Virus record (IMG/VR): IMGVR_UViG_3300002141_000152
Location: 32,001-96,000 of that record
Direction: 5' to 3' (one strand)
Length of the DNA: 64,000 nucleotides
Source: a virus
Shown here: in pieces, positions 1-64,000 of the stretch
How the letters are laid out: each line of letters opens with the position of its first letter
How positions within the stretch are numbered: position 1 is the first letter of the stretch
The notes under the pieces: generated by a model
What the model saw: the letters and a program-made list of their open reading frames with translations, nothing else
Told to the model about the DNA's origin: nothing
Databases searched by the model: none
Made by a program: the position numbers and the translations under genes

Positions 1-51
1 TATTTACTTCCGTGGAGTATATGTTGGGCTGCCTGCTAAAAAAATATAATA

Positions 52-885
52 ATGAAACTTAGTGTATCATATATTGTATTTGATGGAGTTGAATTGCTAG
101 AACACTCAATTCGTCAAATTAGAAAGCATGCTAACCACATCAGCGTAATTTATCAGAATTTTTCATGGTTTGGAAAGAAATTATCTGCTGCTGATCTGAT
201 CATACTTAAATCTCTTGCACGTTCTGGACAAATTGATGAACTAATACTCTTTACTTCATTTGTGCCACTTCGAAACAAGACACAATCTTCAATTCTTACT
301 GCAAAGAGTTATGAGCGAGCTAAGAGACAGGTCGGTCTTTCTGCGGCTCTACGTAATTCATGTACTCACTATTTATGTATGGATGTAGACGAATTCTATA
401 CTTCTGATCAATTTGCAACCGCTAAAAATCTAATTAAGACTAGTGGATTTGAGTCAACTGCTGTTCGCTTAATTAATTATGTAAATATCCCAACTGTACA
501 TCGTGGATATGATTCAACTCGTGTCCCATTTATCTGTAAAATTTCAAATGCGTCAAAGATGAGTACCTCATTTTTTGTAAAATGTGATCCTACTCGAGGA
601 ATTTATCCAGTATCAGCTAAACGCCATGAATTTGCTCCAAATATTATTACTATGCATCACATGGAAACAGTACGCAAAGATATATTATTGAAGTATGATT
701 CAACTACTCGAATGATATTCAACCGTGAAAGAACACACGAGCTAATAAATAGTATAAAATCAGTAAATGAAAAAAGTAAATCAGTCAACTTTAAAAAAAT
801 AATATTTCCTGGGTTAAATCAAGTTACATTAACTACTTGTAAAAACATATTTGGAATACCTTACACTACATGGAAAAAACAATAA
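52..885 (+). CDS. Glycosyltransferase, GT-A/family 2-like
   Basis: N-terminal KLSVSYIVFDG strand and a DxD-type motif (LCMDVDEFY); adjacent to neuB. Confidence 0.7.
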   Translation: MKLSVSYIVFDGVELLEHSIRQIRKHANHISVIYQNFSWFGKKLSAADLIILKSLARSGQIDELILFTSFVPLRNKTQSSILTAKSYERAKRQVGLSAALRNSCTHYLCMDVDEFYTSDQFATAKNLIKTSGFESTAVRLINYVNIPTVHRGYDSTRVPFICKISNASKMSTSFFVKCDPTRGIYPVSAKRHEFAPNIITMHHMETVRKDILLKYDSTTRMIFNRERTHELINSIKSVNEKSKSVNFKKIIFPGLNQVTLTTCKNIFGIPYTTWKKQ

Positions 886-1757
886 TTATTGCAGAGGTAG
901 GGCTGAATTATGCCTATGGAACAGATCAATCGAAGTTCATAGAAAACGCAAAAGCTCTAATTGATGTTGCCGCTGTTTCTGGTGCAGATTATGTAAAATT
1001 CCAAAAACGGACGCCCGAACTATGTATACCTCTTGCCGAACGAGAAAAAATAAAGTCTGTTCCGTGGAGAAAAGAGGAAACTACTTATTTTCAATATAAG
1101 TTAGATATTGAATTTACAAAGGATCAATATCGAGAGATTGACGATTACTGTACTTCAAAGGGAATAAAATGGTTTGCTTCAGTATGGGATAAGGGAGCAG
1201 TTGATTTTATGCGAGGTTTCGAAACAATACTGCCAAACGGAAAATGGGGCACCATGACTAAAATACCTTCAGCCTTAATTAATGATTTAGAATTAGTCGA
1301 CTACGCTAGAAGCAGTGCAGAGTTTTTGCTTATCTCTACTGGGATGAGTACTCAAAAAGAAATTGATTCTGCGATTCAAGTCGGCTTGCCAGATGTTGTA
1401 TTTCATACAAATTCAACATATCCTGCACCAATAGAAGAATTAAATTTAGAGTATATAACATATCTTAAACATATTTCTATAGAATTTGAAAATAAATTTA
1501 AAATAGGATATTCGTCTCATGAAAGATCAATTGTTACTTGTGCTTCATCTATTTTATATGGAGCAACTTGGGTAGAGCGACATATCACTCTAGATAGAAA
1601 TTTATGGGGAAGCGATCAGTTAAGTTCATCTGATCTTCCTGAATTTGCATTGCTAATTAAAAACATTAGAGAAATTGAATCATCTAGAGGTACGTACGGA
1701 TTACGAAAAGTATTAAAATCTGAATTAGCAAAGAGAAAAACACTTAGAGGAAAATGA
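870..1757 (+). CDS. neuB: N-acetylneuraminate/nonulosonic acid synthase (NeuB family), apparently without the C-terminal SAF domain
   Basis: IIAEVGLN, GADYVKFQKR, KIPSA, ISTGMS, HTNSTYP, GYSSHE, VERHITLDR motifs. Confidence 0.92.
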   Translation: MEKTIIIAEVGLNYAYGTDQSKFIENAKALIDVAAVSGADYVKFQKRTPELCIPLAEREKIKSVPWRKEETTYFQYKLDIEFTKDQYREIDDYCTSKGIKWFASVWDKGAVDFMRGFETILPNGKWGTMTKIPSALINDLELVDYARSSAEFLLISTGMSTQKEIDSAIQVGLPDVVFHTNSTYPAPIEELNLEYITYLKHISIEFENKFKIGYSSHERSIVTCASSILYGATWVERHITLDRNLWGSDQLSSSDLPEFALLIKNIREIESSRGTYGLRKVLKSELAKRKTLRGK

Positions 1758-2056
1758 AGATCACACCAACAAAAATCTTTCAATTTATTGAAGGTAACCT
1801 CAAGATGCTTGGAGATAAAATGCATCTTCTACCAAAACACGAACGTGAACAAGTTCTATATCGGTCAATTGTCTGTAAAGATGATTGTATGGAATATGGA
1901 TACTGCGCCTACTGTGGATGTTCTGTTCCAGGTAAAATGTATGTGAAAGAGTCCTGTAATAACGGTGACCGCTTTCCAAATCTTATGAGTGCTCCAGATT
2001 GGGAGAAATTTAAACTTGAAAAAAATATTGAAATCGAAGGTGATATATTACATTGA
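1754..2056 (+). CDS. Hypothetical Cys-rich protein, possibly Zn-binding
   Basis: CKDDC...CAYCGC...C; ATGA overlap with neuB stop. Confidence 0.6.
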   Translation: MKITPTKIFQFIEGNLKMLGDKMHLLPKHEREQVLYRSIVCKDDCMEYGYCAYCGCSVPGKMYVKESCNNGDRFPNLMSAPDWEKFKLEKNIEIEGDILH

Positions 2057-2345
2057 TATTGACGATACTATTTGTACATTAGGCAGGACACTGGACTACT
2101 CAACTGCAATACCAAATCTTACTGCAATTGCTAAGGTCAACCTACTATACTCAGAAGGTCACCGCATCGTTTTCTGGACTGCTCGGGGCACTGGTTCTGG
2201 TCTGGATTGGAGACAATTAACTGAAGATCAACTCCTCTCTTGGGGCGTCCAGTATGATGAATTAAAGTTTGGAAAGCCAATATATGATGTATTTATTGAT
2301 GATAAAAATATGAATGCTGAGGATTGGTTAAATGAAGAAGACTAG
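2040..2345 (+). CDS. Small HAD-family phosphatase (capsule-biosynthesis phosphatase-like)
   Basis: DIDDT motif I, TARG motif II, KP..D.FIDDK motifs III/IV; likely GTG start at 2040. Confidence 0.8.
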   Translation: MIYYIDIDDTICTLGRTLDYSTAIPNLTAIAKVNLLYSEGHRIVFWTARGTGSGLDWRQLTEDQLLSWGVQYDELKFGKPIYDVFIDDKNMNAEDWLNEED

Positions 2346-2943
2346 AGTTCTTGTTTTAGGAAACGATCCACAAATTAATCAAATAGCTTTTGATAAACTT
2401 GCACTAGACGTTATTACGATCGGTGTAAATCGAATTTGGTTAAAGCATATCCCAAACTATTTTTTCTTTAATGATTATGATATTGTTGAAGACTTGGATG
2501 CTGCTCCAGAAATAAGAGCTAACCTTATTCAAAAGTCTAGCATTTTTGCAAGTGACTGGCTGCGACCTAGTGCTAAAAAGAGAAATGCGAATATTCCAAG
2601 TTGGGTGAAAGTATTTGAGAGAGCAGATAAATTACAATTTCCAGATGCAGTGTCTACTGGACTTCAGATTTTTTCTAGAGAATACAGCCAACAGACCAAT
2701 TGTATCTTCTATATTGCTGGCGTTTCTTTGACTTGGCAAGAACCAAGTCACTTTTGGAAAACATCAGACCACCGAACACGAAATAAGCATGGAGGTGATT
2801 GGTATACTCCAAGATTCGATAAAATGATCAATAATTTTAGAAGATTAAAGGGCCTAGGCTATACGATGGTCTCAGTCAACCCAACCTCTGCCCTAAATAA
2901 ATTTATCCGATATGAGAATATTGGAAATCTCTACCGTAAGTAA
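2332..2943 (+). CDS. Putative sugar transferase (MAF/DUF115-like Rossmann domain)
   Basis: VLVLGN, TIGVNRIW, P.YFFFND, IYIAGV pattern; last gene of the NeuB cluster. Confidence 0.5.
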   Translation: MKKTRVLVLGNDPQINQIAFDKLALDVITIGVNRIWLKHIPNYFFFNDYDIVEDLDAAPEIRANLIQKSSIFASDWLRPSAKKRNANIPSWVKVFERADKLQFPDAVSTGLQIFSREYSQQTNCIFYIAGVSLTWQEPSHFWKTSDHRTRNKHGGDWYTPRFDKMINNFRRLKGLGYTMVSVNPTSALNKFIRYENIGNLYRK

Positions 2944-3735
2944 TTACAACGATACTTTTACTGTCTTTGAAAGCGTACCTTCTTTGAAGGTGTTCACAAC
3001 TGCTGAAATCGCACCTGGAGTAGGTGGAAATTTTCCATCAATTGCACTGGCCATTGCAGTCAGTAATAGAAATAGGTTATCTCCTAATACCGCTGGTCCG
3101 GTTACTGGATTGTGGCCTACTTTTACGAAATTTCCGTTTATCCAAATATCATTTGATGCAGCTTCAATTTCGCTGCCAGAGGTCATCTCGATTCTAGAGT
3201 TGGCGTGCATTGTAATATTTCCGCCACGTAATTCAATAACTGATTGTGTTTGATCGTGCTCAATTGTAATTGCTTTATCACGACCGATATTTACCTTGGA
3301 ACCCTTTAGTTGCATTGTAATACCTTTGCTGATAGAGAACCATATTTTTAGTTCTTCATCTCCATCAAATAGAACAATATGTGAACCTAAATATTCTCCA
3401 TCTTTTCCAAGTTCTTCTCGAACATCGTCTCCGATTTCGTGTAAGGAATAGTATTCTGGTGAATATTGATTTCCATTATCAAAACGAACTGCCACTACTG
3501 ATCCCTTCTTTGGAACAGAAAGCGATCCTCCAAGACCACCTTTACCAAAGAATGCAGATTTTTGTTTAGGATATGCCCATGGTAAATCTTCAACTGCAAT
3601 ATCATCAAAGATACTAATCACCCGGATCTTTGCTCTGCCCTCTTTTCTAGGGTCATTTGGATCTTCAACAATTCCTAGAAATTGTTTATCAATTAAATCG
3701 CTTGCTCTTCTGTTTATATCGTGATTGCTTTCCAT
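2944..3735 (-). CDS. Baseplate spike/hub, gp5/VgrG-like OB-fold protein without lysozyme domain
   Basis: GIVEDPNDPRKEGRAKIRV...LPWA...VPKKGSVVAVRFDNG, then beta-helix-like repeats. Confidence 0.85.
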   Translation of the reverse strand: MESNHDINRRASDLIDKQFLGIVEDPNDPRKEGRAKIRVISIFDDIAVEDLPWAYPKQKSAFFGKGGLGGSLSVPKKGSVVAVRFDNGNQYSPEYYSLHEIGDDVREELGKDGEYLGSHIVLFDGDEELKIWFSISKGITMQLKGSKVNIGRDKAITIEHDQTQSVIELRGGNITMHANSRIEMTSGSEIEAASNDIWINGNFVKVGHNPVTGPAVLGDNLFLLLTAMASAIDGKFPPTPGAISAVVNTFKEGTLSKTVKVSL

Positions 3736-3766
3736 ATTAGATTATATCTTAAAACGGTGATTTGGT

Positions 3767-4825
3767 TTATTCGCCATACACATTTCCTAAATCTGTTACT
3801 GGCGGTTCTAGAAAATTACTCGCTGCTCCCAGTGCTGGATTAATTAATCCGCCGACTGTAGCTAGGGCATTCTGTATTTTTTGACTCTCCTGTTGAATAT
3901 TGTTACCGATTACTGGTAATCCAGAAAGAAATGATGCTGCGTTTTGTGCCAGAGTACCAACATTTCGTGCACTCCATGGGTTATGTATGCTTGATTTTAT
4001 TGCATCATCATATAATTTACTGCCATCTGCATATTTGCTTTCTTCTTCAAAGTAACCAATATTGATTTTGAACGAATTTGTTGCTGGTGTATTTTTTGGA
4101 GTAACATCGAGTTTAGCTCCTCCAGCAAAGGTATCAGAAAAATCAAATTCACACTGGCTACACTTAAATTTAATATAACCATACTGTTCTAATACATTAG
4201 ATAGGATATTTCCACCACCAACAATATTTCCAATCGCTCCAGTATTAACTCCTAGCAGAGTTGCGACATTTTGCCCAACTCCTGGAATTCGATATCGAAT
4301 ATTTCTAGCTTCTGCAACATATATGTCCATTGAGAACCATCTTAAATTATCCGGAACTCGTTCACGCATATATACTTTATCATACACTGCATTACGATAG
4401 ATATCTGCTAATTCGTTTATTCTTAAGTCAACTGCTTCAAGAGTAGAGACTGTTAGAGTTGCGGTCTTTCCTTTCCAACCCGTCTGCATATCAGTTGCGC
4501 CCTTCCACATTGCACCAAGTCCTTCAATACTTTGAAAATACCATGGTGCATCAAATGTTAGGAAGCGTAGGACATTCTTAAATACTTTTATGCCATGCGC
4601 TTTATCTTCATGGCCTCTATTTTTAAGAAAGGTAACCATACTGTCCTCCCTTTCGCCAAATAGTGGAGATACTGCAAGATGAGTTGAGTCATATACTATT
4701 TCTGCATCATCAAAATTAAAATCTAACGCAAATGTCAAGTAGGTAGGCTCATCATATGGATCGATGAAGGTGCCTTTTCTAAAATTGTCTACTTTATTTT
4801 TTATTCCATAAAAATTATGTGGCAT
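3767..4825 (-). CDS. Probable tail tube/baseplate-junction protein
   Basis: Position in baseplate module; beta-rich tube-like pattern (WYFQSIEGL, LEAVDLRI). Confidence 0.45.
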   Translation of the reverse strand: MPHNFYGIKNKVDNFRKGTFIDPYDEPTYLTFALDFNFDDAEIVYDSTHLAVSPLFGEREDSMVTFLKNRGHEDKAHGIKVFKNVLRFLTFDAPWYFQSIEGLGAMWKGATDMQTGWKGKTATLTVSTLEAVDLRINELADIYRNAVYDKVYMRERVPDNLRWFSMDIYVAEARNIRYRIPGVGQNVATLLGVNTGAIGNIVGGGNILSNVLEQYGYIKFKCSQCEFDFSDTFAGGAKLDVTPKNTPATNSFKINIGYFEEESKYADGSKLYDDAIKSSIHNPWSARNVGTLAQNAASFLSGLPVIGNNIQQESQKIQNALATVGGLINPALGAASNFLEPPVTDLGNVYGE

Positions 4826-4827
4826 TG

Positions 4828-6321
4828 TTAACTAGTTTTTTTAGATGGTGTCCATTCACGTCTTGATAAAAATAATTCTGTGTATAGACCGGCATGGTGC
4901 ATCGCATCATAGTGATATTTCGCTCCCGATACATAATAATATCCACTCAATTGGCTATCGACAGTCTGCCGATTTAATTTTTCATCATTTGGATCTTTTG
5001 GTTTCTGAGTTTCAGTCGGATCTGTTGCTTTCATCACTTTCTCTGCCTGCTGGATTGAAACCATTACTGGAATCGTAAATCCTCGAGCCACTTGAAAATT
5101 AATATTATCAACTGTTACTTTAAGACGAATTTTATCTAATTCTTTTAAATTATGTGAGTTTACTAAGCGCGCAGCATTCCATTCTGGATGATTATTTCCA
5201 TAATCAATATTCATCCACTTTTTAATTTCATTATTCGCTAAACTTAGTTCCGTTGGGACCAAATATTGATCTTGTGAACGATCAATACTTTTAATTGGGC
5301 TCATAAAGAAATCTTTTAACTTCTCGCCGGGTTTCTTTGTTGCCTTTAAGTGATCGTAATAGAAAATATGTTTTTTATATCCATGACTCTTAATAATTTG
5401 TCCCTGGTCTGAAAGTAAATTCATGGAGACAATATAATTCGGCTTGCCCTTATATTCTAATTCAGTTGTCAAATAATTAATCGTTGTTTCTTCTTCAAGT
5501 TGATCTCTAGTTGCAGAATCTTTTACATTTTGATTTATTCCGCTTGCTAGTGGATTTGCAGCAGTTAAAAAGGTTTTTTGAGCCTCTTCGACCTTTAATT
5601 GCTTATTTACTTCAATATAATTCAAATAGTAATACTTATCAATGAATGCCATAAAGAATGAATCATCATCCTGATAGGCGTGCTCTGCAATCGTCTGCAT
5701 AAATTGCAAAGTACCCATATTTGTATTAATCCAGGTCATCTTATCATTTGGCGTGCTTTCATTTTCAGCAAAACCTAAACCAATATTATCGCAGATCTTT
5801 TTAAGTGCATCTTTTGAATTTAGGTTAGGATAGCTCTTTGAAATATTCATATAGATCGTTGGAATATACAATTCGCCACGTACCATATATGTTATACCAA
5901 TTGAGACTCCGCTTCTTTCACCAGTGTATTTTGGTGGAATTGATTTGACTCCAGTAATTAAGAAGTCACAGCGAATAGGCTTAAGTTTTTCAGTACCGAC
6001 TTTTAAATACGCACTTAGTATAAGATCTGTCTTTGGAAAATATTCTCCAGCAAATTCTCCAAACTGATCAGTAAACGTTAATTGAATAGTTGGAATAAAA
6101 CCGGTCTCATCGATCGTCATGGTTTCAATATCCTTTACGATTTGTCCTCCGATTTTAATATAAGGAGCAGTTGATCCAGTTTTTTCTGCAGCGCTTGGTA
6201 AAGATTTTGGTGCTTTATATCCAGCCGGTGTTGTAGAATTAGCAGATGTGTCCTCTTCAAATAACGTCTTTAGCGGTACTTTCGGCAAGAGTGTTCCTTT
6301 TATAATTTGTCCAAATGACAT
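4828..6321 (-). CDS. Baseplate hub protein (gp27/gpD-like)
   Basis: Size and position between gp53-like and gp5-like genes; C-terminal LSGYYYVSG..Y...TELFLSRREW pattern. Confidence 0.6.
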   Translation of the reverse strand: MSFGQIIKGTLLPKVPLKTLFEEDTSANSTTPAGYKAPKSLPSAAEKTGSTAPYIKIGGQIVKDIETMTIDETGFIPTIQLTFTDQFGEFAGEYFPKTDLILSAYLKVGTEKLKPIRCDFLITGVKSIPPKYTGERSGVSIGITYMVRGELYIPTIYMNISKSYPNLNSKDALKKICDNIGLGFAENESTPNDKMTWINTNMGTLQFMQTIAEHAYQDDDSFFMAFIDKYYYLNYIEVNKQLKVEEAQKTFLTAANPLASGINQNVKDSATRDQLEEETTINYLTTELEYKGKPNYIVSMNLLSDQGQIIKSHGYKKHIFYYDHLKATKKPGEKLKDFFMSPIKSIDRSQDQYLVPTELSLANNEIKKWMNIDYGNNHPEWNAARLVNSHNLKELDKIRLKVTVDNINFQVARGFTIPVMVSIQQAEKVMKATDPTETQKPKDPNDEKLNRQTVDSQLSGYYYVSGAKYHYDAMHHAGLYTELFLSRREWTPSKKTS

Positions 6322-6908
6322 TAAAATAGATTTGCTTTAGTTAATTGCTGAATTAGTCTTGCTCTAGAAATAGGTACTGGGCAATTATCTTTTTTCACCT
6401 GAGTTACGTCTTCTCCAAAGATAACTTTACCATCTTTTACTTTCACATTCTTGTTTCCACCAGTATTTACATTTGGTGGAACTATTTCTTTTACTCTATC
6501 TTTTAGAGCCTCTAATCTCTTCTTATCTTTAACTGTTTTTGGATTAAGAAGTTTAGACTCATTACTGTCTTTCTTCTGTGCACCCTTATCTACTACCTGT
6601 TTAGGCGATACTAACATTGCTTCTAAACTTTTAAATTGTGGAGTAAGTAGAAGATCTCCTTCGTCTAGTGAAAATGGATTTGAAATTCCATTATATTTCA
6701 ATAGAGCTTCATAATATTGCTGATCTGCATAGAGTCTAATCGACAATAGGTCAGGACGCATTATTTCTTCTTCCTTTACTCGAATAATACCTTCAGAGAT
6801 ACCTGAGTCCTTTTCAAAATCAAATGATGAACTAATTAAGTCAATAATTCGATCTCCGACTGGAGTTGTAAAAATATTCTTTAATCTAAGTAGTCTAGTT
6901 ATTAACAT
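6321..6908 (-). CDS. Baseplate wedge protein, gp53/LysM-like
   Basis: RPDLLSIRLY...LLKYNGISNPFSLDEGDLLLTP signature. Confidence 0.8.
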   Translation of the reverse strand: MLITRLLRLKNIFTTPVGDRIIDLISSSFDFEKDSGISEGIIRVKEEEIMRPDLLSIRLYADQQYYEALLKYNGISNPFSLDEGDLLLTPQFKSLEAMLVSPKQVVDKGAQKKDSNESKLLNPKTVKDKKRLEALKDRVKEIVPPNVNTGGNKNVKVKDGKVIFGEDVTQVKKDNCPVPISRARLIQQLTKANLF

Positions 6909-6909
6909 A

Positions 6910-8826
6910 TTAGTCTTTTGTTTTTAGCTGTCTAAAGTAATCAGGTAGTGAGGGTGACTCTGCAAATTTTGTACCGTATGCTCTAGCAACCTTTGATTTA
7001 AAATAGCTTGCCAATTGATCTGCATTCTTAGTGCTTAACATTCCTTCAATTTCTTTACCAGTTTCAGTATTGACTTCAAATATTTGAGCACTTGATTGCG
7101 CTTGAGTAGGTGCTTGGCTTGCTGGAGTAGCAACATCACTCCTTCCTAGTCTTGCGTTATTTGCGGTGATACTATTGCGTTCTCCATAAGAGTTATATGA
7201 GGCCGATGATTGCGGCAATGCTGTGAATGCCATAGATCCACCACCAAAATTAAACATTGATTCAATATCCTGTTTTGCTCTAGGTCTACCGTGATCTAGT
7301 ATTACTGTGAATGTAACCTCGGTTGGAAAATCATCTAGGCCTAATGAATCTGAAAATTCAATTTTTGTGCTGGTCATGCATAAGTTTCCAATAACAGCCA
7401 GTGGATTCATTGGATTTCCAATAGTTAGGTGCCATTCGCCAACTGCTCTGCCGTCTAAGAATGAACGCATAAGCAGTGGAGTTGCCATTAATTGACTTAC
7501 CCAAGATCCAGCAATATTCTGTGCTGCTCGCGATTTTTGTACAGTAGCTAATACTCCACCCAAGTCTTTATCCGCTACTCCTTGTGCCATACTGCCGACT
7601 GCTTTTGTAAGCTCGGCTGCTTTTCCTTGCAATTGACTTAGCATATATTGAATAACCTCCTGGATTCCGCCAATAAAATCTCCCTCTTCAAATTTCTTAC
7701 TTGGTATTCCAGGAAGAATAAATCCAGTTTTTTGAAAGTATCGGATTCCTCCACCCCAAAATTCTGCTTTGTTATAGGTCAGCGATAAGAAGTTCGTAAT
7801 TAAGTCAAGCATCGCAATTCGAGGATTAATATTTGAAAAAGATCTTAATTTATATGCAAACCTCATAGTAATAGGATGTTTATATGTAAATCCTTGAGTA
7901 CGAATCTTGGTTGTATTAATCACGTTTAGTGGACCTCGAACACGATTCCAATACTGTCCTTCATCACCGTATGAGTCTTTAATCCACTGCTGTATCTTTG
8001 TATCATATCCAGTTGCAGCATATGGATTATCATTATTATTAAACATTGTCGCTAGTAGTATTGCGCGAAGATTTGGATTCTCTGCTTGTGTTATTCCACC
8101 AACATCTAGTATTGCTTCTGCGCCAATTTCATTTCCAGTGACATCTTGTACTTTCGCTGACTTGTCTGCCCAAGTCCACCCATACTCAATTCCAAGTAGG
8201 CTTGATAGTTTATTACCAGTCTCTCCGCCCCACCAAGTTACTGCCTGTGCAATAGGAATTAGCGGCGCTTTTGATTCAGCAATATGAACACTGTCTTCTA
8301 CTGGAATCGGATATCTGCGTAGAGTTAGCAGACGGTTATTTGGTATTTTTCCATACCATTTACACCATAAGAAGTCATTCCATTGATATGGAAGTGCACC
8401 GACTATTGTGTCTCCTTTATTTTGATCTCCACTTGCTGCTGCCCATTCAATTATCTTACCAGCTGTTGGATTTTCAGAGTATGCTTTGTGTTCTTGTATC
8501 GTTTTAACAGGACCTTTTGCACCTGCTTCCGCTTGATTTGCACTACTTATGTCATTTAGATCACGATGATATTCTGGAGAATAGTCTGCACCTCCAATTG
8601 ACCCATACTTTGCATATCTAAATACGTAAAATGGGTTGAATGCAGAATCTGTACCCTGAATAGGATGTGCCTCTCCTCCAGCACCGTCTACTGCTCCATA
8701 TACTTTAGCAGCATATGTGTCCTTCAGCTGAGGCAACGCATCAGTTATGCTAAGTAAATTATCAGTTGACTGTCCTGCTTCACCAGTGTTTGAGCTTCCT
8801 CCAAGTAAGAAATTACCTATAGACAT
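6910..8826 (-). CDS. Probable baseplate/tail-tube initiator structural protein
   Basis: First gene of baseplate operon behind late motif; C-terminal DDFPTEVTFTVILDHGRPR tube-like segment. Confidence 0.45.
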   Translation of the reverse strand: MSIGNFLLGGSSNTGEAGQSTDNLLSITDALPQLKDTYAAKVYGAVDGAGGEAHPIQGTDSAFNPFYVFRYAKYGSIGGADYSPEYHRDLNDISSANQAEAGAKGPVKTIQEHKAYSENPTAGKIIEWAAASGDQNKGDTIVGALPYQWNDFLWCKWYGKIPNNRLLTLRRYPIPVEDSVHIAESKAPLIPIAQAVTWWGGETGNKLSSLLGIEYGWTWADKSAKVQDVTGNEIGAEAILDVGGITQAENPNLRAILLATMFNNNDNPYAATGYDTKIQQWIKDSYGDEGQYWNRVRGPLNVINTTKIRTQGFTYKHPITMRFAYKLRSFSNINPRIAMLDLITNFLSLTYNKAEFWGGGIRYFQKTGFILPGIPSKKFEEGDFIGGIQEVIQYMLSQLQGKAAELTKAVGSMAQGVADKDLGGVLATVQKSRAAQNIAGSWVSQLMATPLLMRSFLDGRAVGEWHLTIGNPMNPLAVIGNLCMTSTKIEFSDSLGLDDFPTEVTFTVILDHGRPRAKQDIESMFNFGGGSMAFTALPQSSASYNSYGERNSITANNARLGRSDVATPASQAPTQAQSSAQIFEVNTETGKEIEGMLSTKNADQLASYFKSKVARAYGTKFAESPSLPDYFRQLKTKD

Positions 8827-8881
8827 TTGTTATATTTCTTTTTATTATTTATTGTGATTAAAAAAAGTATGCAAGTATTAC

Positions 8882-10633
8882 TTACTTACGTTGCATAAAA
8901 TCTGAAAAACTCGAAACTCTACTATTTACCACAGGTTTAGTCGACTTCTTTTTCTTCTTTTTAGTTGCCTTCTTAGTCGTCAACTTTCTACCTGGACCAA
9001 GAAGTGAAAGGGTGTCCATATCGCCAGCCAGACTTCCTGGAGTTTGCATCGTTTGTCCTGGTGATTCAGGATTTACTATTGCTCCTCCAGCGTCGCCTAA
9101 CCCGACCATATCTTCTTTAATCTGTTTCTTATCACCTCCAGGAACGATATTTGCTGTTTTCTCAGCATAATCTCTACCTGCCTGCTTACCGCCAATTGCT
9201 CCGACCGTTCCTCGAACAATTGAGTTAATTCCATTAAATACTGCAATATTTCTTTTACGTGCTTTTTGTGCATTTGCTTCATTACCTTTATCTGGAATAG
9301 CGCCAAGCATACCGGAAATAATTTGGCCTAAACCCTTAAGCACATTTCTAAGCGGGCTCTCCTTCTTACGATCCGCATCAGTTACTGGAAGAGGTACTCT
9401 AACATGCAAAGGTAGACGTATTTCTGGTTTTAATTGAAGTCCACTAAAATTACCAAGATTAAAATCTCTAGAAAGATAGTAGCTCTTAATCTCTTTTTCT
9501 TTTTCTGCGGTAACTGTTGCCAGACGTGCAATATAATTAGTTTCTTCCTTTTCTGCTAATTCGCCGTCTACTGCTCCTTTGATATAACTTAGTGTCCATG
9601 AATTATTCGCCATTAAGTAGGTAAGCTGATCTTCTTCTTTTGGGCTTTCTGTAACTCGGCCATTCGCCTCAAATTCTTTTGCTCTGGTCGCATCTCCTTT
9701 AAATACATATCGTTCAAGCGCAAGAGTCATCCATGGTAAATTCTTCTTTTCAAGAGTCTTGAACATTCTGAATAGTTCACCAGGAGTTTCAATAATATCA
9801 TTTGAGATTGTTGGTAATTTGGCATATTGAATACCTTTAATTAGTCTGCTATCTATAATACGCTTCTTTCTTTTAGTACTTACGCTTTCTTTTTTCTCAA
9901 CGACATCAATCTTTTTTTCTTTTGCATCAATCTTTTCTTTTAAGAATGTCGCAAGTCCAAGAAAATCCATTAGGTCTTTATATCGAAAAAATTTATCAGC
10001 GCCTTCTTCGGTTTCTGGAATATTATCAATCGTAGTACCTTCTGCAGATAATAATTTATCAAAATCAGCAGTTGCTCCAGATTTACATGTCACTATAATT
10101 TTGTCGATTTTTGTCTTGACGCTAGGGTCAACTGTTACTGATTCATTAGTTACCTCAGTTTGTCCAGTAAGTAATCGGTATATTTTTAAGAGTCTCTCAG
10201 TCACAGTTGTATATGATTTAAGTAGAGAGATAAATTTCATCTGATCACGGTCACGATCAATTGATGCTAGTGTATTAACAATACCTTCAGCGGCAGTCTT
10301 TTCTCTTTCTGCAAATTTATTTAAGAAATCAATACGTTTAGCATCAACTACAAGTATAAAGAAATCCTCCAGATGAGCATTTGTATTCTTTTCTAAATAG
10401 TCTAATGGAACAGCATCAAAAGCTTTCTCAAGTCCTTCAAATGATGTATCAATCGCATTTTTGCTATCGATATCACCACCGACGTTTGCTTCAATCTGAT
10501 TTTTAATTGAATTAAAGTCGATTACTGGCGAAGCGGCTACGACTGCTTCGTAGAGTGCTCTGTTTTTATTTAAAGTTAGGTATAAGTATTGAGAAAATCC
10601 CATTTTTACTGAAGTATTTTGATTATTTATCAA
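8882..10633 (-). CDS. Hypothetical virion-associated protein; true start possibly 10603
   Basis: Long ORF with late motif at 10623-10630; Lys-rich tail ending VSSFSDFMQRK. Confidence 0.6.
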   Translation of the reverse strand: MINNQNTSVKMGFSQYLYLTLNKNRALYEAVVAASPVIDFNSIKNQIEANVGGDIDSKNAIDTSFEGLEKAFDAVPLDYLEKNTNAHLEDFFILVVDAKRIDFLNKFAEREKTAAEGIVNTLASIDRDRDQMKFISLLKSYTTVTERLLKIYRLLTGQTEVTNESVTVDPSVKTKIDKIIVTCKSGATADFDKLLSAEGTTIDNIPETEEGADKFFRYKDLMDFLGLATFLKEKIDAKEKKIDVVEKKESVSTKRKKRIIDSRLIKGIQYAKLPTISNDIIETPGELFRMFKTLEKKNLPWMTLALERYVFKGDATRAKEFEANGRVTESPKEEDQLTYLMANNSWTLSYIKGAVDGELAEKEETNYIARLATVTAEKEKEIKSYYLSRDFNLGNFSGLQLKPEIRLPLHVRVPLPVTDADRKKESPLRNVLKGLGQIISGMLGAIPDKGNEANAQKARKRNIAVFNGINSIVRGTVGAIGGKQAGRDYAEKTANIVPGGDKKQIKEDMVGLGDAGGAIVNPESPGQTMQTPGSLAGDMDTLSLLGPGRKLTTKKATKKKKKKSTKPVVNSRVSSFSDFMQRK

Positions 10634-10648
10634 AAAAAAGAAAGGCGA

Positions 10649-10843
10649 TTAGTTACCGCCTTTTCTTTTGAATTTTGAATATGGTATTACCCACAGCTTT
10701 CGATTTATGTTCTTTTTCACATAATCAAAGATTGAGGTCGCCGGATCGTCTTCTGGGTGCTGCATTACGGAATGTCGTAAGGGTTCTTTACCTTTACGAT
10801 AATTTTCCAAGTTCTTCCAGCTTTCTGGTTTTTCTTTTTTCAC
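10649..10843 (-). CDS. Small basic hypothetical protein
   Basis: Fills the gap between co-oriented genes. Confidence 0.5.
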   Translation of the reverse strand: MKKEKPESWKNLENYRKGKEPLRHSVMQHPEDDPATSIFDYVKKNINRKLWVIPYSKFKRKGGN

Positions 10844-10853
10844 TGCATTGTAA

Positions 10854-12425
10854 TTATTTTAAAGTTGTATATTCTCCTCGAATAAAGTTAATGTGTTGAG
10901 CCTTTCCATCTTTATGGATAATTACGTGTGACTGTAACCAGCCACTCGCTCCTCTATTATATCCTATTCTAAGATGAGTAGTCGTACCGACTGCAATAGC
11001 TCCGTCTTTTCTTCCAGGAGAGTGATAGTGGCCTACTATTATTTTAGTATTTAATTTTCTGAATTGTAGTAGCGATCCGCGAGTTCCACTGGTTCCAATA
11101 TCTCCATGCTGACCTAATTCCCAACCATTTACGATATAACTATCGTCTCGACCTAGGGTCGTAAATTGTGGAAACTTCTGGTTTATTACAAATGGAATTA
11201 CTCCATTCTTTGCCTCTCCACCTAAAATTGCTGCAGCATACTGCATATATTCTAGTGAATTCTTAGGAGTAACTGCCTTGCGCCAATCTGTGTCCTTCAA
11301 CCATCGGTCTACAAAATCATCATGATTACTTCGAACAATTACTACATTATAGTCTTGGAATTCTTCAAGTCCAACAAGCATCTCGTCAATTTCTTTCTTT
11401 AACGAATTTGTGCCAGACATCTCCTTTTCATATTGAATAAATGGATCCTTTATTTCATGGTGATTTATTGAAGTTCCATCAAATATATCATGTAGGACTA
11501 CATGGTCTGGATGTAGCTTTGCCATCAAGTCAAATGTTGAATCTAACACTCGTGGATCGTGCTTGCCATAGTGTATGTCTCCCCAAACTATTGCAGATAT
11601 TGTATCAGCTCTTGAGATAGTTGATTCCTTTGTCTCTTTATTATATTCTACTCGAGTATATAAGTCACTAAAGTTTCCATCGTCTGTAGCAGTTACTTGA
11701 CGCATGAAAAAAGTTTCGTCGTCTTTTATTTCAACTATTACAAAACCTAAAGTATGATGAAACTCTCCTTTTTTACCTGCTTTAGAATCAGTATAATTTC
11801 GAACAGTACACGCTCCAGTGGTCATCATCATCTTAGGTAGATTACCTTCAAGAACAGGTATTGTTTCCATCTGTACTCTCGGTGAACCAAATACGCATGA
11901 ATTAATACCACTCATTCCTTGTAAACCAGTCATTGGGTCTACTGCCGTTGGCTGAATTTTAACATCTGATAGGATTGAAAGATATTTATGCACATCATGA
12001 CGATTTGCATCTAAATATGGTTCAATTCTTTCTGCCCAATAGTCATAATCTTTATCTATATTTACAGAGGTTGGATTTTTATATCGACCGGCAATCACGT
12101 GAATATCAGCATCATATTCTTCTGCTAATTTTTCAATATTTGCGATAAGTGGCTCATGAACATCAGTATTATTTTGTGCCCAAGTAATAATAAATCTCAT
12201 CTTAGTAAGGTTGATCTCCTTGGTTTTAGCTCGAATAAGCTGTGGCGAGTCTTCTACCTGTTTTGTACTATATCCAAGTTTTGCAATCCAGTGTTGAATT
12301 GTTCGTACAGATCTTTTAAATTTTTGAGAAAGCTGATTTAACCGCTCATCCCACGATATTGATTTGTTAAAGTAAACTTCAGCAATGTGTTCAATATCTT
12401 CTTCTTCTAATTCAGTAAACTTCAT
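10854..12425 (-). CDS. Calcineurin-like metallophosphoesterase with N-terminal HTH
   Basis: GDIHYG, HDIFDG, SNHD, HGD, GHYHS motifs; LSQKFKRSVRTIQHW HTH. Confidence 0.8.
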   Translation of the reverse strand: MKFTELEEEDIEHIAEVYFNKSISWDERLNQLSQKFKRSVRTIQHWIAKLGYSTKQVEDSPQLIRAKTKEINLTKMRFIITWAQNNTDVHEPLIANIEKLAEEYDADIHVIAGRYKNPTSVNIDKDYDYWAERIEPYLDANRHDVHKYLSILSDVKIQPTAVDPMTGLQGMSGINSCVFGSPRVQMETIPVLEGNLPKMMMTTGACTVRNYTDSKAGKKGEFHHTLGFVIVEIKDDETFFMRQVTATDDGNFSDLYTRVEYNKETKESTISRADTISAIVWGDIHYGKHDPRVLDSTFDLMAKLHPDHVVLHDIFDGTSINHHEIKDPFIQYEKEMSGTNSLKKEIDEMLVGLEEFQDYNVVIVRSNHDDFVDRWLKDTDWRKAVTPKNSLEYMQYAAAILGGEAKNGVIPFVINQKFPQFTTLGRDDSYIVNGWELGQHGDIGTSGTRGSLLQFRKLNTKIIVGHYHSPGRKDGAIAVGTTTHLRIGYNRGASGWLQSHVIIHKDGKAQHINFIRGEYTTLK

Positions 12426-12474
12426 CTTTTAGATTATGAATTTGTATATTATATTTGGTTACGAATATCTGGTT

Positions 12475-14406
12475 TTAAATAGTAGGCGTGTCAAGATCTT
12501 CCTCTTTTAGTTTTGGGTCTATTACTTCTGCCGTTACTTCCTCACCTTCAAAAATTGCACTAAATTTTGAAACCGGTTTAGTTTCTTTTTCAGATACATC
12601 AGCTTTAAGTTCTTTTTGTAAATTAAAAAATTCAGAAGCAATTGACTTTGGTACTAGTTTTTTAAACTCAGTAAAATCTGATCTCTTAAGTGAATCAATA
12701 ACTTCATCTGATTTTACAAAACTCGGTAATTCTACCAATTTGAATTCTTTTTCTAAACGTAGTGGAATACTCTTTTTCTTAATATAGTCTAATTGTAAGA
12801 CATAGTCTTTAAGTCGACGCTCGGATGTTCCCCAAAGAGTTGGTGCATACAGAGGTTGAATCGATCCAAGAATTTCTTCAATTTGTCCAGATGCAATTAA
12901 TCTAACATCGATAATTAACTCAGGATATTCTTGTTGAACTTTTTCAAGCATTATTCTAGTCTCCTTCATTGAGAATGGAGATTTCTGATTTTTTTCTTCT
13001 GATTTAAGTGCAACGAAAACTACTTTATTTCCGTTCTTTTCTTTTAATTTCTGAGCTGCTTTAATATGGCCCATCGTTACTGGTTGAAAATTTCCAATTA
13101 ATAAGTTAACTGCAATTGTTTCAGGTTTTTTATGTTTACCTTCAGCTACTTCTCTTTCACTAAGTATTGAGTCATCTGCTGGCGTTCCGATAAATTCACT
13201 GAAACTTGGGAATAAACTTTCATACACTTGATCACCCATAATAATTTTTCTAATTTTAGTAACAATTAGGTTAAGTTGAGTTAGCAAGTCAGCCGTAAAG
13301 AAACCGGAGGATGAGCTCTTTCTGTTACGCCTAAAGAAATTCAGCAGAATTTTATAGATCTCAGCGTAAGTTTCATCTTTAAGTAATTTAATTATCTTTG
13401 GATCGTTAATTAGTGCAGCATCTAATTCGAATTCAGGACGCTTTAAGTAGTCTGGAACTTCTAATCTTAATCCCTCATATTTTCCAGAGTATTCTTTGAT
13501 AAAATCTTTGAACATTGAATTAATTAGTGCAACATATTTCTCATCAAACGTGTCTCCTTTTTCACACATTGTCTCCAATTCAGAAATATCATACATTTCA
13601 AAGAAATTCATTAGGTCAATTACAATCAACCAAATATAATCTTGCGATTTATTTTCTCTAGGCTGAGTTACTTTAGTGTGATTGAATAGTGGGTCTACTA
13701 TCTTTGCTAAAAAGACATTTGTCTCAGACCCATCGTTTGATTCATCATAAAATCTAAAGACAATTGTATCAACACTACCCGTTAAATCACTCTTTAGAAA
13801 AGATGATTCCTGTTGATCGTTAAGAATTGAGATAATATATTTCGTAAATGAACGAGTTTTAAATTTAGTGAAGAGCTCTTCGGATGGTGCATAAACAAAT
13901 TCTAAGATTGATGTTTTTTGTTCATCTGTTAAATTTCCTTCAAAAATAATCGGTGTATGCTCTACTCCTAAATAGTCTGCCCATTTATTAAGTTGCTCTT
14001 TGTTCTGAACTGTCGAAATTACTTTACCTGCATCATCTAATTTATGAATGTAAGAAATAACCAAATTATTTTTTGGAAGACGATCATACTTGTGACTTAA
14101 ATTGTCACCATTTGTAAAATATTCAAATCCAAAATAGAAGTTAGATGGAATACGATTTCTCTTATCATCTGAAAGATTTTCAAAATGTGAAATCGCAGTA
14201 TTATAATATTTCATCAATACTCGGTCAACATAACTAATCTCTCCAGACTTCTTGAAGTATCTAAACTTATCGTCCTTGTTCTTCTTTACTCCAAAGAAAG
14301 TTCCATCTACTTTTTCATTGATTATGACATAGTTATTGAGAAGACTTGTTAAAAATTCTTCACCTCGCTTTTCATATACTTCCTTTAAGTTATTAATTCC
14401 TGCCAT
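12475..14406 (-). CDS. Fusion of RNA-ligase-like nucleotidyltransferase domain and HIGH-type cytidylyltransferase-like domain
   Basis: INEKVDGT (KxDG motif I), FGFEYF, PIIFEG; C-terminal IGNFQPVTMGH. Confidence 0.65.
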   Translation of the reverse strand: MAGINNLKEVYEKRGEEFLTSLLNNYVIINEKVDGTFFGVKKNKDDKFRYFKKSGEISYVDRVLMKYYNTAISHFENLSDDKRNRIPSNFYFGFEYFTNGDNLSHKYDRLPKNNLVISYIHKLDDAGKVISTVQNKEQLNKWADYLGVEHTPIIFEGNLTDEQKTSILEFVYAPSEELFTKFKTRSFTKYIISILNDQQESSFLKSDLTGSVDTIVFRFYDESNDGSETNVFLAKIVDPLFNHTKVTQPRENKSQDYIWLIVIDLMNFFEMYDISELETMCEKGDTFDEKYVALINSMFKDFIKEYSGKYEGLRLEVPDYLKRPEFELDAALINDPKIIKLLKDETYAEIYKILLNFFRRNRKSSSSGFFTADLLTQLNLIVTKIRKIIMGDQVYESLFPSFSEFIGTPADDSILSEREVAEGKHKKPETIAVNLLIGNFQPVTMGHIKAAQKLKEKNGNKVVFVALKSEEKNQKSPFSMKETRIMLEKVQQEYPELIIDVRLIASGQIEEILGSIQPLYAPTLWGTSERRLKDYVLQLDYIKKKSIPLRLEKEFKLVELPSFVKSDEVIDSLKRSDFTEFKKLVPKSIASEFFNLQKELKADVSEKETKPVSKFSAIFEGEEVTAEVIDPKLKEEDLDTPTI

Positions 14407-14408
14407 AA

Positions 14409-14948
14409 TTATTGGTTCGCTGGGGATTCGTCAGTTGATTCTTTTTCAGGAGAATCTTCGGCTTGTGTATTTAATGCTTTTCTAATACTTTCCGCATCCA
14501 TACTAATTGAAATGCTTCGAACATTATCTGAATCTTCCGCGTTTTGAGTAAAATATTCAATTATTTTTTTTAAATTCATATTTAACTTCTCTTCACCGAA
14601 TCCACCAGCTTCTTCGATCTTTTTCTTTAAGTTAGTAGTTGCTTTCCAGCTACCGTTGTAACTAATTGACCAACAATAGAATCGAACATCCTCACCTTTA
14701 CTTTCATAATAGTGCTGCATGTCTTTAATCTTTTGGATTGCTCCATTTGCATCACGATAGGTAGTTGCTCTACCTAATGTATCTGAAGGAACTCCAAACC
14801 GAACAGCATCTGCTAGTATTTCCATCAATTCGGCAATTCGATCAATTATCTGGTCTGCTGTGTAGCCTTTTAACGGACGCTCAATATTACCTGTGCGCTC
14901 CTCTTCTTCTTTAAGGTATTGTAGGAAGGGCTTAATTTCTTTTGCCAT
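14409..14948 (-). CDS. Hypothetical protein with CTS-like leader
   Basis: MAKEIKPFLQYLKEE; late motif directly upstream. Confidence 0.6.
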   Translation of the reverse strand: MAKEIKPFLQYLKEEEERTGNIERPLKGYTADQIIDRIAELMEILADAVRFGVPSDTLGRATTYRDANGAIQKIKDMQHYYESKGEDVRFYCWSISYNGSWKATTNLKKKIEEAGGFGEEKLNMNLKKIIEYFTQNAEDSDNVRSISISMDAESIRKALNTQAEDSPEKESTDESPANQ

Positions 14949-14965
14949 TTTAAAATGGTTTTTTA

Positions 14966-15577
14966 TTATTTATTAAGAATCGGAGTCACCGAAGATAGAC
15001 CGTTAATAAGTTCACAGAATTCTGTGACGCTAGTGGCATCAAACTTATTCATATAGTTGATAAAATGATTGCTCTTTGGCGGCTGGCTAATATATTTACC
15101 GAATTTATCTAATACTTCTTCAAATATCTTTTTTTCTGCTAAATAATTCTCAAAATTACCAAAATAATCTTTTTCTTGCCTAGTTGGTGCGGGCATGTCT
15201 TTTCTAGTCGCATATAACAGCACACAATTTTGATATAACTCTCCAGTTAGAACTTTTTCAAATTCATCGAGCAATCTAGTCTTATCCATTCTTTCACGAT
15301 AGATTGACCATACATATGCTGAAAAAATCGAACGATCAAAGATCAATATCTTATCTTTTAGGATTGTCCGGTTTAGTTCAAGAATAGTTAGGACATTTGC
15401 AATACTAAAGTAGTGCACTCCTGGGCCAGTTTCCTGGTCTCTCATTCCAAGGTCTTCTATGTACTTTGCAAATGCAAATTTATAGTACATGACATCTGGA
15501 TTGGTATTTTGTTTAAAAAATTCATCAAGCAGGAACGTTTTACCGACTGCCCTAGGTCCTTCGATGAATACTATCAT
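14966..15577 (-). CDS. P-loop nucleotide/polynucleotide kinase (dNMP kinase-like)
   Basis: IVFIEGPRAVGKT Walker A; LIFDRS motif. Confidence 0.75.
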   Translation of the reverse strand: MIVFIEGPRAVGKTFLLDEFFKQNTNPDVMYYKFAFAKYIEDLGMRDQETGPGVHYFSIANVLTILELNRTILKDKILIFDRSIFSAYVWSIYRERMDKTRLLDEFEKVLTGELYQNCVLLYATRKDMPAPTRQEKDYFGNFENYLAEKKIFEEVLDKFGKYISQPPKSNHFINYMNKFDATSVTEFCELINGLSSVTPILNK

Positions 15578-16164
15578 ATTAAGTTTATTCGGGTTGATTC
15601 TGAAAGTTTAAAATTTTCAATACGATACATTTTTGACTTATCGACAATGTATAGTTTAATATTTAGATATGGAACTGATCCAATAGGTCGCGTCAGGTAC
15701 CTTGAAGTATTAAGTCTTTCAAAAAAGTCCTGATACTTGCCTAACTGTTCGATTGAATCTTCAAAAACTTGAATTTCTTCAACCTCTGGCCACATTTTTT
15801 CAAATACTTCTTGTAAAGTAGTCGTTTTATTTGACTTTCTTCCTAGAAAGAACATCTCGTCAAACGATATTCCTCGTTTATCAAGGAGTGCAGTAACAGT
15901 TTCCCGTAGTTCTTCAATACGATGCGTTATTAATATTGATCGAGTTGTGTCAGAGGCTTTACCTTCTTTCCAAGCAGCATACACTGGCTCAATAAGCTGA
16001 ATATAATGTGCTTCTTCAGAAATCGATAGCTGATGATCGTAGAAGTCATATGGCGTATCAAATTTTAGAGTATCTGTTTCTACACAAAGTTTGCCAGTGT
16101 AGCTTGGCATTCTAAAAAAAGTTTCGTCAAGGTCAAATACCTGAAGTATCTTTACTTTGTTCAT
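15574..16164 (-). CDS. HAD phosphatase (RNA-repair-like HAD)
   Basis: VFDLDETFF, LITHR, K, VFEDS motifs. Confidence 0.7.
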   Translation of the reverse strand: MNKVKILQVFDLDETFFRMPSYTGKLCVETDTLKFDTPYDFYDHQLSISEEAHYIQLIEPVYAAWKEGKASDTTRSILITHRIEELRETVTALLDKRGISFDEMFFLGRKSNKTTTLQEVFEKMWPEVEEIQVFEDSIEQLGKYQDFFERLNTSRYLTRPIGSVPYLNIKLYIVDKSKMYRIENFKLSESTRINLI

Positions 16165-16218
16165 GGTTGTATGTTTACAATATCTTTTATTGATAAATAA
16201 TAAAAAGTTTTAATCTAG

Positions 16219-16692
16219 GTGAAACAAAAGTTCATAAAACTATTCGAAGAACACACAGCAGACACTGCTCCAACCTGGACAGATATTCGCGATACTATTC
16301 AAATGAAACGTCCATTTGTCATCATTGTTTTTAGAACAGTTGCTAGTTTTAAAGAGGCAGTAGCATCATATTTTAGCGAAACTAGTTATATTAAACAGAC
16401 CGCGATTATTAACAATAACGGAGAGGCTACTAAATATCCAAGTATATTTCTAGCGTTTGACCGAGATAAAGATTATCGATCTGAAGTTAAGAGCATATAT
16501 GAAAAATTCGATATTAAACAAATAATTGTTGGTAAATCTGGTGCTGAATATTCTACGCTATATGCACAAGACGGAACCTCAAGCGATTTTGGAAACGAAA
16601 TTGTCTCAACATTAAGCTCAGACGAATTTAGTACTGAGGACCAATTTAAGATCGGTTCAACTTATTACCATTTTATCGAGTTCGAAGGATAA
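16219..16692 (+). CDS. Hypothetical protein with CTS-like leader
   Basis: MKQKFIKLFEE (GTG start); ATAAATAA at 16193-16200. Confidence 0.6.
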   Translation: MKQKFIKLFEEHTADTAPTWTDIRDTIQMKRPFVIIVFRTVASFKEAVASYFSETSYIKQTAIINNNGEATKYPSIFLAFDRDKDYRSEVKSIYEKFDIKQIIVGKSGAEYSTLYAQDGTSSDFGNEIVSTLSSDEFSTEDQFKIGSTYYHFIEFEG

Positions 16693-16734
16693 ACTTTAGC
16701 TTCTTTTTGAGTATAATACTTTAAAGTTTATAAC

Positions 16735-17181
16735 ATGAGCGAGACAACAGCTAAAGAGACTAAATCTAATATATCCGATAAGTTTCAAAAGAGACGCACT
16801 GAAGTCTCTAAGGACATTTATACAAATATTAGTAATCTTTCAAATCTTAAAACTTTAAAAGAAGCACAAGTTAATATGTTGTCCCTAAGACAACGTTTAC
16901 TTGAGGACAGTCACGGTCTTCTTGAACATATTACTCTATTACGTAAACGGTTTAGAGATGAGAAAGCAGATGCCATGGAAACTATCTCTAAAAACATGCA
17001 ATTGCGTTACCAGGCAAACGAAAAGAATATTGTAATTGATGGTAAAACCTCAACAACTAAGGAATATCTTGAAATCTTCGAAAATCAAGTCTCATTCTAT
17101 AACGAATCTATCAAAACAATTGATAGCGTCATCTTTGGTATAAAAACTCGTCTTGACATCGAGAAAACTCTAGGACTCTAA
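16735..17181 (+). CDS. uvsY: UvsY-like recombination mediator
   Basis: 148-aa helical protein directly upstream of UvsW, with UvsY-like C-terminus (IDSVIFGIKTRLDIEK). Confidence 0.6.
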   Translation: MSETTAKETKSNISDKFQKRRTEVSKDIYTNISNLSNLKTLKEAQVNMLSLRQRLLEDSHGLLEHITLLRKRFRDEKADAMETISKNMQLRYQANEKNIVIDGKTSTTKEYLEIFENQVSFYNESIKTIDSVIFGIKTRLDIEKTLGL

Positions 17182-17197
17182 AAAAATCTGCCATGGA

Positions 17198-18769
17198 TTG
17201 TTACTCTTTTCTCTTACTCCAGATAAAAAATTTATTAAGCTAGTTGATTTTAGTTTAAATTCAGAGCGCAGTGACCTATTCAAATTCTTCAAACGTAAGT
17301 CTAAAAAGGCCGCATTCAATGTTTTAGTAGAGCGTGGTATCTGGGACGGACTTGACCCGTTTATCACAAAGGATGGACTTATCGCAGTCGGTCTTTGGAA
17401 AGAAATCTATAATTTTGCAAATCGATACGGCTATGATTGTCAAATCGAAGGAATTGACGAAATGATAAGTCTAGGACTTGACCGTGACAAATATATTAAG
17501 TATGTAAATCGACTATTAGATGGAGTAGTAGATGAAAAAGGACTTCCAATTGTTCCTAGAGATTATCAACTCGAAGGAGCATATCGTGCTATTAAATATA
17601 AGTTCTGTACACAGGAACTTGCAACCTCTTCTGGTAAAACTCTTATTTTCTATATCTTTAATTCATTTTTACGTGATGCCAAGAAAGTAGACGCAATACA
17701 TAAATCACTACTTATTGTTCCAAATATCTCACTAGTCGGTCAGACTGCTGAAAAATTTGAATTATATTCAGTTGGCCGAACTCCATGGAAAATCTGTACA
17801 ATCGGTGGAGATGATAGATTTAATCAAAAGGATTTCGATAATGCCGAGATAGTTATTTCAACCTATCAAAGTTTACAAAACCTAGATCCTGCAATATTTA
17901 AGAACTTTATTACAGTATGTGTCGATGAAACACATAAGAGCCGTGGCAACGTTATTCGAGAGATATTAATTAATTGTACTGAATGGAAATATCGACTAGG
18001 TCTTTCAGGAACTGTGAAAATTGAAGAGCAGTTTTCTGATTTCTTTAGGGTTCAGGAAAATGTTGGCCCACTAGTGATGATTCTTTCAGCAAAGCACTTA
18101 ATTGACCATGGATATTCTCCAAATATTGAAATTCAAATTGTCAAACTCCAATATAATAGAGCTGATGAATACCTGCAAAAGTATTGGGCATTGAAGAAAG
18201 ATGGCAGATCGATGTATAAAGATGCCAAAGACTATGGCCGAGACATGCTAGCTATTGAAAAGGGTTTTATCTTTGAAAGCAAAGAGAGACTCAATTATAT
18301 TAATGATCTCGTCAAAAGTTTCGGTAAAAACACGCTAATCCTTTTTTCTGACGTTAAAAATGGCTACGGTAAAAAGATTCAAGAAAAATTATTAGAATGG
18401 AATCCAAATACCTTCTATATTGATGGTGGAGTCGAGTCTTCAAATAGGGACATATTTAAAGATACAATGGAAGAAAAACATGATGTCGTAATAGTTGCAA
18501 GTTTTGGATGTTTTTCCACAGGGATCGACCTAAAAAATGTCCATCATCTTATTCTAGCCGAATCAACCAAAGCTGAGATAACAATTCGCCAATCTATTGG
18601 TCGAGGTATGCGTAAACTTGCTGAAAAGCTCAAAGTTACCGTCTGGGATCTAGTTGATCAGTTAGATGGATATGTTGTGAAGCATGGAGCTGATCGAGCA
18701 GCCATTTATCGAGACCAGGAATTTAAAATCGTCGAAATCAAAGTAGATTTAACAAAAAAGGCAGACTAG
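17198..18769 (+). CDS. uvsW: UvsW-like SF2 DNA helicase
   Basis: WDG, PRDYQ, ATSSGKT, DETH, GLSGT, FSTGID, QSIGRGMR, VWDLVD. Confidence 0.92.
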   Translation: MLLFSLTPDKKFIKLVDFSLNSERSDLFKFFKRKSKKAAFNVLVERGIWDGLDPFITKDGLIAVGLWKEIYNFANRYGYDCQIEGIDEMISLGLDRDKYIKYVNRLLDGVVDEKGLPIVPRDYQLEGAYRAIKYKFCTQELATSSGKTLIFYIFNSFLRDAKKVDAIHKSLLIVPNISLVGQTAEKFELYSVGRTPWKICTIGGDDRFNQKDFDNAEIVISTYQSLQNLDPAIFKNFITVCVDETHKSRGNVIREILINCTEWKYRLGLSGTVKIEEQFSDFFRVQENVGPLVMILSAKHLIDHGYSPNIEIQIVKLQYNRADEYLQKYWALKKDGRSMYKDAKDYGRDMLAIEKGFIFESKERLNYINDLVKSFGKNTLILFSDVKNGYGKKIQEKLLEWNPNTFYIDGGVESSNRDIFKDTMEEKHDVVIVASFGCFSTGIDLKNVHHLILAESTKAEITIRQSIGRGMRKLAEKLKVTVWDLVDQLDGYVVKHGADRAAIYRDQEFKIVEIKVDLTKKAD

Positions 18770-18781
18770 TGCTGCCTTTTT

Positions 18782-19549
18782 CTATTTTCCATTTAGTTTT
18801 TCAGACTCTTCAATACTATCAAAGATATCTTCAAGCTTTTTAATAATTGGGTGTCGAACAATATCCTCTCGACCCAATTTGACAATTCCTATTTCAGGAA
18901 TATTGTTAAAATGCTCTATTAGAATTTCAAGAGCACTTTTCTCTCTTTTATTAACTGACTTCTGTTTGATATCACCTAGGAAAATCATTTTTGAGTTGTT
19001 TCCTATTCGAGTGATTAGAGTTCGTAGGTTGTCTTTTGATATTTGCTGAGCTTCATCTACTATTATTATCGAGTCATCTAAGGTTACGCCTAGTGCAAAT
19101 TTAATGGGTAAAATTTCAATTATTCCTGAACTCTTCAGCTGTTCAGTTGCCGCTTTTCCAATAACCTTATGAAAGTTACTGATGAATGGGTACATGTACA
19201 TCTCCATCTTTTCTTCTAGCGTACCTTTTAGGTAACCAATCTCCTCGTCCTTTGGCACATTCACCGACTTAATTAAGACGATTTTGCGATAGGTTATCGA
19301 TTCTTCTTTAATAAATTTCAATGCTTTTGCACATGAAAGATAGGTTTTACCTGTTCCTGGAGGGCCAATTATTACTGAAATTACTTTTTCATCAATTGCT
19401 CGAAGAACTTCCTTTTGTGCATTAGATCTACACTTAATTTCAATTCTACTGGACATAATCTTTGCCGAAAGTAAATTCGTGCGCTCACTGTCCCAAACAG
19501 AAAAATCTTCATTTTCCTCTCTAGATAATTTTTTTCTGGTTTTTGCCAT
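18782..19549 (-). CDS. phoH: PhoH-family ATPase
   Basis: GPPGTGKT, IGYLKGTLEEK, DEAQ, TRIG..SKMIFLGD..Q, DIVRHP. Confidence 0.92.
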   Translation of the reverse strand: MAKTRKKLSREENEDFSVWDSERTNLLSAKIMSSRIEIKCRSNAQKEVLRAIDEKVISVIIGPPGTGKTYLSCAKALKFIKEESITYRKIVLIKSVNVPKDEEIGYLKGTLEEKMEMYMYPFISNFHKVIGKAATEQLKSSGIIEILPIKFALGVTLDDSIIIVDEAQQISKDNLRTLITRIGNNSKMIFLGDIKQKSVNKREKSALEILIEHFNNIPEIGIVKLGREDIVRHPIIKKLEDIFDSIEESEKLNGK

Positions 19550-19553
19550 CTTA

Positions 19554-20198
19554 TCAGTATATTTTAGCTGCGATCACTATACCAAGTATTATTTTAGCAT
19601 AGTGTAATTTAAAATTTAAAAAAGACTTCAGTATTTCTTTCTGTTTTGAGGTAAGCTGAGATTCGCGTAATTGAGTGAAACTTAATTTTTGTATTGCTAA
19701 TAAATGTGATGTAGAAAAAGTAATATTGTAGATTTCACACATGTCTTGTAGCACTTCGATAAATGGCGAATCACTAAGGTTACTTAATTCTAATAGATCG
19801 ATGAATTTTCTACTCTTTTTGATAGCGACAATTTTATCTTTTATTAGATCGCTCTGTAGACTTCCATCTAAGCATTCTCGAACTGAGTTTAATATTTTAA
19901 TTTTATGGGAAATATCTTCAATATCGAAGATGTCATCTCTATCAAATACTATCTGAATTTCAGCGTCGTTTTCAGTGTAATAAAAGGTCAGACTACACTG
20001 TGTTCCTAGGGTGCCTAACGCTTTCAGTAGCATTGGCGCTACTCCTGGTTCTGAATCGTCTTCTTCCAGCGTTATTTTATACTCAGTAAATGGAAATGAT
20101 TCCATAAATGGAAGTATATTATATAACTCTGAAGTTTTATCCAGTGAACTTTTTTCACTCATACAAAACCTGTTTTTATTATATATTTCGAAGGCCAA
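19554..20198 (-). CDS. Hypothetical protein
   Basis: 214-aa ORF co-oriented with phoH. Confidence 0.55.
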   Translation of the reverse strand: MAFEIYNKNRFCMSEKSSLDKTSELYNILPFMESFPFTEYKITLEEDDSEPGVAPMLLKALGTLGTQCSLTFYYTENDAEIQIVFDRDDIFDIEDISHKIKILNSVRECLDGSLQSDLIKDKIVAIKKSRKFIDLLELSNLSDSPFIEVLQDMCEIYNITFSTSHLLAIQKLSFTQLRESQLTSKQKEILKSFLNFKLHYAKIILGIVIAAKIY

Positions 20199-20272
20199 AG
20201 ATTCACGTATAGATTTAGAAGAAATACTTTTATTTTTTCAAAAATATTGGTGTATTTAATATACAGGTAATA

Positions 20273-21856
20273 TTAGTAAACTAGATTCATCCCATACTTA
20301 AGATTTCCAGAATCATATATTCTAATTAGTCCTAACTCCATAAGCAGGTTATCTGTGCTCTTAGTAGGATCACATGCATATTTAGTAAGTAGTTTCTTTC
20401 TAGTGTAATTAAAACGATGTTCTCGAGTGTCTCCGTTTACATACCAAAAATTAGGAGCAGTCTTCGTTATTTCTTTAAATCCTAGAGTCTTGTATATCTT
20501 TCCAGTGGACCATCTGCGGTCAGCATATGATAATATGTATTTAGGTTTTACTGAATTAATAAAAAATTTTAATAGTTTACTTGCCCCACCGACCACACTT
20601 ATTTCTTTTTTATTACAGAATCTGTACATTTCATATTCGCCAGACTTTGCTCTTGACCCCAAGGATATCCTTAACGCTCCAAATGTCATTACTGAAACTA
20701 ATTCAGTATCAAAAAATAAACCATATCTTTTGCTTGATGGAATATTTCCTTGTATATGATTATTATCTATGAAGTTTTTGGCTACCTCTGAACTTATTTC
20801 TAGGACCACACATTTTCTAGCAAATATTCTACGCTTATTTTTATTAACCAAGTTTAATATTCTAGATAAGACTATTTCTCTTCGGTAAATCCATTCATCT
20901 TCAAATATGTGAATCAACTGAATTCCTAAAGATTCACATGAATTTGTCTTATCTACATGATATTTAGGCTCTTTAAAATTGATAGAGTGCCAATAAAGTC
21001 CATCTAATTCTATTGCTATATTATGTTCAGGTAAATAAAAATCTAATTCAAACGGGCAAAGAACTGTCCTGTCTCGTTCAACAAAAGATATATTATTTGT
21101 CATTAAGAAGTCAGATAGTTCAGTTTGCCATTTAGTAGAATTAAAACTTCCTATTGGATTACATACTGTGCATAATTCGATATTGTGCATATTACGCAGA
21201 TATGCCTGCCACTTGGTTATTTGAAACGTGTGACCACACTTATCTTTTTTAAATGTGCATATTCCAAATTTTTCATATGAATATTCAATAACCTGTAGAT
21301 CTACATATTTTTCTTCAAATGCAGCTTTATTATTTGCCTTCTTTGTTACATCCGCACTTCCTCCATTAGATAATGCCCAGCGCCTACCGGTTTTCTTTAA
21401 TGATCGCGCAATCATCTCATTTTTAATCTTACTTGAGTGCATAGGATTGTCTACTCCGTGCCTTACTAAATTCGTCGCTCTTATCTTCTTAATTATTTCA
21501 GTAGATTGATATGGATTTTCTACTCCATACTTATCTAATGATGCTTGTATTTTTTTATTTTTTACAACAGAATCGCTATTTGAGCATTTTGATGAACAGT
21601 ATGCGCTAAATCCAGTGAGTAGCCCTAAGAAAGTCTTCTTATTGTAACATTTTTCTTTCTTACATGTTACCGTGCCAGTTACATTATTTAGATAATACCA
21701 GACCTTTTCTACAAATCTATTTGTAGAAATATTATTATCTTCAATAAATTTGTTTATCTCAGCATACTTATCTGGTAGATGAGATTCCATCCACGAGCCT
21801 CTCAGTTTCATTGAATTTACTCTTCCGTATTCATTTAAGAAATCACTAAGTATCAT
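20273..21856 (-). CDS. Free-standing homing-endonuclease-like protein (Vsr/PD-(D/E)xK domain, KYGVENP repeats)
   Basis: YCSSKC, KYGVENPYQS, ELDFYLPEHNIAIELDGLYWHS, IHIFEDEW, RIFARKC, SYADRRWS. Confidence 0.8.
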   Translation of the reverse strand: MILSDFLNEYGRVNSMKLRGSWMESHLPDKYAEINKFIEDNNISTNRFVEKVWYYLNNVTGTVTCKKEKCYNKKTFLGLLTGFSAYCSSKCSNSDSVVKNKKIQASLDKYGVENPYQSTEIIKKIRATNLVRHGVDNPMHSSKIKNEMIARSLKKTGRRWALSNGGSADVTKKANNKAAFEEKYVDLQVIEYSYEKFGICTFKKDKCGHTFQITKWQAYLRNMHNIELCTVCNPIGSFNSTKWQTELSDFLMTNNISFVERDRTVLCPFELDFYLPEHNIAIELDGLYWHSINFKEPKYHVDKTNSCESLGIQLIHIFEDEWIYRREIVLSRILNLVNKNKRRIFARKCVVLEISSEVAKNFIDNNHIQGNIPSSKRYGLFFDTELVSVMTFGALRISLGSRAKSGEYEMYRFCNKKEISVVGGASKLLKFFINSVKPKYILSYADRRWSTGKIYKTLGFKEITKTAPNFWYVNGDTREHRFNYTRKKLLTKYACDPTKSTDNLLMELGLIRIYDSGNLKYGMNLVY

Positions 21857-21926
21857 AATCTTTTTCTTTTATTTATATATTACTACGCACCTTACTTTTA
21901 GTTTAAACTTATGTCAAATATTTAGT

Positions 21927-23369
21927 ATGATATTACATATGGAAGATACGACACGCCAAATTAAAAAACTTGATCTTAAGCAAAATGCAATAAAGATCTT
22001 AATCAACAGTATATATGGTGCATTTGGAAATAAGTGGTTCTACTTTTATAATCCGGATATTGCTCAGTCAATTACTCTTCAAGGCCAAGACCTAATTAAA
22101 TTTTCAATTAAGGCAGTAAATCACTATTTTCAAGAAAAGTGGCACTTAGATACTGAATTGCACAAGACTTTAGGTATTGATCAATATGTTATTCACCAGG
22201 TCACAGAAGAGTCTGCAATCTACACAGATACTGACTCAATATATGTTCAATTTGATTCTGCGCTTAGTTCAATAGAGGGCATCACGTTAACTCGAGATGA
22301 ATCATTGAAATTATGTGTCGCAATTGACCATCATCGACTTTCTAACTATTTTGATGTGTGTTTTGAAAAATATGGTCGAGTATTTAATACCAAGAATCGT
22401 CTTAAGTTCAAGCTTGAAAATCTATCTGAGTATGGTATTTGGTTGAAGAAGAAAAACTATGCAATTAAAGTAGCATACGACCCAAATCCAGCAATGGAAC
22501 TAATGACTCATGAAAAGAGATACTTAGTCATAAAGGGATTAGATTCAATTAAAGGTTCATATCCAATCTGGGCAAGAAAAAAACTTGTTGCTCTTACTGA
22601 ATATGTCATGGAGATAGGAAAGACTCTAGATCTTGAACGCGATATTCTTCCTAAACTAAAGAAATTAAAAGAAGAATTTAATGGTCTATCAATAGATGAG
22701 GTTGCTCTAAACTTTAAAATTACAGTATTTGATAAGTATATTGATAATATTGAAACCTGTTCTTTAAGAAAAGGAATATCGATATTTGCAAGATCTGCTG
22801 CATATTATAATCATCTTCTTATTAAGACTGGTTTAAATGTAAAGTATGCTCCGCTCAGAGAAAAGGACAAGATCAAATTTTATCACTGTGCACCAAATGA
22901 ACATAATTTTGATATATTTGCCTACTCTCCTGCAAGTTTTCCAGCAGAGCTTGCCGTACCGATCGACATGAACCATCAGTTCTTTATGTTAATTATTGAA
23001 CCTGTAAATAAGTTACTTGCTGCCATGAAAGTTGGTGCAATAGACATACATCTAAAACGTAGTATCGATGTAATAACCGTAAAGAGTAAAAAACCATTAA
23101 CTGACGATCAGATATATCCTCTTTATGTAGTTGACCAGGAGTCACTAGCATCAGTAGAAGTTCCAGAAAAGTTTTGGAAGATTATTGGTAACCCTGATGC
23201 AGATATTCCAGAAAGCGATTTTGCTGAGTACTTATCGTTAATAACTACCTATGGTCTAAATTCAATAATAGTTCCAAAGTTTGAACTTGAAAAATATCTC
23301 AAGCGTATAACTAAAAAGAAAGCAGTTTCTCTTAGTAAACTCGAAGAGGCTGACGAAACCGAAGATTAA
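21927..23369 (+). CDS. Family-B DNA polymerase, C-terminal subunit (split gp43B-like)
   Basis: Begins at motif B (KILINSIYGAFGN), has motif C YTDTDS and KKNY; no exonuclease domain or motif A. Confidence 0.88.
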   Translation: MILHMEDTTRQIKKLDLKQNAIKILINSIYGAFGNKWFYFYNPDIAQSITLQGQDLIKFSIKAVNHYFQEKWHLDTELHKTLGIDQYVIHQVTEESAIYTDTDSIYVQFDSALSSIEGITLTRDESLKLCVAIDHHRLSNYFDVCFEKYGRVFNTKNRLKFKLENLSEYGIWLKKKNYAIKVAYDPNPAMELMTHEKRYLVIKGLDSIKGSYPIWARKKLVALTEYVMEIGKTLDLERDILPKLKKLKEEFNGLSIDEVALNFKITVFDKYIDNIETCSLRKGISIFARSAAYYNHLLIKTGLNVKYAPLREKDKIKFYHCAPNEHNFDIFAYSPASFPAELAVPIDMNHQFFMLIIEPVNKLLAAMKVGAIDIHLKRSIDVITVKSKKPLTDDQIYPLYVVDQESLASVEVPEKFWKIIGNPDADIPESDFAEYLSLITTYGLNSIIVPKFELEKYLKRITKKKAVSLSKLEEADETED

Positions 23370-24511
23370 TGTTTAACTTGGAAACGGCATATTCGGTAAC
23401 TGACTTCTGCCAAGACGTTCTTAAAAAACGTTTTCCTGGAGACGTGATTCGCCAGCAGATAAATGACACCGACTCTGATAAGCTTAATTTTGCGTGTCCC
23501 TATTGCGGTGACTCAGAACGTGACCCAAATAAAAAACGTGGAAATCTATACCTGTCTACCCAAACATATAAATGCTTCAATGATGGCTGCGCAGTTTGGA
23601 TTAAACTTGAAAAATTTATATCTAATTTTGCACAAAAATATCAACTTGGTGTTCCTGGAGTAAGCACCAAACGACTTGAATATAAACCGGTTACTTCAAC
23701 AAAGAAGCGAGGATTTTTAATTGAATTTCTAATTAATCGAGAAGTTGGTCAAAAACTGCTAGTCTTCAATGACTTAATTCGTCGATTTGCACTTAGTCCA
23801 TGTTCAGGAGCTGATCCTGGAAGTCCAATTGGATTATTTGTTGACAAACGAAAGATTAATCACCTTCCAGTATTTGAACAGAGTTGCTATTATGATTCAC
23901 GAGAAGATAAAATTTATCTTTTTAATCTTGACCTTAAGTCAGGTAGGGTACTTGGCTTTGCCATTCGATACATTGATGATAACTATCCTGGACCAAAATA
24001 TAATATCAAAAATTACACTGATTTTAAGAAGACTGGTCTGCTTAGTGATTTAGAAGACGAGTTCATAACTGAAGTCAATTCAATAAATAACTATTTTAAT
24101 ATCCTAAATATTAATTTCACTCAAATAATTACAATCACTGAGGGACAAATTGATGCAATGTTTGTTCGAAACTGCTTAGCAACAACTGGCGTAACCAAAA
24201 GCAAACAATTGTTGGCCAGCCTAGTAACTAAGAAGAACTCACGAATCTTATTTGATAATGATAAAGCCGGAAAGGAACAAAGTCTTGAATTATTAATGAA
24301 AGGATATACTGTATTCTTATGGTGTAAAATAACGCATGACTTGCGTAAAACATACCCGACCGCTGCTAAAATTATTCGCGATGAGCTCAAAGATATTAAT
24401 GACCTATATCGATTCTTACTTATTCGCGATTCTGCGCTCACATTTGACTCGTTTAATGACTTTCTGGATAAATACTTTTCAAATTCTGCATTCGATCTAA
24501 TGCTTGTTTAA
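23369..24511 (+). CDS. DNA primase (gp61-like)
   Basis: Zn finger CPYCGDS...YKCFNDGC; TOPRIM TEGQIDAMF, FDNDKAG, KDIND. Confidence 0.9.
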   Translation: MFNLETAYSVTDFCQDVLKKRFPGDVIRQQINDTDSDKLNFACPYCGDSERDPNKKRGNLYLSTQTYKCFNDGCAVWIKLEKFISNFAQKYQLGVPGVSTKRLEYKPVTSTKKRGFLIEFLINREVGQKLLVFNDLIRRFALSPCSGADPGSPIGLFVDKRKINHLPVFEQSCYYDSREDKIYLFNLDLKSGRVLGFAIRYIDDNYPGPKYNIKNYTDFKKTGLLSDLEDEFITEVNSINNYFNILNINFTQIITITEGQIDAMFVRNCLATTGVTKSKQLLASLVTKKNSRILFDNDKAGKEQSLELLMKGYTVFLWCKITHDLRKTYPTAAKIIRDELKDINDLYRFLLIRDSALTFDSFNDFLDKYFSNSAFDLMLV

Positions 24512-24537
24512 TAAATAATAAAAATATTAGACAAATC

Positions 24538-24870
24538 ATGAAAAGAATCATGTCACTTAACGAATTTTCAAATTGCAATACAAGTGGCGCGAATCCAGCG
24601 GATGATTCAGTACTTGATGAATTAAATCTTGATGAAACTATGCTTGATGCGTTAGTTGAACTTGTTGGTTCTGAAGAAGAAGTTGCAGAAGCTGCAGAAG
24701 CATCATTTAATGACTTAACCAATTCTTTTGAAAAGAATGAGCTTGAAATGACAGAAGAAGATGTTCCTGAAAAACTTGCAATCGCCGCACTAATCGTTAA
24801 ATTAGTTGAACTTGGTAAAATTGGTCCAGAAGAAGCAGATCAGTTTATTTCAGATCACTTAGAAGATTAA
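24538..24870 (+). CDS. Acidic protein with CTS-like leader
   Basis: MKRIMSLNEF; ATAAATAA at 24511-24518; terminator downstream. Confidence 0.65.
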   Translation: MKRIMSLNEFSNCNTSGANPADDSVLDELNLDETMLDALVELVGSEEEVAEAAEASFNDLTNSFEKNELEMTEEDVPEKLAIAALIVKLVELGKIGPEEADQFISDHLED

Positions 24871-24903
24871 GTGTTATTTTCTCTTGCCACTGGGTATAGA
24901 GCC

Positions 24904-24930
24904 AAAAGGAGCCAACTCAGCTCCTTTTTT
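24904..24930 (+). terminator. Intrinsic terminator
   Basis: AAAAGGAGC-loop-GCTCCTTTTTT. Confidence 0.7.
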
Positions 24931-24945
24931 AATATATAATAATAT

Positions 24946-25449
24946 ATGGCAAAAACGGAAAGAGACATACACGACTTTTTAAAACCTCAGAATGGTCGAG
25001 TCAAGCAAGGGTATTTTACTCCGCGCAACCCACACAAATATAGAGGAGATCTCAGTAAAATAATATATCGTTCAAGTTGGGAACTTAAATTCTTAAGCTA
25101 TTGTGATCAGAACGACGCAGTAATTGAATATGCATCAGAACCAGTAGGCATAAAATATGCGAATCCAATTCTAAAGAAGGAAAGTACTTACTGGATTGAC
25201 TGCTATATGAAAACTAAGAATCATGACGGGTCTTTTACTAAGTGGTTAATAGAAGTCAAACCAAACAAGTATTTGACTCCACCGGAACCCCCAAAGCGAC
25301 TTACTGAGAAACAGACACTAAACTATGCTCGTCATGCAAAAGCATATATTATCAATAATGCAAAGTTCGCAGCTGCTAGACTCTATGCAGGTAAAAACGC
25401 AATGCGCTTCGGGATAATAACCGAAAACTTTTTATTCAATAAGGTGTAA
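24946..25449 (+). CDS. Head completion nuclease (T4 gp4/TnsA-like)
   Basis: QGYFTPRNPHKYRGD..IIYRSSWE, ASEP, YWID, IEVKP, IITE. Confidence 0.9.
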   Translation: MAKTERDIHDFLKPQNGRVKQGYFTPRNPHKYRGDLSKIIYRSSWELKFLSYCDQNDAVIEYASEPVGIKYANPILKKESTYWIDCYMKTKNHDGSFTKWLIEVKPNKYLTPPEPPKRLTEKQTLNYARHAKAYIINNAKFAAARLYAGKNAMRFGIITENFLFNKV

Positions 25450-25469
25450 AATATCTAAAGTTTAGCAGT

Positions 25470-26087
25470 TTGAAGAAATTTGAAGAAATAGAGAAAAATA
25501 ATGGTCAATTTGATCTAACTCAAGTTGCAGAAACTTTTGGAGTCATTCAGCGTCGTAACCAATTTATACCTGGTAGATTTTATTCTCTTAATATTGTCAG
25601 TAATGTTCCTAACTTAACAGAAGAAATAGTTCCTCAGCTTTCTAGCGGCAAACCATACTATGATTTACGTCCATGTGGATTAGTTCTATTCCATGATAAT
25701 TGGAAAGAAACTACGCTTATTCTTAATTTAAGAACAATGCCAATTCCAGTTAGTGCAAAACTGTTAGAGGCATACTATGAATTTTCTGCAAAGAACGGAT
25801 TTCAGAACTTGTATCGAGATGGTAAACTTATGCCATTGACTGACCGACAATTAATAGATCAGCGCTTCTATTTAGTGAACACGACTATTCTGAGCCAGAC
25901 TATTGGTTTTTCTAACTTAAACTATTCAATAAATAAATATAATATAGATGATATCGCAGAAGCTCGATTAATAGATTGGGATAATTTTGGAATGATGGTT
26001 CGACCTAGGTTTTCCCAGGTCGGGCTTTTCCCAGATAACCTTAGCATGGAACGAGTTTTCGAAGAGTTTATAGCAAATTCAATATAA
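25470..26087 (+). CDS. DNA end protector (T4 gp2-like)
   Basis: PGRFY...PYYD..P...LNL..P pattern; follows gp4. Confidence 0.55.
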   Translation: MKKFEEIEKNNGQFDLTQVAETFGVIQRRNQFIPGRFYSLNIVSNVPNLTEEIVPQLSSGKPYYDLRPCGLVLFHDNWKETTLILNLRTMPIPVSAKLLEAYYEFSAKNGFQNLYRDGKLMPLTDRQLIDQRFYLVNTTILSQTIGFSNLNYSINKYNIDDIAEARLIDWDNFGMMVRPRFSQVGLFPDNLSMERVFEEFIANSI

Positions 26088-26100
26088 TAATTAATAACAT

Positions 26101-27807
26101 ATGAGTGGATTTTTAGACACACCAAGAGGGCGATCTAGTGGTAAATTAGCTGGACTAAGTAAATTCGGTACAAAATACGAAGACTTACTTCTTAAAAACT
26201 CGCAAGCAATTGGTTTCATTGAGAGCCAAATTGCATCTCGATCAACTCGACTAGGTCCTGGTGATGATTTACTTAAATTCTCAATGGCAATTGCCGATAC
26301 TACTTCACAGCTTCGATCAAAGGCAATTGCCTTCTTTCAGTTGGATTACGTAGTAAAACGTGAACGTCTTCGTGATGTTGCATCAAATGGTGAAATAGAA
26401 TTTATCCTTGAAACAATCGTAGATGATATGATTGTAAACGATGATGAAAATCGTTTTTGTTATGCGACTGACTTAACTGGAAAAATCATGTATCGTGGAT
26501 CTACTAAAGAGGAACGACTTAATTTCCAAGAGAAAGTAGTAAAGAGACACGTTGATAATTTCGACAAGATGTATAATGCTTGGGGATTTAGTGGCGGTAT
26601 TTCTGCATGGCAGTATGCATTCCAATTCCTAGTAGAAGGTCACCTGTGTTTTGAAATCATATATAACGATTTACAGAAACCAACTGAAATTATTGGTTTT
26701 AAAGAACTTGACCCTGCAAGTATTGCACCACAGTTACAAAAAGATGCAAAAGGCAAGCTTTTCTTACAGTGGTTACAATATGACCAATCAAATGGAGGAA
26801 CTAGAGTATTAAATGACTCGCAAGTCATCTATATTTCATATGCAAATCACTTTAGAACAAAACGTGTTTCATTTGTTGAACGGCTGATTCGGTCGTTTAA
26901 CTTACTTCGGGTTATTGAACATAGTAAAGTTATTTGGCACGTAATGAATGCGCCAATTCGTTTGACTACAACTGTTCCAGTAGGTTCTAAGAGTTTACAA
27001 AAGAGTCAAGAAGACGTTCGTGAATTTATGAACTTATTAAAAGAAGATATAGGATTTAATGGAGATACTGGTGAATTAACAGTTGATGGTAAACCAAATA
27101 TTTTATTTTATAAGAATTATGTTCTACCTCAAAATGATCAAAATCAATCTGTAAAAATAGAACCGCTACAGATGCCTGGACCAAACTTGTCTGGTTCTGA
27201 ATTACTAAATTACTTCTATAAGAAATTAAAAATGGATTCGAAAATCCCATATTCTCGTTGGGAAGGTCAAAGTGGCATGGGAGCATTTACGCTTAATTCC
27301 GAAGGTATTAGTCGTGAGGAAATTCGTTACCAAAAATTTATTAAACGATTACGTTCTGCATTCTCAGAATTGATGATTAAACCGTGGTACTTACAAATGT
27401 GTTTAGATTTTCCCGAATTAGCTGATGACCATAAATTCGTAAATGCAATCGGTATTACTTATCATAATGATAATGTATTTGAAGAAATTAAAGAAAATGA
27501 AATTGAAGCGAAACGTATAGCATCGTTTACTGCTAAGAAAGGAATCACTAAAGATGACGGAACACCATTCTTCTCAACTGAGTACTTGATTCGTAAAGAA
27601 CTTAAAATGACTGAATCTGAAATTGAAGCAAATCAACAGTGGTTTGATTCAAAAGAGGAAGATGAACCAGATGCAGTTGCTGGTCCAGCAGGCGGTGGAG
27701 CAGCAGGCGGTGGAGGAGCAGCAGGCGGAGCAGCCGCAAGTGCTCCAGCAGAAGGTGGTTCTGAAACGATTGAAGGTGGAGAAACAAAAGGCACAGGTCA
27801 ACTCTAA
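26101..27807 (+). CDS. Portal protein (T4 gp20-like)
   Basis: EIEFILETIVDD, LRVIEHSKVIW...AP, YFYKKL...KIPYSR, ISREEIRYQKFIKRLR. Confidence 0.88.
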   Translation: MSGFLDTPRGRSSGKLAGLSKFGTKYEDLLLKNSQAIGFIESQIASRSTRLGPGDDLLKFSMAIADTTSQLRSKAIAFFQLDYVVKRERLRDVASNGEIEFILETIVDDMIVNDDENRFCYATDLTGKIMYRGSTKEERLNFQEKVVKRHVDNFDKMYNAWGFSGGISAWQYAFQFLVEGHLCFEIIYNDLQKPTEIIGFKELDPASIAPQLQKDAKGKLFLQWLQYDQSNGGTRVLNDSQVIYISYANHFRTKRVSFVERLIRSFNLLRVIEHSKVIWHVMNAPIRLTTTVPVGSKSLQKSQEDVREFMNLLKEDIGFNGDTGELTVDGKPNILFYKNYVLPQNDQNQSVKIEPLQMPGPNLSGSELLNYFYKKLKMDSKIPYSRWEGQSGMGAFTLNSEGISREEIRYQKFIKRLRSAFSELMIKPWYLQMCLDFPELADDHKFVNAIGITYHNDNVFEEIKENEIEAKRIASFTAKKGITKDDGTPFFSTEYLIRKELKMTESEIEANQQWFDSKEEDEPDAVAGPAGGGAAGGGGAAGGAAASAPAEGGSETIEGGETKGTGQL

Positions 27808-27838
27808 ATAACCGATTTACTTACTCTTATTAAACAGC

Positions 27839-27864
27839 AAAATCCCCAATTGGGGATTTTTTTT
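27839..27864. terminator. Bidirectional intrinsic terminator
   Basis: AAAATCCCC-AATT-GGGGATTTTTTTT between convergent genes. Confidence 0.75.
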
Positions 27865-27866
27865 GT

Positions 27867-28244
27867 TTAATCGTAGAAGATTGAGAGTGGATTTTTAAGC
27901 TCCGGTACATCTATAAGTAGGACAAATATTTCACGGCCGGCTCGATCATCTGAATAGGATGCTGGACGAACTCCAATATTTCTTTTTCTAGCTTCGCCAA
28001 CATACTTGTTAATTTGTCCGCCTGCTTCTTTAGTAAGAGCAAACGGATCAATTGTAAATTCAAATAGGTACTTTTCGACATCGAGTCCAAAATCAGGTTC
28101 TCCAAGAACTTCTCCTTTTTTAGTGAATAGAGTCATCTTAATCTGCTGTAGAGCAGACTCAAGGTCCTCGTGCACTTCGAGTTGTTCTGGTCGATATGCT
28201 GGGTCAGTTTCAGGTCTAAGATAAAAATCTCTAAGTTGCGACAT
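27867..28244 (-). CDS. Baseplate wedge gp25-like protein
   Basis: LFTKKGEVLGEPDFGLDVEKYLFE. Confidence 0.85.
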   Translation of the reverse strand: MSQLRDFYLRPETDPAYRPEQLEVHEDLESALQQIKMTLFTKKGEVLGEPDFGLDVEKYLFEFTIDPFALTKEAGGQINKYVGEARKRNIGVRPASYSDDRAGREIFVLLIDVPELKNPLSIFYD

Positions 28245-28246
28245 AG

Positions 28247-29242
28247 TTAATATATTTTCAAAGAATATTTAAGTCCTTTTTTAAGAACTGCTTCTTTTTT
28301 ATTATTTATTTGAGTGTCCTTTTTTACAGTGTATGTTGACTTTACTTCAATTACTCTATTTTCAGAAATAATGTAGATATCTGGATAATATCTGTGAGTC
28401 TTTCCATTTACATCATACAATATACTTCCAATCTGCTCGGATATTTCAACGTTCCCGACAACTATATCTTCTTCTTTATATTCGTTTAACAAAAGTTCAT
28501 CTATACCTTTCCACTCGTAACCTTGAACATGAACTATCTTACCTGATGGAAAAATGTAAGGTTTACGTTTATACATTCTACTTTCAAATACTTTTTCATT
28601 TTGCATTGGATGAGGTACTCCATATTTTTCTATAGATGAAGATATTGCAGCATCCTTAAATTTTTTGGTTTTACAGAATGAATTTACTCCATATTTTTCA
28701 ATACATGTCTTTCTTCTTTTTTCATTTATCTTTTCTTTATTTTTAGAAAGTGATGCACGCACTGCATCAATTAAATTAACCGATTGTGTATTCCATTTAA
28801 CTCCTCTTCTTTCCAAGTTAGTCGCTTGAACTTTTTCTCTCCATTCTGGCGTTTGTGATATATTTTTTACTCCATGCTTCTTCATTACTCCATCCTCAGT
28901 CTTAATCAAATTATGCTTTTTCTTACACTCAATACTTGAACACGTAGTTATGTAGTGTCCTTGTAATTTAGGATTAATATGTGAACTTACGATTCTAGCG
29001 TTCCGTTCCTTAACTGATCTAGGTTTTCCACAATATCCACATGTTAAAACATAATCTATTTGATTTATATAATGATATAACCGCTGATTTGTCGTAATTT
29101 CAGAATAATATTCATCTAAAAATGAAGTTGCTTCCAATAATTCATCCAACATTCCGTCTTTATTTTTCTTCAGCATTAATATTGCAGAAGTAGGTCTACT
29201 TGGATTAAATTGGGTTTTTAAATATTGCGATAGATGTGACAT
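28247..29242 (-). CDS. Free-standing PD-(D/E)xK endonuclease with KYGV repeats
   Basis: CGYCG; K(H/Y)GV repeats; YYPDIYIISENRVIEVKS. Confidence 0.75.
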   Translation of the reverse strand: MSHLSQYLKTQFNPSRPTSAILMLKKNKDGMLDELLEATSFLDEYYSEITTNQRLYHYINQIDYVLTCGYCGKPRSVKERNARIVSSHINPKLQGHYITTCSSIECKKKHNLIKTEDGVMKKHGVKNISQTPEWREKVQATNLERRGVKWNTQSVNLIDAVRASLSKNKEKINEKRRKTCIEKYGVNSFCKTKKFKDAAISSSIEKYGVPHPMQNEKVFESRMYKRKPYIFPSGKIVHVQGYEWKGIDELLLNEYKEEDIVVGNVEISEQIGSILYDVNGKTHRYYPDIYIISENRVIEVKSTYTVKKDTQINNKKEAVLKKGLKYSLKIY

Positions 29243-29300
29243 ATATTTGTCTTTTAATTATATATCTCAATACACTGTTAGAAAATACACCAGAGTGTAA

Positions 29301-30035
29301 TTATTGATGAACTAACAGCATCCAATCGGGAGTGTTTTCTCCCTTCATCATTGCTTTAACCTCTTCCATCTCCTTTTCAGCAGTAGTTGTGATATTCTGA
29401 TAATTTACAGTAACGTCTCCAGGCAAAGTATAATTGAATGTTTGTAACATATGCGCAAGTCTTACTTTTGAGTGAGCACGAACATATCTTTGAAACACCT
29501 CATCCTCATATAATTTATCTGGTTCAAGTTTTTTATAAACTCGAAGAACTGCATTAGCCGGTGGAGTTCTACCTAAAACTCCAAGCATTTTAGTGTTCTT
29601 ATTATAATCATATGCAATAGAGTCAATCATAAAACTTTTAGTAAGATCTAAGAATGAGAAAAGAACAGTACGATATACTAAACTTTCTCCAACAAATGGA
29701 GTCAAGTAGATTTCAGATCCAATAAATTTTTGTTCACCAAAATCTCGATCAATTGTTCCAAACATTGAAACTCCGCGTGCTTCTTTAAAATCAACTACAA
29801 ATTGTACACAGTCTGGTAACTGAATCTGTCTAAACTTTTTGAATGTTGCATTTTTAAACAGCTCAAGAGGTAATAATAAGTATCTGCTCTCTACTGCATG
29901 TCTCCAATTATCCCAAAAATATCGACAGTCATTTTCGATGATACGCTTAATCTCTTTTTCTGGAAGAGAATATGGTAATGCACCAGAGAAGGTGATTTCA
30001 TTATTAATATCTTCTATAAGTTCTTTTTCGCTCAT
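29301..30035 (-). CDS. Neck protein (gp13-like)
   Basis: RYVRAHSK...TLPGDVTVNY...AEKEME resembles the gp13 C-terminus; start taken at MSEKEL. Confidence 0.7.
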   Translation of the reverse strand: MSEKELIEDINNEITFSGALPYSLPEKEIKRIIENDCRYFWDNWRHAVESRYLLLPLELFKNATFKKFRQIQLPDCVQFVVDFKEARGVSMFGTIDRDFGEQKFIGSEIYLTPFVGESLVYRTVLFSFLDLTKSFMIDSIAYDYNKNTKMLGVLGRTPPANAVLRVYKKLEPDKLYEDEVFQRYVRAHSKVRLAHMLQTFNYTLPGDVTVNYQNITTTAEKEMEEVKAMMKGENTPDWMLLVHQ

Positions 30036-30042
30036 CGTTAGT

Positions 30043-30489
30043 TTATTGATTTGATCCCGGCCCGCCACCTGAGCCATCGTCACTGAATCTAACACTAGAT
30101 TTATCAACATCGACTGTAAAGCCTTTGTCTCCTAGCATTCTACCCATTGCCCGCTGGTTCTTTTTTGCAATAACTGCATCCTGTTTACCTGCACGTTCCA
30201 TTGATTTATGCATCATCTGGCCAAGTGCTTTTTGTTTTAATTTCTTTTTCCAGTCACTATGAAAAATAAGATTCATAGCTCTGGTAATATCGATATCCTC
30301 AATGGTTCCAGTATATCTACCAGGATTTCGAGCAGCTTTTTCATTTGCAAGTTCCTGTGCGATTGCCATTACTGAAGTATAGACTCCAGCTAGAGCGCTT
30401 TGTACCATGCCAGTAAAGTTAGTCGGGTAAACGACTTCTTTTGTTGCCTCATTAATGAATTCCTGGTATGATTTTAATCTATTTTCCAT
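30043..30489 (-). CDS. Putative internal head protein
   Basis: Leader LKSYQEFINE closely matches T4 CTS MKTYQEFIAE. Confidence 0.65.
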   Translation of the reverse strand: MENRLKSYQEFINEATKEVVYPTNFTGMVQSALAGVYTSVMAIAQELANEKAARNPGRYTGTIEDIDITRAMNLIFHSDWKKKLKQKALGQMMHKSMERAGKQDAVIAKKNQRAMGRMLGDKGFTVDVDKSSVRFSDDGSGGGPGSNQ

Positions 30490-30821
30490 TATGCTGTAGT
30501 GACAGGCGCAGCAGCTTTTGCAGCTTCTGCTTTTTGTTGTTCTTCTTGCTGTTTGGTAGAAGCGGCAGCATCATATGCAGTCTGTAACTTATTAAGTTCA
30601 TCCTGTTTCATAACTGTCTGCTTTTGTAAAGTCAATAATTCATTCTTCTTTAGTTGAAGAGCATCATATTGAGTTCTTAGTGCTGGATCATTTGGAATAG
30701 GGTCAGTTGCACCTTCTTCTTGGACCATTTGTGGATTTGCGCCAATCTTTAATTCAGGAGCAGCCTCTTTTTCTGCGGTTTTCATGAACTTCTTAAAACT
30801 TGAAACATATGATGCTGCCAT
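30489..30821 (-). CDS. Coiled-coil putative head protein with CTS-like leader
   Basis: YVSSFKKFMK; late motif upstream. Confidence 0.6.
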   Translation of the reverse strand: MAASYVSSFKKFMKTAEKEAAPELKIGANPQMVQEEGATDPIPNDPALRTQYDALQLKKNELLTLQKQTVMKQDELNKLQTAYDAAASTKQQEEQQKAEAAKAAAPVTTA

Positions 30822-30842
30822 TTAATTGTATATTTTTATTAT

Positions 30843-31124
30843 TTATTTTGAAAAATGCTTTGCCGCTTTTCTAAAATCATGGTACGATAATACATTCTTC
30901 TTCTTAATCTTCTTTGGGTTTAATCCGAAGGCGCTGGTTAATCTTCCGCCGCTTAGGAAAGGTGAATTATTCCAGTGTGCTGGAATAGATCCAGATGATC
31001 CTGCATAAAACATCATTGCGCTTGCACGATCGGTAGCTGGGCTCATAATAATATCTGCTGGATCTCGTTCCATTGAATCAGTTCCCATTACTTCAACTAT
31101 ATAGTTTGCAAAGCCACTAACCAT
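30843..31124 (-). CDS. Hypothetical protein with CTS-like peptides at both ends
   Basis: MVSGFANYIVE; VLSYHDFRK. Confidence 0.55.
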   Translation of the reverse strand: MVSGFANYIVEVMGTDSMERDPADIIMSPATDRASAMMFYAGSSGSIPAHWNNSPFLSGGRLTSAFGLNPKKIKKKNVLSYHDFRKAAKHFSK

Positions 31125-31125
31125 C

Positions 31126-31578
31126 TTATCCTGGAAAATTTAGAGAATCTTGTGATTGATCTAATGAAAAAGGTTGTACTGGAGTAGGAGGAGCAACCTG
31201 TGCATCTTGCGGAGCAACTGCTGCTGAAAATGTTAAATCATGATCATCCGGTTGATTCATATTAGACATTGCGTGATCTCCAAACATACTTTGATTCTTT
31301 TCAATATATAATTCAAGTCCCATTGCTACCAATGGATCATTCTCTTTACATTTGTTGATGAAATCGCCAACAGTCATTGTCATTGGATCAACTGGAGCAG
31401 ATGCTTGACCTTCTGCTGGAAGTGCAAGCTGTTGTGCTGGATAATCGATTGGCATTTCTGGAGTTTCTGGAGCTGCTGGTTGAAGTCCTAGTTCTGTCGT
31501 TGCATCTGGATTGATTGCTGCAGGCGGTGCTGCTTGTTCAAGAAGTCGTCTAATGCTTTTAAAATTTTTCATTCTCAT
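31126..31578 (-). CDS. Pro/Ala/Gln-rich protein with CTS-like leader
   Basis: MKNFKSIRRLLE; late motif at 31612-31619. Confidence 0.6.
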   Translation of the reverse strand: MRMKNFKSIRRLLEQAAPPAAINPDATTELGLQPAAPETPEMPIDYPAQQLALPAEGQASAPVDPMTMTVGDFINKCKENDPLVAMGLELYIEKNQSMFGDHAMSNMNQPDDHDLTFSAAVAPQDAQVAPPTPVQPFSLDQSQDSLNFPG

Positions 31579-31658
31579 GTTATATTATTTTAATAAGATG
31601 TGATCTTTAGTTTATTTATTTAGAAACCAAACGATATTTCGTAATATAAAAGTAATGT

Positions 31659-31904
31659 ATGACAAAAATAAATGATGAACTAATAGTTAAGTCACAGGCA
31701 ATTCGTAAAGAATTAGAAACAGCGATTTTATTGAAGTTGGGACAAATTAAAGAAAAGATCCTAATACATAGTTATAAAACAATTGGCGAAGAGATTCAAA
31801 CTCTTTCGATAGTTCACGATGATTTAGATGATGTTCTATTAAATTGGGAGATTAGTAGTATAAGTATCTTTCCAACACAATTAGCTGATATTGACGAAGA
31901 CTAG
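31659..31904 (+). CDS. Hypothetical protein
   Basis: 81-aa ORF behind an AAAC...TAATAT promoter-like element. Confidence 0.5.
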   Translation: MTKINDELIVKSQAIRKELETAILLKLGQIKEKILIHSYKTIGEEIQTLSIVHDDLDDVLLNWEISSISIFPTQLADIDED

Positions 31905-32001
31905 CCCTTGCATATCATGCAATTGCTTGTGTGGTATACTGCGTATGCGGTGGGATTCTGAGCCAATTGTATAAATTCAAATTAGTTTTTAACTAATTTC
32001 T

Positions 32002-32607
32002 TCATTTAATATGCGATGATAATTCGCCACTGATCTGTGCAGCAACAACGCGCAATTGTATAATTTCTTCAGCGGGCAATGTTTTCTTACGATCAGTATA
32101 TTCAACTCCTAATACTGCAATTAACCGATTTTCTAAATTTCTAATTCCAAATAGGTATGAACTTTTTGTTCTACATTCATCTGAAAAATATTTTAAACCG
32201 TATAGTTCAGCATCAGCATCTTTATAATCAAGTATTGAAAGATAGTCGTCTGTTAATACTTTATGTAGTGCTTTGCTGAAAAGGTTTACTGGAATATTTT
32301 GAAAGTTATCTCTTATTGTATCTTTAGATAATCGTGTGAATTCGTAAATCATACTAAATTTTTGAATCGATTTGCCAGTAGGATAGAAGTTTCCGCCATT
32401 GTGAAATTGTAAAATCCAAATGCGATCTGCAGTGTACTCACTAAGTACTCGCTCAATCTCATCATTAATAATGTTCGCATTATTAACTGCTTCTACTAAA
32501 ACATCTGGTTTTTTTCGTTTGTTCAAGTTGTATTTAACAATAACCACGATTAATGGTCCAATTACTCCCGATAAAAAAGCTATAATTATATTTGATATAT
32601 CTGCCAA
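32002..32607 (-). CDS. Putative holin, T4 T-like (single TM plus GAF-like domain)
   Basis: N-terminal hydrophobic helix followed by KRKK; ADRIWILQFHNG...LIAVLGVEY GAF-like pattern. Confidence 0.55.
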   Translation of the reverse strand: MADISNIIIAFLSGVIGPLIVVIVKYNLNKRKKPDVLVEAVNNANIINDEIERVLSEYTADRIWILQFHNGGNFYPTGKSIQKFSMIYEFTRLSKDTIRDNFQNIPVNLFSKALHKVLTDDYLSILDYKDADAELYGLKYFSDECRTKSSYLFGIRNLENRLIAVLGVEYTDRKKTLPAEEIIQLRVVAAQISGELSSHIK

Positions 32608-32622
32608 GGGTCCTAATATTTT

Positions 32623-33285
32623 TTACATGTTGCAACCACAGGTTGCTCCAAATTTGTCGTATTCTGCATCACAGTTTGAGCAAAATTCATTATTTGATTT
32701 TGTTACCGAATTTCTTTTCATTCCACTCCCGTCACAACTTTCACAACCTTCACCTTCACAACTTTTGCAAAATGGAGATTCAAATCCAAAATCATCATCT
32801 TCTTCTTTCCAATCATCATCAAACAGATATTCGTTATGTGACTCGTTAAGGAATCCGCGGAAATTTTTAACTTTATATGATTCTTCAACGGTTTTAGGAT
32901 TCGCACCAGTCTCTGGTTCAGGAACATCTTTATCTTCAGTCTCCTCCTTTTCTGCAGGTTCAGTCACTTCTTCAGTTTCTTCTTGGTCTACTGGTTCTTC
33001 CTCTTCAGTAGAGTCAGCCGTCGTTTCAATTTCTTCTGGTGCATTCAGGTCAGAGTCAACAGCTGATGTGAATTTAGGTGAACCTACTGCTCCAGGCTGA
33101 GGAGGTGTCATTTCGATGCCAGCATCTACTGGTTTGTTCGGGCCAATTGGTTTTTGGTTATATGATTCTTTGTCAAATCCTTCTTCGAAGTTATTTGATG
33201 ATTGAGTAAATGAATCTAGGGTCTTTTCATCATCGCTAGAATACTTACCTGCAAATTCTGAGAAATTTAAAACTCTTCCTGGCAT
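32623..33285 (-). CDS. Acidic protein with CTS-like peptides and Cys-rich C-terminus
   Basis: RVLNFSEF; internal VKNFRGFLNE; CxxC repeats. Confidence 0.6.
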   Translation of the reverse strand: MPGRVLNFSEFAGKYSSDDEKTLDSFTQSSNNFEEGFDKESYNQKPIGPNKPVDAGIEMTPPQPGAVGSPKFTSAVDSDLNAPEEIETTADSTEEEEPVDQEETEEVTEPAEKEETEDKDVPEPETGANPKTVEESYKVKNFRGFLNESHNEYLFDDDWKEEDDDFGFESPFCKSCEGEGCESCDGSGMKRNSVTKSNNEFCSNCDAEYDKFGATCGCNM

Positions 33286-33428
33286 GTCAGTGATTTATTT
33301 TAATTTATTTATCAAGAAAATTCTGTCAAAAATTTAATATTGTAATTCGATTTGAGTATAATTGATCTATAAATGGAAAAACAAAGAATTTACTTAGACT
33401 GCGTTTGAACTCCAATTGATAAATAGCT

Positions 33429-33638
33429 ATGCCACATGAACACAGGGTCGGAGATGCCCATCGTACAAACAATTTAAGCCTGGTTCCAGGCGGATCTGTA
33501 ATTAAACTTGTATACTCAGGTAATAAACACCGAGTGTATGATAAAATAAAAAATGTCGAAGCATATTCTACTCATGCTAAACAAAACTCAAATGTAATTG
33601 AAATTTGGGTAGATGGAGTTCTGTCATGGAAACGATAA
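33429..33638 (+). CDS. Small hypothetical protein
   Basis: 69-aa ORF at head of a plus-strand run. Confidence 0.55.
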   Translation: MPHEHRVGDAHRTNNLSLVPGGSVIKLVYSGNKHRVYDKIKNVEAYSTHAKQNSNVIEIWVDGVLSWKR

Positions 33639-33643
33639 ATACA

Positions 33644-34432
33644 ATGAAAACATTTAGATTTTATAAAGAACAAACAAATCGGTGGTATGCTGACTTTCCG
33701 GACTGGCGTGGAACACACGATGAACTTGAAATGATTTCAGGTGCAGATACTTTTTTAAATATTATGGCAGAAGGCTCATCTGAAATCCATGTAATTTTAT
33801 CTGACGAATCATTTGAAAATTCAGATCTTCTTGCAATCAAGCAGTATGGTAGATCGGACGGTTGGGAACTTGGAGAAGGAGCATGGTATAGTATGCCATC
33901 CTATCAAGGTATTAAATATCCTGATTTTGAAATGTGGCTTTGTGCCGTTACAAAATTTGTGTTTGGAGATTTTCCAGAAATAATCTATTTTAGTAAAGAT
34001 GCAAATAGCTCAAGTTTTCCTGAAGTAAAAGAAAAAATTAAATTATCTGTCGCAAATATTCCCCAGAACTTAATATCCGGTGTAGAATCTTTTGGTACTA
34101 AACAAGAAGCTAATTCAGAAGCTAAAAAATTATTAGGTAATTCTCCTCATTCTATAGATATGATAGACCTTGGTATAAGAACCAGAACTACAAGAAGTGT
34201 AGGAGAAATGGAAAAATATAATATTAAAGTTGGAGATATTGTAACTCAATTTGGTAAATCGGCTGATGGAACTACTAAGAAAATTTTAACAAAAATAACA
34301 GCGATTCATTCTAAAGGAACTACTGGATTTTTAGGAACTTGGAATAAAGAAGGTTGGACACAGGAAGGTATAAAAGCAATTGAACGATTTAAAGACGGTG
34401 CAGCAGCAATAGAATTTAAAGTAATTAATTAA
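33644..34432 (+). CDS. Hypothetical two-domain protein; C-terminal domain possibly ASCH/PUA-like
   Basis: Start at MKTFRFYKE; second half IDLGIRTRTTR...KVGDIV...EGW resembles ASCH. Confidence 0.5.
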   Translation: MKTFRFYKEQTNRWYADFPDWRGTHDELEMISGADTFLNIMAEGSSEIHVILSDESFENSDLLAIKQYGRSDGWELGEGAWYSMPSYQGIKYPDFEMWLCAVTKFVFGDFPEIIYFSKDANSSSFPEVKEKIKLSVANIPQNLISGVESFGTKQEANSEAKKLLGNSPHSIDMIDLGIRTRTTRSVGEMEKYNIKVGDIVTQFGKSADGTTKKILTKITAIHSKGTTGFLGTWNKEGWTQEGIKAIERFKDGAAAIEFKVIN

Positions 34433-34447
34433 ATAAAACTAAATAAT

Positions 34448-34699
34448 ATGCCAAACTATCGATATGCAAAGGTTGATGTTGAAATTACATGTGATGATGT
34501 AATAAATTTTATTGACTCAGCATCAACAAAAGAAATAAAACGTATTCGTAAAGCAGTTGATGCTGATTTCTTTAACGATACAAAAAGGGAAGGAAGCCTT
34601 GTTCGCGAAATGAAAATCGAACTGTTATCGCTTGCATTTGATAAGTTTTCACTCGACGAACTAGAAAAAAAATTAGGAACTAAATTTGATTTAATGTAA
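34448..34699 (+). CDS. Hypothetical protein
   Basis: In operon orientation. Confidence 0.55.
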   Translation: MPNYRYAKVDVEITCDDVINFIDSASTKEIKRIRKAVDADFFNDTKREGSLVREMKIELLSLAFDKFSLDELEKKLGTKFDLM

Positions 34700-34708
34700 T
34701 AGGGCAAA

Positions 34709-35320
34709 ATGGCAACCGATAATTTTGAACGTATCTTAAAACTTCTTACCTTTGAAAGCGACGACGATTTTTATCATCTTCAAGTGATAAAGCGTAAGAA
34801 AGAACATCCTGAACTTGGATCAAACTCTCAAGTAATTAAGACTTATTATATAAAATCAGTCGATCACTTAGATGCAGTTAGACCTGAGATTGTCTCCCTT
34901 TGTGATTTTCATGGTGCTAGAGCATACATCAATCTAAATGCTAGATCCTTTGAGATGACTGCATTCCATACTCTTAAGAAGGTGACTGATATTATTATGA
35001 ATCGTGACTATAAGTCAGTTCGTAATGCATATGACTCAGTATGTGGAGCTTATTCTACCAGTAAAGAAAAGCGATGGATAATTGATTTAGATGGAGTCGA
35101 CCAAGTAAGTCCACTGATGTGCGCTTTTATTGAATATAGATGTGAGCCTATTACTGAGCTAACACCAGATTGCAGTTTAGAAAATAGTAAATGTATTGCT
35201 GTAATTCCAACAAAAAATGGAATACACTTAATTACTAAGCCTTTTAACTTAGAGAAATTTAAGAAGGAATATCCCGAGGTTGATGTGCATAAAAATAATC
35301 CTACTGTACTTTACGTATAA
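34709..35320 (+). CDS. Hypothetical protein with AEP (primase-polymerase)-like motifs
   Basis: WIIDLD (hhhDhD) and PTKNGIHLI (TxxGxH). Confidence 0.45.
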   Translation: MATDNFERILKLLTFESDDDFYHLQVIKRKKEHPELGSNSQVIKTYYIKSVDHLDAVRPEIVSLCDFHGARAYINLNARSFEMTAFHTLKKVTDIIMNRDYKSVRNAYDSVCGAYSTSKEKRWIIDLDGVDQVSPLMCAFIEYRCEPITELTPDCSLENSKCIAVIPTKNGIHLITKPFNLEKFKKEYPEVDVHKNNPTVLYV

Positions 35321-35324
35321 AACC

Positions 35325-35353
35325 AAAAAAGCCAGTAATTACTTACTGGCTTT
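35325..35353. terminator. Bidirectional terminator
   Basis: AAAAAAGCCAGTAA-TTAC-TTACTGGCTTT. Confidence 0.7.
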
Positions 35354-35369
35354 GTAATATTGGTTTAAA

Positions 35370-35933
35370 TTACATTTCACTTTCCTTGTTGAACATGTTA
35401 TAATTTATATTCTTTGTCTTTCCATCTTCTGAGGTAAGAGTAATAGTATGCTCTCCAGGTTTTTCGATAATATATGGGTCTCCCTTATATACTACTTTCT
35501 GACCTTTTTTTAATTTCTTAAAGTTTTCTAATGATATTTTAGCTCCGTGTTTTTTAGTAATGGATTCAACAATTCTGGTAAAGCTTTCAAATGTATGAAC
35601 GAATTCTCCACCAACATTCGGTACTTCGTCTCTATTCCGTTTAGCAAAAGGAGAGTGGTCAGACTCTTTAGATTCATCACCAATATTATTCCTTAAGAAT
35701 TCAGCAACTTCTTGGATATCGTCCGTTGATGTTGCAATATGATCGCCTGCCCAATCGTGTCCATTATTTAAAAGGCTAGTAACTTCTTCTGGATCCATTT
35801 GTAATAGAGCATCAATTTCTGCTTTAATTGTTTTTAAATTATCGAAGAACATATATCTATCTCCTTCTGATCTTCCAGTTGAACATTCTGATTTAGAATA
35901 ACCGCAGCCGCATGTACATTTATTTGAGTCCAT
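35370..35933 (-). CDS. Hypothetical protein with internal CTS-like peptide
   Basis: CTCGCG N-terminus; YMFFDNL...NGHDWA..HI; VHTFESFTRIVE. Confidence 0.6.
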   Translation of the reverse strand: MDSNKCTCGCGYSKSECSTGRSEGDRYMFFDNLKTIKAEIDALLQMDPEEVTSLLNNGHDWAGDHIATSTDDIQEVAEFLRNNIGDESKESDHSPFAKRNRDEVPNVGGEFVHTFESFTRIVESITKKHGAKISLENFKKLKKGQKVVYKGDPYIIEKPGEHTITLTSEDGKTKNINYNMFNKESEM

Positions 35934-36961
35934 TATTTAGATTTATTATTTTTATTAGAAGTTTCCTTTATCATTTTTTCGATAATCTCGTGAAGTTTTA
36001 TCAATTGGTCTTTTGCACCTTTGATTCTACCTTCTTTTGATTCATCAATTGCACCAGACATTTTCATTAGGGTCTTAGCTAAAACTACTTCTTTATGCTT
36101 TTTTGCATCTTTCTTATTTAACTGAAGTCCAGGTTTCGTCTTATCTTTGTCTTTCTTTTCGAGCTTTGCTCCTTCTTTCTTAAGAACGTCGTTAGTAATT
36201 TTATTCTTACCTATATTTTTCTTAAGTTTTCCATTTTTCATATTACTATTTGCAATCCAATTCTTTTTAGCTTCATGAACAATATATTCATCAAAACTTC
36301 GTATTGCTCTTGGATTTGCACCGGTCATTACACCAGGCATCATTTCTCCAGTTGCAGCAATTTCTTCTGCTTGGTCTGGAGTAATAGTGGGTGGTGGTTC
36401 AGGTGTAGTTTCAGTAGGCATCGCAGGTTCAGTAGGTGCAGAGGGCATTCCGCTATTCTTAATAAGTGTAATACCAATAGCAGATGATGAATCTCCAGCT
36501 TTTGTATTAAGAGATAAACGCACTGGACCAGAGTCAATATTCTCAACTCCTGCAAGTTGGTTTGGTAAAACATTAAATATTAATGTCTTTGCTGCATTCT
36601 CACCAGTAAGATTTGCCGGTGGATATGTTGGAGTTCCAGTAGTTTCTGCAGATGCAATTGCAAATGCAAATGCGATAAAAATATGCGGCTTTTCTCCAGC
36701 AGCAACGGTCATTCCAGGAAGAATAATATCTACTTCTGGATTTTTCTTATCAACAAGTCTAGCAGGTCGTGTGAACACAGTTGCTTCTTTTCCATGTAAA
36801 ATATTTGATAATTCGGTAAGATCACTATCAGATAGCTCAACAATAATTTGAGCATTTTTCCCAGTTACTTTTGCCGGCTGTTGCATAGGCTGATCGGTGA
36901 CAGCTGGTGCTCCAGTTTGTTCCAGTTCAAAAATCTTTTTATAGTCGATGAATCGATACAT
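35933..36961 (-). CDS. Putative virion protein with Lys-rich C-terminus
   Basis: MYRFIDYKKIFE; internal IRSFDEYIVHE; late motif upstream. Confidence 0.6.
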   Translation of the reverse strand: MYRFIDYKKIFELEQTGAPAVTDQPMQQPAKVTGKNAQIIVELSDSDLTELSNILHGKEATVFTRPARLVDKKNPEVDIILPGMTVAAGEKPHIFIAFAFAIASAETTGTPTYPPANLTGENAAKTLIFNVLPNQLAGVENIDSGPVRLSLNTKAGDSSSAIGITLIKNSGMPSAPTEPAMPTETTPEPPPTITPDQAEEIAATGEMMPGVMTGANPRAIRSFDEYIVHEAKKNWIANSNMKNGKLKKNIGKNKITNDVLKKEGAKLEKKDKDKTKPGLQLNKKDAKKHKEVVLAKTLMKMSGAIDESKEGRIKGAKDQLIKLHEIIEKMIKETSNKNNKSK

Positions 36962-36987
36962 ATATTTTTTACTTTTTTATTATTTAT

Positions 36988-37728
36988 TTAATCTCGATAG
37001 ATATTTGCATAGATTTGGCTCGCAGTATTAATAATGTCTTCAATAATTCCATCACGACGTAATTGTTTAAATACTAAATTTTCTACTGAAAACTCGCCGT
37101 CTTTTGCAAGACCCTCTTTACGATCTGCTAAGATCTTCTTCTTAAATCTTTCTAGGTAATCAAATAATACTTTAGCTTCTTCACCAGATGCTCTTTTGAT
37201 CCTTCCTTTAATCTCTTTAAACTCAGATCGGATTACTCTTATCTTTTCTTTAACATCCTTCTCGTCAATTTGAGGAGGATTCCAGGTAGGAGTCACTAGC
37301 CATTGATTCTTAAGGATTGAAAAGAGACCAGATGAAACGTGCTGTTCATCTTTATGTTGTACATAACACTCTACATCAAATCCATGAATCACTACAGGAT
37401 GCCGTTGGTTCCAGACAAATCTCTGTCCATCTAATGCCTTTCGGACTAAGTCAACGTTCTTATCAACTTGCGCAAAATCAATAATTAGATGCACATCTAA
37501 GTCAGATGCTTGGGTCCAGTTAAAATTAGCAAGTGATCCAGTCAATTGAATATCAACTATCTGTACTTCAAGCTTTAGTGATTCCCAAAAATCTTGAGCA
37601 AGAGCTAATAATTTTTTGCGTACTTCTGGATCCATCCGATGGTTGTTCCAGACACTTGGTGATAATTCCTTATGATATTCGACAGTTTCTGTCAGCCATT
37701 GGCTAAATGAATAAACTTGTGTTTTCAA
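36988..37728 (-). CDS. Pol-beta-superfamily nucleotidyltransferase with CTS-like leader
   Basis: LTGSLANFNW...SDLDVH and third acid VECY; leader VYSFSQWLTE. Confidence 0.8.
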   Translation of the reverse strand: MKTQVYSFSQWLTETVEYHKELSPSVWNNHRMDPEVRKKLLALAQDFWESLKLEVQIVDIQLTGSLANFNWTQASDLDVHLIIDFAQVDKNVDLVRKALDGQRFVWNQRHPVVIHGFDVECYVQHKDEQHVSSGLFSILKNQWLVTPTWNPPQIDEKDVKEKIRVIRSEFKEIKGRIKRASGEEAKVLFDYLERFKKKILADRKEGLAKDGEFSVENLVFKQLRRDGIIEDIINTASQIYANIYRD

Positions 37729-37849
37729 ACGTATCTCAGGTATTTATGTTATTTATCGCACCAGGAAACTCAAGTTTGGCTGGACACACAACTATTTAAT
37801 AATTAGAAAAATTAACTTAATTGCAGAGGAACTGGATATTCATATTGGT

Positions 37850-37926
37850 AAAAAGAAGGCCAGAGCAGGTGCGAATCACTCTGGCCTAAAACGTACTTTC
37901 GTAACGCCTACGGTCCTAAGCCGTGT
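37850..37926 (-). ncRNA. Candidate ~75-nt late small RNA
   Basis: Late motif at 37931-37938, three hairpins (one GAAA tetraloop), terminator with U-tract, no ORF. Confidence 0.5.
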
Positions 37927-37973
37927 GTAATTATTTATTTTAACAGTCAACTAAATCTTAGTATTATTTCTAT

Positions 37974-38201
37974 ATGCTACAACAGGGAGATCAAGTTAAA
38001 CTAACTACATACTTTAAAGATATGCTAAATGCCAACGACTGTGCTGATCATATCAAAGAATTTGGCAAGTGTATAGGCACCGTCGAAGGACTAGTAGATT
38101 ATGGAACTCGACTTGGTCCAGAAGTAAATGTGCGTTGGCAACCCAGCGGTTTACGTTATGCATACTGTCCCTATCGAGACTTAACAAAAATTCTGATCTA
38201 G
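37974..38201 (+). CDS. Small hypothetical protein (SH3/KOW-like)
   Basis: GDQVKL...GTV...VNVRW; TAGTATTAT upstream. Confidence 0.55.
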   Translation: MLQQGDQVKLTTYFKDMLNANDCADHIKEFGKCIGTVEGLVDYGTRLGPEVNVRWQPSGLRYAYCPYRDLTKILI

Positions 38202-38254
38202 AATTAACTTCCATTAATTCGTGTCAAATAAATAAGAAAAAGAACAGTCGGTCA

Positions 38255-38659
38255 ATGAAAAAGCATATTATGGAGTATTTTGAAGTCATAAATGAATCAT
38301 TTGGCGTGGGTTCAGTCATCTTAATTAATGGTAAAGCAGAAGACTCCGGAAAAAAGTTATATGCTACACATATTGTCGGCAGCGCTGAACTTAATCCAGG
38401 GGCAACTATGCTATTCTTATCTGACGATTTTTATCGTATTAAGAAAGACGGTGAAAAATTAAAAGCTGTAAGAATTGGTTTCTCAAATGAGGCTGCTCTA
38501 AAATCTGCACTAAAAGTATCTTCAGCGGGTAGAATAAGTATTATCAAAAACAATAATAAAACCCCATTCCATTGGATTACTCTAAAACATAAAGTACTAC
38601 ACACTGCACTTCATGCAGTTGAGGAAGTTTTAAATAAAGATAATTATATACTCGAATAA
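38255..38659 (+). CDS. Hypothetical protein with CTS-like leader
   Basis: Start corrected to MKKHIMEYFEVINE; ATAAATAA at 38228-38235. Confidence 0.6.
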   Translation: MKKHIMEYFEVINESFGVGSVILINGKAEDSGKKLYATHIVGSAELNPGATMLFLSDDFYRIKKDGEKLKAVRIGFSNEAALKSALKVSSAGRISIIKNNNKTPFHWITLKHKVLHTALHAVEEVLNKDNYILE

Positions 38660-38699
38660 TTATTTAAACTATTATTCTTTTTTATGTATATTATACCAT

Positions 38700-39662
38700 A
38701 TGGGAAAACTACCAAAATATACCCGCCACAATATCCTTACTGAGCTTAATGATATTGAAGATGAATTAGAGGCAGAAGCCGACGGAGCATCATCAACTAA
38801 TTATAATAGTTGGACACAACTCAAAGGCGATGAATTTGCACCAGCATTTCCAACCGTACCTCTTATTCCATGTGGGTTATATGAAATTCGATGGAACGCA
38901 AGTGTGCATTCACATACCTTAGTCAAGCAGCCAATCCATGTAGACGAACTATATGAATTACCATCGGTTGAGATACAGAGTATTCTTGAAGATATTGAAT
39001 GCTTCTGGAACAAACGTGCCACTTATAAAACTTACAACTTTGTACACAAACGTGGAATACTTCTTTATGGAGAACCAGGTTGTGGAAAATCAGGTATTGT
39101 ACAATTATGCGTGAAGCATATTATTGAGAAGAAAAATGGAATTGTCATCAATATCAAAGATGAGGATGAAGTTCGACATTTCTCAGAGTTTATTCCAATA
39201 CTCAGATCAATTGAACCAGATAGACCGCTTATTGTAATCTTAGAAGATCTTGATGCAATCGCTGGAGAAGACAGATACTCTACCACAAAGCTCCTGAATA
39301 TCCTGGATGGGATCAAACAGATCGAGAATGTTGTCTATATCGCAACAACTAACTATCCTGAGAAGCTACAGGAAAGGATTACAAATCGTCCTTCTAGATT
39401 TGACAGAAGATATCAAGTAGATATGCCTTCTACTGAGATTCGTGAAGCGTATATTCGCGCCAAACTTACAGCAGAAGACCTTGCAAAAATAGATCTACCG
39501 AAATGGATTAAATCAACTGATTCAATGTCCCTATCCCATCTAAAGGAATTAGTAATTTCAGTGATTGTGATGGGAAAATCATTTGCTGATTCACTTGCAC
39601 AATTAACAGATTTAAAGAATGCTCCTCGAGTTAAGAAGGGTAGTAAAGTCGGATTCAAATAA
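38700..39662 (+). CDS. AAA+ ATPase
   Basis: RGILLYGEPGCGKS, ILEDLD, LLNILDG, TTNYPE, RPSRFD. Confidence 0.9.
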   Translation: MGKLPKYTRHNILTELNDIEDELEAEADGASSTNYNSWTQLKGDEFAPAFPTVPLIPCGLYEIRWNASVHSHTLVKQPIHVDELYELPSVEIQSILEDIECFWNKRATYKTYNFVHKRGILLYGEPGCGKSGIVQLCVKHIIEKKNGIVINIKDEDEVRHFSEFIPILRSIEPDRPLIVILEDLDAIAGEDRYSTTKLLNILDGIKQIENVVYIATTNYPEKLQERITNRPSRFDRRYQVDMPSTEIREAYIRAKLTAEDLAKIDLPKWIKSTDSMSLSHLKELVISVIVMGKSFADSLAQLTDLKNAPRVKKGSKVGFK

Positions 39663-39679
39663 CCTGAGGTTATCTAAAT

Positions 39680-39707
39680 AAAAAAAGCCGCAAGTGCGGC
39701 TTTTTTA
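39680..39707. terminator. Bidirectional terminator
   Basis: AAAAAAGCCGC-AAGT-GCGGCTTTTTT. Confidence 0.8.
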
Positions 39708-39728
39708 TTGAATTTAATCTTGGATAGT

Positions 39729-41081
39729 TTATAGTGTCCACGTTTCAAAATCCGGTAAGTCTGTAAAATCTTCTTGATCTGGATCAATACCTAATAGAGC
39801 AAGGATATTAATTTTTGGAGCATTAATTCTTCCGCTAATTAAGAAATAAACAAGTCTAAACATTGTTCCGTCTAATGTATGGTTTTTAATAATACTTGGA
39901 ATCGATGCATATTGTCCCGGAACTGGTAAATCTCTTTTATATTTCTCAGGTTGGGCTTCTCTAAAGCCTTGTTCTGGATCACCGCGTTCTTCATCTGGAC
40001 TAAATTTCTTTTTAGTAATACTATATGTTGCCTGGCTAGATCCGCCAATACTACGTATCGCTCTATTTTCTGCTTCTAATTCAAATCCACTAGTTTTAGC
40101 ATACGCTCCGCCGCTACTCTTATAAAATTCACTTCTAAAATCTTTAGTTTTAATAAGTAGATAATACATTAACATATCTGCATTTACTTCAAGAGAGTCA
40201 GCAAGTTCTTTTACTGGAGCAGTTGCATTCGCAGTTCCTCTTACCTCTTCTATTTCTGACATCAATTTATTTTTAATTGGGTCCTTTGCAACAGATAATA
40301 AATTCTTATATCGATTTGCAAATACATCAATTAGAGTAATTGATGTTACAGGCATAGTTGATTCAACTCTACTTTGACGTACTGTTCTAGGCTCAGCGGC
40401 ACCGCTTGTATCTACATTTAATGTGTAAGCATATAGTGGTTTCGATGTAGATGGAGCATAATGTTTATCTCCTTCTTTTGTAGCTGATCTAACAAATTCT
40501 TGAATCTTATCACTACGATTTCCGCCTTTAGTGTCATGCACTGCACGAATTCTTTCACGATCTACTCCCTGTGTCGTTAATTCAGAATAACCGAAGTCAA
40601 CTGCACGCTGACGATCCTTGTCCCACCATAGGATTGCATATTGTAATCCGACTGCACCTTTACTTCTAGACTTATCATAAATATACATGTAGAATTCCAA
40701 GTCTGGATTCGAGATTAAGACACGATTTTGTCCAAGTGGAAGAGATTCAATAAACCAGTGAAAGTCAGTATACTGACTACCAATAGTACGTCCACTATAT
40801 GGGTCAGTGCTTGTTTTTACACCAGTAAGAACTTTAGGTTCAGTAATTTCAATATCATGAGACGGTCCATGGTATTTATATGGCATTGGAATCGCTGAAC
40901 GACTACGATACGTATGTGCCATTCTTGGATAATTTTCCCAGTGTTCAGCTTTTTTGTGAATTGCGGAAATCATCTTTGCAGGCATTCCGGTTTTACTCAA
41001 GGTTGATGCTTCAAAAATAGGATCGAAGTTGACAAAGCTTTCAAATGTTCTTGCCCAATATTGGTTACTTAAATTTGACAT
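39729..41081 (-). CDS. Hypothetical protein with CTS-like leader
   Basis: ARTFESFVNFDPIFE; late motif at 41101-41108. Confidence 0.6.
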   Translation of the reverse strand: MSNLSNQYWARTFESFVNFDPIFEASTLSKTGMPAKMISAIHKKAEHWENYPRMAHTYRSRSAIPMPYKYHGPSHDIEITEPKVLTGVKTSTDPYSGRTIGSQYTDFHWFIESLPLGQNRVLISNPDLEFYMYIYDKSRSKGAVGLQYAILWWDKDRQRAVDFGYSELTTQGVDRERIRAVHDTKGGNRSDKIQEFVRSATKEGDKHYAPSTSKPLYAYTLNVDTSGAAEPRTVRQSRVESTMPVTSITLIDVFANRYKNLLSVAKDPIKNKLMSEIEEVRGTANATAPVKELADSLEVNADMLMYYLLIKTKDFRSEFYKSSGGAYAKTSGFELEAENRAIRSIGGSSQATYSITKKKFSPDEERGDPEQGFREAQPEKYKRDLPVPGQYASIPSIIKNHTLDGTMFRLVYFLISGRINAPKINILALLGIDPDQEDFTDLPDFETWTL

Positions 41082-41119
41082 TTTTAACGTATCTTTTTTG
41101 TTATTTATCTTAGCGTCTA

Positions 41120-41545
41120 CTAAATACTAATTCGTTCTAGCCGAATAATTGATTCATGTAGATTAATAGGTTGAATATCCTTAAACTTATCGAGGAAGTT
41201 TTCCTCTTCTGCGTCGTCGTCAATCTTGCGTAATTCAGAAATAACTGAATCTATTACATTTAGCTTACCTGCGGATACATAGAGAAGATCTTCCGTAGTA
41301 TTATGTAAGGCTTCATACCTTTCGGAATACTCTTCTTCTGATACAGAATTTACATCATTTGATAGCGATCTTACTGCATTTGAATTTACCGTCTTCAGAT
41401 CCCAACATTTCCTGTCAAGTTCTCGAAGATCTACTTCCTTTGCAAGAATTTCAGCAACTGTAATAAAAGTCACCTTATTCCATAGGGCGTTTGCAGCAGT
41501 TGTTAGTTTTGTTGCGACTGTTTCATATTTCTTGAAATCGATCAT
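41120..41545 (-). CDS. Hypothetical helical protein
   Basis: 141-aa ORF in operon. Confidence 0.55.
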   Translation of the reverse strand: MIDFKKYETVATKLTTAANALWNKVTFITVAEILAKEVDLRELDRKCWDLKTVNSNAVRSLSNDVNSVSEEEYSERYEALHNTTEDLLYVSAGKLNVIDSVISELRKIDDDAEEENFLDKFKDIQPINLHESIIRLERISI

Positions 41546-41550
41546 TCTAG

Positions 41551-43047
41551 TTATTTACTTTTTATAATATTTGTTATTTCTTCAGCAGAAATAAGGCCAT
41601 TTGTTTTAAACCAGTTCTTCTGTTTAGCCATTTTAATAAATACATCAGCTAACTTATTTTTAGTAAAGATTTTAAACTCTGGCAACACAATCAGAGTTTC
41701 CCAAGCTTTACGGAAATTATCTTTGGCGGTGGTTTGCCTGCGCGTCTTCATAAAAATATAAAATTGGTTAGTAGCCATTGAAAATACTCTAGTCATTAAC
41801 CGGTTTCTTTCGGTTACTATATAAGAACTTGGTGAATAAATCTTTTCGGTTTCCTTAGAAGAGGATTCCACATCTTTAGATTCTAGATAGTCTTTAAAGT
41901 CTTTTAATATCTTAGTTTTTAAACCTATTGTATACACCTTATTTCCATGATACGTGTGTGGTTTTTTAGATGCTGTATTATTCATATCATACATCATATA
42001 AAAGGCAAAGTTATTTCTAATTCTAGATTTGACAGATTCTGCCGGAAGATTCAATATGCTGCTTGCAATATTAATAATAGTTGCAGAAATAGTTTTAATA
42101 TCGATACCACTGTTCTTGTTATCATCTACGATTATCATCTTCTTATTATTCTTAATACAGTCAGTTACCGCATCTAGCCAAGAATTTTCGGTGTAATCAT
42201 ATTTGTTTTTCCAAAGAGATCGGATTCCTCCGAAATTACGCTTACTGCTTCTTACGATAAATGGAATAAGAGACTTTCCATCAATATCCCTATCTTTAAA
42301 TACTATTGATAATTCCTGATCATAATTTGGAGAAGTAGGAATTCCATAATCGGTAAAGACCTTTGCTAATTCATCAGGTGTAGTAGTCTTTTCTATTTCA
42401 GATAAAACTAAATCGCTAGTAAGGAGGCGATCGATATATGTATCTATTAAATGTTTTTTAGTGCTTACAAATGTTTTGGACGTAGGGTCTGCTTCAAATT
42501 GTCGTTCTACTTGGCTTTTAAATTCTACAAAATCAAATGCATCTGCAGCATTCAAATAAACGACTTTATTTAAGATAGTTAATGCCGCATCAGAATAAAC
42601 AGAGTTTATTGATCTGCCTAGCATTCCGGCTAAACCTTCAGTTGAACCAATTGAACATATATAGTCAGGAGAAAAAATATTTAACTTTAAAAAATTGTAT
42701 TTAATAAACTTAGATAGTGCGGCTTCTCCAGAATCTCCATCTTCATCGTATATCATAGGATGCTTTTCACCATCTTCAGTACGTTCAGCGGCTTTAAGCG
42801 CATCCATTGTATACTTAAATCTTCCTTCATGATCTATTTTTCCAACATATTCCTTGTATGTTAATCCCCAATAAACTGTAAATATCGAAAGATCCAAGTC
42901 TTTTCCAGATTCAGAAGAAGTAGTTTTTAGGACTTCGTCATTATTCTCAGAGTCATTCGTATTTGAAATAAGTACAATATTTGGATTATTAGGATCTATC
43001 CATGCTCCCTCATTAATAAAATTTGAAAATGATTTTAAGAATCTCAT
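41551..43047 (-). CDS. Protein with CTS-like leader and possible PRTase-like motif
   Basis: MRFLKSFSNFINE; MIIVDDNKNSG resembles a PRPP-binding loop. Confidence 0.55.
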   Translation of the reverse strand: MRFLKSFSNFINEGAWIDPNNPNIVLISNTNDSENNDEVLKTTSSESGKDLDLSIFTVYWGLTYKEYVGKIDHEGRFKYTMDALKAAERTEDGEKHPMIYDEDGDSGEAALSKFIKYNFLKLNIFSPDYICSIGSTEGLAGMLGRSINSVYSDAALTILNKVVYLNAADAFDFVEFKSQVERQFEADPTSKTFVSTKKHLIDTYIDRLLTSDLVLSEIEKTTTPDELAKVFTDYGIPTSPNYDQELSIVFKDRDIDGKSLIPFIVRSSKRNFGGIRSLWKNKYDYTENSWLDAVTDCIKNNKKMIIVDDNKNSGIDIKTISATIINIASSILNLPAESVKSRIRNNFAFYMMYDMNNTASKKPHTYHGNKVYTIGLKTKILKDFKDYLESKDVESSSKETEKIYSPSSYIVTERNRLMTRVFSMATNQFYIFMKTRRQTTAKDNFRKAWETLIVLPEFKIFTKNKLADVFIKMAKQKNWFKTNGLISAEEITNIIKSK

Positions 43048-43100
43048 TAAACGTTTCTTATTTTTATTATTTATCAGGAAGATAGTATAGTAATTTTATC

Positions 43101-43559
43101 ATGAAGCATATTGGTTTTACAAAAGTGGCACTTCCTTATGGGTGGCTTGGTAATATGTCCGCCTTTCCAATTGAGTATTGTGGGCAGACTTGGAAGACAA
43201 GTGAAGCTCTTTTTCAAGCATTACGATTTAATGACCTTGAAATTAAGGCAAAAATCCGGTCACAGCAGAGTCCAATGGCTGCAAAGATGGTAGCTAAGCC
43301 ATTTGCAGATAAACAAGTAGTACAACCAAAATCTGAACAGGATTTAAAAAATATGGAACTGTGTCTTAAACTCAAATTAGACCAGCACCCAGAACTAAAG
43401 AAATTACTGAAGGAAACCGGAGATGCTATTTTATTTGAAGATGTGCGTGCTAGACCTCGAGGTAATAATCTCTTTTGGGGAGCTATCCTAACCGTTGATG
43501 AGTTGATTGGTGAAAATAAATTGTGTGAAATCTGGATGAGATTGCGAGCTAATCTCTAA
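43101..43559 (+). CDS. NADAR/YbiA-family protein
   Basis: YGWLGNMS.FPI, TSEALFQA.RF, LKLDQHPEL...L.ETGD, FWG, GENKL. Confidence 0.85.
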   Translation: MKHIGFTKVALPYGWLGNMSAFPIEYCGQTWKTSEALFQALRFNDLEIKAKIRSQQSPMAAKMVAKPFADKQVVQPKSEQDLKNMELCLKLKLDQHPELKKLLKETGDAILFEDVRARPRGNNLFWGAILTVDELIGENKLCEIWMRLRANL

Positions 43560-43872
43560 ACTTATTTGGCCAAATACTACGCCATTCATGTCCCTTTGGC
43601 ACGTCTTTAACTTTGACTCCAAATACTTTCTTTTCTCCTGGATCACACGCATCTTTACCATCCCAACTGAAACCATTATTACACGCCCAGCTCTTTAAAA
43701 AGACAGTAACTAATTGTCCTGACACAAATGGAAATCTGACACCGCTTTGATTATCAACCTCTTCAATTTTACCATGTCTTACTGTGATTATGATATCGCG
43801 ACCCTGTCGTGATGTTAGAGTTATAATCTTTTCAGAACTCCAGTTTTCAAATAGTTTAACGTACTGTTTCAT
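43549..43872 (-). CDS. Hypothetical protein with CTS-like leader
   Basis: MKQYVKLFENW. Confidence 0.6.
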   Translation of the reverse strand: MKQYVKLFENWSSEKIITLTSRQGRDIIITVRHGKIEEVDNQSGVRFPFVSGQLVTVFLKSWACNNGFSWDGKDACDPGEKKVFGVKVKDVPKGHEWRSIWPNKFRD

Positions 43873-43949
43873 GGTGTATTAGTATACTTAAATAAGGCTG
43901 CCGACATATTCTTATCAAAGTTCGGCCATAATAAATCAGATAAAGAAGA

Positions 43950-45506
43950 CTAGGAGATATCTCCCCTAAGGTCATTTACTGCAATATCATTTGCTCCCAT
44001 GTGAGAGCCTGCACTCTTTGAATAGTTAACAGCCGCAATCATTTTCTTCTTTGCGTTTAAATTATTGGATCCACCGGCTGAATTCTCTCCGCCAGTATAA
44101 TAGTATTTTACTGTGTCCGGAAAGTCGGCTGTGAGTTTTGTATAGAAATTCTCAGTATTTGCGTTTTGCCCTATCCAAATGTCAACTAGATAAATTGCGG
44201 CCCATTCGGATGCAGCTACTTTAGCTAGCAAGCTCATCCCAGGTAAATATCCGCCAGAGAATAGGTATAGAATCTTTTTAGCCGGAGTTAAGTTTAAACC
44301 AGATATTTCAGACCAGGCTTTAGCGCCGTCTATTTTTGAAGAATTTGCAATAAATGTTGTTGCTTTTGATAAAGTATCCTCTTTAAAATAGTCATACATA
44401 TAAGAACCGCTTGATCTTCCACCGACATCAATTCCACCGAATACAACAATTAACGGCGCTGACTTATTTGAATTAATATTGATTTTTCCTTGAGAAAGAG
44501 TTTGTGTGTAGTTAGGCAAACCCACCTGATTAACTTGATTAACTTGTGTAGGCGAGGCTTTCGCAATTACCTCAGGAGAAATTTGAACACCAAAGAGTGC
44601 ACCATATGTGATAGGTCCAACTATTCCGTCTACTTTAAGCGGTGCACCAGATGTATCTTTATTTTCAGATTGAAATTTTCTTACTGCCTGGTCGGTCGCA
44701 GCATCATAATTACCAGATTGAGTTACACCAAGCTTTGCTTGAACTTTAGTTACCTCTTCTCCCTGCATACCTAATTTTAATAATTTTGCTCCAGATTTAA
44801 TTTGTGCCATATTAATATCTTGGTTATTTGCTGTTGTAGGTGAATCAATATTATCCTTTGTATCTGCTGAAAAATCGGTTTTTTGATTAGTAAGTGTTTG
44901 ACTTATAGTATTTTCAAATTTTTCATCGCGGCTTCCTTTAAAATAATCAATGAATCCAATTAAAGAATTAGCGCTTAACTCTCTTTTGTTGATTCCAACT
45001 CTATCTCCTTCTCCAGATAACTGGTCATTTGTATTTCCTTCAATTGACTTAAATGATCTATTTGTAATATCGACTGAAACTACTATTCCGGTGTGTCCTG
45101 TTCCCTTTCCAGGTCGACTCATAATAAATATTTGTCCGGGTTTTACTAATCCTGGATTTTTTCTGGCAGCATCTATTGTTATTTTTAGTGATGAGTCAGC
45201 TTTGCTCCAGTGATTCAGTACACCTGCAGTTTTAGGCAAAGTGTTTGAAATGCCTAATGCTGAAGAAAGATCGCTAAACATTGAATAAACAAAAGCCATA
45301 CACCATGGATATCCAGGACCAAGTCCTGTGGCGCTTAAGTATTTGCTTACTTCTGGTCCTTTATTTGAACCCTTTGGCTGCTCTTTTACTTGGTAATTTG
45401 ATTTTAATATTTCTGCAAAGCGATCGCCTGCAACAGCTGGAGTATCTATTGATAATGCAGTCTCATATAATCGCTTCCAGTTTTTATAATTAAGTAGTAC
45501 TCCCAT
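43950..45506 (-). CDS. CHAP amidase plus peptidoglycan-binding domain plus alpha/beta-hydrolase-like domain, with CTS-like leader
   Basis: PWCMAFV, GHTGIV, IEGNT; VRKFQ...LKVDGIVGPIT; LFSGG. Confidence 0.82.
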   Translation of the reverse strand: MGVLLNYKNWKRLYETALSIDTPAVAGDRFAEILKSNYQVKEQPKGSNKGPEVSKYLSATGLGPGYPWCMAFVYSMFSDLSSALGISNTLPKTAGVLNHWSKADSSLKITIDAARKNPGLVKPGQIFIMSRPGKGTGHTGIVVSVDITNRSFKSIEGNTNDQLSGEGDRVGINKRELSANSLIGFIDYFKGSRDEKFENTISQTLTNQKTDFSADTKDNIDSPTTANNQDINMAQIKSGAKLLKLGMQGEEVTKVQAKLGVTQSGNYDAATDQAVRKFQSENKDTSGAPLKVDGIVGPITYGALFGVQISPEVIAKASPTQVNQVNQVGLPNYTQTLSQGKININSNKSAPLIVVFGGIDVGGRSSGSYMYDYFKEDTLSKATTFIANSSKIDGAKAWSEISGLNLTPAKKILYLFSGGYLPGMSLLAKVAASEWAAIYLVDIWIGQNANTENFYTKLTADFPDTVKYYYTGGENSAGGSNNLNAKKKMIAAVNYSKSAGSHMGANDIAVNDLRGDIS

Positions 45507-45590
45507 TAATTTTATTTATTTTCAAAATACCTAGTATTCTACATGAACTAATTTTTTATCATACATCAAGAGATATACAATATTAATTAT

Positions 45591-46184
45591 CTAAATAATA
45601 TCTTTGCTTTCTAATAACGTGTAAGTAAACGAATTACCGTGTAGGTCTTTAGCTTTGCGACAGATTGTCATAAATGCTTCAAAATCAGCAGATTTTTTAA
45701 ATACTTGACAACCTTCTGACCAGTTTTCTACGTACGTCGAATCTGCACCAGCTTTATGAATGTTTATACCAAAAATTCCCTCTTGGATTTGGTTCTCTTC
45801 GTAAGTCATGTTACGATTGGCATCACGATATACCTTAACTGGTTTAGCCTGACCTAACGCTTCATATTTTCCTTGGTGTAAACGAATTGTATGAGATCCT
45901 CGATATTGTCCAGGAACTAATCGCGCAACACCAGCTGCATTATGATATTCCATTACTCCTTTTTTTCCAGGATCAGTTGTTGCTTGCCATGATTTAAACT
46001 GCCAAAGTCCATTGACCTTATATGAAATGGTTAAAGTATCATCAAATGAATTAGTTACAACTTGTCCAACCGCTGAGTTTCTAACTCCTACAATATTAAC
46101 ATTGTAATCACTCGCACTATCAAACCATAAATATCCTTTAGCTTTAATTGCAGCTTCTATTTTTTCTTTAGAATAAGGTGTCAT
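45591..46184 (-). CDS. Putative endolysin / L,D-transpeptidase-like (YkuD-type) cell-wall enzyme
   Basis: TTDPG, GINIHKAG...WSEGCQV (His...SxGC). Confidence 0.6.
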   Translation of the reverse strand: MTPYSKEKIEAAIKAKGYLWFDSASDYNVNIVGVRNSAVGQVVTNSFDDTLTISYKVNGLWQFKSWQATTDPGKKGVMEYHNAAGVARLVPGQYRGSHTIRLHQGKYEALGQAKPVKVYRDANRNMTYEENQIQEGIFGINIHKAGADSTYVENWSEGCQVFKKSADFEAFMTICRKAKDLHGNSFTYTLLESKDII

Positions 46185-46267
46185 CAGAATAAAAGTATTT
46201 ATATTATTTATCAGGTAAAACAGTGTTGATAATTTAGTATAATAATCTAACTAGACAATTAATTAAA

Positions 46268-46714
46268 ATGCAGACAGTAATATTTGACTTAGACGGTACT
46301 CTTGCACTAATTAGCAAACGCAGAGACTTTGCAAATGCACATGGAAAATTTGATTGGAGCACGTTCTTTGATCCAAAGAATATTAATTTAGATGAGCCAA
46401 ATTGGCCAGTAATTCACGCATGTAGATCATTAGCTGCTGCTGGATTTACGATTGTGATCTTTAGTGGTCGGGATGATATTTCTAAAAAGGAAACAGTTGA
46501 TTGGCTTGAAAATTATGGTATTATATTTAATACTCTGCGAATGCGAAAACATGGAGACAATATGCCCGATCAAATTCTAAAGAAGATGTGGCTAGAAGAA
46601 CTTTTTCCAGACAAGAGCGATATTCTTTGTGTGTTTGATGATCGAGATAAAGTCGTGAAGATGTGGAGAGCCGAAGGCCTTACTTGTTTTCAAGTAGCAG
46701 AAGGTAAATTCTAA
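46268..46714 (+). CDS. Polynucleotide 3'-phosphatase (PseT HAD domain, no kinase domain)
   Basis: IFDLDGTLA, FSGRD, MR..GD..PD..LK, VFDDR..VV.MWR..GL.CFQVA.G.F. Confidence 0.85.
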   Translation: MQTVIFDLDGTLALISKRRDFANAHGKFDWSTFFDPKNINLDEPNWPVIHACRSLAAAGFTIVIFSGRDDISKKETVDWLENYGIIFNTLRMRKHGDNMPDQILKKMWLEELFPDKSDILCVFDDRDKVVKMWRAEGLTCFQVAEGKF

Positions 46715-46743
46715 ATAAAAATCAATTAATATAAAAAATAATT

Positions 46744-47178
46744 ATGGAAAATCTACTTAATCGTATTGAAAAGGAGGCTGGCAAATATCGATCCGCCTCT
46801 GAACAAGCACTTGACCATTTACAAATGGCTCACGCCGTTCTATTTGAAGAGTATTATGGAAATGATCAGCATGGATTCTTGACTAATCTTGAATCAATGA
46901 TTAATACTTTATCAATTAATCCATGTGAATTGGAACTCCTGAATTACGAAGGGCCTGTTCTAAAATTGGTCAAGATGGCTGATAATAAATTCCATATGAT
47001 AGATCAATGGAAAGAGGAACTCTCAGTACTCAATAGATCCCAAGTCCTTGCATTCGTCACTGGCGAAACCCAGGTTATTGATTCTAGAGGAAATAAATAT
47101 CGATACCCAGAGCACGCAGCCGCTGCAAAACCAACCTGCGAAACGCTAAATAATTTTATTTATGAAAAAAATAATTGA
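46744..47178 (+). CDS. Hypothetical protein
   Basis: 144-aa ORF in operon. Confidence 0.55.
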   Translation: MENLLNRIEKEAGKYRSASEQALDHLQMAHAVLFEEYYGNDQHGFLTNLESMINTLSINPCELELLNYEGPVLKLVKMADNKFHMIDQWKEELSVLNRSQVLAFVTGETQVIDSRGNKYRYPEHAAAAKPTCETLNNFIYEKNN

Positions 47179-47284
47179 TACGATATTTGACTTACTCAGT
47201 AAAGTTCCAAATTGGTTAATTTTCCTAGGAATTATAGTTGGCACTTTCATTTTTTGGGCAGTAATCATCGCGCTTTGTAAATAG
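47162..47284 (+). CDS. 40-aa membrane peptide (not in ORF track)
   Basis: MKKIIDTIFDLLSKVPNWLIFLGIIVGTFIFWAVIIALCK, followed by terminator. Confidence 0.4.
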   Translation: MKKIIDTIFDLLSKVPNWLIFLGIIVGTFIFWAVIIALCK

Positions 47285-47305
47285 CAACAACTTAATTATT
47301 AAACT

Positions 47306-47340
47306 AAAAAGGCAATTAACTTTACGGTAATTGCCTTTTT
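47306..47340. terminator. Bidirectional terminator
   Basis: AAAAAGGCAATTA...TAATTGCCTTTTT. Confidence 0.7.
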
Positions 47341-47359
47341 ATTATTTTGTGTGATGAGA

Positions 47360-49219
47360 TTATTTAATCTCACAAGATCCACCAGCGCATGCTAATTCTC
47401 CAGATAGATTAGTATTATCATCGAATTCAATTACTTGTGTTAAATCAACATCTGATAAACTCTTCATTAATTTATCATATGTTTCTTTAGTACAGTCTTC
47501 AAATGGTGCTTGTGTGTAAGTTCCACCATCATATGGAAGAACAGATAAGCCATTATAGTAGTTTCTATTTTCCCACATCCACTGTCCAACTAAATCCCAC
47601 TCTTCGTCTTTAATTGAAATAGTTGCAGATACATTGTGCGTGTTTGCACCATTTCCATGACCGGAACGAACCCATTCAGTAGAAACTTTTTTAACTCGCT
47701 CTAATAAACCAAATACTGATTCAGTACGAACGATTGAACCTTCTGGCGCCATTTGCGGAATTGAGATAATTGCAGTATCATGTGGACGGAAATAATCGTC
47801 TTCGATTAAATCTGGATGATTGGTTACTAAGTAGGTATAAATTGTCTCGTTCTTACCAACACGAAGTCGTCTGATATAATATGCACTATGCCATGCATGG
47901 ATTCCAGAGGAAGTTCCAAGAACGAGTGAACTTGTTCCACTTGGTTTTACAGTGGTGGTTCTAGCAGCTTTATTGATTCCAAGCAGTGCAGCAACTCTAA
48001 CATTTTCTTCTTTTACAACCTTTGCTGCTTTTTTCATGTCATATCCTAAAACTACTCCCGATCCAATTCCAGTCATACCAACTCCAATAAGAGCGTCCTT
48101 TTCAGTAGTGCGTTTCCAAATATCTCTTAGATAATGGAAGTCAGTGTAGCCTGCTTGTAGAGTTCCAATAAATGCTGCAGCTTTTACTCGCATTTCAAAA
48201 TCTTCTTGAGATTCGATATCGGATCCGTTAACTTCACATAGGTTGCAAAATTGGTACGGTCTAAGAGCAATTTCACAACATGGATTTGTACCCCAATCTT
48301 TATCATTTGATAAGTAGATTCCAGGTTCTCCAGCTCCGCTTAATTCAATACGTTTCCATAAGTCTAAGAAATAGTCTTTCGTAATACGATGTCTCATTAA
48401 GACCGCTGAGTTGTTTGCTCTACCTCTCTGAGGATTAGTTTCCCACCAATTACCGGATTTACATGAAATCATTTCTTCATCGTCTGCTGAGAATAGTGCA
48501 ATTAATGCAGCTCTACGAATTCCTCCAGCCAACACTGCATCTGCAATATAACATACGATATCATGAGTTTCAATTGGAGTTAATTTAGAACCGTCAACTT
48601 TTGCGTCTAATACTTTTTTAATATTATGTAAGCAGTCCTTAAGTGGCTGAGGTCCTGGTGCTTTACCACCAGACGTAACTAACCTTGCACCTTTAGGACG
48701 AATATCTGAAAAATCAAATACTGGAGCAGAGGACTTTGATCCAAAATAGGATTCCAGTAAGATTTTAATAGAATCAGCCCATCCTTCAATTGAGTCACTA
48801 ATTAGGTATCTGCGAGTTCTTCCTGAACTTGGTTTTTTAAGTTCAGGTAATTTTTCTACATGATGTTTTTGAACCGAGTAACCTACTCCAGTTCCACCAA
48901 GTAGTAGGAACATTGTTTCTGAAAAAGCATCAGTGTGGTCAATCGGCAAGTAGGCACAGTTATAGACACGGTTTGGCGAAATTTCAATTGGTTTTCCACC
49001 AAATTGTAAGCTTCGCATAGAAGGCAAGACTTTCTTATCAAACACTAATTTGTATTTTTCACGGATTTCTCCTTCAAGTGAAGGATATTTTTTAATATGC
49101 ATATTCATGTTTCGAGTAACGAGTTCTTTCCATGTTTCGCGGCGACTTACTTCAGGCACGTATTTTGCATACTTCATGTGTACTGTCAATTCTGATAAAA
49201 TTTTCTTTGAGATATCCAT
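47360..49219 (-). CDS. nrdJ: Class II (B12-dependent) ribonucleotide reductase
   Basis: PSMRSLQFGG, NCAY, GGIRRAA, TNPCCEI, CNLCE, VKPSGT, C-terminal CAGGSCE; no small subunit adjacent. Confidence 0.9.
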   Translation of the reverse strand: MDISKKILSELTVHMKYAKYVPEVSRRETWKELVTRNMNMHIKKYPSLEGEIREKYKLVFDKKVLPSMRSLQFGGKPIEISPNRVYNCAYLPIDHTDAFSETMFLLLGGTGVGYSVQKHHVEKLPELKKPSSGRTRRYLISDSIEGWADSIKILLESYFGSKSSAPVFDFSDIRPKGARLVTSGGKAPGPQPLKDCLHNIKKVLDAKVDGSKLTPIETHDIVCYIADAVLAGGIRRAALIALFSADDEEMISCKSGNWWETNPQRGRANNSAVLMRHRITKDYFLDLWKRIELSGAGEPGIYLSNDKDWGTNPCCEIALRPYQFCNLCEVNGSDIESQEDFEMRVKAAAFIGTLQAGYTDFHYLRDIWKRTTEKDALIGVGMTGIGSGVVLGYDMKKAAKVVKEENVRVAALLGINKAARTTTVKPSGTSSLVLGTSSGIHAWHSAYYIRRLRVGKNETIYTYLVTNHPDLIEDDYFRPHDTAIISIPQMAPEGSIVRTESVFGLLERVKKVSTEWVRSGHGNGANTHNVSATISIKDEEWDLVGQWMWENRNYYNGLSVLPYDGGTYTQAPFEDCTKETYDKLMKSLSDVDLTQVIEFDDNTNLSGELACAGGSCEIK

Positions 49220-49403
49220 CCAATATTATTTTTTATTATGCACAAGAGTATGTGTGTAGTGTCTTTTTATTATATATGAAATCTAATATTAAGTTCTATA
49301 TAATAGTTAGGTTTTTTCAATAAAAATTTGACAAAATTTACCTAGAGTAGTGTATGTAGTTAACTCAGATATACTTAATTTTTAAAATAAATTTACGATT
49401 TAA

Positions 49404-49982
49404 TTAAGTATTAAACTTATTGAAGTAATCTTTCTTCGTTCGGTGTTTTGCCGGAAAGTCTCTACTTTCAAAGTCAAGATGGTCAACTGCCCACTGCATC
49501 GCTTTGGTGTAGAATTCAGGATGTGACATCTCAGCTGGAAATATTTTAATTGTGTCATCCATTGAACCGATGCGATTTCGATATGTACCCGTGTGCATCT
49601 CTTGTCTTTTTGGAGTCATGCGTCGAACTCGTCTAACATCACCAAAAAATCCTATACCGTATTCTGTATGACGATTATATCCTGGTTTTGCAAAAACAAT
49701 ATTTCCACGACTCAATTGTAGTGGCGACGAGCTCACTTCTAAACCTAGGGCAAGTAGTGCCCGTGCTCCAGGAGTTTCTAGTGCCGCCTTGACTTCAGGT
49801 AAAAGTAGGTGTTTACCGCCTTCTCCCCTAAGCATAGCAGCACGGTGTAAAGCTGTAGCCTCTCGCCTAAACTCAGCACGATCAATTAGTCCGAGATCAA
49901 TAAGCGACTGTAATACTTCTAATTGAGTTTCAATACTTGGCTCGCTAGATTCATTAATAAATTGACTAAATCCTTTTATCAT
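49404..49982 (-). CDS. CTS plus SHOCT-like plus variable domain protein
   Basis: MIKGFSQFINE; LQSLIDLGLIDRAEF. Confidence 0.6.
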   Translation of the reverse strand: MIKGFSQFINESSEPSIETQLEVLQSLIDLGLIDRAEFRREATALHRAAMLRGEGGKHLLLPEVKAALETPGARALLALGLEVSSSPLQLSRGNIVFAKPGYNRHTEYGIGFFGDVRRVRRMTPKRQEMHTGTYRNRIGSMDDTIKIFPAEMSHPEFYTKAMQWAVDHLDFESRDFPAKHRTKKDYFNKFNT

Positions 49983-49999
49983 GTGAGATAATATTTTAA

Positions 50000-50836
50000 T
50001 TATTTATTTGAGATACTATGTGTCACATCCTGAATACGAATATTCCAGATTACCATTAGCTCACGGTGTAAGTCATCAATAAGATGAGGTATATCGCGTT
50101 CACTAAAGAAGTCAAGATTTAGTGAATAAGAATTATGCCGACCACCTCCACCTTCAATTGAATTGATTTGAATATCCTTTGCGCGTAATATCTTTGCTAA
50201 GATCGGTTTAAGATCAACATCGCATCCCTCAGCATTAAAATGGATTAGTGTAGCCACATCAGGTTTTAGGAAACTAGGTCTGAAACCAACGGCTTCATCC
50301 AAAGGATTTGGCCATTCGAGTGGCTCGTCAAAAATATCATTACCATTACAGCTAATAAATGAAAATACTCGACCTAAAAGCCCTGTTAGTGATTGGCGTA
50401 GCTCTTCAAGATTATTTTTGCGATTATAATATAGATCAAACCTTGCAAAAACTCGCATAGCATAATTAGTCACTTCTGACTCATCTTCTTCGTCACCCTG
50501 TTCCCAATGGTCCCCTTCCACCCAATCATCAATATCAATACTACCCGGATCAATAAGACTATTCTCTGGTGTGATCGACCCATCAGCCAACCACCCATTT
50601 AGTAGATCGAGTGCTTCGGTTGAGTTATGCCCTGCTGCCCAACCCCAATCGAATTCAAGTTCAATATGGAATGTTGCATACTGATCTGGATCAAGGTCAA
50701 ACTGAAGTTTAGCATATTCGCTTTGAGAAATTAGACCAGTTTTCAATAAGTCAGCTAATACTTGTAATTGATCTTCTCTCGATGACTGAGGCTCAGAGTT
50801 CTCAAATAGTCCAAGATATTTCTTGATATATTTCAT
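50000..50836 (-). CDS. CTS plus SHOCT-like plus variable domain protein
   Basis: MKYIKKYLGLFE; LADLLKTGLISQSEY. Confidence 0.6.
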   Translation of the reverse strand: MKYIKKYLGLFENSEPQSSREDQLQVLADLLKTGLISQSEYAKLQFDLDPDQYATFHIELEFDWGWAAGHNSTEALDLLNGWLADGSITPENSLIDPGSIDIDDWVEGDHWEQGDEEDESEVTNYAMRVFARFDLYYNRKNNLEELRQSLTGLLGRVFSFISCNGNDIFDEPLEWPNPLDEAVGFRPSFLKPDVATLIHFNAEGCDVDLKPILAKILRAKDIQINSIEGGGGRHNSYSLNLDFFSERDIPHLIDDLHRELMVIWNIRIQDVTHSISNK

Positions 50837-50843
50837 AGTATAA

Positions 50844-51311
50844 TTATTTATTAAGAGAGACATATTTAAAAATAGATTTTGGAAAGGTTTCTATCCATTT
50901 TAATAGTATATCAAGTTGGATGCTTGATCTGAATACGAGGTCAGCCTGTGCCCTGCATCGAAGATCTCGATTCATCTGCATTTCTCCTTCCCAAAAATCG
51001 TCTCCACTCCACGAGTCAACCCGTATTGAATCCGGATCCACAAACGAACCTGCTGGCGGTGCGCTTAGATCACATAATTGCTTAACTAAAAATTCCCGCG
51101 CCTCTTCCGAGGTTCCAGCCTGCTCATATGCCCAGTCCCACCAAAATTCAACCTTGATTTTCTTGCGATCATAAAGTTGAGGTTCAAATTCTGACATGTA
51201 CTTGTGATATTCAAGTTCACTGATTAGTCCAAGACGTAGCAGATCTTCAACTACTTCTCCCTGACTAAGATCATCAGAGTGTACTTCATATAATCTAATA
51301 TGTTTCATCAT
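50844..51311 (-). CDS. CTS plus SHOCT-like protein, paralog of neighbour
   Basis: MKHIRLYE; VEDLLRLGLISELEY; shares EF.W.WA and S..DP.SI.V/ID.W.G with 50000-50836. Confidence 0.6.
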   Translation of the reverse strand: MMKHIRLYEVHSDDLSQGEVVEDLLRLGLISELEYHKYMSEFEPQLYDRKKIKVEFWWDWAYEQAGTSEEAREFLVKQLCDLSAPPAGSFVDPDSIRVDSWSGDDFWEGEMQMNRDLRCRAQADLVFRSSIQLDILLKWIETFPKSIFKYVSLNK

Positions 51312-51424
51312 TACTTTTGAAAATATTTTTTATAATTTCTACTAAAGAATAATTTTCAATATTTTTGTGCAACTAAAATTTCATCAGCTACACCTATTTA
51401 CACTAAATGAAACTTGTCGTTTAC

Positions 51425-51562
51425 TCAGGATTTGATAAAAATTCTGTTATTGCAGAAATTATGTGTTGCTCGAACTGCCTGTTCGTATAGTGCCTGCTCC
51501 TCGATTTGGCGTCTAATTGCTAATTGCTCTGGGCTCTCTGAACCCCAGTTGATAAATGACAT
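51425..51562 (-). pseudogene. Short 45-aa ORF behind a late motif, possibly a truncated gene
   Basis: MSFINWGSESPEQLAIRRQIEEQALYEQAVRA then early stop. Confidence 0.35.
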
Positions 51563-51678
51563 TTAGGTTAGTTATTTTTATTATTTATTTACGCTAAATC
51601 TTATTAAATACTTTATACTAAAAGAATATCTTAGTATCTTATTTGTAGAAATAGGAGTTTGATTCTTCGACCGATTAC

Positions 51679-51790
51679 AAAAGTAGAAACAACGCGTCCC
51701 CAGTTTCTTGTTGACCATGCACAGTCAAAGGATTTATAAGGATGCTAAAAGTAGAAACAACATCTCTGAGTTTCTTGTTCCGTGCATAGG
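51679..51790. repeat. Two imperfect direct repeats, period 68 bp
   Basis: AAAAGTAGAAACAAC-N-AGTTTCTTGTT-N-TGCA at 51679 and 51747. Confidence 0.75.
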
Positions 51791-51863
51791 GAAGGAGTTA
51801 AAGGGGAGTGAGATTGGGTGACGTTTATCTTTTGTAACTCAACAACAAACAGAAAAAGGTGTT

Positions 51864-51944
51864 AGTCAGGTAGTCGCAATTGGTGGCGCTAGTGTAAAAT
51901 CTGTAAAACAGGCACTGCAGCAGGTTCGAATCCTGTCCTGACTA
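51864..51944 (+). tRNA. tRNA-like element with non-canonical anticodon arm (identity unassignable)
   Basis: Acceptor AGTCAGG/CCTGACT; T-arm GCAGG-TTCGAAT-CCTGT; D-loop with TGG; 18-nt loop in place of anticodon loop. Confidence 0.65.
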
Positions 51945-52000
51945 CAAAAAACGATACTTATGTCGATTAATACAAGGGACACTAATACCAAAGAGGCACT

Positions 52001-52339
52001 ATGAACTTATTACTAGGTATACTATATGGGCTAATAGCTCAAGCGCTCACCTTTATACAATTACAGGGACAGTTTAAAATTGACTGGATGAAACACAATA
52101 TTATATGGGTAATGTGTATGGGTATGCCCATATCATTCCTGTACCTCATGTCAGTAAAGCATCTTGTAGATCATTTTGGAGGTCAGCTTTGGCCATCAAG
52201 ACTACTAGGCTTTGCGCTAGGGGCAGTTGTATTTACAATAATGTCCTCGTGGTGGTTTCAAGAGCCACTGTCACTAAAAACGATTATCTGTTTAGGACTT
52301 GCACTGGGTATCATGGTTGTACAACTAACTGTAAAATGA
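52001..52339 (+). CDS. Small 4-TM membrane protein (SMR/DMT-like)
   Basis: Four hydrophobic segments; F.EPLSLKTIICL.L pattern. Confidence 0.6.
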   Translation: MNLLLGILYGLIAQALTFIQLQGQFKIDWMKHNIIWVMCMGMPISFLYLMSVKHLVDHFGGQLWPSRLLGFALGAVVFTIMSSWWFQEPLSLKTIICLGLALGIMVVQLTVK

Positions 52340-52878
52340 AAATACTGGCGATTGCTCTACTTATAACAATTCGGGCATCGGCCGTTCAATACGACCCACT
52401 AGACTCTACTTACTATATTACTCTACCGACTTGTGATATAGTCGCTGACCGGGTGTTTGGGACAGCTAAGGAAAGAGCTGAGTGGAATACACTAAAAGCA
52501 AACGTTAAAAGGGTCTATCCATACTCAATTTGGGTTAAGCTAAAATTAGCCGAGATGGAGGCTCAACTCCATTTTTATGGATCAGAAAAAGAGAAGAACC
52601 TATTTATTGCCAAGTCAGAAAAAGAGCTAATTGCCTCCTTTGAATTGGAGATTAGGGGGTTAACTGTTACACAGGGTAAGATATTAGTAAAGTTAATTGG
52701 GAAAGAGACGGGGTCCACCGCTTATCAAATTATTAGAGAGAGGAGAGGCCGGGTGCCATCGCTGATATGGCAAGGGGTATCCCTCGTATTTGGAGGCAAC
52801 CTAAAAACAGAGTACGATAAAAACAGGGATAAAAATATAGAAGATATTGTTAACTTAATTGAATTAGGATTATTATGA
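52336..52878 (+). CDS. DUF4294-like secreted protein (Bacteroidetes family)
   Basis: Signal peptide MKILAIALL; NVKRVYPY, LTVTQGKILVKLI..ETG, WQ...FG.NLK.EYD, IE.IV. Confidence 0.7.
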   Translation: MKILAIALLITIRASAVQYDPLDSTYYITLPTCDIVADRVFGTAKERAEWNTLKANVKRVYPYSIWVKLKLAEMEAQLHFYGSEKEKNLFIAKSEKELIASFELEIRGLTVTQGKILVKLIGKETGSTAYQIIRERRGRVPSLIWQGVSLVFGGNLKTEYDKNRDKNIEDIVNLIELGLL

Positions 52879-53600
52879 AGACACTAAACTGGTCCGGCCA
52901 CGAATGGATAACCCAAGAGAGGTGGGGAGATCTACACCCCGAAAAACCCTACTGCTGGTATGACCCACATGCCGTGAGTATTGATGCCGATGGCTACCTA
53001 CACTTAAAAACACGCTACAATCCAAAGTGGTTTAACGATAAAGGGCTTTGGAGTAATACTGGAGTAGGACTCGTCTCCTCCACTACTCAATTTAAGTGGG
53101 GAACTTTTGAAATAGAGGCTAAACTACCACGGGGACTAAATTTATGGCCGGCCTTTTGGATGTGGTCTTGGGACTCTTGGCCACCAGAAATTGATGTGTT
53201 TGAAGGCTACTCAGATAAGAATCCAAACTACCTAGACTTATCAAATCTTCTAAAAATTAGAAAGGTAGAATCTAATATTCACTGGCGTGAAGAAGGGAAT
53301 AAGCCAAAAACCTTAGGAGCAAGGAGACACTGGATGGGATTTGGGGATCCAACAAAAAAGTTTATCAAATATAAAATGATATGGCTGCCAGAGTCAATTA
53401 GCATCTACTATAATAATCGACTTGTAAGGCGGGTCAAAGATCTAAAAATACTTGAGCAGTTAAATGCAACAACACTAAATGTCGTTATTAATAATCACGT
53501 AACCCACAAAGCAGACTCTACTTACCGGACTGACCAGCCGGCATCACTGGCTCAAGAGTCAGATTTTGTAATCAAACGATTCCACTACACCAGGCTATGA
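52875..53600 (+). CDS. Glycoside hydrolase family 16
   Basis: WPAFWM...PPEIDVFE catalytic ExDxxE motif. Confidence 0.88.
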   Translation: MKTLNWSGHEWITQERWGDLHPEKPYCWYDPHAVSIDADGYLHLKTRYNPKWFNDKGLWSNTGVGLVSSTTQFKWGTFEIEAKLPRGLNLWPAFWMWSWDSWPPEIDVFEGYSDKNPNYLDLSNLLKIRKVESNIHWREEGNKPKTLGARRHWMGFGDPTKKFIKYKMIWLPESISIYYNNRLVRRVKDLKILEQLNATTLNVVINNHVTHKADSTYRTDQPASLAQESDFVIKRFHYTRL

Positions 53601-53661
53601 AAAAATTATCTTAACTACGATCCCATCGAAGAGCAGAATAAATAACAATAAAAAAGAAATT

Positions 53662-54201
53662 ATGCAACATATTAAATTATTTGAGAATTTCCAGGATTCT
53701 AGCTGGAATGAGTCATTTCGAACTCTTGCAAAATTAGCTAAGCCAATAACTAAAAATCAGTTTATTCGGTGGAATGATGATACATCTCTTCCTGAAGAAG
53801 GCTGGGAAGCCCTAATACAATTCTTTATTAAAGGCGGCGTTATTGATAATAAAGATAGAATAGCAAAGGAACTTGGAGAAGAAAGTAGTCAAGATGTCGT
53901 TGACTTACTTAACCTTGGATTAATTAATTGGGATGATATGCTCGATATACTTGATGTTAATATTATGCTTCTTGAAGGAGAAACTTTTCCAATGGATGTA
54001 ATAATGAATAACCAAATAATGGATTTTTATAATTATGATATATGGAATGCTCCTAATGAAGGTAAACAGATTTATGCTGATCCGGCGGATAATCTTGAAA
54101 TTTTTGCTACTACGATTAATAATGTAAAATTATGCCAAATTCGAATTGATTCGTATAGTGTTATATGCTTTTCTTCCAACTTTGAAAAATATTTAAAATA
54201 G
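53662..54201 (+). CDS. Acidic protein with CTS-like leader and internal SHOCT-like motif
   Basis: MQHIKLFENF; VVDLLNLGLINWDD. Confidence 0.6.
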   Translation: MQHIKLFENFQDSSWNESFRTLAKLAKPITKNQFIRWNDDTSLPEEGWEALIQFFIKGGVIDNKDRIAKELGEESSQDVVDLLNLGLINWDDMLDILDVNIMLLEGETFPMDVIMNNQIMDFYNYDIWNAPNEGKQIYADPADNLEIFATTINNVKLCQIRIDSYSVICFSSNFEKYLK

Positions 54202-54231
54202 AAAATTGATAAATTTTAGAGAGCGGGCAGA

Positions 54232-55707
54232 CTATTTGGTGTCTACATAACCAAGTTCTCTTAAAATATCTTTTTCCTGAGCTATTGCATTTTTTATTTG
54301 AGGTGGCAGTTTTGTAATTGAACTACTTGCACGATGCACCATTTTGAATTTTTGAATAGTTGACGTAAGAATTGACTGTAATTCTGTTTCGGTTAACTCA
54401 CCCAATAACTCTTTTAATACTTGTGCTGAAAACTTAGATAGTACTCCGTATTGTATATAAAAAGTGACTACTTGTTTACGCGACATACCAGATTTTATCC
54501 TACCTCGAATAATAGACAGCACGACTTCCATTATTTTCAGGTTATTTTGCAGGTCTACTAAATAACTATTCTTAAGAATACTGAATAATAATGCTTCTGG
54601 AGTAGATGCATCTATTTTTAAGTCAGTAACTATGTTTTTAATTCCCACCTCATTTTGAAACTCTCCAATTACAGTTGAAACAAGTTTTTCAGGATAACCC
54701 AAGTCAGTCAGATGCTTGGCTGGATCTTCTGACTTTACAATATATTTGTCATTAATATCATGTGAAGTGCGTACCTTTCCACTGTAATAAATCGTTGTAC
54801 CAGTCAGGAAGAGAGGATCACTTGGCTCGATTCCAAAATTAAAAATATTTAGTTGTACTCCATCTCTTGCATAACTCGTAAATGAACCACGATTAATACA
54901 CCAGTTTGCAATAGCACAAAGTTTTTTTTGTGAGTCTTCAGTACGGACACTCAATACTAAATATTGGTCATCTGAGTAAACAATACCGGCTTCGGGTTCA
55001 AGTGCTTCAAGTTCAGCAATTTTTTTACTTAGCCCTAAATTAGAATAACCCTTTACATAATTTGAAGTATAGGCAATCACATCTTTAATAGTCCAGCTAG
55101 TAAACGCTTTAATCTTTTCAAATAATCGGTTAATTGCAGAGGTACCGATGTCTTTTAGCTGAACAGCCAGTGTAATTACCGTTGCCTGTTCTGACTTTGA
55201 CATGGCACGATATTGATCGCGTAGAGGTTTTGGTAAACCATCAATAAACCATTTTGCATCTTTGGCTCTTTCTAGTGTTCTAATTTCATCGGCCATCGCT
55301 TCAAATCCAGTAATGGTAGTACCCTCTTCACTTTTTTGACTCGCATAGTAGTCAATATTGTGTTCTAGCTGCGAAATAATATGTTTTTTATCTTTAATAA
55401 TCGACATCAGTCTATCAAGACTCTTTACCTCATTTTCGTTTGCAGGCTGAGTGATAGCGATCTTCTGTTCAAAGTAGAATCTTAAAAATGCTAAAGTATA
55501 ACCGGGGTGACCCTTAGTAAGATCAAATATTTGTTTTACTACAGGAGAAGAGAGAGCCGTTTTTTCTAGCTCTTCAGAAGAAATCTGAACACCTTCTTCT
55601 CGTTTTTTAGAAATTTTTTTAGAAATTACTGATATCACATATTGTTTCGCTAATTTAGTATTTTCGTTGATTGGTACCCAGTGAGTATATGAAATAATAT
55701 GGCGCAA
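54232..55707 (-). CDS. Hypothetical protein with CTS-like leader
   Basis: MRHIISYTHWVPINE; LC...NWCI motif; late motif at 55725-55732. Confidence 0.6.
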   Translation of the reverse strand: MRHIISYTHWVPINENTKLAKQYVISVISKKISKKREEGVQISSEELEKTALSSPVVKQIFDLTKGHPGYTLAFLRFYFEQKIAITQPANENEVKSLDRLMSIIKDKKHIISQLEHNIDYYASQKSEEGTTITGFEAMADEIRTLERAKDAKWFIDGLPKPLRDQYRAMSKSEQATVITLAVQLKDIGTSAINRLFEKIKAFTSWTIKDVIAYTSNYVKGYSNLGLSKKIAELEALEPEAGIVYSDDQYLVLSVRTEDSQKKLCAIANWCINRGSFTSYARDGVQLNIFNFGIEPSDPLFLTGTTIYYSGKVRTSHDINDKYIVKSEDPAKHLTDLGYPEKLVSTVIGEFQNEVGIKNIVTDLKIDASTPEALLFSILKNSYLVDLQNNLKIMEVVLSIIRGRIKSGMSRKQVVTFYIQYGVLSKFSAQVLKELLGELTETELQSILTSTIQKFKMVHRASSSITKLPPQIKNAIAQEKDILRELGYVDTK

Positions 55708-55773
55708 TATATCTGTTTTTTTAATTATTTATTTACTACTATCCCATCGAAGAGCAGAATAAATAACTATACC

Positions 55774-56130
55774 ATGGTAGAAGACGGGAAAAATAGAGCA
55801 AAGACCTTTAGCAAGTTCTTGTGTGAGCACGAGCAGCTTAATAAAGGTCAATTTGGTTTTGGTGAATCACCAAAACCAAAACGAGAAATTCACCACCAAC
55901 TGCTGGCCAGAGCTAGGCAGGACGGACTCATATCAGATTTACATTATGGTGATAAGAGAATTAGACAAATTGCTATTGAATTAGCTGACGAGTTTGAAAA
56001 GATGGAAGAACCGGCTAGACAATCAAATAGAGACCTATTTTTAGCTATGTTCTACGAAAGAATACCTCGATGGGCATGGGGTGCACCTACCAACTCTACC
56101 CTAATGCAGTACGGGTTAAGGAAATCATAA
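55774..56130 (+). CDS. Hypothetical protein with CTS-like peptide
   Basis: Start corrected to MVEDG; AKTFSKFLCEHE. Confidence 0.55.
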   Translation: MVEDGKNRAKTFSKFLCEHEQLNKGQFGFGESPKPKREIHHQLLARARQDGLISDLHYGDKRIRQIAIELADEFEKMEEPARQSNRDLFLAMFYERIPRWAWGAPTNSTLMQYGLRKS

Positions 56131-56213
56131 ATTAGTGGAAGAGGTCAATCACAGAAACTTTTAATATTGGCTAAATTGAGATATAGTCAACTATAAAATA
56201 CAAAAAAGAAATT

Positions 56214-56684
56214 ATGAAACATATTAAATTATTTGAAACCTTTGAATTAAGGCCATACAATATTGTTCTAAAGATAACATCAAACTTTACTAGTAATTAT
56301 AAAAATTATGAACCTTGGCGTTCAGAATTGCTATATGACGCAAAAATAGATGGAGATAATGTTTTATATCACCCAGGATACTTTTACGAAAATAAAAAAG
56401 AGTTTATGCTTGGATGGACATCAGAGAATAAAAACACCGAAAGGGACCAAATTATAATGAGGATATTACCAGGCAATAGGTTAAGGTATCGTATATATGT
56501 TGGTAAGAATATTTGGGACACAAGCACCACACCCGCTAATTCCAGAAAAGATGCTCCAAACCAGTATAAAAAGTCTAGAGATGATGAAAAAAGTCATTCT
56601 TACCAGTATCATGGATCATTTAAAAAGTTAGAAAAAGGATCCACAGATGATAGAGGTTACTTTATTATAGAGGACATAGAATAA
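56214..56684 (+). CDS. Hypothetical protein with CTS-like leader
   Basis: MKHIKLFETFE. Confidence 0.6.
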   Translation: MKHIKLFETFELRPYNIVLKITSNFTSNYKNYEPWRSELLYDAKIDGDNVLYHPGYFYENKKEFMLGWTSENKNTERDQIIMRILPGNRLRYRIYVGKNIWDTSTTPANSRKDAPNQYKKSRDDEKSHSYQYHGSFKKLEKGSTDDRGYFIIEDIE

Positions 56685-56899
56685 AATTATAATATGGAAG
56701 TTCGCGATCACACCTAATACTATTACACTTAATCCTACACTCAACGCTGGGTAGACTAAACCAATTCTTAAAGTCAGTCGAGATTGGTTTTAGAAGTGAC
56801 TCTCCAGAAGACTCATCTCTACTATAAAATAAATACAATAGGTGAAACTTTCTTAATTGAAGATACTAAGCAGTCTTGTCCAAGGAAGTTTTAGGTGCA

Positions 56900-57247
56900 T
56901 TAAATATCGGGATTAATTGGCATCGGTAATTCAATACCAATTCGTTTACCAGGTAGTACTTCAGCAACCTTGTCAAAAAATAGTGTGTTCGCCTTTACAA
57001 AATCTTCAGCATACACTGATGCTAAAATTGTTCCTTTTGCAGTGTCAGTTAATTTAATATATGTCGCAAATTGGTCTTTCCAAACACAAACCTTATATGG
57101 GGTGTTGGTTCCTGTTCCACCCGTTCCTGTACTACTATTACATAACGGATTTTGAGATGTCGGCTGTTGTTTAGTAGGTTGTGCTGCCGGCTGACTCTCT
57201 TCATGTAGGTTAGTTTCGTTGATCCACTGCTTAAATGACTTAATCAT
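56900..57247 (-). CDS. Hypothetical protein with CTS-like leader
   Basis: Start corrected to MIKSFKQWINETNL. Confidence 0.6.
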   Translation of the reverse strand: MIKSFKQWINETNLHEESQPAAQPTKQQPTSQNPLCNSSTGTGGTGTNTPYKVCVWKDQFATYIKLTDTAKGTILASVYAEDFVKANTLFFDKVAEVLPGKRIGIELPMPINPDI

Positions 57248-57347
57248 AATAATATAATATTTTAATTTATTTATAAATACTTCGATATTCAAAAAACAAA
57301 AACCTCACCTGTATTAGAGAGTGGGGTGCCACTAGTTATTAATTTTT

Positions 57348-57890
57348 TTATTCGTATCCATTTTTCATTTTTATTAAAAATATATAATCACTACCTTCTT
57401 CACCAATGTATTCAATTGTTGTTTTCATAAACGTTTTATGACGCCCATTATTTGAAAAATTTAATAAATTACTATTTTCAATTTTGTTTGTTAGGTAATT
57501 TGTAAGTTCATCAAGGTCTTTAGTTTTTTTCTCAAGTTCACTTGATATTTCTTCAGGGAAACTATGTGAATTTTTATAAATTGCTAACTTCATTTTGTAT
57601 TCCGATATTGAGTCACTGTCGTTTGTTATTTTTACGGAATCAGGAACAAGATACCTGTCTAGTCGAACATCTTTTAGATGTTCGACCATTACACTTTTTT
57701 TACGTTCTTCTTCTTGTTTTTTATTTTCTATCCTATTCTTCTCATCATCTTCCGTGTGTCTATTGTTCCAGGCATCGCCAAGATATTTTTGTTGGTCTAA
57801 CCATGTTTGGTTATCCTCATTCAGTAAACCAACCTTTCTTTGTTCATATAGGTTAGTTTCGTTGATCCACTGCTTAAATGACTTAATCAT
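57348..57890 (-). CDS. Hypothetical protein with CTS-like leader
   Basis: MIKSFKQWINETNL, same leader as neighbour. Confidence 0.6.
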   Translation of the reverse strand: MIKSFKQWINETNLYEQRKVGLLNEDNQTWLDQQKYLGDAWNNRHTEDDEKNRIENKKQEEERKKSVMVEHLKDVRLDRYLVPDSVKITNDSDSISEYKMKLAIYKNSHSFPEEISSELEKKTKDLDELTNYLTNKIENSNLLNFSNNGRHKTFMKTTIEYIGEEGSDYIFLIKMKNGYE

Positions 57891-58212
57891 AACACTAATA
57901 TTTTAATTTATTTATCACTCCCACTCGGCCACTAACTAATAAAATAGAGAAGGTAAAGTGGCAGACAGCCCTAATAATTCTACTACTCATATTATTATCA
58001 ACGCTAGAGAGACTACACTAGACCAGAGTCACCCAGCTAGAAGAGACTCGGTAGAACCACCTAGTAGCAGCCAAGTCAGGTACCTTCACTACGGAGTCCC
58101 GGCTACCAAGAGACCGACTAGACCTAGGAGACCCGACACCGAAGGTTACACCTCCACTACGGAGTCCAGTGACCAGACACTAGTCGGCCATTGACCAGTC
58201 ACCATACCAGGA

Positions 58213-58290
58213 GTCGCCAACCCTAATACGAGACGGTGGCCAACCTCAATACGAGAAGTCGCCAACCTCAATACCTGGCAGCGCCCTAAT
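58213..58290 (+). repeat. Iteron-like tandem repeats, period 22-23 bp
   Basis: GCCAACC(CT/TC)AATAC at 58216, 58239, 58261, plus partial fourth copy. Confidence 0.8.
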
Positions 58291-58456
58291 TTGTAATGCA
58301 AAGCGCGGGCGTCCGCCTACTTTCACTACGGAGTCCCAAGAAAAACGCGTGCCACCGACTATCAACACTTGCCACCTGTGGCATGTTGCTACCAGGTGCT
58401 ACTCTTTCCAGATTGTGGCATGCTCGGCGGGATAAATAAAAAGAAAGAAGTAACTT

Positions 58457-59146
58457 ATGTACGCAAACGAAGCAATCGACTTGCTGGGGTGCAGCTATAA
58501 CGGCCTACGTAAGTGGGGCAGCCGTGGCAAGATACGCCGGTGGAAGGACGACCATGGCAAGTGGATCTATAACGACGATGACGTCTGGTCGATGATCGGC
58601 AAGCGGGTCTCAAAAGAAAGCCTGACGACCATCTACTGTCGAGTAGCCGGGACTACGGAGTCCGACCGCAAGGTCATGGCCGAGCAGCAGCGGATACTCC
58701 ACCAATGGTGCTCTGCTCGTGGACTCTCAGTAGACAGGCAGTACGAGGACTGGGCCCCATCTACGGAGTACTCCCTGGAGGAGAGACCTGGTCTGCACCT
58801 CTTGCTACAGGATATAATTCAAAAGCGTGTCTCCGCCGTGGTGGTCGAGACTCCTGACAGGCTGGCTCGTATTGGTCGAGAGTTGATCGAACAGCTCTGC
58901 CGTTACTACGGAGTCCAGCTCGTGTATGTAAATAGGGTGATTCAAAAACCCGAGTACCTAGCCGAGCAGGAGGCAGATATTCTCAGGCTCCTAAAGAAGG
59001 CCAAGATTGAGAGACTAGCTGAGGTTGGTGTCGAGACCCTGCCTAGACCAAAGAAGGTAAAGTTAAAGGATCCAGGCAAGATTGTGCCGACTTGGGAGGG
59101 TGAACCCTTACCTGCTAATTCGCGAGACTTGAGTGACTTGATATAA
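58457..59146 (+). CDS. IS607-TnpA-like MerR-HTH plus serine-recombinase-fold protein lacking the catalytic Ser
   Basis: EAIDLLGCSYNGLRKW...GKI; IYCRVAG (canonical YARVS); RPGL..LL; VVVETPDRLARIG. Confidence 0.82.
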   Translation: MYANEAIDLLGCSYNGLRKWGSRGKIRRWKDDHGKWIYNDDDVWSMIGKRVSKESLTTIYCRVAGTTESDRKVMAEQQRILHQWCSARGLSVDRQYEDWAPSTEYSLEERPGLHLLLQDIIQKRVSAVVVETPDRLARIGRELIEQLCRYYGVQLVYVNRVIQKPEYLAEQEADILRLLKKAKIERLAEVGVETLPRPKKVKLKDPGKIVPTWEGEPLPANSRDLSDLI

Positions 59147-59162
59147 TTCAATTTTGGAGAAA

Positions 59163-59657
59163 TTAAAGAAGAGAGGAATCATGTACAAAGATAAAATCAA
59201 AGGTCAGCACAGAGTCAATTTCGCTGTGGCCATAGAGAGCCTGCTGAATTGCAGTGTCTAGGTCTTCCTCCGCTAGATCACTTGCGATGGTTAAGATAAA
59301 TTTATAGAGAGGCTTGCCATAGTAAAGAGATCGATACTTGTCGGATCTAGTCCCCTCTGATCCCTCAAACTGGACGTCGGAGACGAGACTCCGGTCGACA
59401 GTAGAGACGCTGTCTGCAACAAGTTCAACAAACTGGTCGATGTCTATTTCTTCTAGTGGCAAATTGTGCCGCATGCGAACGCCAAGAGTGACCTTGTACC
59501 TCCACTCAAAATCTTCTGATTGGAGTGGAATCCCGGACTCCTTAGCTAGGGTAACGTATTCACTCTTGCTAATGAGTCCACTGGTTAAGAGGTCACGTAA
59601 GACCTGCTCCTCGTCGTCTCGTGATTCCCGAAGATACCTCTTAAATGACTTTAACAT
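59163..59657 (-). CDS. CTS plus SHOCT-like plus variable domain protein
   Basis: MLKSFKRYLRE; LRDLLTSGLISKSEY. Confidence 0.6.
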   Translation of the reverse strand: MLKSFKRYLRESRDDEEQVLRDLLTSGLISKSEYVTLAKESGIPLQSEDFEWRYKVTLGVRMRHNLPLEEIDIDQFVELVADSVSTVDRSLVSDVQFEGSEGTRSDKYRSLYYGKPLYKFILTIASDLAEEDLDTAIQQALYGHSEIDSVLTFDFIFVHDSSLL

Positions 59658-59676
59658 TGACTATTAGTTATTTTAA

Positions 59677-59703
59677 TTATTTATCCAGGGCGCCCTATAA
59701 ATA
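59677..59703. promoter_or_regulatory. Back-to-back late promoters
   Basis: ATAAATAA on minus strand (59677-59684) and exact T4 late consensus TATAAATA on plus strand (59696-59703). Confidence 0.65.
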
Positions 59704-59718
59704 AAAATAAAAAAGGAA

Positions 59719-59868
59719 ATGGCCAAGAAATCCACCAACTCTGCCACTGCTACAGCAGTCAGGGTTAAAGTTAAGAAGAAGAGACCGGGTGTACACTCGA
59801 AAACCAAGTGTGATGTGAACAAGCGAAGCAAACACTGGGTCAAACTGAGTAGAGGACAGGGTAAGTAA
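59719..59868 (+). CDS. 49-aa basic peptide ending RGQGK (not in ORF track)
   Basis: MAKKSTNSATATAVRVKVKKKRPGVHSKTKCDVNKRSKHWVKLSRGQGK; TATAAATA upstream, hairpin downstream. Confidence 0.7.
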   Translation: MAKKSTNSATATAVRVKVKKKRPGVHSKTKCDVNKRSKHWVKLSRGQGK

Positions 59869-60156
59869 TCCAGTTCTTCAGTCCGTTATTTAGAAGGGAG
59901 CCTCAGACGGGACTCCCTTCGCCAGTTATATTGATACTTTAGTTGAGGGTCGGAGTCACTCCTGTGTCGCGAGTTGAGGTGACTTTAGGTACTGAGCCGG
60001 CTGGAAAAGTGTCTCTACGCCAGAGTGGTCTGGGCTCCATGGCTGCGGGTGAGTCCAAGGCTCCCGCGGGCAGGGGATTTGCCAGAGACCCGACCGGCGC
60101 CACTAGCCAGAGACGCTAGCACGCACCCGCCTGCGGGGAGCCGTCCCTTACTCCAT

Positions 60157-60184
60157 AAAAAAGCCCGCGATTAAGCGGGCTCTT
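60157..60184 (-). terminator. Intrinsic terminator for the 60204-61385 gene
   Basis: GCCCGC-loop-GCGGGC with a T-tract on the minus strand. Confidence 0.7.
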
Positions 60185-60203
60185 ACGGTCGTCAAACCAA
60201 TAC

Positions 60204-61385
60204 CTACAGTGTCGCGAATTGTGCGAATTGCAAGTCGTATCCGTCCTTAGTACCTTTACCGAAAAGGTGTCCAGCTTGTTCTTTCAATTGGTGTTTGTTC
60301 TCCAATTGCAGGCCGGAATTGTTGGAACCAAGGAATGTCATTGAGTTTACCACGTCCCAAATACTTTGGCCGGTCTTGATAAAGCTCTTCTGCTTATCGT
60401 TCAATCTCATTGGGTCTTGTCCTTTGCGTACGATACGTCCCATAGTCTCAGCATGTGAGTGGAAGTATTTACGAGCAACGGTGTCGATGAATGCTTTCTT
60501 CAGGGTTGGGTCGTCTTCTCGAACCATTCGTTGTGAGCTAATCATGGCATTCTCGACTTCAAGCAAGCTTGCTTTTGTATTCACAGCGGACTCTAGTGCG
60601 GTGTTGAAACCTACCGGAATAAAACCAGCTTTATTCATTGTCTCAATACGTCCAAGGAAATTCTTAATATCGTCGGCACTTGTTCCACCTAGGCGAAACT
60701 TCTCTTCGAAATTAATATCACGGTTTGCACCGATCGCACCTTGTCCTAAGCTTACACGAAGTCCATTGCTACATACCAATCTCTGATTGTACATTTCAAC
60801 TGTCGTGTCTTTAGAAGACTGAATAATCGAGAAACCAAATTTAAAGAACTCGTCTTTACCGGCTCCAGGAAAACCTACCTCTTCTCCATTCAGCAAGTTG
60901 ATAACTGTTTTTCCACTATGTGGATTGAAGTCAATTGTCTCGATACTTAAGTTTGAGTTACCATTCATAATACGAGATGTCATATCAAAAACAGTTTCAT
61001 TGGTCATTCTACGAAAACGTTTAGGATCGCAGATGTCAATAATTTCGCGACTTGTTGGGCTAGCAATCAACATGATTTCTGTACCTCCATGCGCTTGACG
61101 ATAGGATTTCAAGCCATTCAATAAACTTGTAGCAATCTTGCCGTCCTCGTTCTTAATCATCTCACGAGTTAAGGACTGATTTACCTTTAGCATTCCTGCT
61201 AATTTTTGAAAGAATCCTTGGCCAACAGGTACAGCTTGTCCGCTGACGTTGATTGTTCCTCGTGCGATGGAGTTGTCGTCCAGCTCGATTGCGCCTAGTG
61301 GCACGGTTTTTGTAATACACTCAGCTTTTGCGAGTGTCTCGCGAATCTGTTCGAATTCGTGGTCTGATACTTCTTTTTTTGCCAT
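60204..61385 (-). CDS. DUF932-like protein
   Basis: RLVCSNG motif and SIWDVVNSMT helix. Confidence 0.55.
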   Translation of the reverse strand: MAKKEVSDHEFEQIRETLAKAECITKTVPLGAIELDDNSIARGTINVSGQAVPVGQGFFQKLAGMLKVNQSLTREMIKNEDGKIATSLLNGLKSYRQAHGGTEIMLIASPTSREIIDICDPKRFRRMTNETVFDMTSRIMNGNSNLSIETIDFNPHSGKTVINLLNGEEVGFPGAGKDEFFKFGFSIIQSSKDTTVEMYNQRLVCSNGLRVSLGQGAIGANRDINFEEKFRLGGTSADDIKNFLGRIETMNKAGFIPVGFNTALESAVNTKASLLEVENAMISSQRMVREDDPTLKKAFIDTVARKYFHSHAETMGRIVRKGQDPMRLNDKQKSFIKTGQSIWDVVNSMTFLGSNNSGLQLENKHQLKEQAGHLFGKGTKDGYDLQFAQFATL

Positions 61386-61403
61386 GATAAGATTTTTTTT
61401 AAA

Positions 61404-61431
61404 TTGGTTTGACTTAATTATAATACTAAAA
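61404..61431 (-). promoter_or_regulatory. Repeated promoter element TTTTAGTATTATAATTAAGTCAAACCAA, second copy at about 62597-62624
   Basis: Identical ~28-bp block upstream of two consecutive genes. Confidence 0.7.
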
Positions 61432-61466
61432 ACTTACTACATTTTAAAACTATTGTATACAAATAT

Positions 61467-62582
61467 TTATTCCTGTTTCGCAGGTTCTTCTACGGAGTCC
61501 ACCGTTTCTGGCTTCTTAGTAAGGAAGATTTCTTCAAACTTACGAGTCAGGTCGTGTTGGCGTATTGACTCCTTGTTCTCAATCTTATTCATCTCCTCAC
61601 TTTCAGTGTATCGTTCTGAATCGTAAACTACTGCACCCTGTTTATCAAGCGTGTAATATAATCTCTTGTTTACTCCGCCACCACCTCGACGATTTTTTGA
61701 AAACTCAACATATCGATTACCACTTAGGTCAAAACGAATTTCAAGCATGGCAGTCGTTGCGTGTTTTAGGTAGGTGCTACCGACATAGGTACCTCCTTTG
61801 GTCATGTGTTGAATTGCCAAGACCGCGCAGCCATCTTTTTCAGCAGCAGTAATCATCATGCCAGTTAACCAAGACTCGGCTTGCGTTGATTTCCATTGCT
61901 GTGCTTCTTTCAATTTTACTAGAACATCTTGGTAGGAGTCAAGCACAATAATATCATAACCTCCATTGAAGGCTACCGATAATACTTCACTCAGCTTTCC
62001 GTTAGCAATATAGTCCATCAGCAATAGTGTTGGTACCTTACCGATTGATGGAGTTTTCTTGTAGTAAAACAGGATATCATTACGGGTCATTTCACTTGAT
62101 ATATAAAGTATCTTTGCCTCAGGATTGGTGTCCTGTACAGAAGAAAGAACGTCTAATAAGATAGTCGACTTGCCGACACCCGACTCACCAATTACAATAT
62201 TAACAGTTCCACCATAGACTCCACCGCCAGGTTCATGGTCCGAGAAGAGGTCATCGATCTTTTTGCCAGTCTTGTGCAACTTGAATTCAGGAAAGACGAG
62301 GTCTTCTACTTTAATAACGTTCGGCACGATTGGGACTACGGAGTCCAGCTCGACTGCACTCACATCAGTTTTGGTTTCGCGCACTCCGCCTTCTGCTAGG
62401 ATTTTCTTCAGTACTCCATTAAAGAGTCCATACGAAACTTCTTCATCGAGTGCAGCGCCGACTCGATTTTCAAAATCGATAAATGAGTCTAACACTTTAC
62501 CTCGCGGTACCTTGCCGTCGTGCGACTTGTTAATCCATCGACGAACACTCTGTTCTTTTTTACCGCCCTTAATTTCTATCAT
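61467..62582 (-). CDS. RecA-superfamily ATPase (RadA/Sms-like)
   Basis: GESGVGKST, LYISSEM, IVLDSYQ, HMTKGGTYVGSTYLKH, SKNRRG. Confidence 0.82.
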   Translation of the reverse strand: MIEIKGGKKEQSVRRWINKSHDGKVPRGKVLDSFIDFENRVGAALDEEVSYGLFNGVLKKILAEGGVRETKTDVSAVELDSVVPIVPNVIKVEDLVFPEFKLHKTGKKIDDLFSDHEPGGGVYGGTVNIVIGESGVGKSTILLDVLSSVQDTNPEAKILYISSEMTRNDILFYYKKTPSIGKVPTLLLMDYIANGKLSEVLSVAFNGGYDIIVLDSYQDVLVKLKEAQQWKSTQAESWLTGMMITAAEKDGCAVLAIQHMTKGGTYVGSTYLKHATTAMLEIRFDLSGNRYVEFSKNRRGGGGVNKRLYYTLDKQGAVVYDSERYTESEEMNKIENKESIRQHDLTRKFEEIFLTKKPETVDSVEEPAKQE

Positions 62583-62646
62583 AGTTTTAGATTTTATTGG
62601 TTTGACTTAATTATAATACTAAAAAACTGAAGATTTATAAAACTTA

Positions 62647-63135
62647 TTACAAACTTTCTTTTGACAATTCATCAAGTCTAATGCGCTCAGTATTTGATAA
62701 ATTAGTAAGACCTACCTTACTGACAAGATCGAGCAACTGATCTAGCGATAGCTTCACCTCAACTCTAGCTTCTACTGGAATATCCTCAGCTAGGGGTTCA
62801 GGTGTCGTGCCTTTCTTAATCTCCCGAGTCAGTAACTCAAATGCCTTACTTACAGCTGGTCCAAAGTCTTCGGAATTTATTGCAAAACCGGGAGAAGTCG
62901 TGTCCATTACAAGTACAGGTAGCCTATCGCCGGTTCCCTTGCCGACTTCATAGAATCCTTCGGCTATCTTTGTCGGGCTCCAATCAGTATAGATTAAAGT
63001 TATCATACCCTTATTTGGAACTGGTATGCCGAGTGCTAGGCGAGCGTTGCAGCCTGCAATTGCGGCAAGCAGTGGCATCTCATTACCGACAGGTGCGTCC
63101 TTGCCGAACCTGAATATTAGAACTATTCTTTTCAT
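62647..63135 (-). CDS. Hypothetical protein
   Basis: C-terminal LDQLLDLVSKVGLTNLSNTERIRL helical motif. Confidence 0.55.
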   Translation of the reverse strand: MKRIVLIFRFGKDAPVGNEMPLLAAIAGCNARLALGIPVPNKGMITLIYTDWSPTKIAEGFYEVGKGTGDRLPVLVMDTTSPGFAINSEDFGPAVSKAFELLTREIKKGTTPEPLAEDIPVEARVEVKLSLDQLLDLVSKVGLTNLSNTERIRLDELSKESL

Positions 63136-63140
63136 ATTAT

Positions 63141-63488
63141 TTAGAATTTATAAAGTAAAATAACTCTATTGATAAAATTATCAAAGTCATCTTTTGTAAT
63201 TTGATCAGGTCTCACTGGATAAGGATTGAGGCACATCATCATGTCTCTCTCTTCACGTGCAGTATTTGCTGCAGTTGGATATGGTGTTGCATCGTGCCAT
63301 AATTGTACTAAATCCTGATCATAATAGATTACGACAATTGGTGGCTCTTGATCTGGAATCGGATTTGGACTAACTGAACACTGGAAAAAGTTTCCAAACT
63401 CTTCATCTGGGCCATTCTCTTGCGCGGAATCAAGATCGATTAATAGATCTACTCCAAATAATTCTTGTAATTTAGTGTGGGTTGTCAT
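63141..63488 (-). CDS. Hypothetical early protein
   Basis: ORF behind repeated promoter. Confidence 0.55.
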   Translation of the reverse strand: MTTHTKLQELFGVDLLIDLDSAQENGPDEEFGNFFQCSVSPNPIPDQEPPIVVIYYDQDLVQLWHDATPYPTAANTAREERDMMMCLNPYPVRPDQITKDDFDNFINRVILLYKF

Positions 63489-63530
63489 GTGTGTTTAAGT
63501 TTTAATATTGAGTAAATGTAATAAATTAGT

Positions 63531-63554
63531 TTGACACTAAAAAATCGGGGCAAA
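63531..63554 (-). promoter_or_regulatory. Repeated early promoter TTTGCCCCGATTTTTTAGTGTCAA, second copy at about 63820-63843
   Basis: Identical 24-mer; each followed on the minus strand by TA(C/T)ATTTAC, similar to the Bacteroidetes -7 element TAnnTTTG. Confidence 0.7.
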
Positions 63555-63779
63555 TTAAAACCAGCTCTTACAATTATAGCATTTAGATGAGTCATCTACT
63601 TTGTATGCGCCAATTCTCCAAAACCACTTTTCAGTATTTCCTGGGTCAACGGCCGATGCATATACTTCGCGCGCTCCACAGTGTGGACACTGCAGCCCCT
63701 GTTTGTCAGGCTTCTCTCCGCATTTTTCAATAATTGCAGATTTAATTGATTCTTCTAAAATCTCAGATAGTGTATCCAT
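63555..63779 (-). CDS. Small Zn-ribbon protein
   Basis: CPHCG...CYNC; start corrected to MDTLSE. Confidence 0.6.
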   Translation of the reverse strand: MDTLSEILEESIKSAIIEKCGEKPDKQGLQCPHCGAREVYASAVDPGNTEKWFWRIGAYKVDDSSKCYNCKSWF

Positions 63780-63942
63780 ATGTCTTGTTTTTAATGTTAA
63801 GTAAATATAACTACTTATGTTGACACTAAAAAATCGGGGCAAAATATTTTTTTCGCCGCGAGTGGGTCTCTATCAGAGACGCGCCCAGCGCACGCCGAAA
63901 GCAGAGACGCCACGGATCCACTCGCGGCCGGTTTTTTAAAAC

Positions 63943-63971
63943 AAAAAAAGCTCCAATCTCTTGGAGCTTTT
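63943..63971. terminator. Intrinsic terminator
   Basis: AAAAAAAGCTCCAA-TCTC-TTGGAGCTTTT. Confidence 0.75.
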
Positions 63972-64000
63972 GATAAGTCAGTATTTAATTGTTATTCAAT

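What the first reader, a model, noticed from the sequence alone, without database searches (positions are those of the whole stretch)
14409..59657. About 25 unrelated proteins share a T4-like capsid-targeting leader: a large putative injected proteome
Seen: leaders such as LKSYQEFINE (30489), FLKSFSNFINE (43047), IKGFSQFINE (49982), IKSFKQWINE (57247, 57890), LKSFKRYLRE (59657), HIKLFENF (53662), HIKLFETFE (56214), YVKLFENW (43872), FIKLFEE (16219), VYSFSQWLTE (37728), IKPFLQYLKE (14948), IISYTHWVPINE (55707) and IMEYFEVINE (38255). Most follow an ATAAATAA motif, while the replication and metabolism genes lack both features. Known: T4 internal proteins carry the leader MKTYQEFIAE, which directs them into the prohead and is cleaved after Glu by the gp21 protease; T4 has only a few such proteins. 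Inference: this phage packages and injects dozens of cargo proteins (anti-defence or host takeover), identifiable from the leader alone.
Basis: partly seen in the sequence, partly recalled or inferred. Interest (0 to 1): 0.8.

Follow-up and report, generated by a model that had tools for sequence, protein, structure and literature searches.

The report
Capsid-loading leader on ~20 phage proteins
An uncultured, roughly 250-kb T4-like phage puts a ten-residue N-terminal tag, almost the same as the one phage T4 uses to load proteins into its head, on 16 to 24 otherwise unrelated late proteins. They are therefore probably packed into the capsid, trimmed by the head protease and partly delivered with the DNA, but none of this has been measured.

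Summary
All 14 quoted leaders sit at the stated coordinates, 1-5 residues after a start codon. A scoring matrix trained only on one protein family from related contigs ranks five window N-termini as the top 5 of 120,126 six-frame positions. The same matrix also picks out T4 IpII and IpIII.

I count 16 firm leader genes, plus 7-8 that orthologues support. Most sit behind an ATAAATAATAAAAA late-type motif (Fisher p about 1e-6).

The contig encodes a gp21-type protease with its His and Ser kept, fused to a scaffold, and T4-type capsid and portal proteins. The scaffold's eleven 14-residue repeats carry the same seven-residue word as the leaders.

The conserved leader positions match the T4 residues reported to drive targeting (4 and 7) and processing (8 and 10).

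Leaders persist in 107 of 120 and 18 of 18 homologues of two cargo families. They also move with their promoters as DNA cassettes.

Packaging and cleavage are strong inferences. Injection and anti-defence roles are untested, and several small acidic conserved members look like head-core parts.

This is an enlarged variant of the T4 capsid-targeting system. This scan has reported similar leaders on other uncultured T4-like genomes.

The parts
14409..14948 (-). Leader gene A (179 aa). Class 1 leader with predicted cut after residue 14. Conserved in relatives at 63-74% identity.
   Evidence: late motif at 14960-14973
16219..16692 (+). Leader gene B (157 aa, GTG start). Class 2 leader (I-K-L-F-E type). 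The G001 orthologue carries a class 1 leader at the same place.
   Evidence: late motif at 16193
24538..24870 (+). Weak candidate (110 aa, acidic). Its own leader is degenerate, but orthologues carry a clear F-x-x-Y-K-L-N-E leader.
26101..27807 (+). T4 gp20-type portal protein. It has no leader and anchors the head module.
   Evidence: PF07230, E 2.8e-61
30043..30489 (-). Leader gene C (148 aa, basic). Its leader is the closest to the T4 CTS and it is second in an operon. It occurs in 57 related loci.
30489..30821 (-). Small core-type protein (110 aa). It has an aromatic-pair leader without a canonical I-x-E. Orthologues read K-S-F-K-S-F-Q-N-A-E.
30843..31124 (-). Small basic protein (93 aa) with a class 1 leader (F-x-x-Y-I-V-E). 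Orthologues alternate with an M-R-L-K-R-L-V-E type leader.
31126..31578 (-). Acidic protein (150 aa) with an R-R-L-L-E type leader. Probably a prohead core or scaffold component.
32623..33285 (-). Very acidic protein (220 aa). It has a conserved N-terminal F-x-x-F leader and an internal leader word at residues 141-150.
   Evidence: (rank 7)
35933..36961 (-). Two-module protein (342 aa): an acidic module, an internal leader word (cut predicted after residue 231), then a Lys-rich module of pI 10.1. In L013 that second module is a stand-alone late gene headed by the leader.
36988..37728 (-). Leader gene D (246 aa): a Pol-beta-fold nucleotidyltransferase with invariant G-S and D-x-D. The leader (residues 1-13) is disordered in the model.
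38255..38659 (+). Leader gene E (134 aa), class 1.
   Evidence: (rank 11)
39729..41081 (-). Candidate (450 aa) with an F-x-x-F word at residues 12-15 and an I-F-E cut site. Conserved in three relatives.
   Evidence: (rank 17)
41551..43047 (-). Leader gene F (498 aa), class 1. All 18 database homologues keep the leader and the E|G-A junction. It also has an internal leader word near residue 381.
43061..43074 (-). Example of the late-type promoter motif ATAAATAATAAAAA, 13 nt upstream of the start codon of gene F.
43549..43872 (-). Leader gene G (107 aa), class 2. The leader is conserved in three relatives.
43950..45506 (-). CHAP peptidase plus peptidoglycan-binding protein (518 aa). It has a Y-x-x-W ... 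L-Y-E leader, and the G004 orthologue has a canonical class 1 leader.
49404..49982 (-). Leader gene H (192 aa): class 1 leader followed by a SHOCT-like module.
   Evidence: rank 2
50000..50836 (-). Leader gene I (278 aa from the promoter-proximal ATG): leader followed by a SHOCT-like module.
50844..51308 (-). Leader gene J (154 aa): class 2 leader followed by a SHOCT-like module.
   Evidence: I1
53662..54201 (+). Leader gene K (179 aa), class 2. Its promoter-leader cassette is duplicated at 56202-56236 (34 of 35 nt).
   Evidence: D2, D4
54232..55707 (-). Leader gene L (491 aa, TTG start). The aromatic pair and the I-N-E cut site are separated by two residues, and by up to 17 in orthologues.
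56214..56684 (+). Leader gene M (156 aa), class 2.
56900..57247 (-). Leader gene N (115 aa), class 1. Its leader cassette is almost identical in DNA to that of gene O, while the cargo differs.
   Evidence: D1
57348..57890 (-). Leader gene O (180 aa), class 1.
   Evidence: D1
59163..59657 (-). Leader gene P (164 aa): class 1 leader (L-R-E) followed by a SHOCT-like module.

Best explanation
The shared N-terminal peptide is a capsid-targeting and processing propeptide of the T4 type. It has two separable parts. One is an aromatic pair spaced i, i+3, usually preceded by hydrophobic-Lys, which is the proposed targeting part. The other is [I/L/V]-x-Glu followed by a small residue, which is the proposed cut site.

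The tagged genes are transcribed late. I infer that the leader helix docks the protein onto the assembling scaffold core, because it copies the seven-residue word repeated eleven times in the phage's own scaffold. The gp21-family protease, which is fused to that scaffold, would then remove the leader after the Glu. Internal copies of the word would act as joints at which multi-module proteins are cut.

I infer two groups. The conserved small proteins beside the portal gene (several strongly acidic) are mainly core or scaffold parts. The variable proteins at 41-60 kb, the nucleotidyltransferase, the CHAP peptidase and the Lys-rich module stay in the head and leave with the DNA.

What is shown: the motif, its position, its statistics, its conservation, its late context, the protease, the scaffold repeats and the T4 cross-match. 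What is inferred: docking, cleavage, retention and injection.
For: - **Position and statistics.**
- **T4 cross-match.** The matrix trained on this clade gives T4 IpII and IpIII 21.5 bits, the top 2 of a 16-kb T4 locus. The T4 CTS is MKTYQEFIAE (PMC8442874). Some relatives read K-T-Y-Q-E-F-I-N-E, and one has F-I-A-E.
- **Critical residues.** In T4, residues 4 and 7 matter for targeting and 8 and 10 for processing (PMC9026906). These are exactly the conserved leader positions here.
- **Head machinery.** An S77 protease domain is present. It matches 5JBL at E 5e-6, and its His79 and Ser134 align with T4 His85 and Ser140. A gp23-type capsid protein and a gp20-type portal are present.
- **Shared word.** The word aromatic-x-x-aromatic-[ILVM]-x-E has 28 hits in 33,842 residues. 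Ten are in the protease-scaffold fusion and eight are in leaders. In T4 the same word marks only IpII, IpIII and the gp23 maturation site.
- **Scaffold.** The scaffold repeats are conserved in relatives and predicted to form one long helix.
- **Leader retention.** The leader is kept in 107 of 120 D-family and 18 of 18 F-family homologues. In the D model, residues 1-13 are disordered and the fold starts right after the Glu.
- **Interchangeability.** Leader classes swap on one orthologous cargo.
- **Joint.** A module that follows an internal leader word here is a stand-alone, leader-headed late gene in L013.
- **Mobility.** Promoter-leader cassettes are duplicated at DNA level onto different cargo.
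Against: - There is no virion proteome, no N-terminal sequence and no cultured phage, so packaging, cleavage and injection are all unmeasured.
- Class 2 leaders lack [ILV]-x-E at the canonical place. Their cut site (L-F-E) is a guess supported only by a conserved P-[LI]-F-E in the capsid protein propeptide.
- Some leader proteins are small, acidic and conserved, which fits scaffold or core roles rather than cargo.
- The closest large relative, G001, has only 5-6 leader genes, so a large set is not needed for growth.
- The scaffold model has low confidence (pLDDT about 50).
- No function could be assigned to most cargo.
Confidence: 0.72

Rival explanations
1. Assembly-only reading. The leader marks proteins that co-assemble with the scaffold core and are then degraded or expelled, as with T4 gp22, gp67 and gp68. 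Few or none would be delivered to the host.
For: Five small leader genes lie beside the portal gene and are conserved across relatives; three of them (24538, 31126, 32623) have mature pI near 4. The leader word equals the scaffold repeat. T4 core proteins are also gp21 substrates (PMC5694885).
Against: Ten leader genes at 41-60 kb are variable or unique among close relatives, which is unlike assembly parts. The cargo includes a conserved nucleotidyltransferase with intact catalytic motifs, a CHAP peptidase and a Lys-rich basic module like the T4 Ips. These proteins have few or no further cut-site words inside, so they would survive the protease.
Confidence: 0.15
2. The peptide is a docking or amphipathic helix for some other late process, such as a chaperone, membrane attachment or another virion part. 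Its likeness to the T4 CTS would then be convergent.
For: The leader is short and amphipathic. Ten residues can converge. No direct link to the head has been measured.
Against: The match to T4 covers the four positions known to be functional, not only the composition. The same word fills this phage's own scaffold and, in T4, the gp23 cut site. There is no hydrophobic signal-peptide core. Tail and baseplate-region late genes lack the leader.
Confidence: 0.08
3. The motif has no protein-level function. It would be carried along with duplicated late-promoter cassettes, or would act at RNA level on translation of short-leader late mRNAs.
For: Some promoter-leader cassettes are near-identical in DNA. 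Lys codons after the start codon are common in well-translated genes (my own knowledge).
Against: Most leaders differ at synonymous sites while keeping the residues. The leader persists down to 31% identity of the cargo and in 107 of 120 homologues. Abundant late structural genes, namely capsid protein and portal, lack it.
Confidence: 0.03

Closest known systems
Phage T4 internal proteins IpI, IpII, IpIII and their capsid targeting sequence (Mullaney and Black 1996, as summarised in PMC9026906 and PMC8442874)
   Same: Both have a leader of about 10 residues with an aromatic pair and I-x-E. Both have late genes, a gp21-family protease and cargo unrelated beyond the leader. The matrix from this clade recognises T4 IpII and IpIII.
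   Different: This window has 16-24 tagged genes against 3 (plus Alt) in T4. There are at least three leader classes. Targeting and cutting parts can be spaced apart. Internal copies act as joints. The leader copies a 14-residue scaffold repeat, whereas T4 gp22 has no such word.
Polymorphic ip loci of T-even phages (Repoila et al. 1994, cited in PMC12373910; at least 10 Ip families, three shown to block GmrSD-type restriction enzymes)
   Same: Both have variable cargo behind a constant leader in plastic loci. The constant 5' end offers a recombination handle.
   Different: Those phages are close relatives of T4 infecting enterobacteria. This is an uncultured clade of about 250 kb whose portal is nearest (31-38% identity) to huge phages. 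No target of any cargo here is known.
Inner-body and ejection proteins of phiKZ, 201phi2-1 and SPN3US (PMC5694885, PMC7411985)
   Same: Many head proteins are processed by a gp21-related protease after x-x-Glu, and many are ejected.
   Different: Their propeptides are mostly 80-160 residues long and are not a shared short leader. Here the leader has T4 length and T4 sequence.
T4 Alt ADP-ribosyltransferase
   Same: Alt is an enzyme carried in the head behind a short N-terminal propeptide. The tagged nucleotidyltransferase (36988-37728) and CHAP peptidase (43950-45506) would be counterparts.
   Different: The folds and chemistry differ, and Alt's leader is not of the aromatic-pair type.
Nested protease-scaffold genes such as lambda C/Nu3 (from my own knowledge)
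   Same: A protease and a scaffold share one reading frame. An internal late motif and an ATG lie at residue 243 of the fusion.
   Different: The protease here is of the T4 S77 family. Separate expression of the scaffold part is only inferred.

Membership tests
T4-type CTS-directed head proteins | N-terminal leader of about 10 residues with aromatic residues at the positions equivalent to T4 residues 4 and 7 | tested here: met
   T4 mutagenesis summary in PMC9026906
T4-type CTS-directed head proteins | [I/L/V]-x-Glu processing site at positions 8-10 of the leader | tested here: met
   Met for the 10 class 1 leaders. Class 2 leaders (six genes) lack it at that place and have L-F-E instead.
T4-type CTS-directed head proteins | gp21-family (Peptidase_S77) prohead protease with catalytic residues present | tested here: met
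   PF03420, E 6e-13. 5JBL, E 5e-6. His79 and Ser134 align with T4 His85 and Ser140, the two positions that differ between native gp21 and the crystallised chain.
T4-type CTS-directed head proteins | T4-type major capsid protein, portal and scaffold core | tested here: met
   PF07068, E 5e-35. PF07230, E 2.8e-61. Helical repeat scaffold.
T4-type CTS-directed head proteins | Late expression | tested here: inconclusive
   The leader is linked to a T4-late-like motif that also precedes head genes. Only weak gp55-like hits were found in two relatives (E 1e-4 and 5e-3). There are no transcript data.
T4-type CTS-directed head proteins | Cargo unrelated beyond the leader and encoded in variable loci | tested here: met
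   All-against-all BLAST; presence or absence in five relatives; 64 clusters across the clade
T4-type CTS-directed head proteins | Physical presence in proheads and removal of the leader | not testable with these tools
   The phage is uncultured and no proteome is available.
T4-type CTS-directed head proteins | Delivery into the host with the DNA | not testable with these tools
   Inference only.
Anti-restriction Ip proteins (Ip1-3 type) | Sequence or fold likeness to Ip1, Ip2 or Ip3, or a known defence target | tested here: not met
   No Pfam or PHROG match for nearly all cargo. Nothing links them to GmrSD.

The most novel reading that the evidence does not exclude
A widespread clade of uncultured T4-like phages of about 250 kb has turned the T4 capsid-targeting peptide into a general, recombination-mobile address label. 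The label is one unit of the scaffold's own 14-residue repeat. It works at N-termini and as a cuttable joint inside multi-module proteins. It is attached to roughly 40 or more cargo families across the clade, including enzymes. If so, the packaged and injected proteome of uncultured phages can be read from sequence alone.
Probability: 0.45. Interest if true: 0.7.

Novelty: new variant of a known kind. Interest (0 to 1): 0.6.

Why it matters
Proteins that travel inside the capsid act before any phage gene is expressed. That makes them prime candidates for first-strike counter-defence, as shown for T4 Ip1-3.

A short leader that can be scored from sequence gives a way to list such proteins in uncultured phages. 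Here it yields 16-24 in one 46-kb stretch and dozens of families across the clade, almost all without known function.

The identity between the leader and the scaffold repeat also offers a concrete, testable idea of how a capsid-targeting peptide is recognised. As far as I know, that is still unclear for T4.

The system could also widen the range of leaders usable for loading foreign proteins into phage heads.

Tried and rejected
- **De novo motif search.** A home-made EM run on all N-termini recovered a K-x-F-x-x-aromatic motif. Its likelihood was not clearly above the shuffled and internal controls. I dropped it in favour of the matrix trained on relatives.
- **DNA search in the phage collection.** Megablast of 9.5 kb found nothing.
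- **RNA genes.** No tRNAs were found in the window.
- **Cargo annotation.** Pfam and PHROGs gave almost nothing for 26 proteins.
  - The ESM Atlas gave only weak phosphoribosyltransferase-like leads for the 498-aa protein and nothing for the 491-aa protein.
  - Foldseek placed the 246-aa protein among Pol-beta nucleotidyltransferases (CD-NTase- and ANT-like), but with low TM-scores, so I name no subfamily.
- **More distant huge phages.** I looked for the leader around the portal genes of LR756500 and Lak-B4. There were only three weak N-terminal aromatic-pair hits in LR756500 and none in Lak. I make no claim there.
- **Late sigma factor.** The gp55 search gave only weak hits in two relatives.
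- **Scaffold repeat scoring.** My first attempt to score the repeats with the 10-mer matrix used the wrong register. I rely on the regex counts from that call instead.
- **Unavailable paper.** Repoila et al. 1994 is not held, so I cite it only through PMC12373910.
- **Blocked script.** I redid it from files.

Full report
**What the DNA is.** The window is bases 32,001-96,000 of a 108,970-bp IMG/VR viral contig, 36% G+C, rated about 43% complete.
- It encodes a T4 gp20-type portal (26101-27807, PF07230, E 2.8e-61). It also encodes a UvsW-like helicase, a family B polymerase fragment, a primase and a ribonucleotide reductase.
- Upstream of the window lie a gp23-type capsid protein and a Peptidase_S77 (gp21-type) protease inside a 655-residue reading frame.
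- The portal is nearest (31-38% identity) to huge uncultured phages and Lak phages.
- IMG/VR holds 73 related loci with 69-100% portal identity, on contigs up to 207 kb rated 81% complete. The genome is therefore about 250 kb.

**The observation.**
- A loose core pattern hits 12 real N-termini in the contig. All lie between window positions 14.9 and 59.7 kb, and none lies at an N-terminus elsewhere.
- As a fairer test I built a position matrix from 20 distinct leaders of one family only (orthologues of gene 30043-30489), taken from related contigs, and scanned all six frames.
  - The top 5 of 120,126 positions are that gene plus four unrelated N-termini (49982, 57247, 57890, 43047).
  - Further leaders rank 11, 35 and 44.
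- Codon third positions differ between leaders, so selection acts on the peptide.
- I count 16 firm leader genes.
  - Ten are class 1: hydrophobic-K-x-[F/Y]-x-x-[F/W/Y]-[I/L/V]-x-E.
  - Six are class 2: I-K-L-F-E-x-aromatic.
- Orthologue N-termini raise seven more (24538, 30821, 31124, 31578, 33285, 41081, 45506) to leader-bearing, and 36961 is likely.

**Link to late genes.**
- ATAAATAA is three times over-represented.
- The full motif ATAAATAATAAAAA ends 10-13 nt before start codons. It also precedes the protease-scaffold gene and other structural genes.
- It precedes 11 of 14 firm leader genes against 18 of 128 other ORFs (p 1e-6).
- None of 16 genes behind a different, early-type motif has a leader.
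- Only weak gp55-like matches were found, and only in relatives. 'Late' therefore rests on the T4-like motif and its company.

**Likeness to the T4 signal.** The T4 CTS is MKTYQEFIAE, cut once after the Glu (PMC8442874).
- The matrix trained on this uncultured clade gives T4 IpII and IpIII 21.5 bits. These are the two best positions in a 16-kb T4 locus, and IpI scores 6.7.
- Amber-suppressor work summarised in PMC9026906 places targeting mainly at residues 4 and 7 and processing at residues 8 and 10. Those are the Tyr, Phe, Ile and Glu that correspond to the four conserved leader positions here.
- The residue after the predicted cut is mostly small (A, S, T, G), as in the T4 proteins read.

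**The machinery.**
- The first 242 residues of the 655-residue frame match the T4 gp21 structure 5JBL (E 5e-6).
- His79 and Ser134 align with T4 His85 and Ser140, the two positions at which the crystallised chain differs from native gp21.
- Residues 289-442 form eleven 14-residue repeats, each carrying aromatic-x-x-aromatic-[I/L/V/M]-x-E. They are conserved in four relatives and predicted, at low confidence, as one 157-residue helix.
- An internal late motif and an ATG at residue 243 suggest the scaffold is also made on its own.
- The seven-residue word occurs 28 times in the contig's 33,842 residues. Ten are in this protein and eight are in leaders.
- In the T4 proteins tested, the same word hits only the IpII and IpIII leaders and residues 59-65 of gp23, which end at the known maturation cut. 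T4 gp22 has none.
- I therefore propose that the leader is one scaffold repeat unit, co-assembles with the scaffold helix, and is cut by the same rule. This step is inference.

**Conservation and mobility.**
- The 246-residue protein at 36988-37728 has over 1,000 homologues. Of the 120 listed, 107 carry the leader word within the first ten residues. Most of the rest are 215-residue gene calls that start at an internal Met.
  - Its model (pLDDT 87) is a Pol-beta-type nucleotidyltransferase with invariant G-S and D-x-D.
  - Residues 1-13 are disordered and the fold begins just after the Glu.
- All 18 homologues of the 498-residue protein keep the leader and an invariant E|G-A junction down to 31% identity.
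- Within single orthologous families the leader class can switch. The aromatic pair and the cut site can be up to 17 residues apart, which fits two separable functions.
- Promoter-leader cassettes are duplicated almost exactly in DNA onto unrelated cargo: 57195-57261 with 57838-57904, and 53650-53684 with 56202-56236.
- Five large relatives carry about 5 to 13 leader genes each.
- Over all clade sequence on hand, 233 leader ORFs fall into 64 clusters, including some false positives.

**Joints.** Three proteins have internal leader words. In the 342-residue protein at 35933-36961 the word precedes a Lys-rich module (32 Lys of 111 residues, pI 10.1). In locus L013 that module is a stand-alone late gene with the leader at its N-terminus. 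This supports cutting at internal words. The module resembles the basic T4 internal proteins in composition only.

**Two kinds of tagged proteins.**
- Genes A-E and G, and the small genes beside the portal, are conserved across relatives. Three of the small portal-side genes (24538, 31126, 32623) have mature pI near 4.1, and this portal-side set is most simply read as core or scaffold parts.
- Ten genes at 41.5-59.7 kb are variable or unique. Apart from a SHOCT-like module shared by four of them, they are unrelated to each other. These, with the nucleotidyltransferase, the CHAP peptidase and the Lys-rich module, are the best candidates for delivered cargo.
- No function can be assigned to most of them.

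**Comparison with what is known.**
- The concept is established for T4 and the T-even phages: a constant leader, polymorphic cargo, at least 10 Ip families, three of them anti-restriction (PMC3012670, PMC12373910).
- PhiKZ-like phages package many processed proteins, but behind long propeptides (PMC5694885).
- I found no paper in the held library describing this leader in an uncultured clade of this kind.
- What differs here is the scale, several leader classes, internal joints, the fused protease-scaffold, and the leader-scaffold repeat identity.
- This scan has reported comparable leaders on other uncultured T4-like and megaphage genomes, so the phenomenon seems general. I did not check those reports.

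**Verdict.** The targeting-and-cleavage reading is well supported by sequence evidence (about 0.7). Injection and anti-defence roles are open. I rate this a new variant of a known kind, with interest 0.6.

Noticed in passing
window 30489-30821, 24538-24870, 32623-33285, 35933-36961: A short G-A-N-P motif recurs 10-25 residues after N-terminal leaders, or 2-12 residues before internal leader words, and also in orthologues. Its meaning is unknown. It may be part of the joint or a second recognition element.
   Followed up: no
contig 17662-19629 (window -14338 to -12371), minus strand: The protease and scaffold share one 655-residue frame. An internal late-type motif lies 58 nt before an ATG at residue 243, which suggests nested expression of a separate 413-residue scaffold.
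   Followed up: partly
window 20273-21856, minus strand: A 527-aa HNH/Mom-like homing-endonuclease ORF (PHROG 3339, E 1.5e-116) is absent from all five large relatives. It lies just upstream of a 480-aa family B polymerase fragment.
   Followed up: no
window 28247-29242, minus strand: A 331-aa ORF beside the portal gene has no counterpart in any of the five relatives. It may be an insertion.
   Followed up: no
window 51581-51718 and contig 15306-15521: A 45-aa ORF behind a late motif is a truncated copy of the 71-aa gene that lies next to the capsid protein gene. Both begin with an F-x-x-W-G-S-E word that resembles the leaders.
   Followed up: no
contig 96000-108000 (beyond the window's 3' end) and window 60204-63500: Many small genes sit behind a different conserved upstream motif (TTATATTTACT ... 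TTAAAAC), probably an early or middle promoter. None of them has the leader.
   Followed up: partly
L119 (LR756500.1, 41.5 kb around its portal gene): Three ORFs of 218-440 aa begin with weak aromatic-pair-x-x-E peptides. This hints that a related leader may exist in that 462-kb phage.
   Followed up: partly
T4 gp21 residues 66-71 (L118) and residues 60-66 of the window phage's protease: Both proteases carry a leader-like word (D-Y-I-N-E and G-Y-L-N-E) at aligned positions inside the protease domain. It could be an autoprocessing site or only structural.
   Followed up: no
window 58000-60000: G+C rises to about 50% around an ORF (58457-59146) that other notes of this scan call an IS607-type recombinase relic. 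It sits behind a late-type motif but has no leader.
   Followed up: no

Follow-up and report, generated by a model that had tools for sequence, protein, structure and literature searches.

Transposases of the IS607 family (TnpA), represented by IS607, IS1535 and ISC1926 and by the structures 6dgc, 6dgb, 3ilx, 3lhf and 3lhk, consist of a MerR/excisionase-like winged helix-turn-helix (wHTH) domain followed by a resolvase fold. Their dimers bind multiple short repeats cooperatively, also bind DNA non-specifically, assemble into a filament and bring a second DNA into synapsis (PMC6188088). The same domain order is found in a protein encoded in the stretch analysed here, a window of 64,000 nucleotides within a phage contig of 108,970 bp (positions are those of the window unless the contig is named). 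In this case, however, the nucleophilic serine is missing, and a short site is repeated in and around the gene and beyond it. Large lake phages, uncultured and forming a widespread group, keep the dead recombinase together with roughly 16 same-direction copies of this site.

A TnpA-like protein without its nucleophile

The product of ORF 58457-59146 matches the Pfam Resolvase domain (1.9e-12), weakly the HTH_17 domain, and the transposase family phrog_6620 (2e-23). Its AF2 model combines a wHTH with a resolvase fold, and the top PDB matches are 6dgc, 3lhk, 3ilx and 3lhf. On domain order and on these sequence and predicted-structure matches, the protein is classified as IS607-TnpA-like, in agreement with the architecture that the initial annotation had read from the sequence. 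Codon 64 (58646-58648) is GCC and encodes the Ala of YCRVAG, which aligns with the Ser of the solved TnpAs, as had also been noted. Among the homologues, at least 120 clusters lack the nucleophile serine, the corresponding column (A97/G10/T7/N2/V1 in 120 clusters) never being Ser. The distant subfamily carries G, A, N or K at this position, with L106 as the exception.

Other features differ between the subfamilies. The closer one has invariant R62, Thr66, R135 and R138, a nearly invariant D134, and a conserved extra C-terminal tail that IS607 TnpA does not have, whereas in most members of the distant one the D-R motif has become C-R or S-R. Conservation of the N-terminal HTH is only moderate. 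The gene is under purifying selection (dN/dS 0.07-0.28) and its neighbours are the same, in fixed synteny, in all relatives. IS607-type insertion sequences occur with a tnpB partner, in several copies and with defined ends that finish in GG and carry subterminal motifs. The present gene, in contrast, is a single copy without transposon ends, and five records examined contained one Resolvase-domain gene each and no TnpB domain, in agreement with the initial annotation, which had seen no tnpB and no evident IS end.

A near-palindromic site confined to one domain

The 11-mer CTACGGAGTCC has seven exact copies in the window (copies 1 to 4 and 6 to 8 in Table 1), all on the + strand, and one copy with a single mismatch on the same strand (copy 5); the motif search reproduced the earlier count. 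A further one-mismatch copy, at 59535 on the - strand, is probably due to chance, its core being broken. In total, 9 matches were observed in the window against 0.25 expected from shuffles. The whole contig contains 9 copies of the 11-mer, only on the + strand, and 16 of its 9-mer core CTACGGAGT, again on the + strand and none on the - strand. All 16 core copies lie between contig positions 90089 and 108316, that is, in the last 19 kb (from window position 58089 onward), and the search of the complete contig found none in its first 90 kb. The motif does not form the local array that had been described: across the phages, about 14-18 copies are dispersed over a domain of 19-25 kb.

The site is a 14-bp near-palindrome, KKACT-CCGT-AGTMM, with half-sites ACT and AGT and a strictly asymmetric spacer, a feature that is new here. 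Among ACT-N4-AGT words the spacer CCGT accounts for 281, the next commonest for at most 6, and the palindromic spacers ACGT and CCGG for 0 and 2, respectively. The logo contains KK-ACTCCGTAG-T-VV only; a promoter-like second element, such as a -10 or -35 partner, is absent from it.

Table 1. Features of the locus, in window coordinates
Feature	Position	Strand	Remarks
GC-rich (47-55%) non-coding leader	57958..58456		upstream of the recombinase-like gene
Site copy 1	58089..58099	+	intergenic
Window share of the site domain	58089..64000	+	extends past the window to contig 108316; 16 core copies in total
Site copy 2	58157..58167	+	intergenic
Site copy 3	58326..58336	+	131 bp upstream of the ATG of the recombinase-like gene
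Late-type promoter box ATAAATAA	58432..58439	+	25 nt upstream of the ATG
Nucleophile-less IS607-TnpA-like gene, 229 aa	58457..59146	+	N-terminal winged HTH, resolvase fold, disordered conserved C-terminal tail
Site copy 4	58653..58663	+	codons 66-69 (T-T-E-S), right after the Ala replacing the nucleophile
Site copy 5	58761..58769	+	9-mer core (S-T-E-Y); present in the closer subfamily
Site copy 6	58906..58916	+	Y-Y-G-V; present in the closer subfamily
Late gene	59163..59657	-	ATAAATA at -27; separates the recombinase-like gene from the early block
Conserved syntenic neighbour, 393 aa	60204..61385	-	look-alike clusters partly with DUF932
RadA/RecA-like ATPase (AAA_25), conserved, syntenic	61467..62582	-	two site copies inside
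Site copy 7	61490..61500	+	D-S-V on the sense strand of the RadA-like gene, near the C-terminus; conserved position
Site copy 8	62336..62346	+	D-S-V-V on the sense strand of the RadA-like gene, ~residue 80
First of 18 early-promoter cassettes	63801..63850	-	GCCCCGATTTT..GTGTCAA..TATATTTAC

Position of the sites in the phage genome

The GC content climbs from ~34% to 50-59% over 57.9-59.1 kb. Besides three site copies, the leader holds short repeats (GCCAACC..AATAC three times, and TGCCAC/GTGGCA), and its conservation at the DNA level in close relatives is limited to the last ~185 bp. Most relatives with a locus long enough to include positions -130 to -143 have a copy there. The promoter box of the TnpA-like gene, reported earlier as shared with the virion genes, is indeed of the late type: ATAAATA precedes 28 genes, most of which (nearly all) belong to the structural, late part of the contig, at a distance of 10-41 nt (mostly 24-27). 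The early-gene block, in turn, is defined up to the contig end by 18 early-promoter cassettes, all on the minus strand, and coincides with the 19-25 kb site domain, a correspondence new to this analysis. The order of late genes, recombinase-like gene and early block recurs in several independent records, so the junction cannot be put down to a chimeric assembly. Within the domain, which includes a sigma factor gene, the sites keep no fixed distance to the early promoters, and in this phage only 4 of the 16 precede one by 160 nt or less.

As stated in the initial annotation, copies occur in intergenic DNA, in two frames of the recombinase-like gene, and antisense within the RadA-like gene. In the latter, a minus-strand gene, ACTCCGTAG on the sense strand falls in frame and encodes D-S-V, and relatives conserve these positions; the region of copy 8 carries a flipped site (T-T-E-S) in the sublineage referred to as type B. 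The 393-aa neighbour, whose product has no Pfam match, contains a copy (L-R-S) in type B phages and in those with mixed orientations.

Conservation and orientation in relatives

The same core ranks first among one-stranded 9-mers in all relatives examined (36-96% protein identity, 34-62% GC), whereas 47 control loci (723 kb) from phages with an ordinary IS607-like TnpA contain no copy of the site. Each of the whole records G000-G004 contains 14-19 copies, within a single stretch of 19-25 kb in contigs of 80-128 kb. Protein clade and motif co-occur perfectly, and it is invariably at the TnpA-like gene that the sites cluster most densely, with 5-8 copies. Co-occurrence with the site is just as good for the genes of the sigma factor, the RadA-like ATPase and the DUF932-like protein.

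The site itself is invariant across relatives, and selection acts on its DNA. The most conserved copy is copy 4, in which GGG ACT ACG GAG TCC GAC hardly varies at synonymous positions: in 36 distinct genes codons 65-70 are almost frozen synonymously, while the codons of neighbouring invariant residues vary freely. That selection targets DNA rather than protein had been argued before from the placement of the motif; the freezing of a copy inside the gene is new. Also new is the arrangement in distant members, where one copy stands after ATAAATAA and ahead of the ATG and may point either way, which fits an operator rather than an RNA signal or a promoter.

The polarity claimed for the motif holds in part. 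Five of six whole records searched have all their copies, 6-17 in number, on a single strand (the ratio is 18:1 in G002), and in this contig the motif is confined to the + strand; it is nevertheless a near-palindrome, and its orientation relative to genes is reversed or mixed among sublineages. Type A phages have it co-oriented with the early genes, often 0-14 nt past stop codons or beside terminator hairpins. In type B all sites have the opposite orientation with respect to the genes, the reversal applying to early transcription, to the recombinase-like gene and to the geometry of cluster and domain. Orientations are mixed in L096, L102 and L103. No external direction is conserved, given these reversals and mixtures; only the mutual co-orientation of the sites is, a finding new here. 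A plain operator needs no co-orientation, yet the sites of a record are nearly all on one strand.

Possible function and alternative explanations

Tentatively, and with somewhat less than even confidence, we favour an exapted DNA-binding protein, site-specific, autoregulated and expressed late, whose role would be to organise the early block or to silence it. An IS607-family TnpA would have lost DNA cutting and kept its winged HTH and the resolvase body that forms dimers or filaments. Made from a T4-type late promoter, its dimer would bind KKACT-CCGT-AGTMM and control its own gene through the copies around and inside it or, in distant members, through the one between promoter and start codon. 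It would also occupy the ~16 mutually co-oriented sites of the early block, where several dimers on the repeats may nucleate and bridge a larger nucleoprotein complex, as real IS607 TnpA does, that folds, insulates or silences the block late in infection. Late silencing is suggested by the late promoter and the location of the sites; that the TnpA-like protein reads the site, with what follows from binding, is predicted. A bolder version, which we consider doubtful, makes the block a phage "macrodomain", in which filaments of the dead transposase synapse co-oriented asymmetric sites and fold it into a discrete, switchable nucleoprotein domain. Parallel synapsis would then explain why the sites agree with one another and not with the genes, and the early genes would be switched off late in infection, or the packaging or re-injection of the block would be fixed. 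The system looks like a jumping-gene enzyme put to new use in regulating or folding one genome domain, and not like a DNA-packaging signal.

P22 carries pac sites in its small-terminase gene, and iteron origins are known, for example, from lambda O and P1 RepA. The initial annotation had taken the cluster for a pac site or a replication origin or terminus recognised by the dead recombinase, perhaps as a substitute small terminase (TerS). Clustered direct repeats in and beside the gene of the putative binder do recall TerS-gene pac sites and iteron origins, and late expression, from the only recognisable promoter, fits packaging; these roles are nonetheless improbable and found no support, with the sites spread over 19-25 kb instead of a single locus, a fold that is TnpA and not TerS, and a late promoter that is a poor fit for an initiator, which has to be expressed ahead of replication. 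In the relative G004, moreover, TerL is at ~10.5-12.5 kb and the TnpA-like gene at 96.5 kb, 85 kb away, while a separate unannotated ORF of 245 aa abuts TerL in the TerS position. This distance and the dispersal of the sites speak against recognition of a pac site. A different conserved phage or host factor might instead read the sites, with the recombinase-like gene as one of its regulated targets or a gene that happens to lie at the domain boundary. The equal conservation and synteny of the sigma factor, RadA-like and DUF932-like genes, and an HTH that is moderately conserved against an invariant site, would allow this, but we regard it as unlikely: without exception the TnpA-like gene is where the sites are densest and where the copy in operator position lies, a near-palindrome suits a dimeric HTH protein, and IS607 TnpA binds arrays of short motifs (PMC6188088). 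A host factor is improbable for phages that span 34-62% GC.

The nearly perfect co-orientation and the strictly preserved asymmetric spacer could also point to a direction-dependent process, such as the polar arrest of replication or transcription (Tus-Ter-like), the guiding of a translocase (KOPS-like) or strand-specific nicking. Such a role is very unlikely, as orientation towards genes is reversed in type B and mixed in three other phages, and nicking does not go with a protein that has no nucleophile. No more probable is that the sites are still recombination cores, whose layout of inverted repeats and asymmetric spacer they resemble, with crossover by this protein through Thr66 or by a partner recombinase leading to excision, amplification or cassette exchange in the early block. 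The invariant catalytic Arg, Asp and Thr66 of the closer subfamily would agree with this, as would a modest enrichment of homology breakpoints within 30 nt of sites (12.5%, against 7.2% of gene boundaries). However, the distant subfamily has lost the Asp and has no conserved hydroxyl residue, five records yielded no second Resolvase-domain gene, joints within metagenome contigs fall at early-promoter cassettes and none at sites, and a seemingly swapped segment between two sites codes for diverged homologues, not for different cassettes. The sigma factor gene in the domain, and the type A motif lying along early genes near stop codons and terminator hairpins, might suggest a promoter for that factor, or processing, antitermination or translation signals in early mRNAs. 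We give this reading very little credence, considering that in type B the motif runs antisense to those genes, that the copy in the 5' leader of the recombinase-like gene can point either way, that the logo has no -10 or -35 partner, and that the early promoters are a distinct cassette of 18 copies.

Comparison with known systems

Several well-known systems share part of this pattern. Tus-Ter, FtsK-KOPS and Chi have in common with it a short motif that is strongly co-oriented within a genome; here, however, orientation relative to genes differs by sublineage, and the motif is a near-palindrome found in operator-like places. Iteron systems (lambda O/ori, P1 RepA incC/incA) also have direct repeats both within and next to the gene of their binder and a copy in operator position. 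They differ from the present case in its late-type promoter, its 20-kb span of sites and its dead recombinase in place of a Rep-type initiator, and no AT-rich unwinding element was identified here. MatP organises the Ter macrodomain of E. coli through matS, a short near-palindrome with some 15-25 copies in one domain, as a dimeric bridging protein. The resemblance is one of working only, with a repeated near-palindrome confined to a domain and a presumably dimeric reader able to bridge; MatP has an unrelated fold, and the phage sites are co-oriented, have an asymmetric spacer and belong to an early-gene block, their binding and bridging being putative. The IS607 TnpAs, from which the phage clade is set apart by its lost serine (L106 excepted) and by sites over 19-25 kb instead of ~70 bp at element ends, bind short repeats beside their own gene, form filaments and bridge DNA (PMC6188088), and the pattern described here appears compatible with that behaviour.

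An immobile descendant of an IS607-type transposase

The product of the recombinase-like gene (ORF 58457-59146) matches the Pfam Resolvase domain, a PHROG transposase family and, weakly, HTH_17. Its AlphaFold model (pLDDT 72) comprises a winged HTH, a resolvase fold and a disordered tail, and its top structural matches are the catalytic domains of the IS607-like TnpAs 6dgc, 3lhk, 3ilx and 3lhf. In the family profile, Ala64 aligns with the nucleophile serine of the solved IS607-like TnpAs. The loss of this serine, initially noticed in this one gene, is kept among the homologues: across at least 120 clusters (47-96% identity, each about 229 aa) the position holds A, G, T, N or V and never S. The closer subfamily has invariant Y60, R62, R135 and R138 and a nearly invariant D134; a distant subfamily (36-40% identity, 191-220 aa) carries G, A, N or K at the nucleophile position, and in most of its members the Asp of the D-R motif is gone. 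The dN/dS values against relatives range from 0.07 to 0.28. Each of five phage records contains a single Resolvase-domain gene, and the lack of a tnpB partner seen beside the gene extends to all five, where no TnpB domain was found. The surroundings are constant, with a late gene, a protein of 393 aa (DUF932 is present in part of its look-alikes) and a RadA-like ATPase alongside and a sigma factor farther off. Judged from family size, nucleophile loss, dN/dS, single copy, missing TnpB and constant neighbours, the protein is an old, selected and immobile descendant of an IS607 transposase, and not a decaying insertion.

Detection of related loci required the family alignment as query, the single protein returning nothing; all relatives are metagenomic, and the family was found in no cultured phage. 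Some homologues (P0104, P0113 and P0135) sit on contigs as long as 200-270 kb. A homodimer complex prediction scored 0.29 against a mark of 0.42, which counts neither way on dimerisation. The C-terminal tail PGKIVP.WEG.P.P..SRDLSDLM (residues 206-229) is kept in the closer subfamily and missing from the distant one, and resembles a short peptide used for docking to a partner. The idea that its ..SRDLSDLM end binds the sliding clamp gained nothing from Pfam PF02916 (gp45 clamp), which is uninformative, having no match in the five records, controls included.

Distribution of the sites

The 11-mer CTACGGAGTCC has seven exact copies in the window, all on the plus strand, where shuffles expect 0.25 matches. 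Exact search recovers every position and the strand listed in the initial annotation, and the copy with one mismatch at 58761 is also present. The source contig, of which the window covers bases 32001-96000, is a 108,970-bp IMG/VR phage fragment, estimated to be 43% complete; over its entire length there are 16 plus-strand copies of the 9-base core CTACGGAGT and no minus-strand copy, all located between contig positions 90089 and 108316. The motif is thus confined as first described, with no copy within the first 90 kb, but it does not form the single local array then proposed. A dense group of six copies occupies 58089-58906, half of them in a GC-rich non-coding leader and half within the ORF, and the remaining copies are spaced roughly 0.7-3.7 kb apart (mean about 1.3 kb) among ~45 small minus-strand genes. 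Leader and ORF have a GC content of 50-59%, compared with about 34% before them; a chimeric contig is ruled out as the cause of this junction, because relatives keep synteny across it. An Rfam scan of 57-64 kb gave no credible match.

The identical 9-mer ranks first or second by frequency among the 9-mers of all related loci retrieved from viral and metagenome collections, which span 36-96% protein identity and 34-62% GC. It is one-stranded in them, apart from L096, L102, L103 and the whole phage record G002. Control loci from phages with an ordinary IS607-like TnpA contain no site copies (47 loci, 723 kb). Across whole records, the 14-19 copies occupy a single bounded domain of 19-25 kb, whose densest cluster lies near one end and contains the recombinase-like gene. 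The domain coincides with a block of small co-oriented genes that has its own recurring early-promoter cassette, present 18 times in this contig, and it ends at the onset of genes carrying the late box ATAAATA. The recombinase-like gene itself carries this box 25 nt upstream of its ATG. A scan of genome contigs for pairs of close copies gave 74 matches, about half that number being expected by chance; those multi-copy matches that were inspected proved to be tandem repeats of short period (11-42 bp) from unrelated bacteria, and the scan showed no ancestral IS. A literature search for the motif returned primer matches only.

Several other short elements accompany the sites. The GC-rich leader holds three repeats of GCCAACC(C/T)(T/C)AATAC with a period of 22-23 bp, not kept in close relatives. 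Between site copy 3 (58326-58336) and the late box there are two TGCCAC and two GTGGCA, replaced in relatives by other, phage-specific repeats (e.g. TGAGCAA x3, TGATAGC x2); these variable repeats may be a second operator. Many intergenic site copies have a second motif, GTCTCT(A/G)G in one or the other sense, 6-34 nt away; it also recurs ahead of early promoters and could be bound by a further factor. In several relatives, a GC-rich conserved stretch (GTCTCTGCTATCGCGCGTCGTAA...CCCGTACACGGGAG) immediately follows a terminator and a site copy and may be a small structured RNA gene.

Anatomy and orientation of the site

The logo of 321 distinct copies reads KK-ACTCCGTAG-T-VV, with no other signal within 25-34 nt, and therefore the site is neither half of a two-part promoter nor a hairpin. 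It is a near-palindrome with half-sites KKACT and AGTMM around the 4-bp spacer CCGT. Among ACT-N4-AGT words in these loci this spacer occurs 281 times and the runner-up at most 6, the palindromic spacers ACGT and CCGG appearing 0 and 2 times, so that the apparent polarity is carried by two strictly kept spacer base pairs. The sequence GGACTCCGTAGTCC is the likely target of the 229-aa protein.

Selection on the DNA instead of the protein, as the initial annotation had proposed, is borne out within the recombinase-like gene. Codons 65-70 (GGG ACT ACG GAG TCC GAC) show almost no synonymous change in 36 distinct family genes, and TCC encodes Ser69 in all of 34 genes, compared with a TCC usage of 10% in the rest of these genes, whereas the codons of the adjoining invariant residues R62, V63 and R71 vary freely. 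Site positions are also conserved in the RadA-like gene. Other sublineages have the peptide L-R-S in their DUF932-like gene, written as CTC CGT AGT in one phage but as CTA CGG AGT in others, which means that the site was flipped in place through two synonymous changes.

The motif had been called polar, and this holds as one-strandedness within the contig but not as a fixed direction. In type A, which includes this phage and most relatives, the early-gene coding strand reads ACTCCGTAG. In type B (G004, L094 and L097) the early, RadA-like and recombinase-like genes carry the site in the opposite sense with unchanged gene layout, and L096, L102 and L103 mix both senses. Strand ratios within the whole records G000-G004 are 16:0, 14:0, 18:1, 17:0 and 16:0. 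Hence the sites of one genome agree with one another, whereas neither transcription nor the gene sets a conserved direction for them. This rule counts against an RNA-level signal, a promoter or a simple polar barrier, and co-orientation despite flips against the genes is a constraint that every mechanism has to satisfy.

The early block

The early-promoter cassette (~65 bp; GCCCCGATTTT..GTGTCAA..TATATTTAC..TTAAAAC) often follows a terminator hairpin and is similar to the promoter-early stem-loop modules known from T4-type phages. Within metagenome DNA contigs, joints fall at cassettes (e.g. L129 7162->16163 and 14625->16170), which suggests that cassettes mediate gene shuffling. In type A, the sigma factor stop codon overlaps a site copy or directly precedes one, and the gene of the fast-evolving 149-aa protein has site copies on either side in this phage and in L049. 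The 90-aa early gene is covered by a lake metatranscriptome contig with a word depth of 343, far above the remainder of the region, although this describes a contig and not an expression level. RNA contigs also cover the DUF932-like gene; as contigs, those over early genes yield neither strand, level nor timing.

Features of the window, the contig and related loci
Feature	Location	Strand	Remarks
Early-promoter cassettes	window 63801-63850 and 17 more up to contig 108857 (window-equivalent 76857)	minus	18 copies
Sigma factor	contig 98763-99479 (window-equivalent 66763-67479); L129:9763-10479	minus	phrog_351, 1.7e-43; in early block
149-aa early protein	contig 98026-98475 (window-equivalent 66026-66475)	minus	signal-like N-terminus, HELGH zinc-metalloprotease motif
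90-aa early gene	contig 99969-100252 (window-equivalent 67969-68252)		
527-aa protein	window 20273-21856	minus	HNH/homing-endonuclease PHROGs, 1.5e-116; weaker Mom-like DNA-modification family
C-terminal tail	window 59080-59146		
GCCAACC(C/T)(T/C)AATAC repeats	window 58216-58274		
TGCCAC/GTGGCA repeats	window 58344-58421		
GTCTCT(A/G)G, examples	L130:10400-10480; L132:14553-14640; window 57990-58130		
GTCTCTGCTATCGCGCGTCGTAA...CCCGTACACGGGAG stretch	L131:6486-6560; L011:9192; L013:7823; L072:8506		
Site domain, G001	12572-31305		
Site domain, G002	23965-48766		
Site domain, G003	44513-66694		
Site domain, G004	77988-103145		

Possible roles of protein and sites

The packaging role initially proposed, in which the array is a pac site and the protein a small-terminase (TerS) substitute, is weak: the sites are dispersed, the gene in G004 lies 85 kb from TerL, and that TerL has its own upstream ORF. 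Pfam PF11053 (T4 TerS) is uninformative here, with no match in the five records, controls included, and contigs, on which the metagenome comparison is built, give joints but cannot map DNA ends. A role at the replication origin, also put forward at first, fits a late promoter poorly. Promoter function is rejected in view of the missing second element and the separate early-promoter cassette, and an RNA signal because the orientation is flipped in type B and the leader copies occur both ways.

A still-active recombination system would account for homology breakpoints being modestly enriched near sites, an observation that is not decisive, since a conserved island ends alignments and can produce the same pattern. 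Such a system is unlikely, as the distant subfamily has no conserved hydroxyl residue, a second recombinase is missing from the five records, and the metagenome joints lie at cassettes and none at sites. Cassette exchange was likewise discarded, the seeming swap between two sites proving to be diverged homologues.

The evidence linking protein and site is circumstantial but consistent. Protein clade and site co-occur perfectly, the cluster is located at the gene in all cases, one copy is frozen within it, and the distant subfamily has one copy between late box and ATG, in either orientation, placed as an operator would be. The protein probably reads the site, as a late-made, autoregulated, site-specific binder. 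Once made, it would nucleate on the sites in the early block, about 16 in number; that the block is folded, insulated or silenced as a consequence is a more tentative proposal, and a somewhat doubtful one.

Dimers of IS607-family TnpA bind several short motifs cooperatively, with additional non-specific contacts, and form a filament that captures a second DNA (PMC6188088). By analogy, motif binding, filament formation and second-DNA capture would all remain in a TnpA without its nucleophile. If the protein organises or silences the early block, large phages would have a new means of dividing their genome in time, and the system would be a natural experiment on serine-recombinase synapsis without chemistry. 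The hypothesis is directly testable, because in dozens of jumbo phages, all uncultured and aquatic, sequence alone supplies the protein, the complete list of sites and the 14-bp stretch that it likely recognises. The literature searched contained no IS607 TnpA that lacks its nucleophile and has a site set defined across a genome. Domesticated transposases are well known as sequence-specific DNA binders in eukaryotes; in bacteria and phages they are, to our knowledge, rare.
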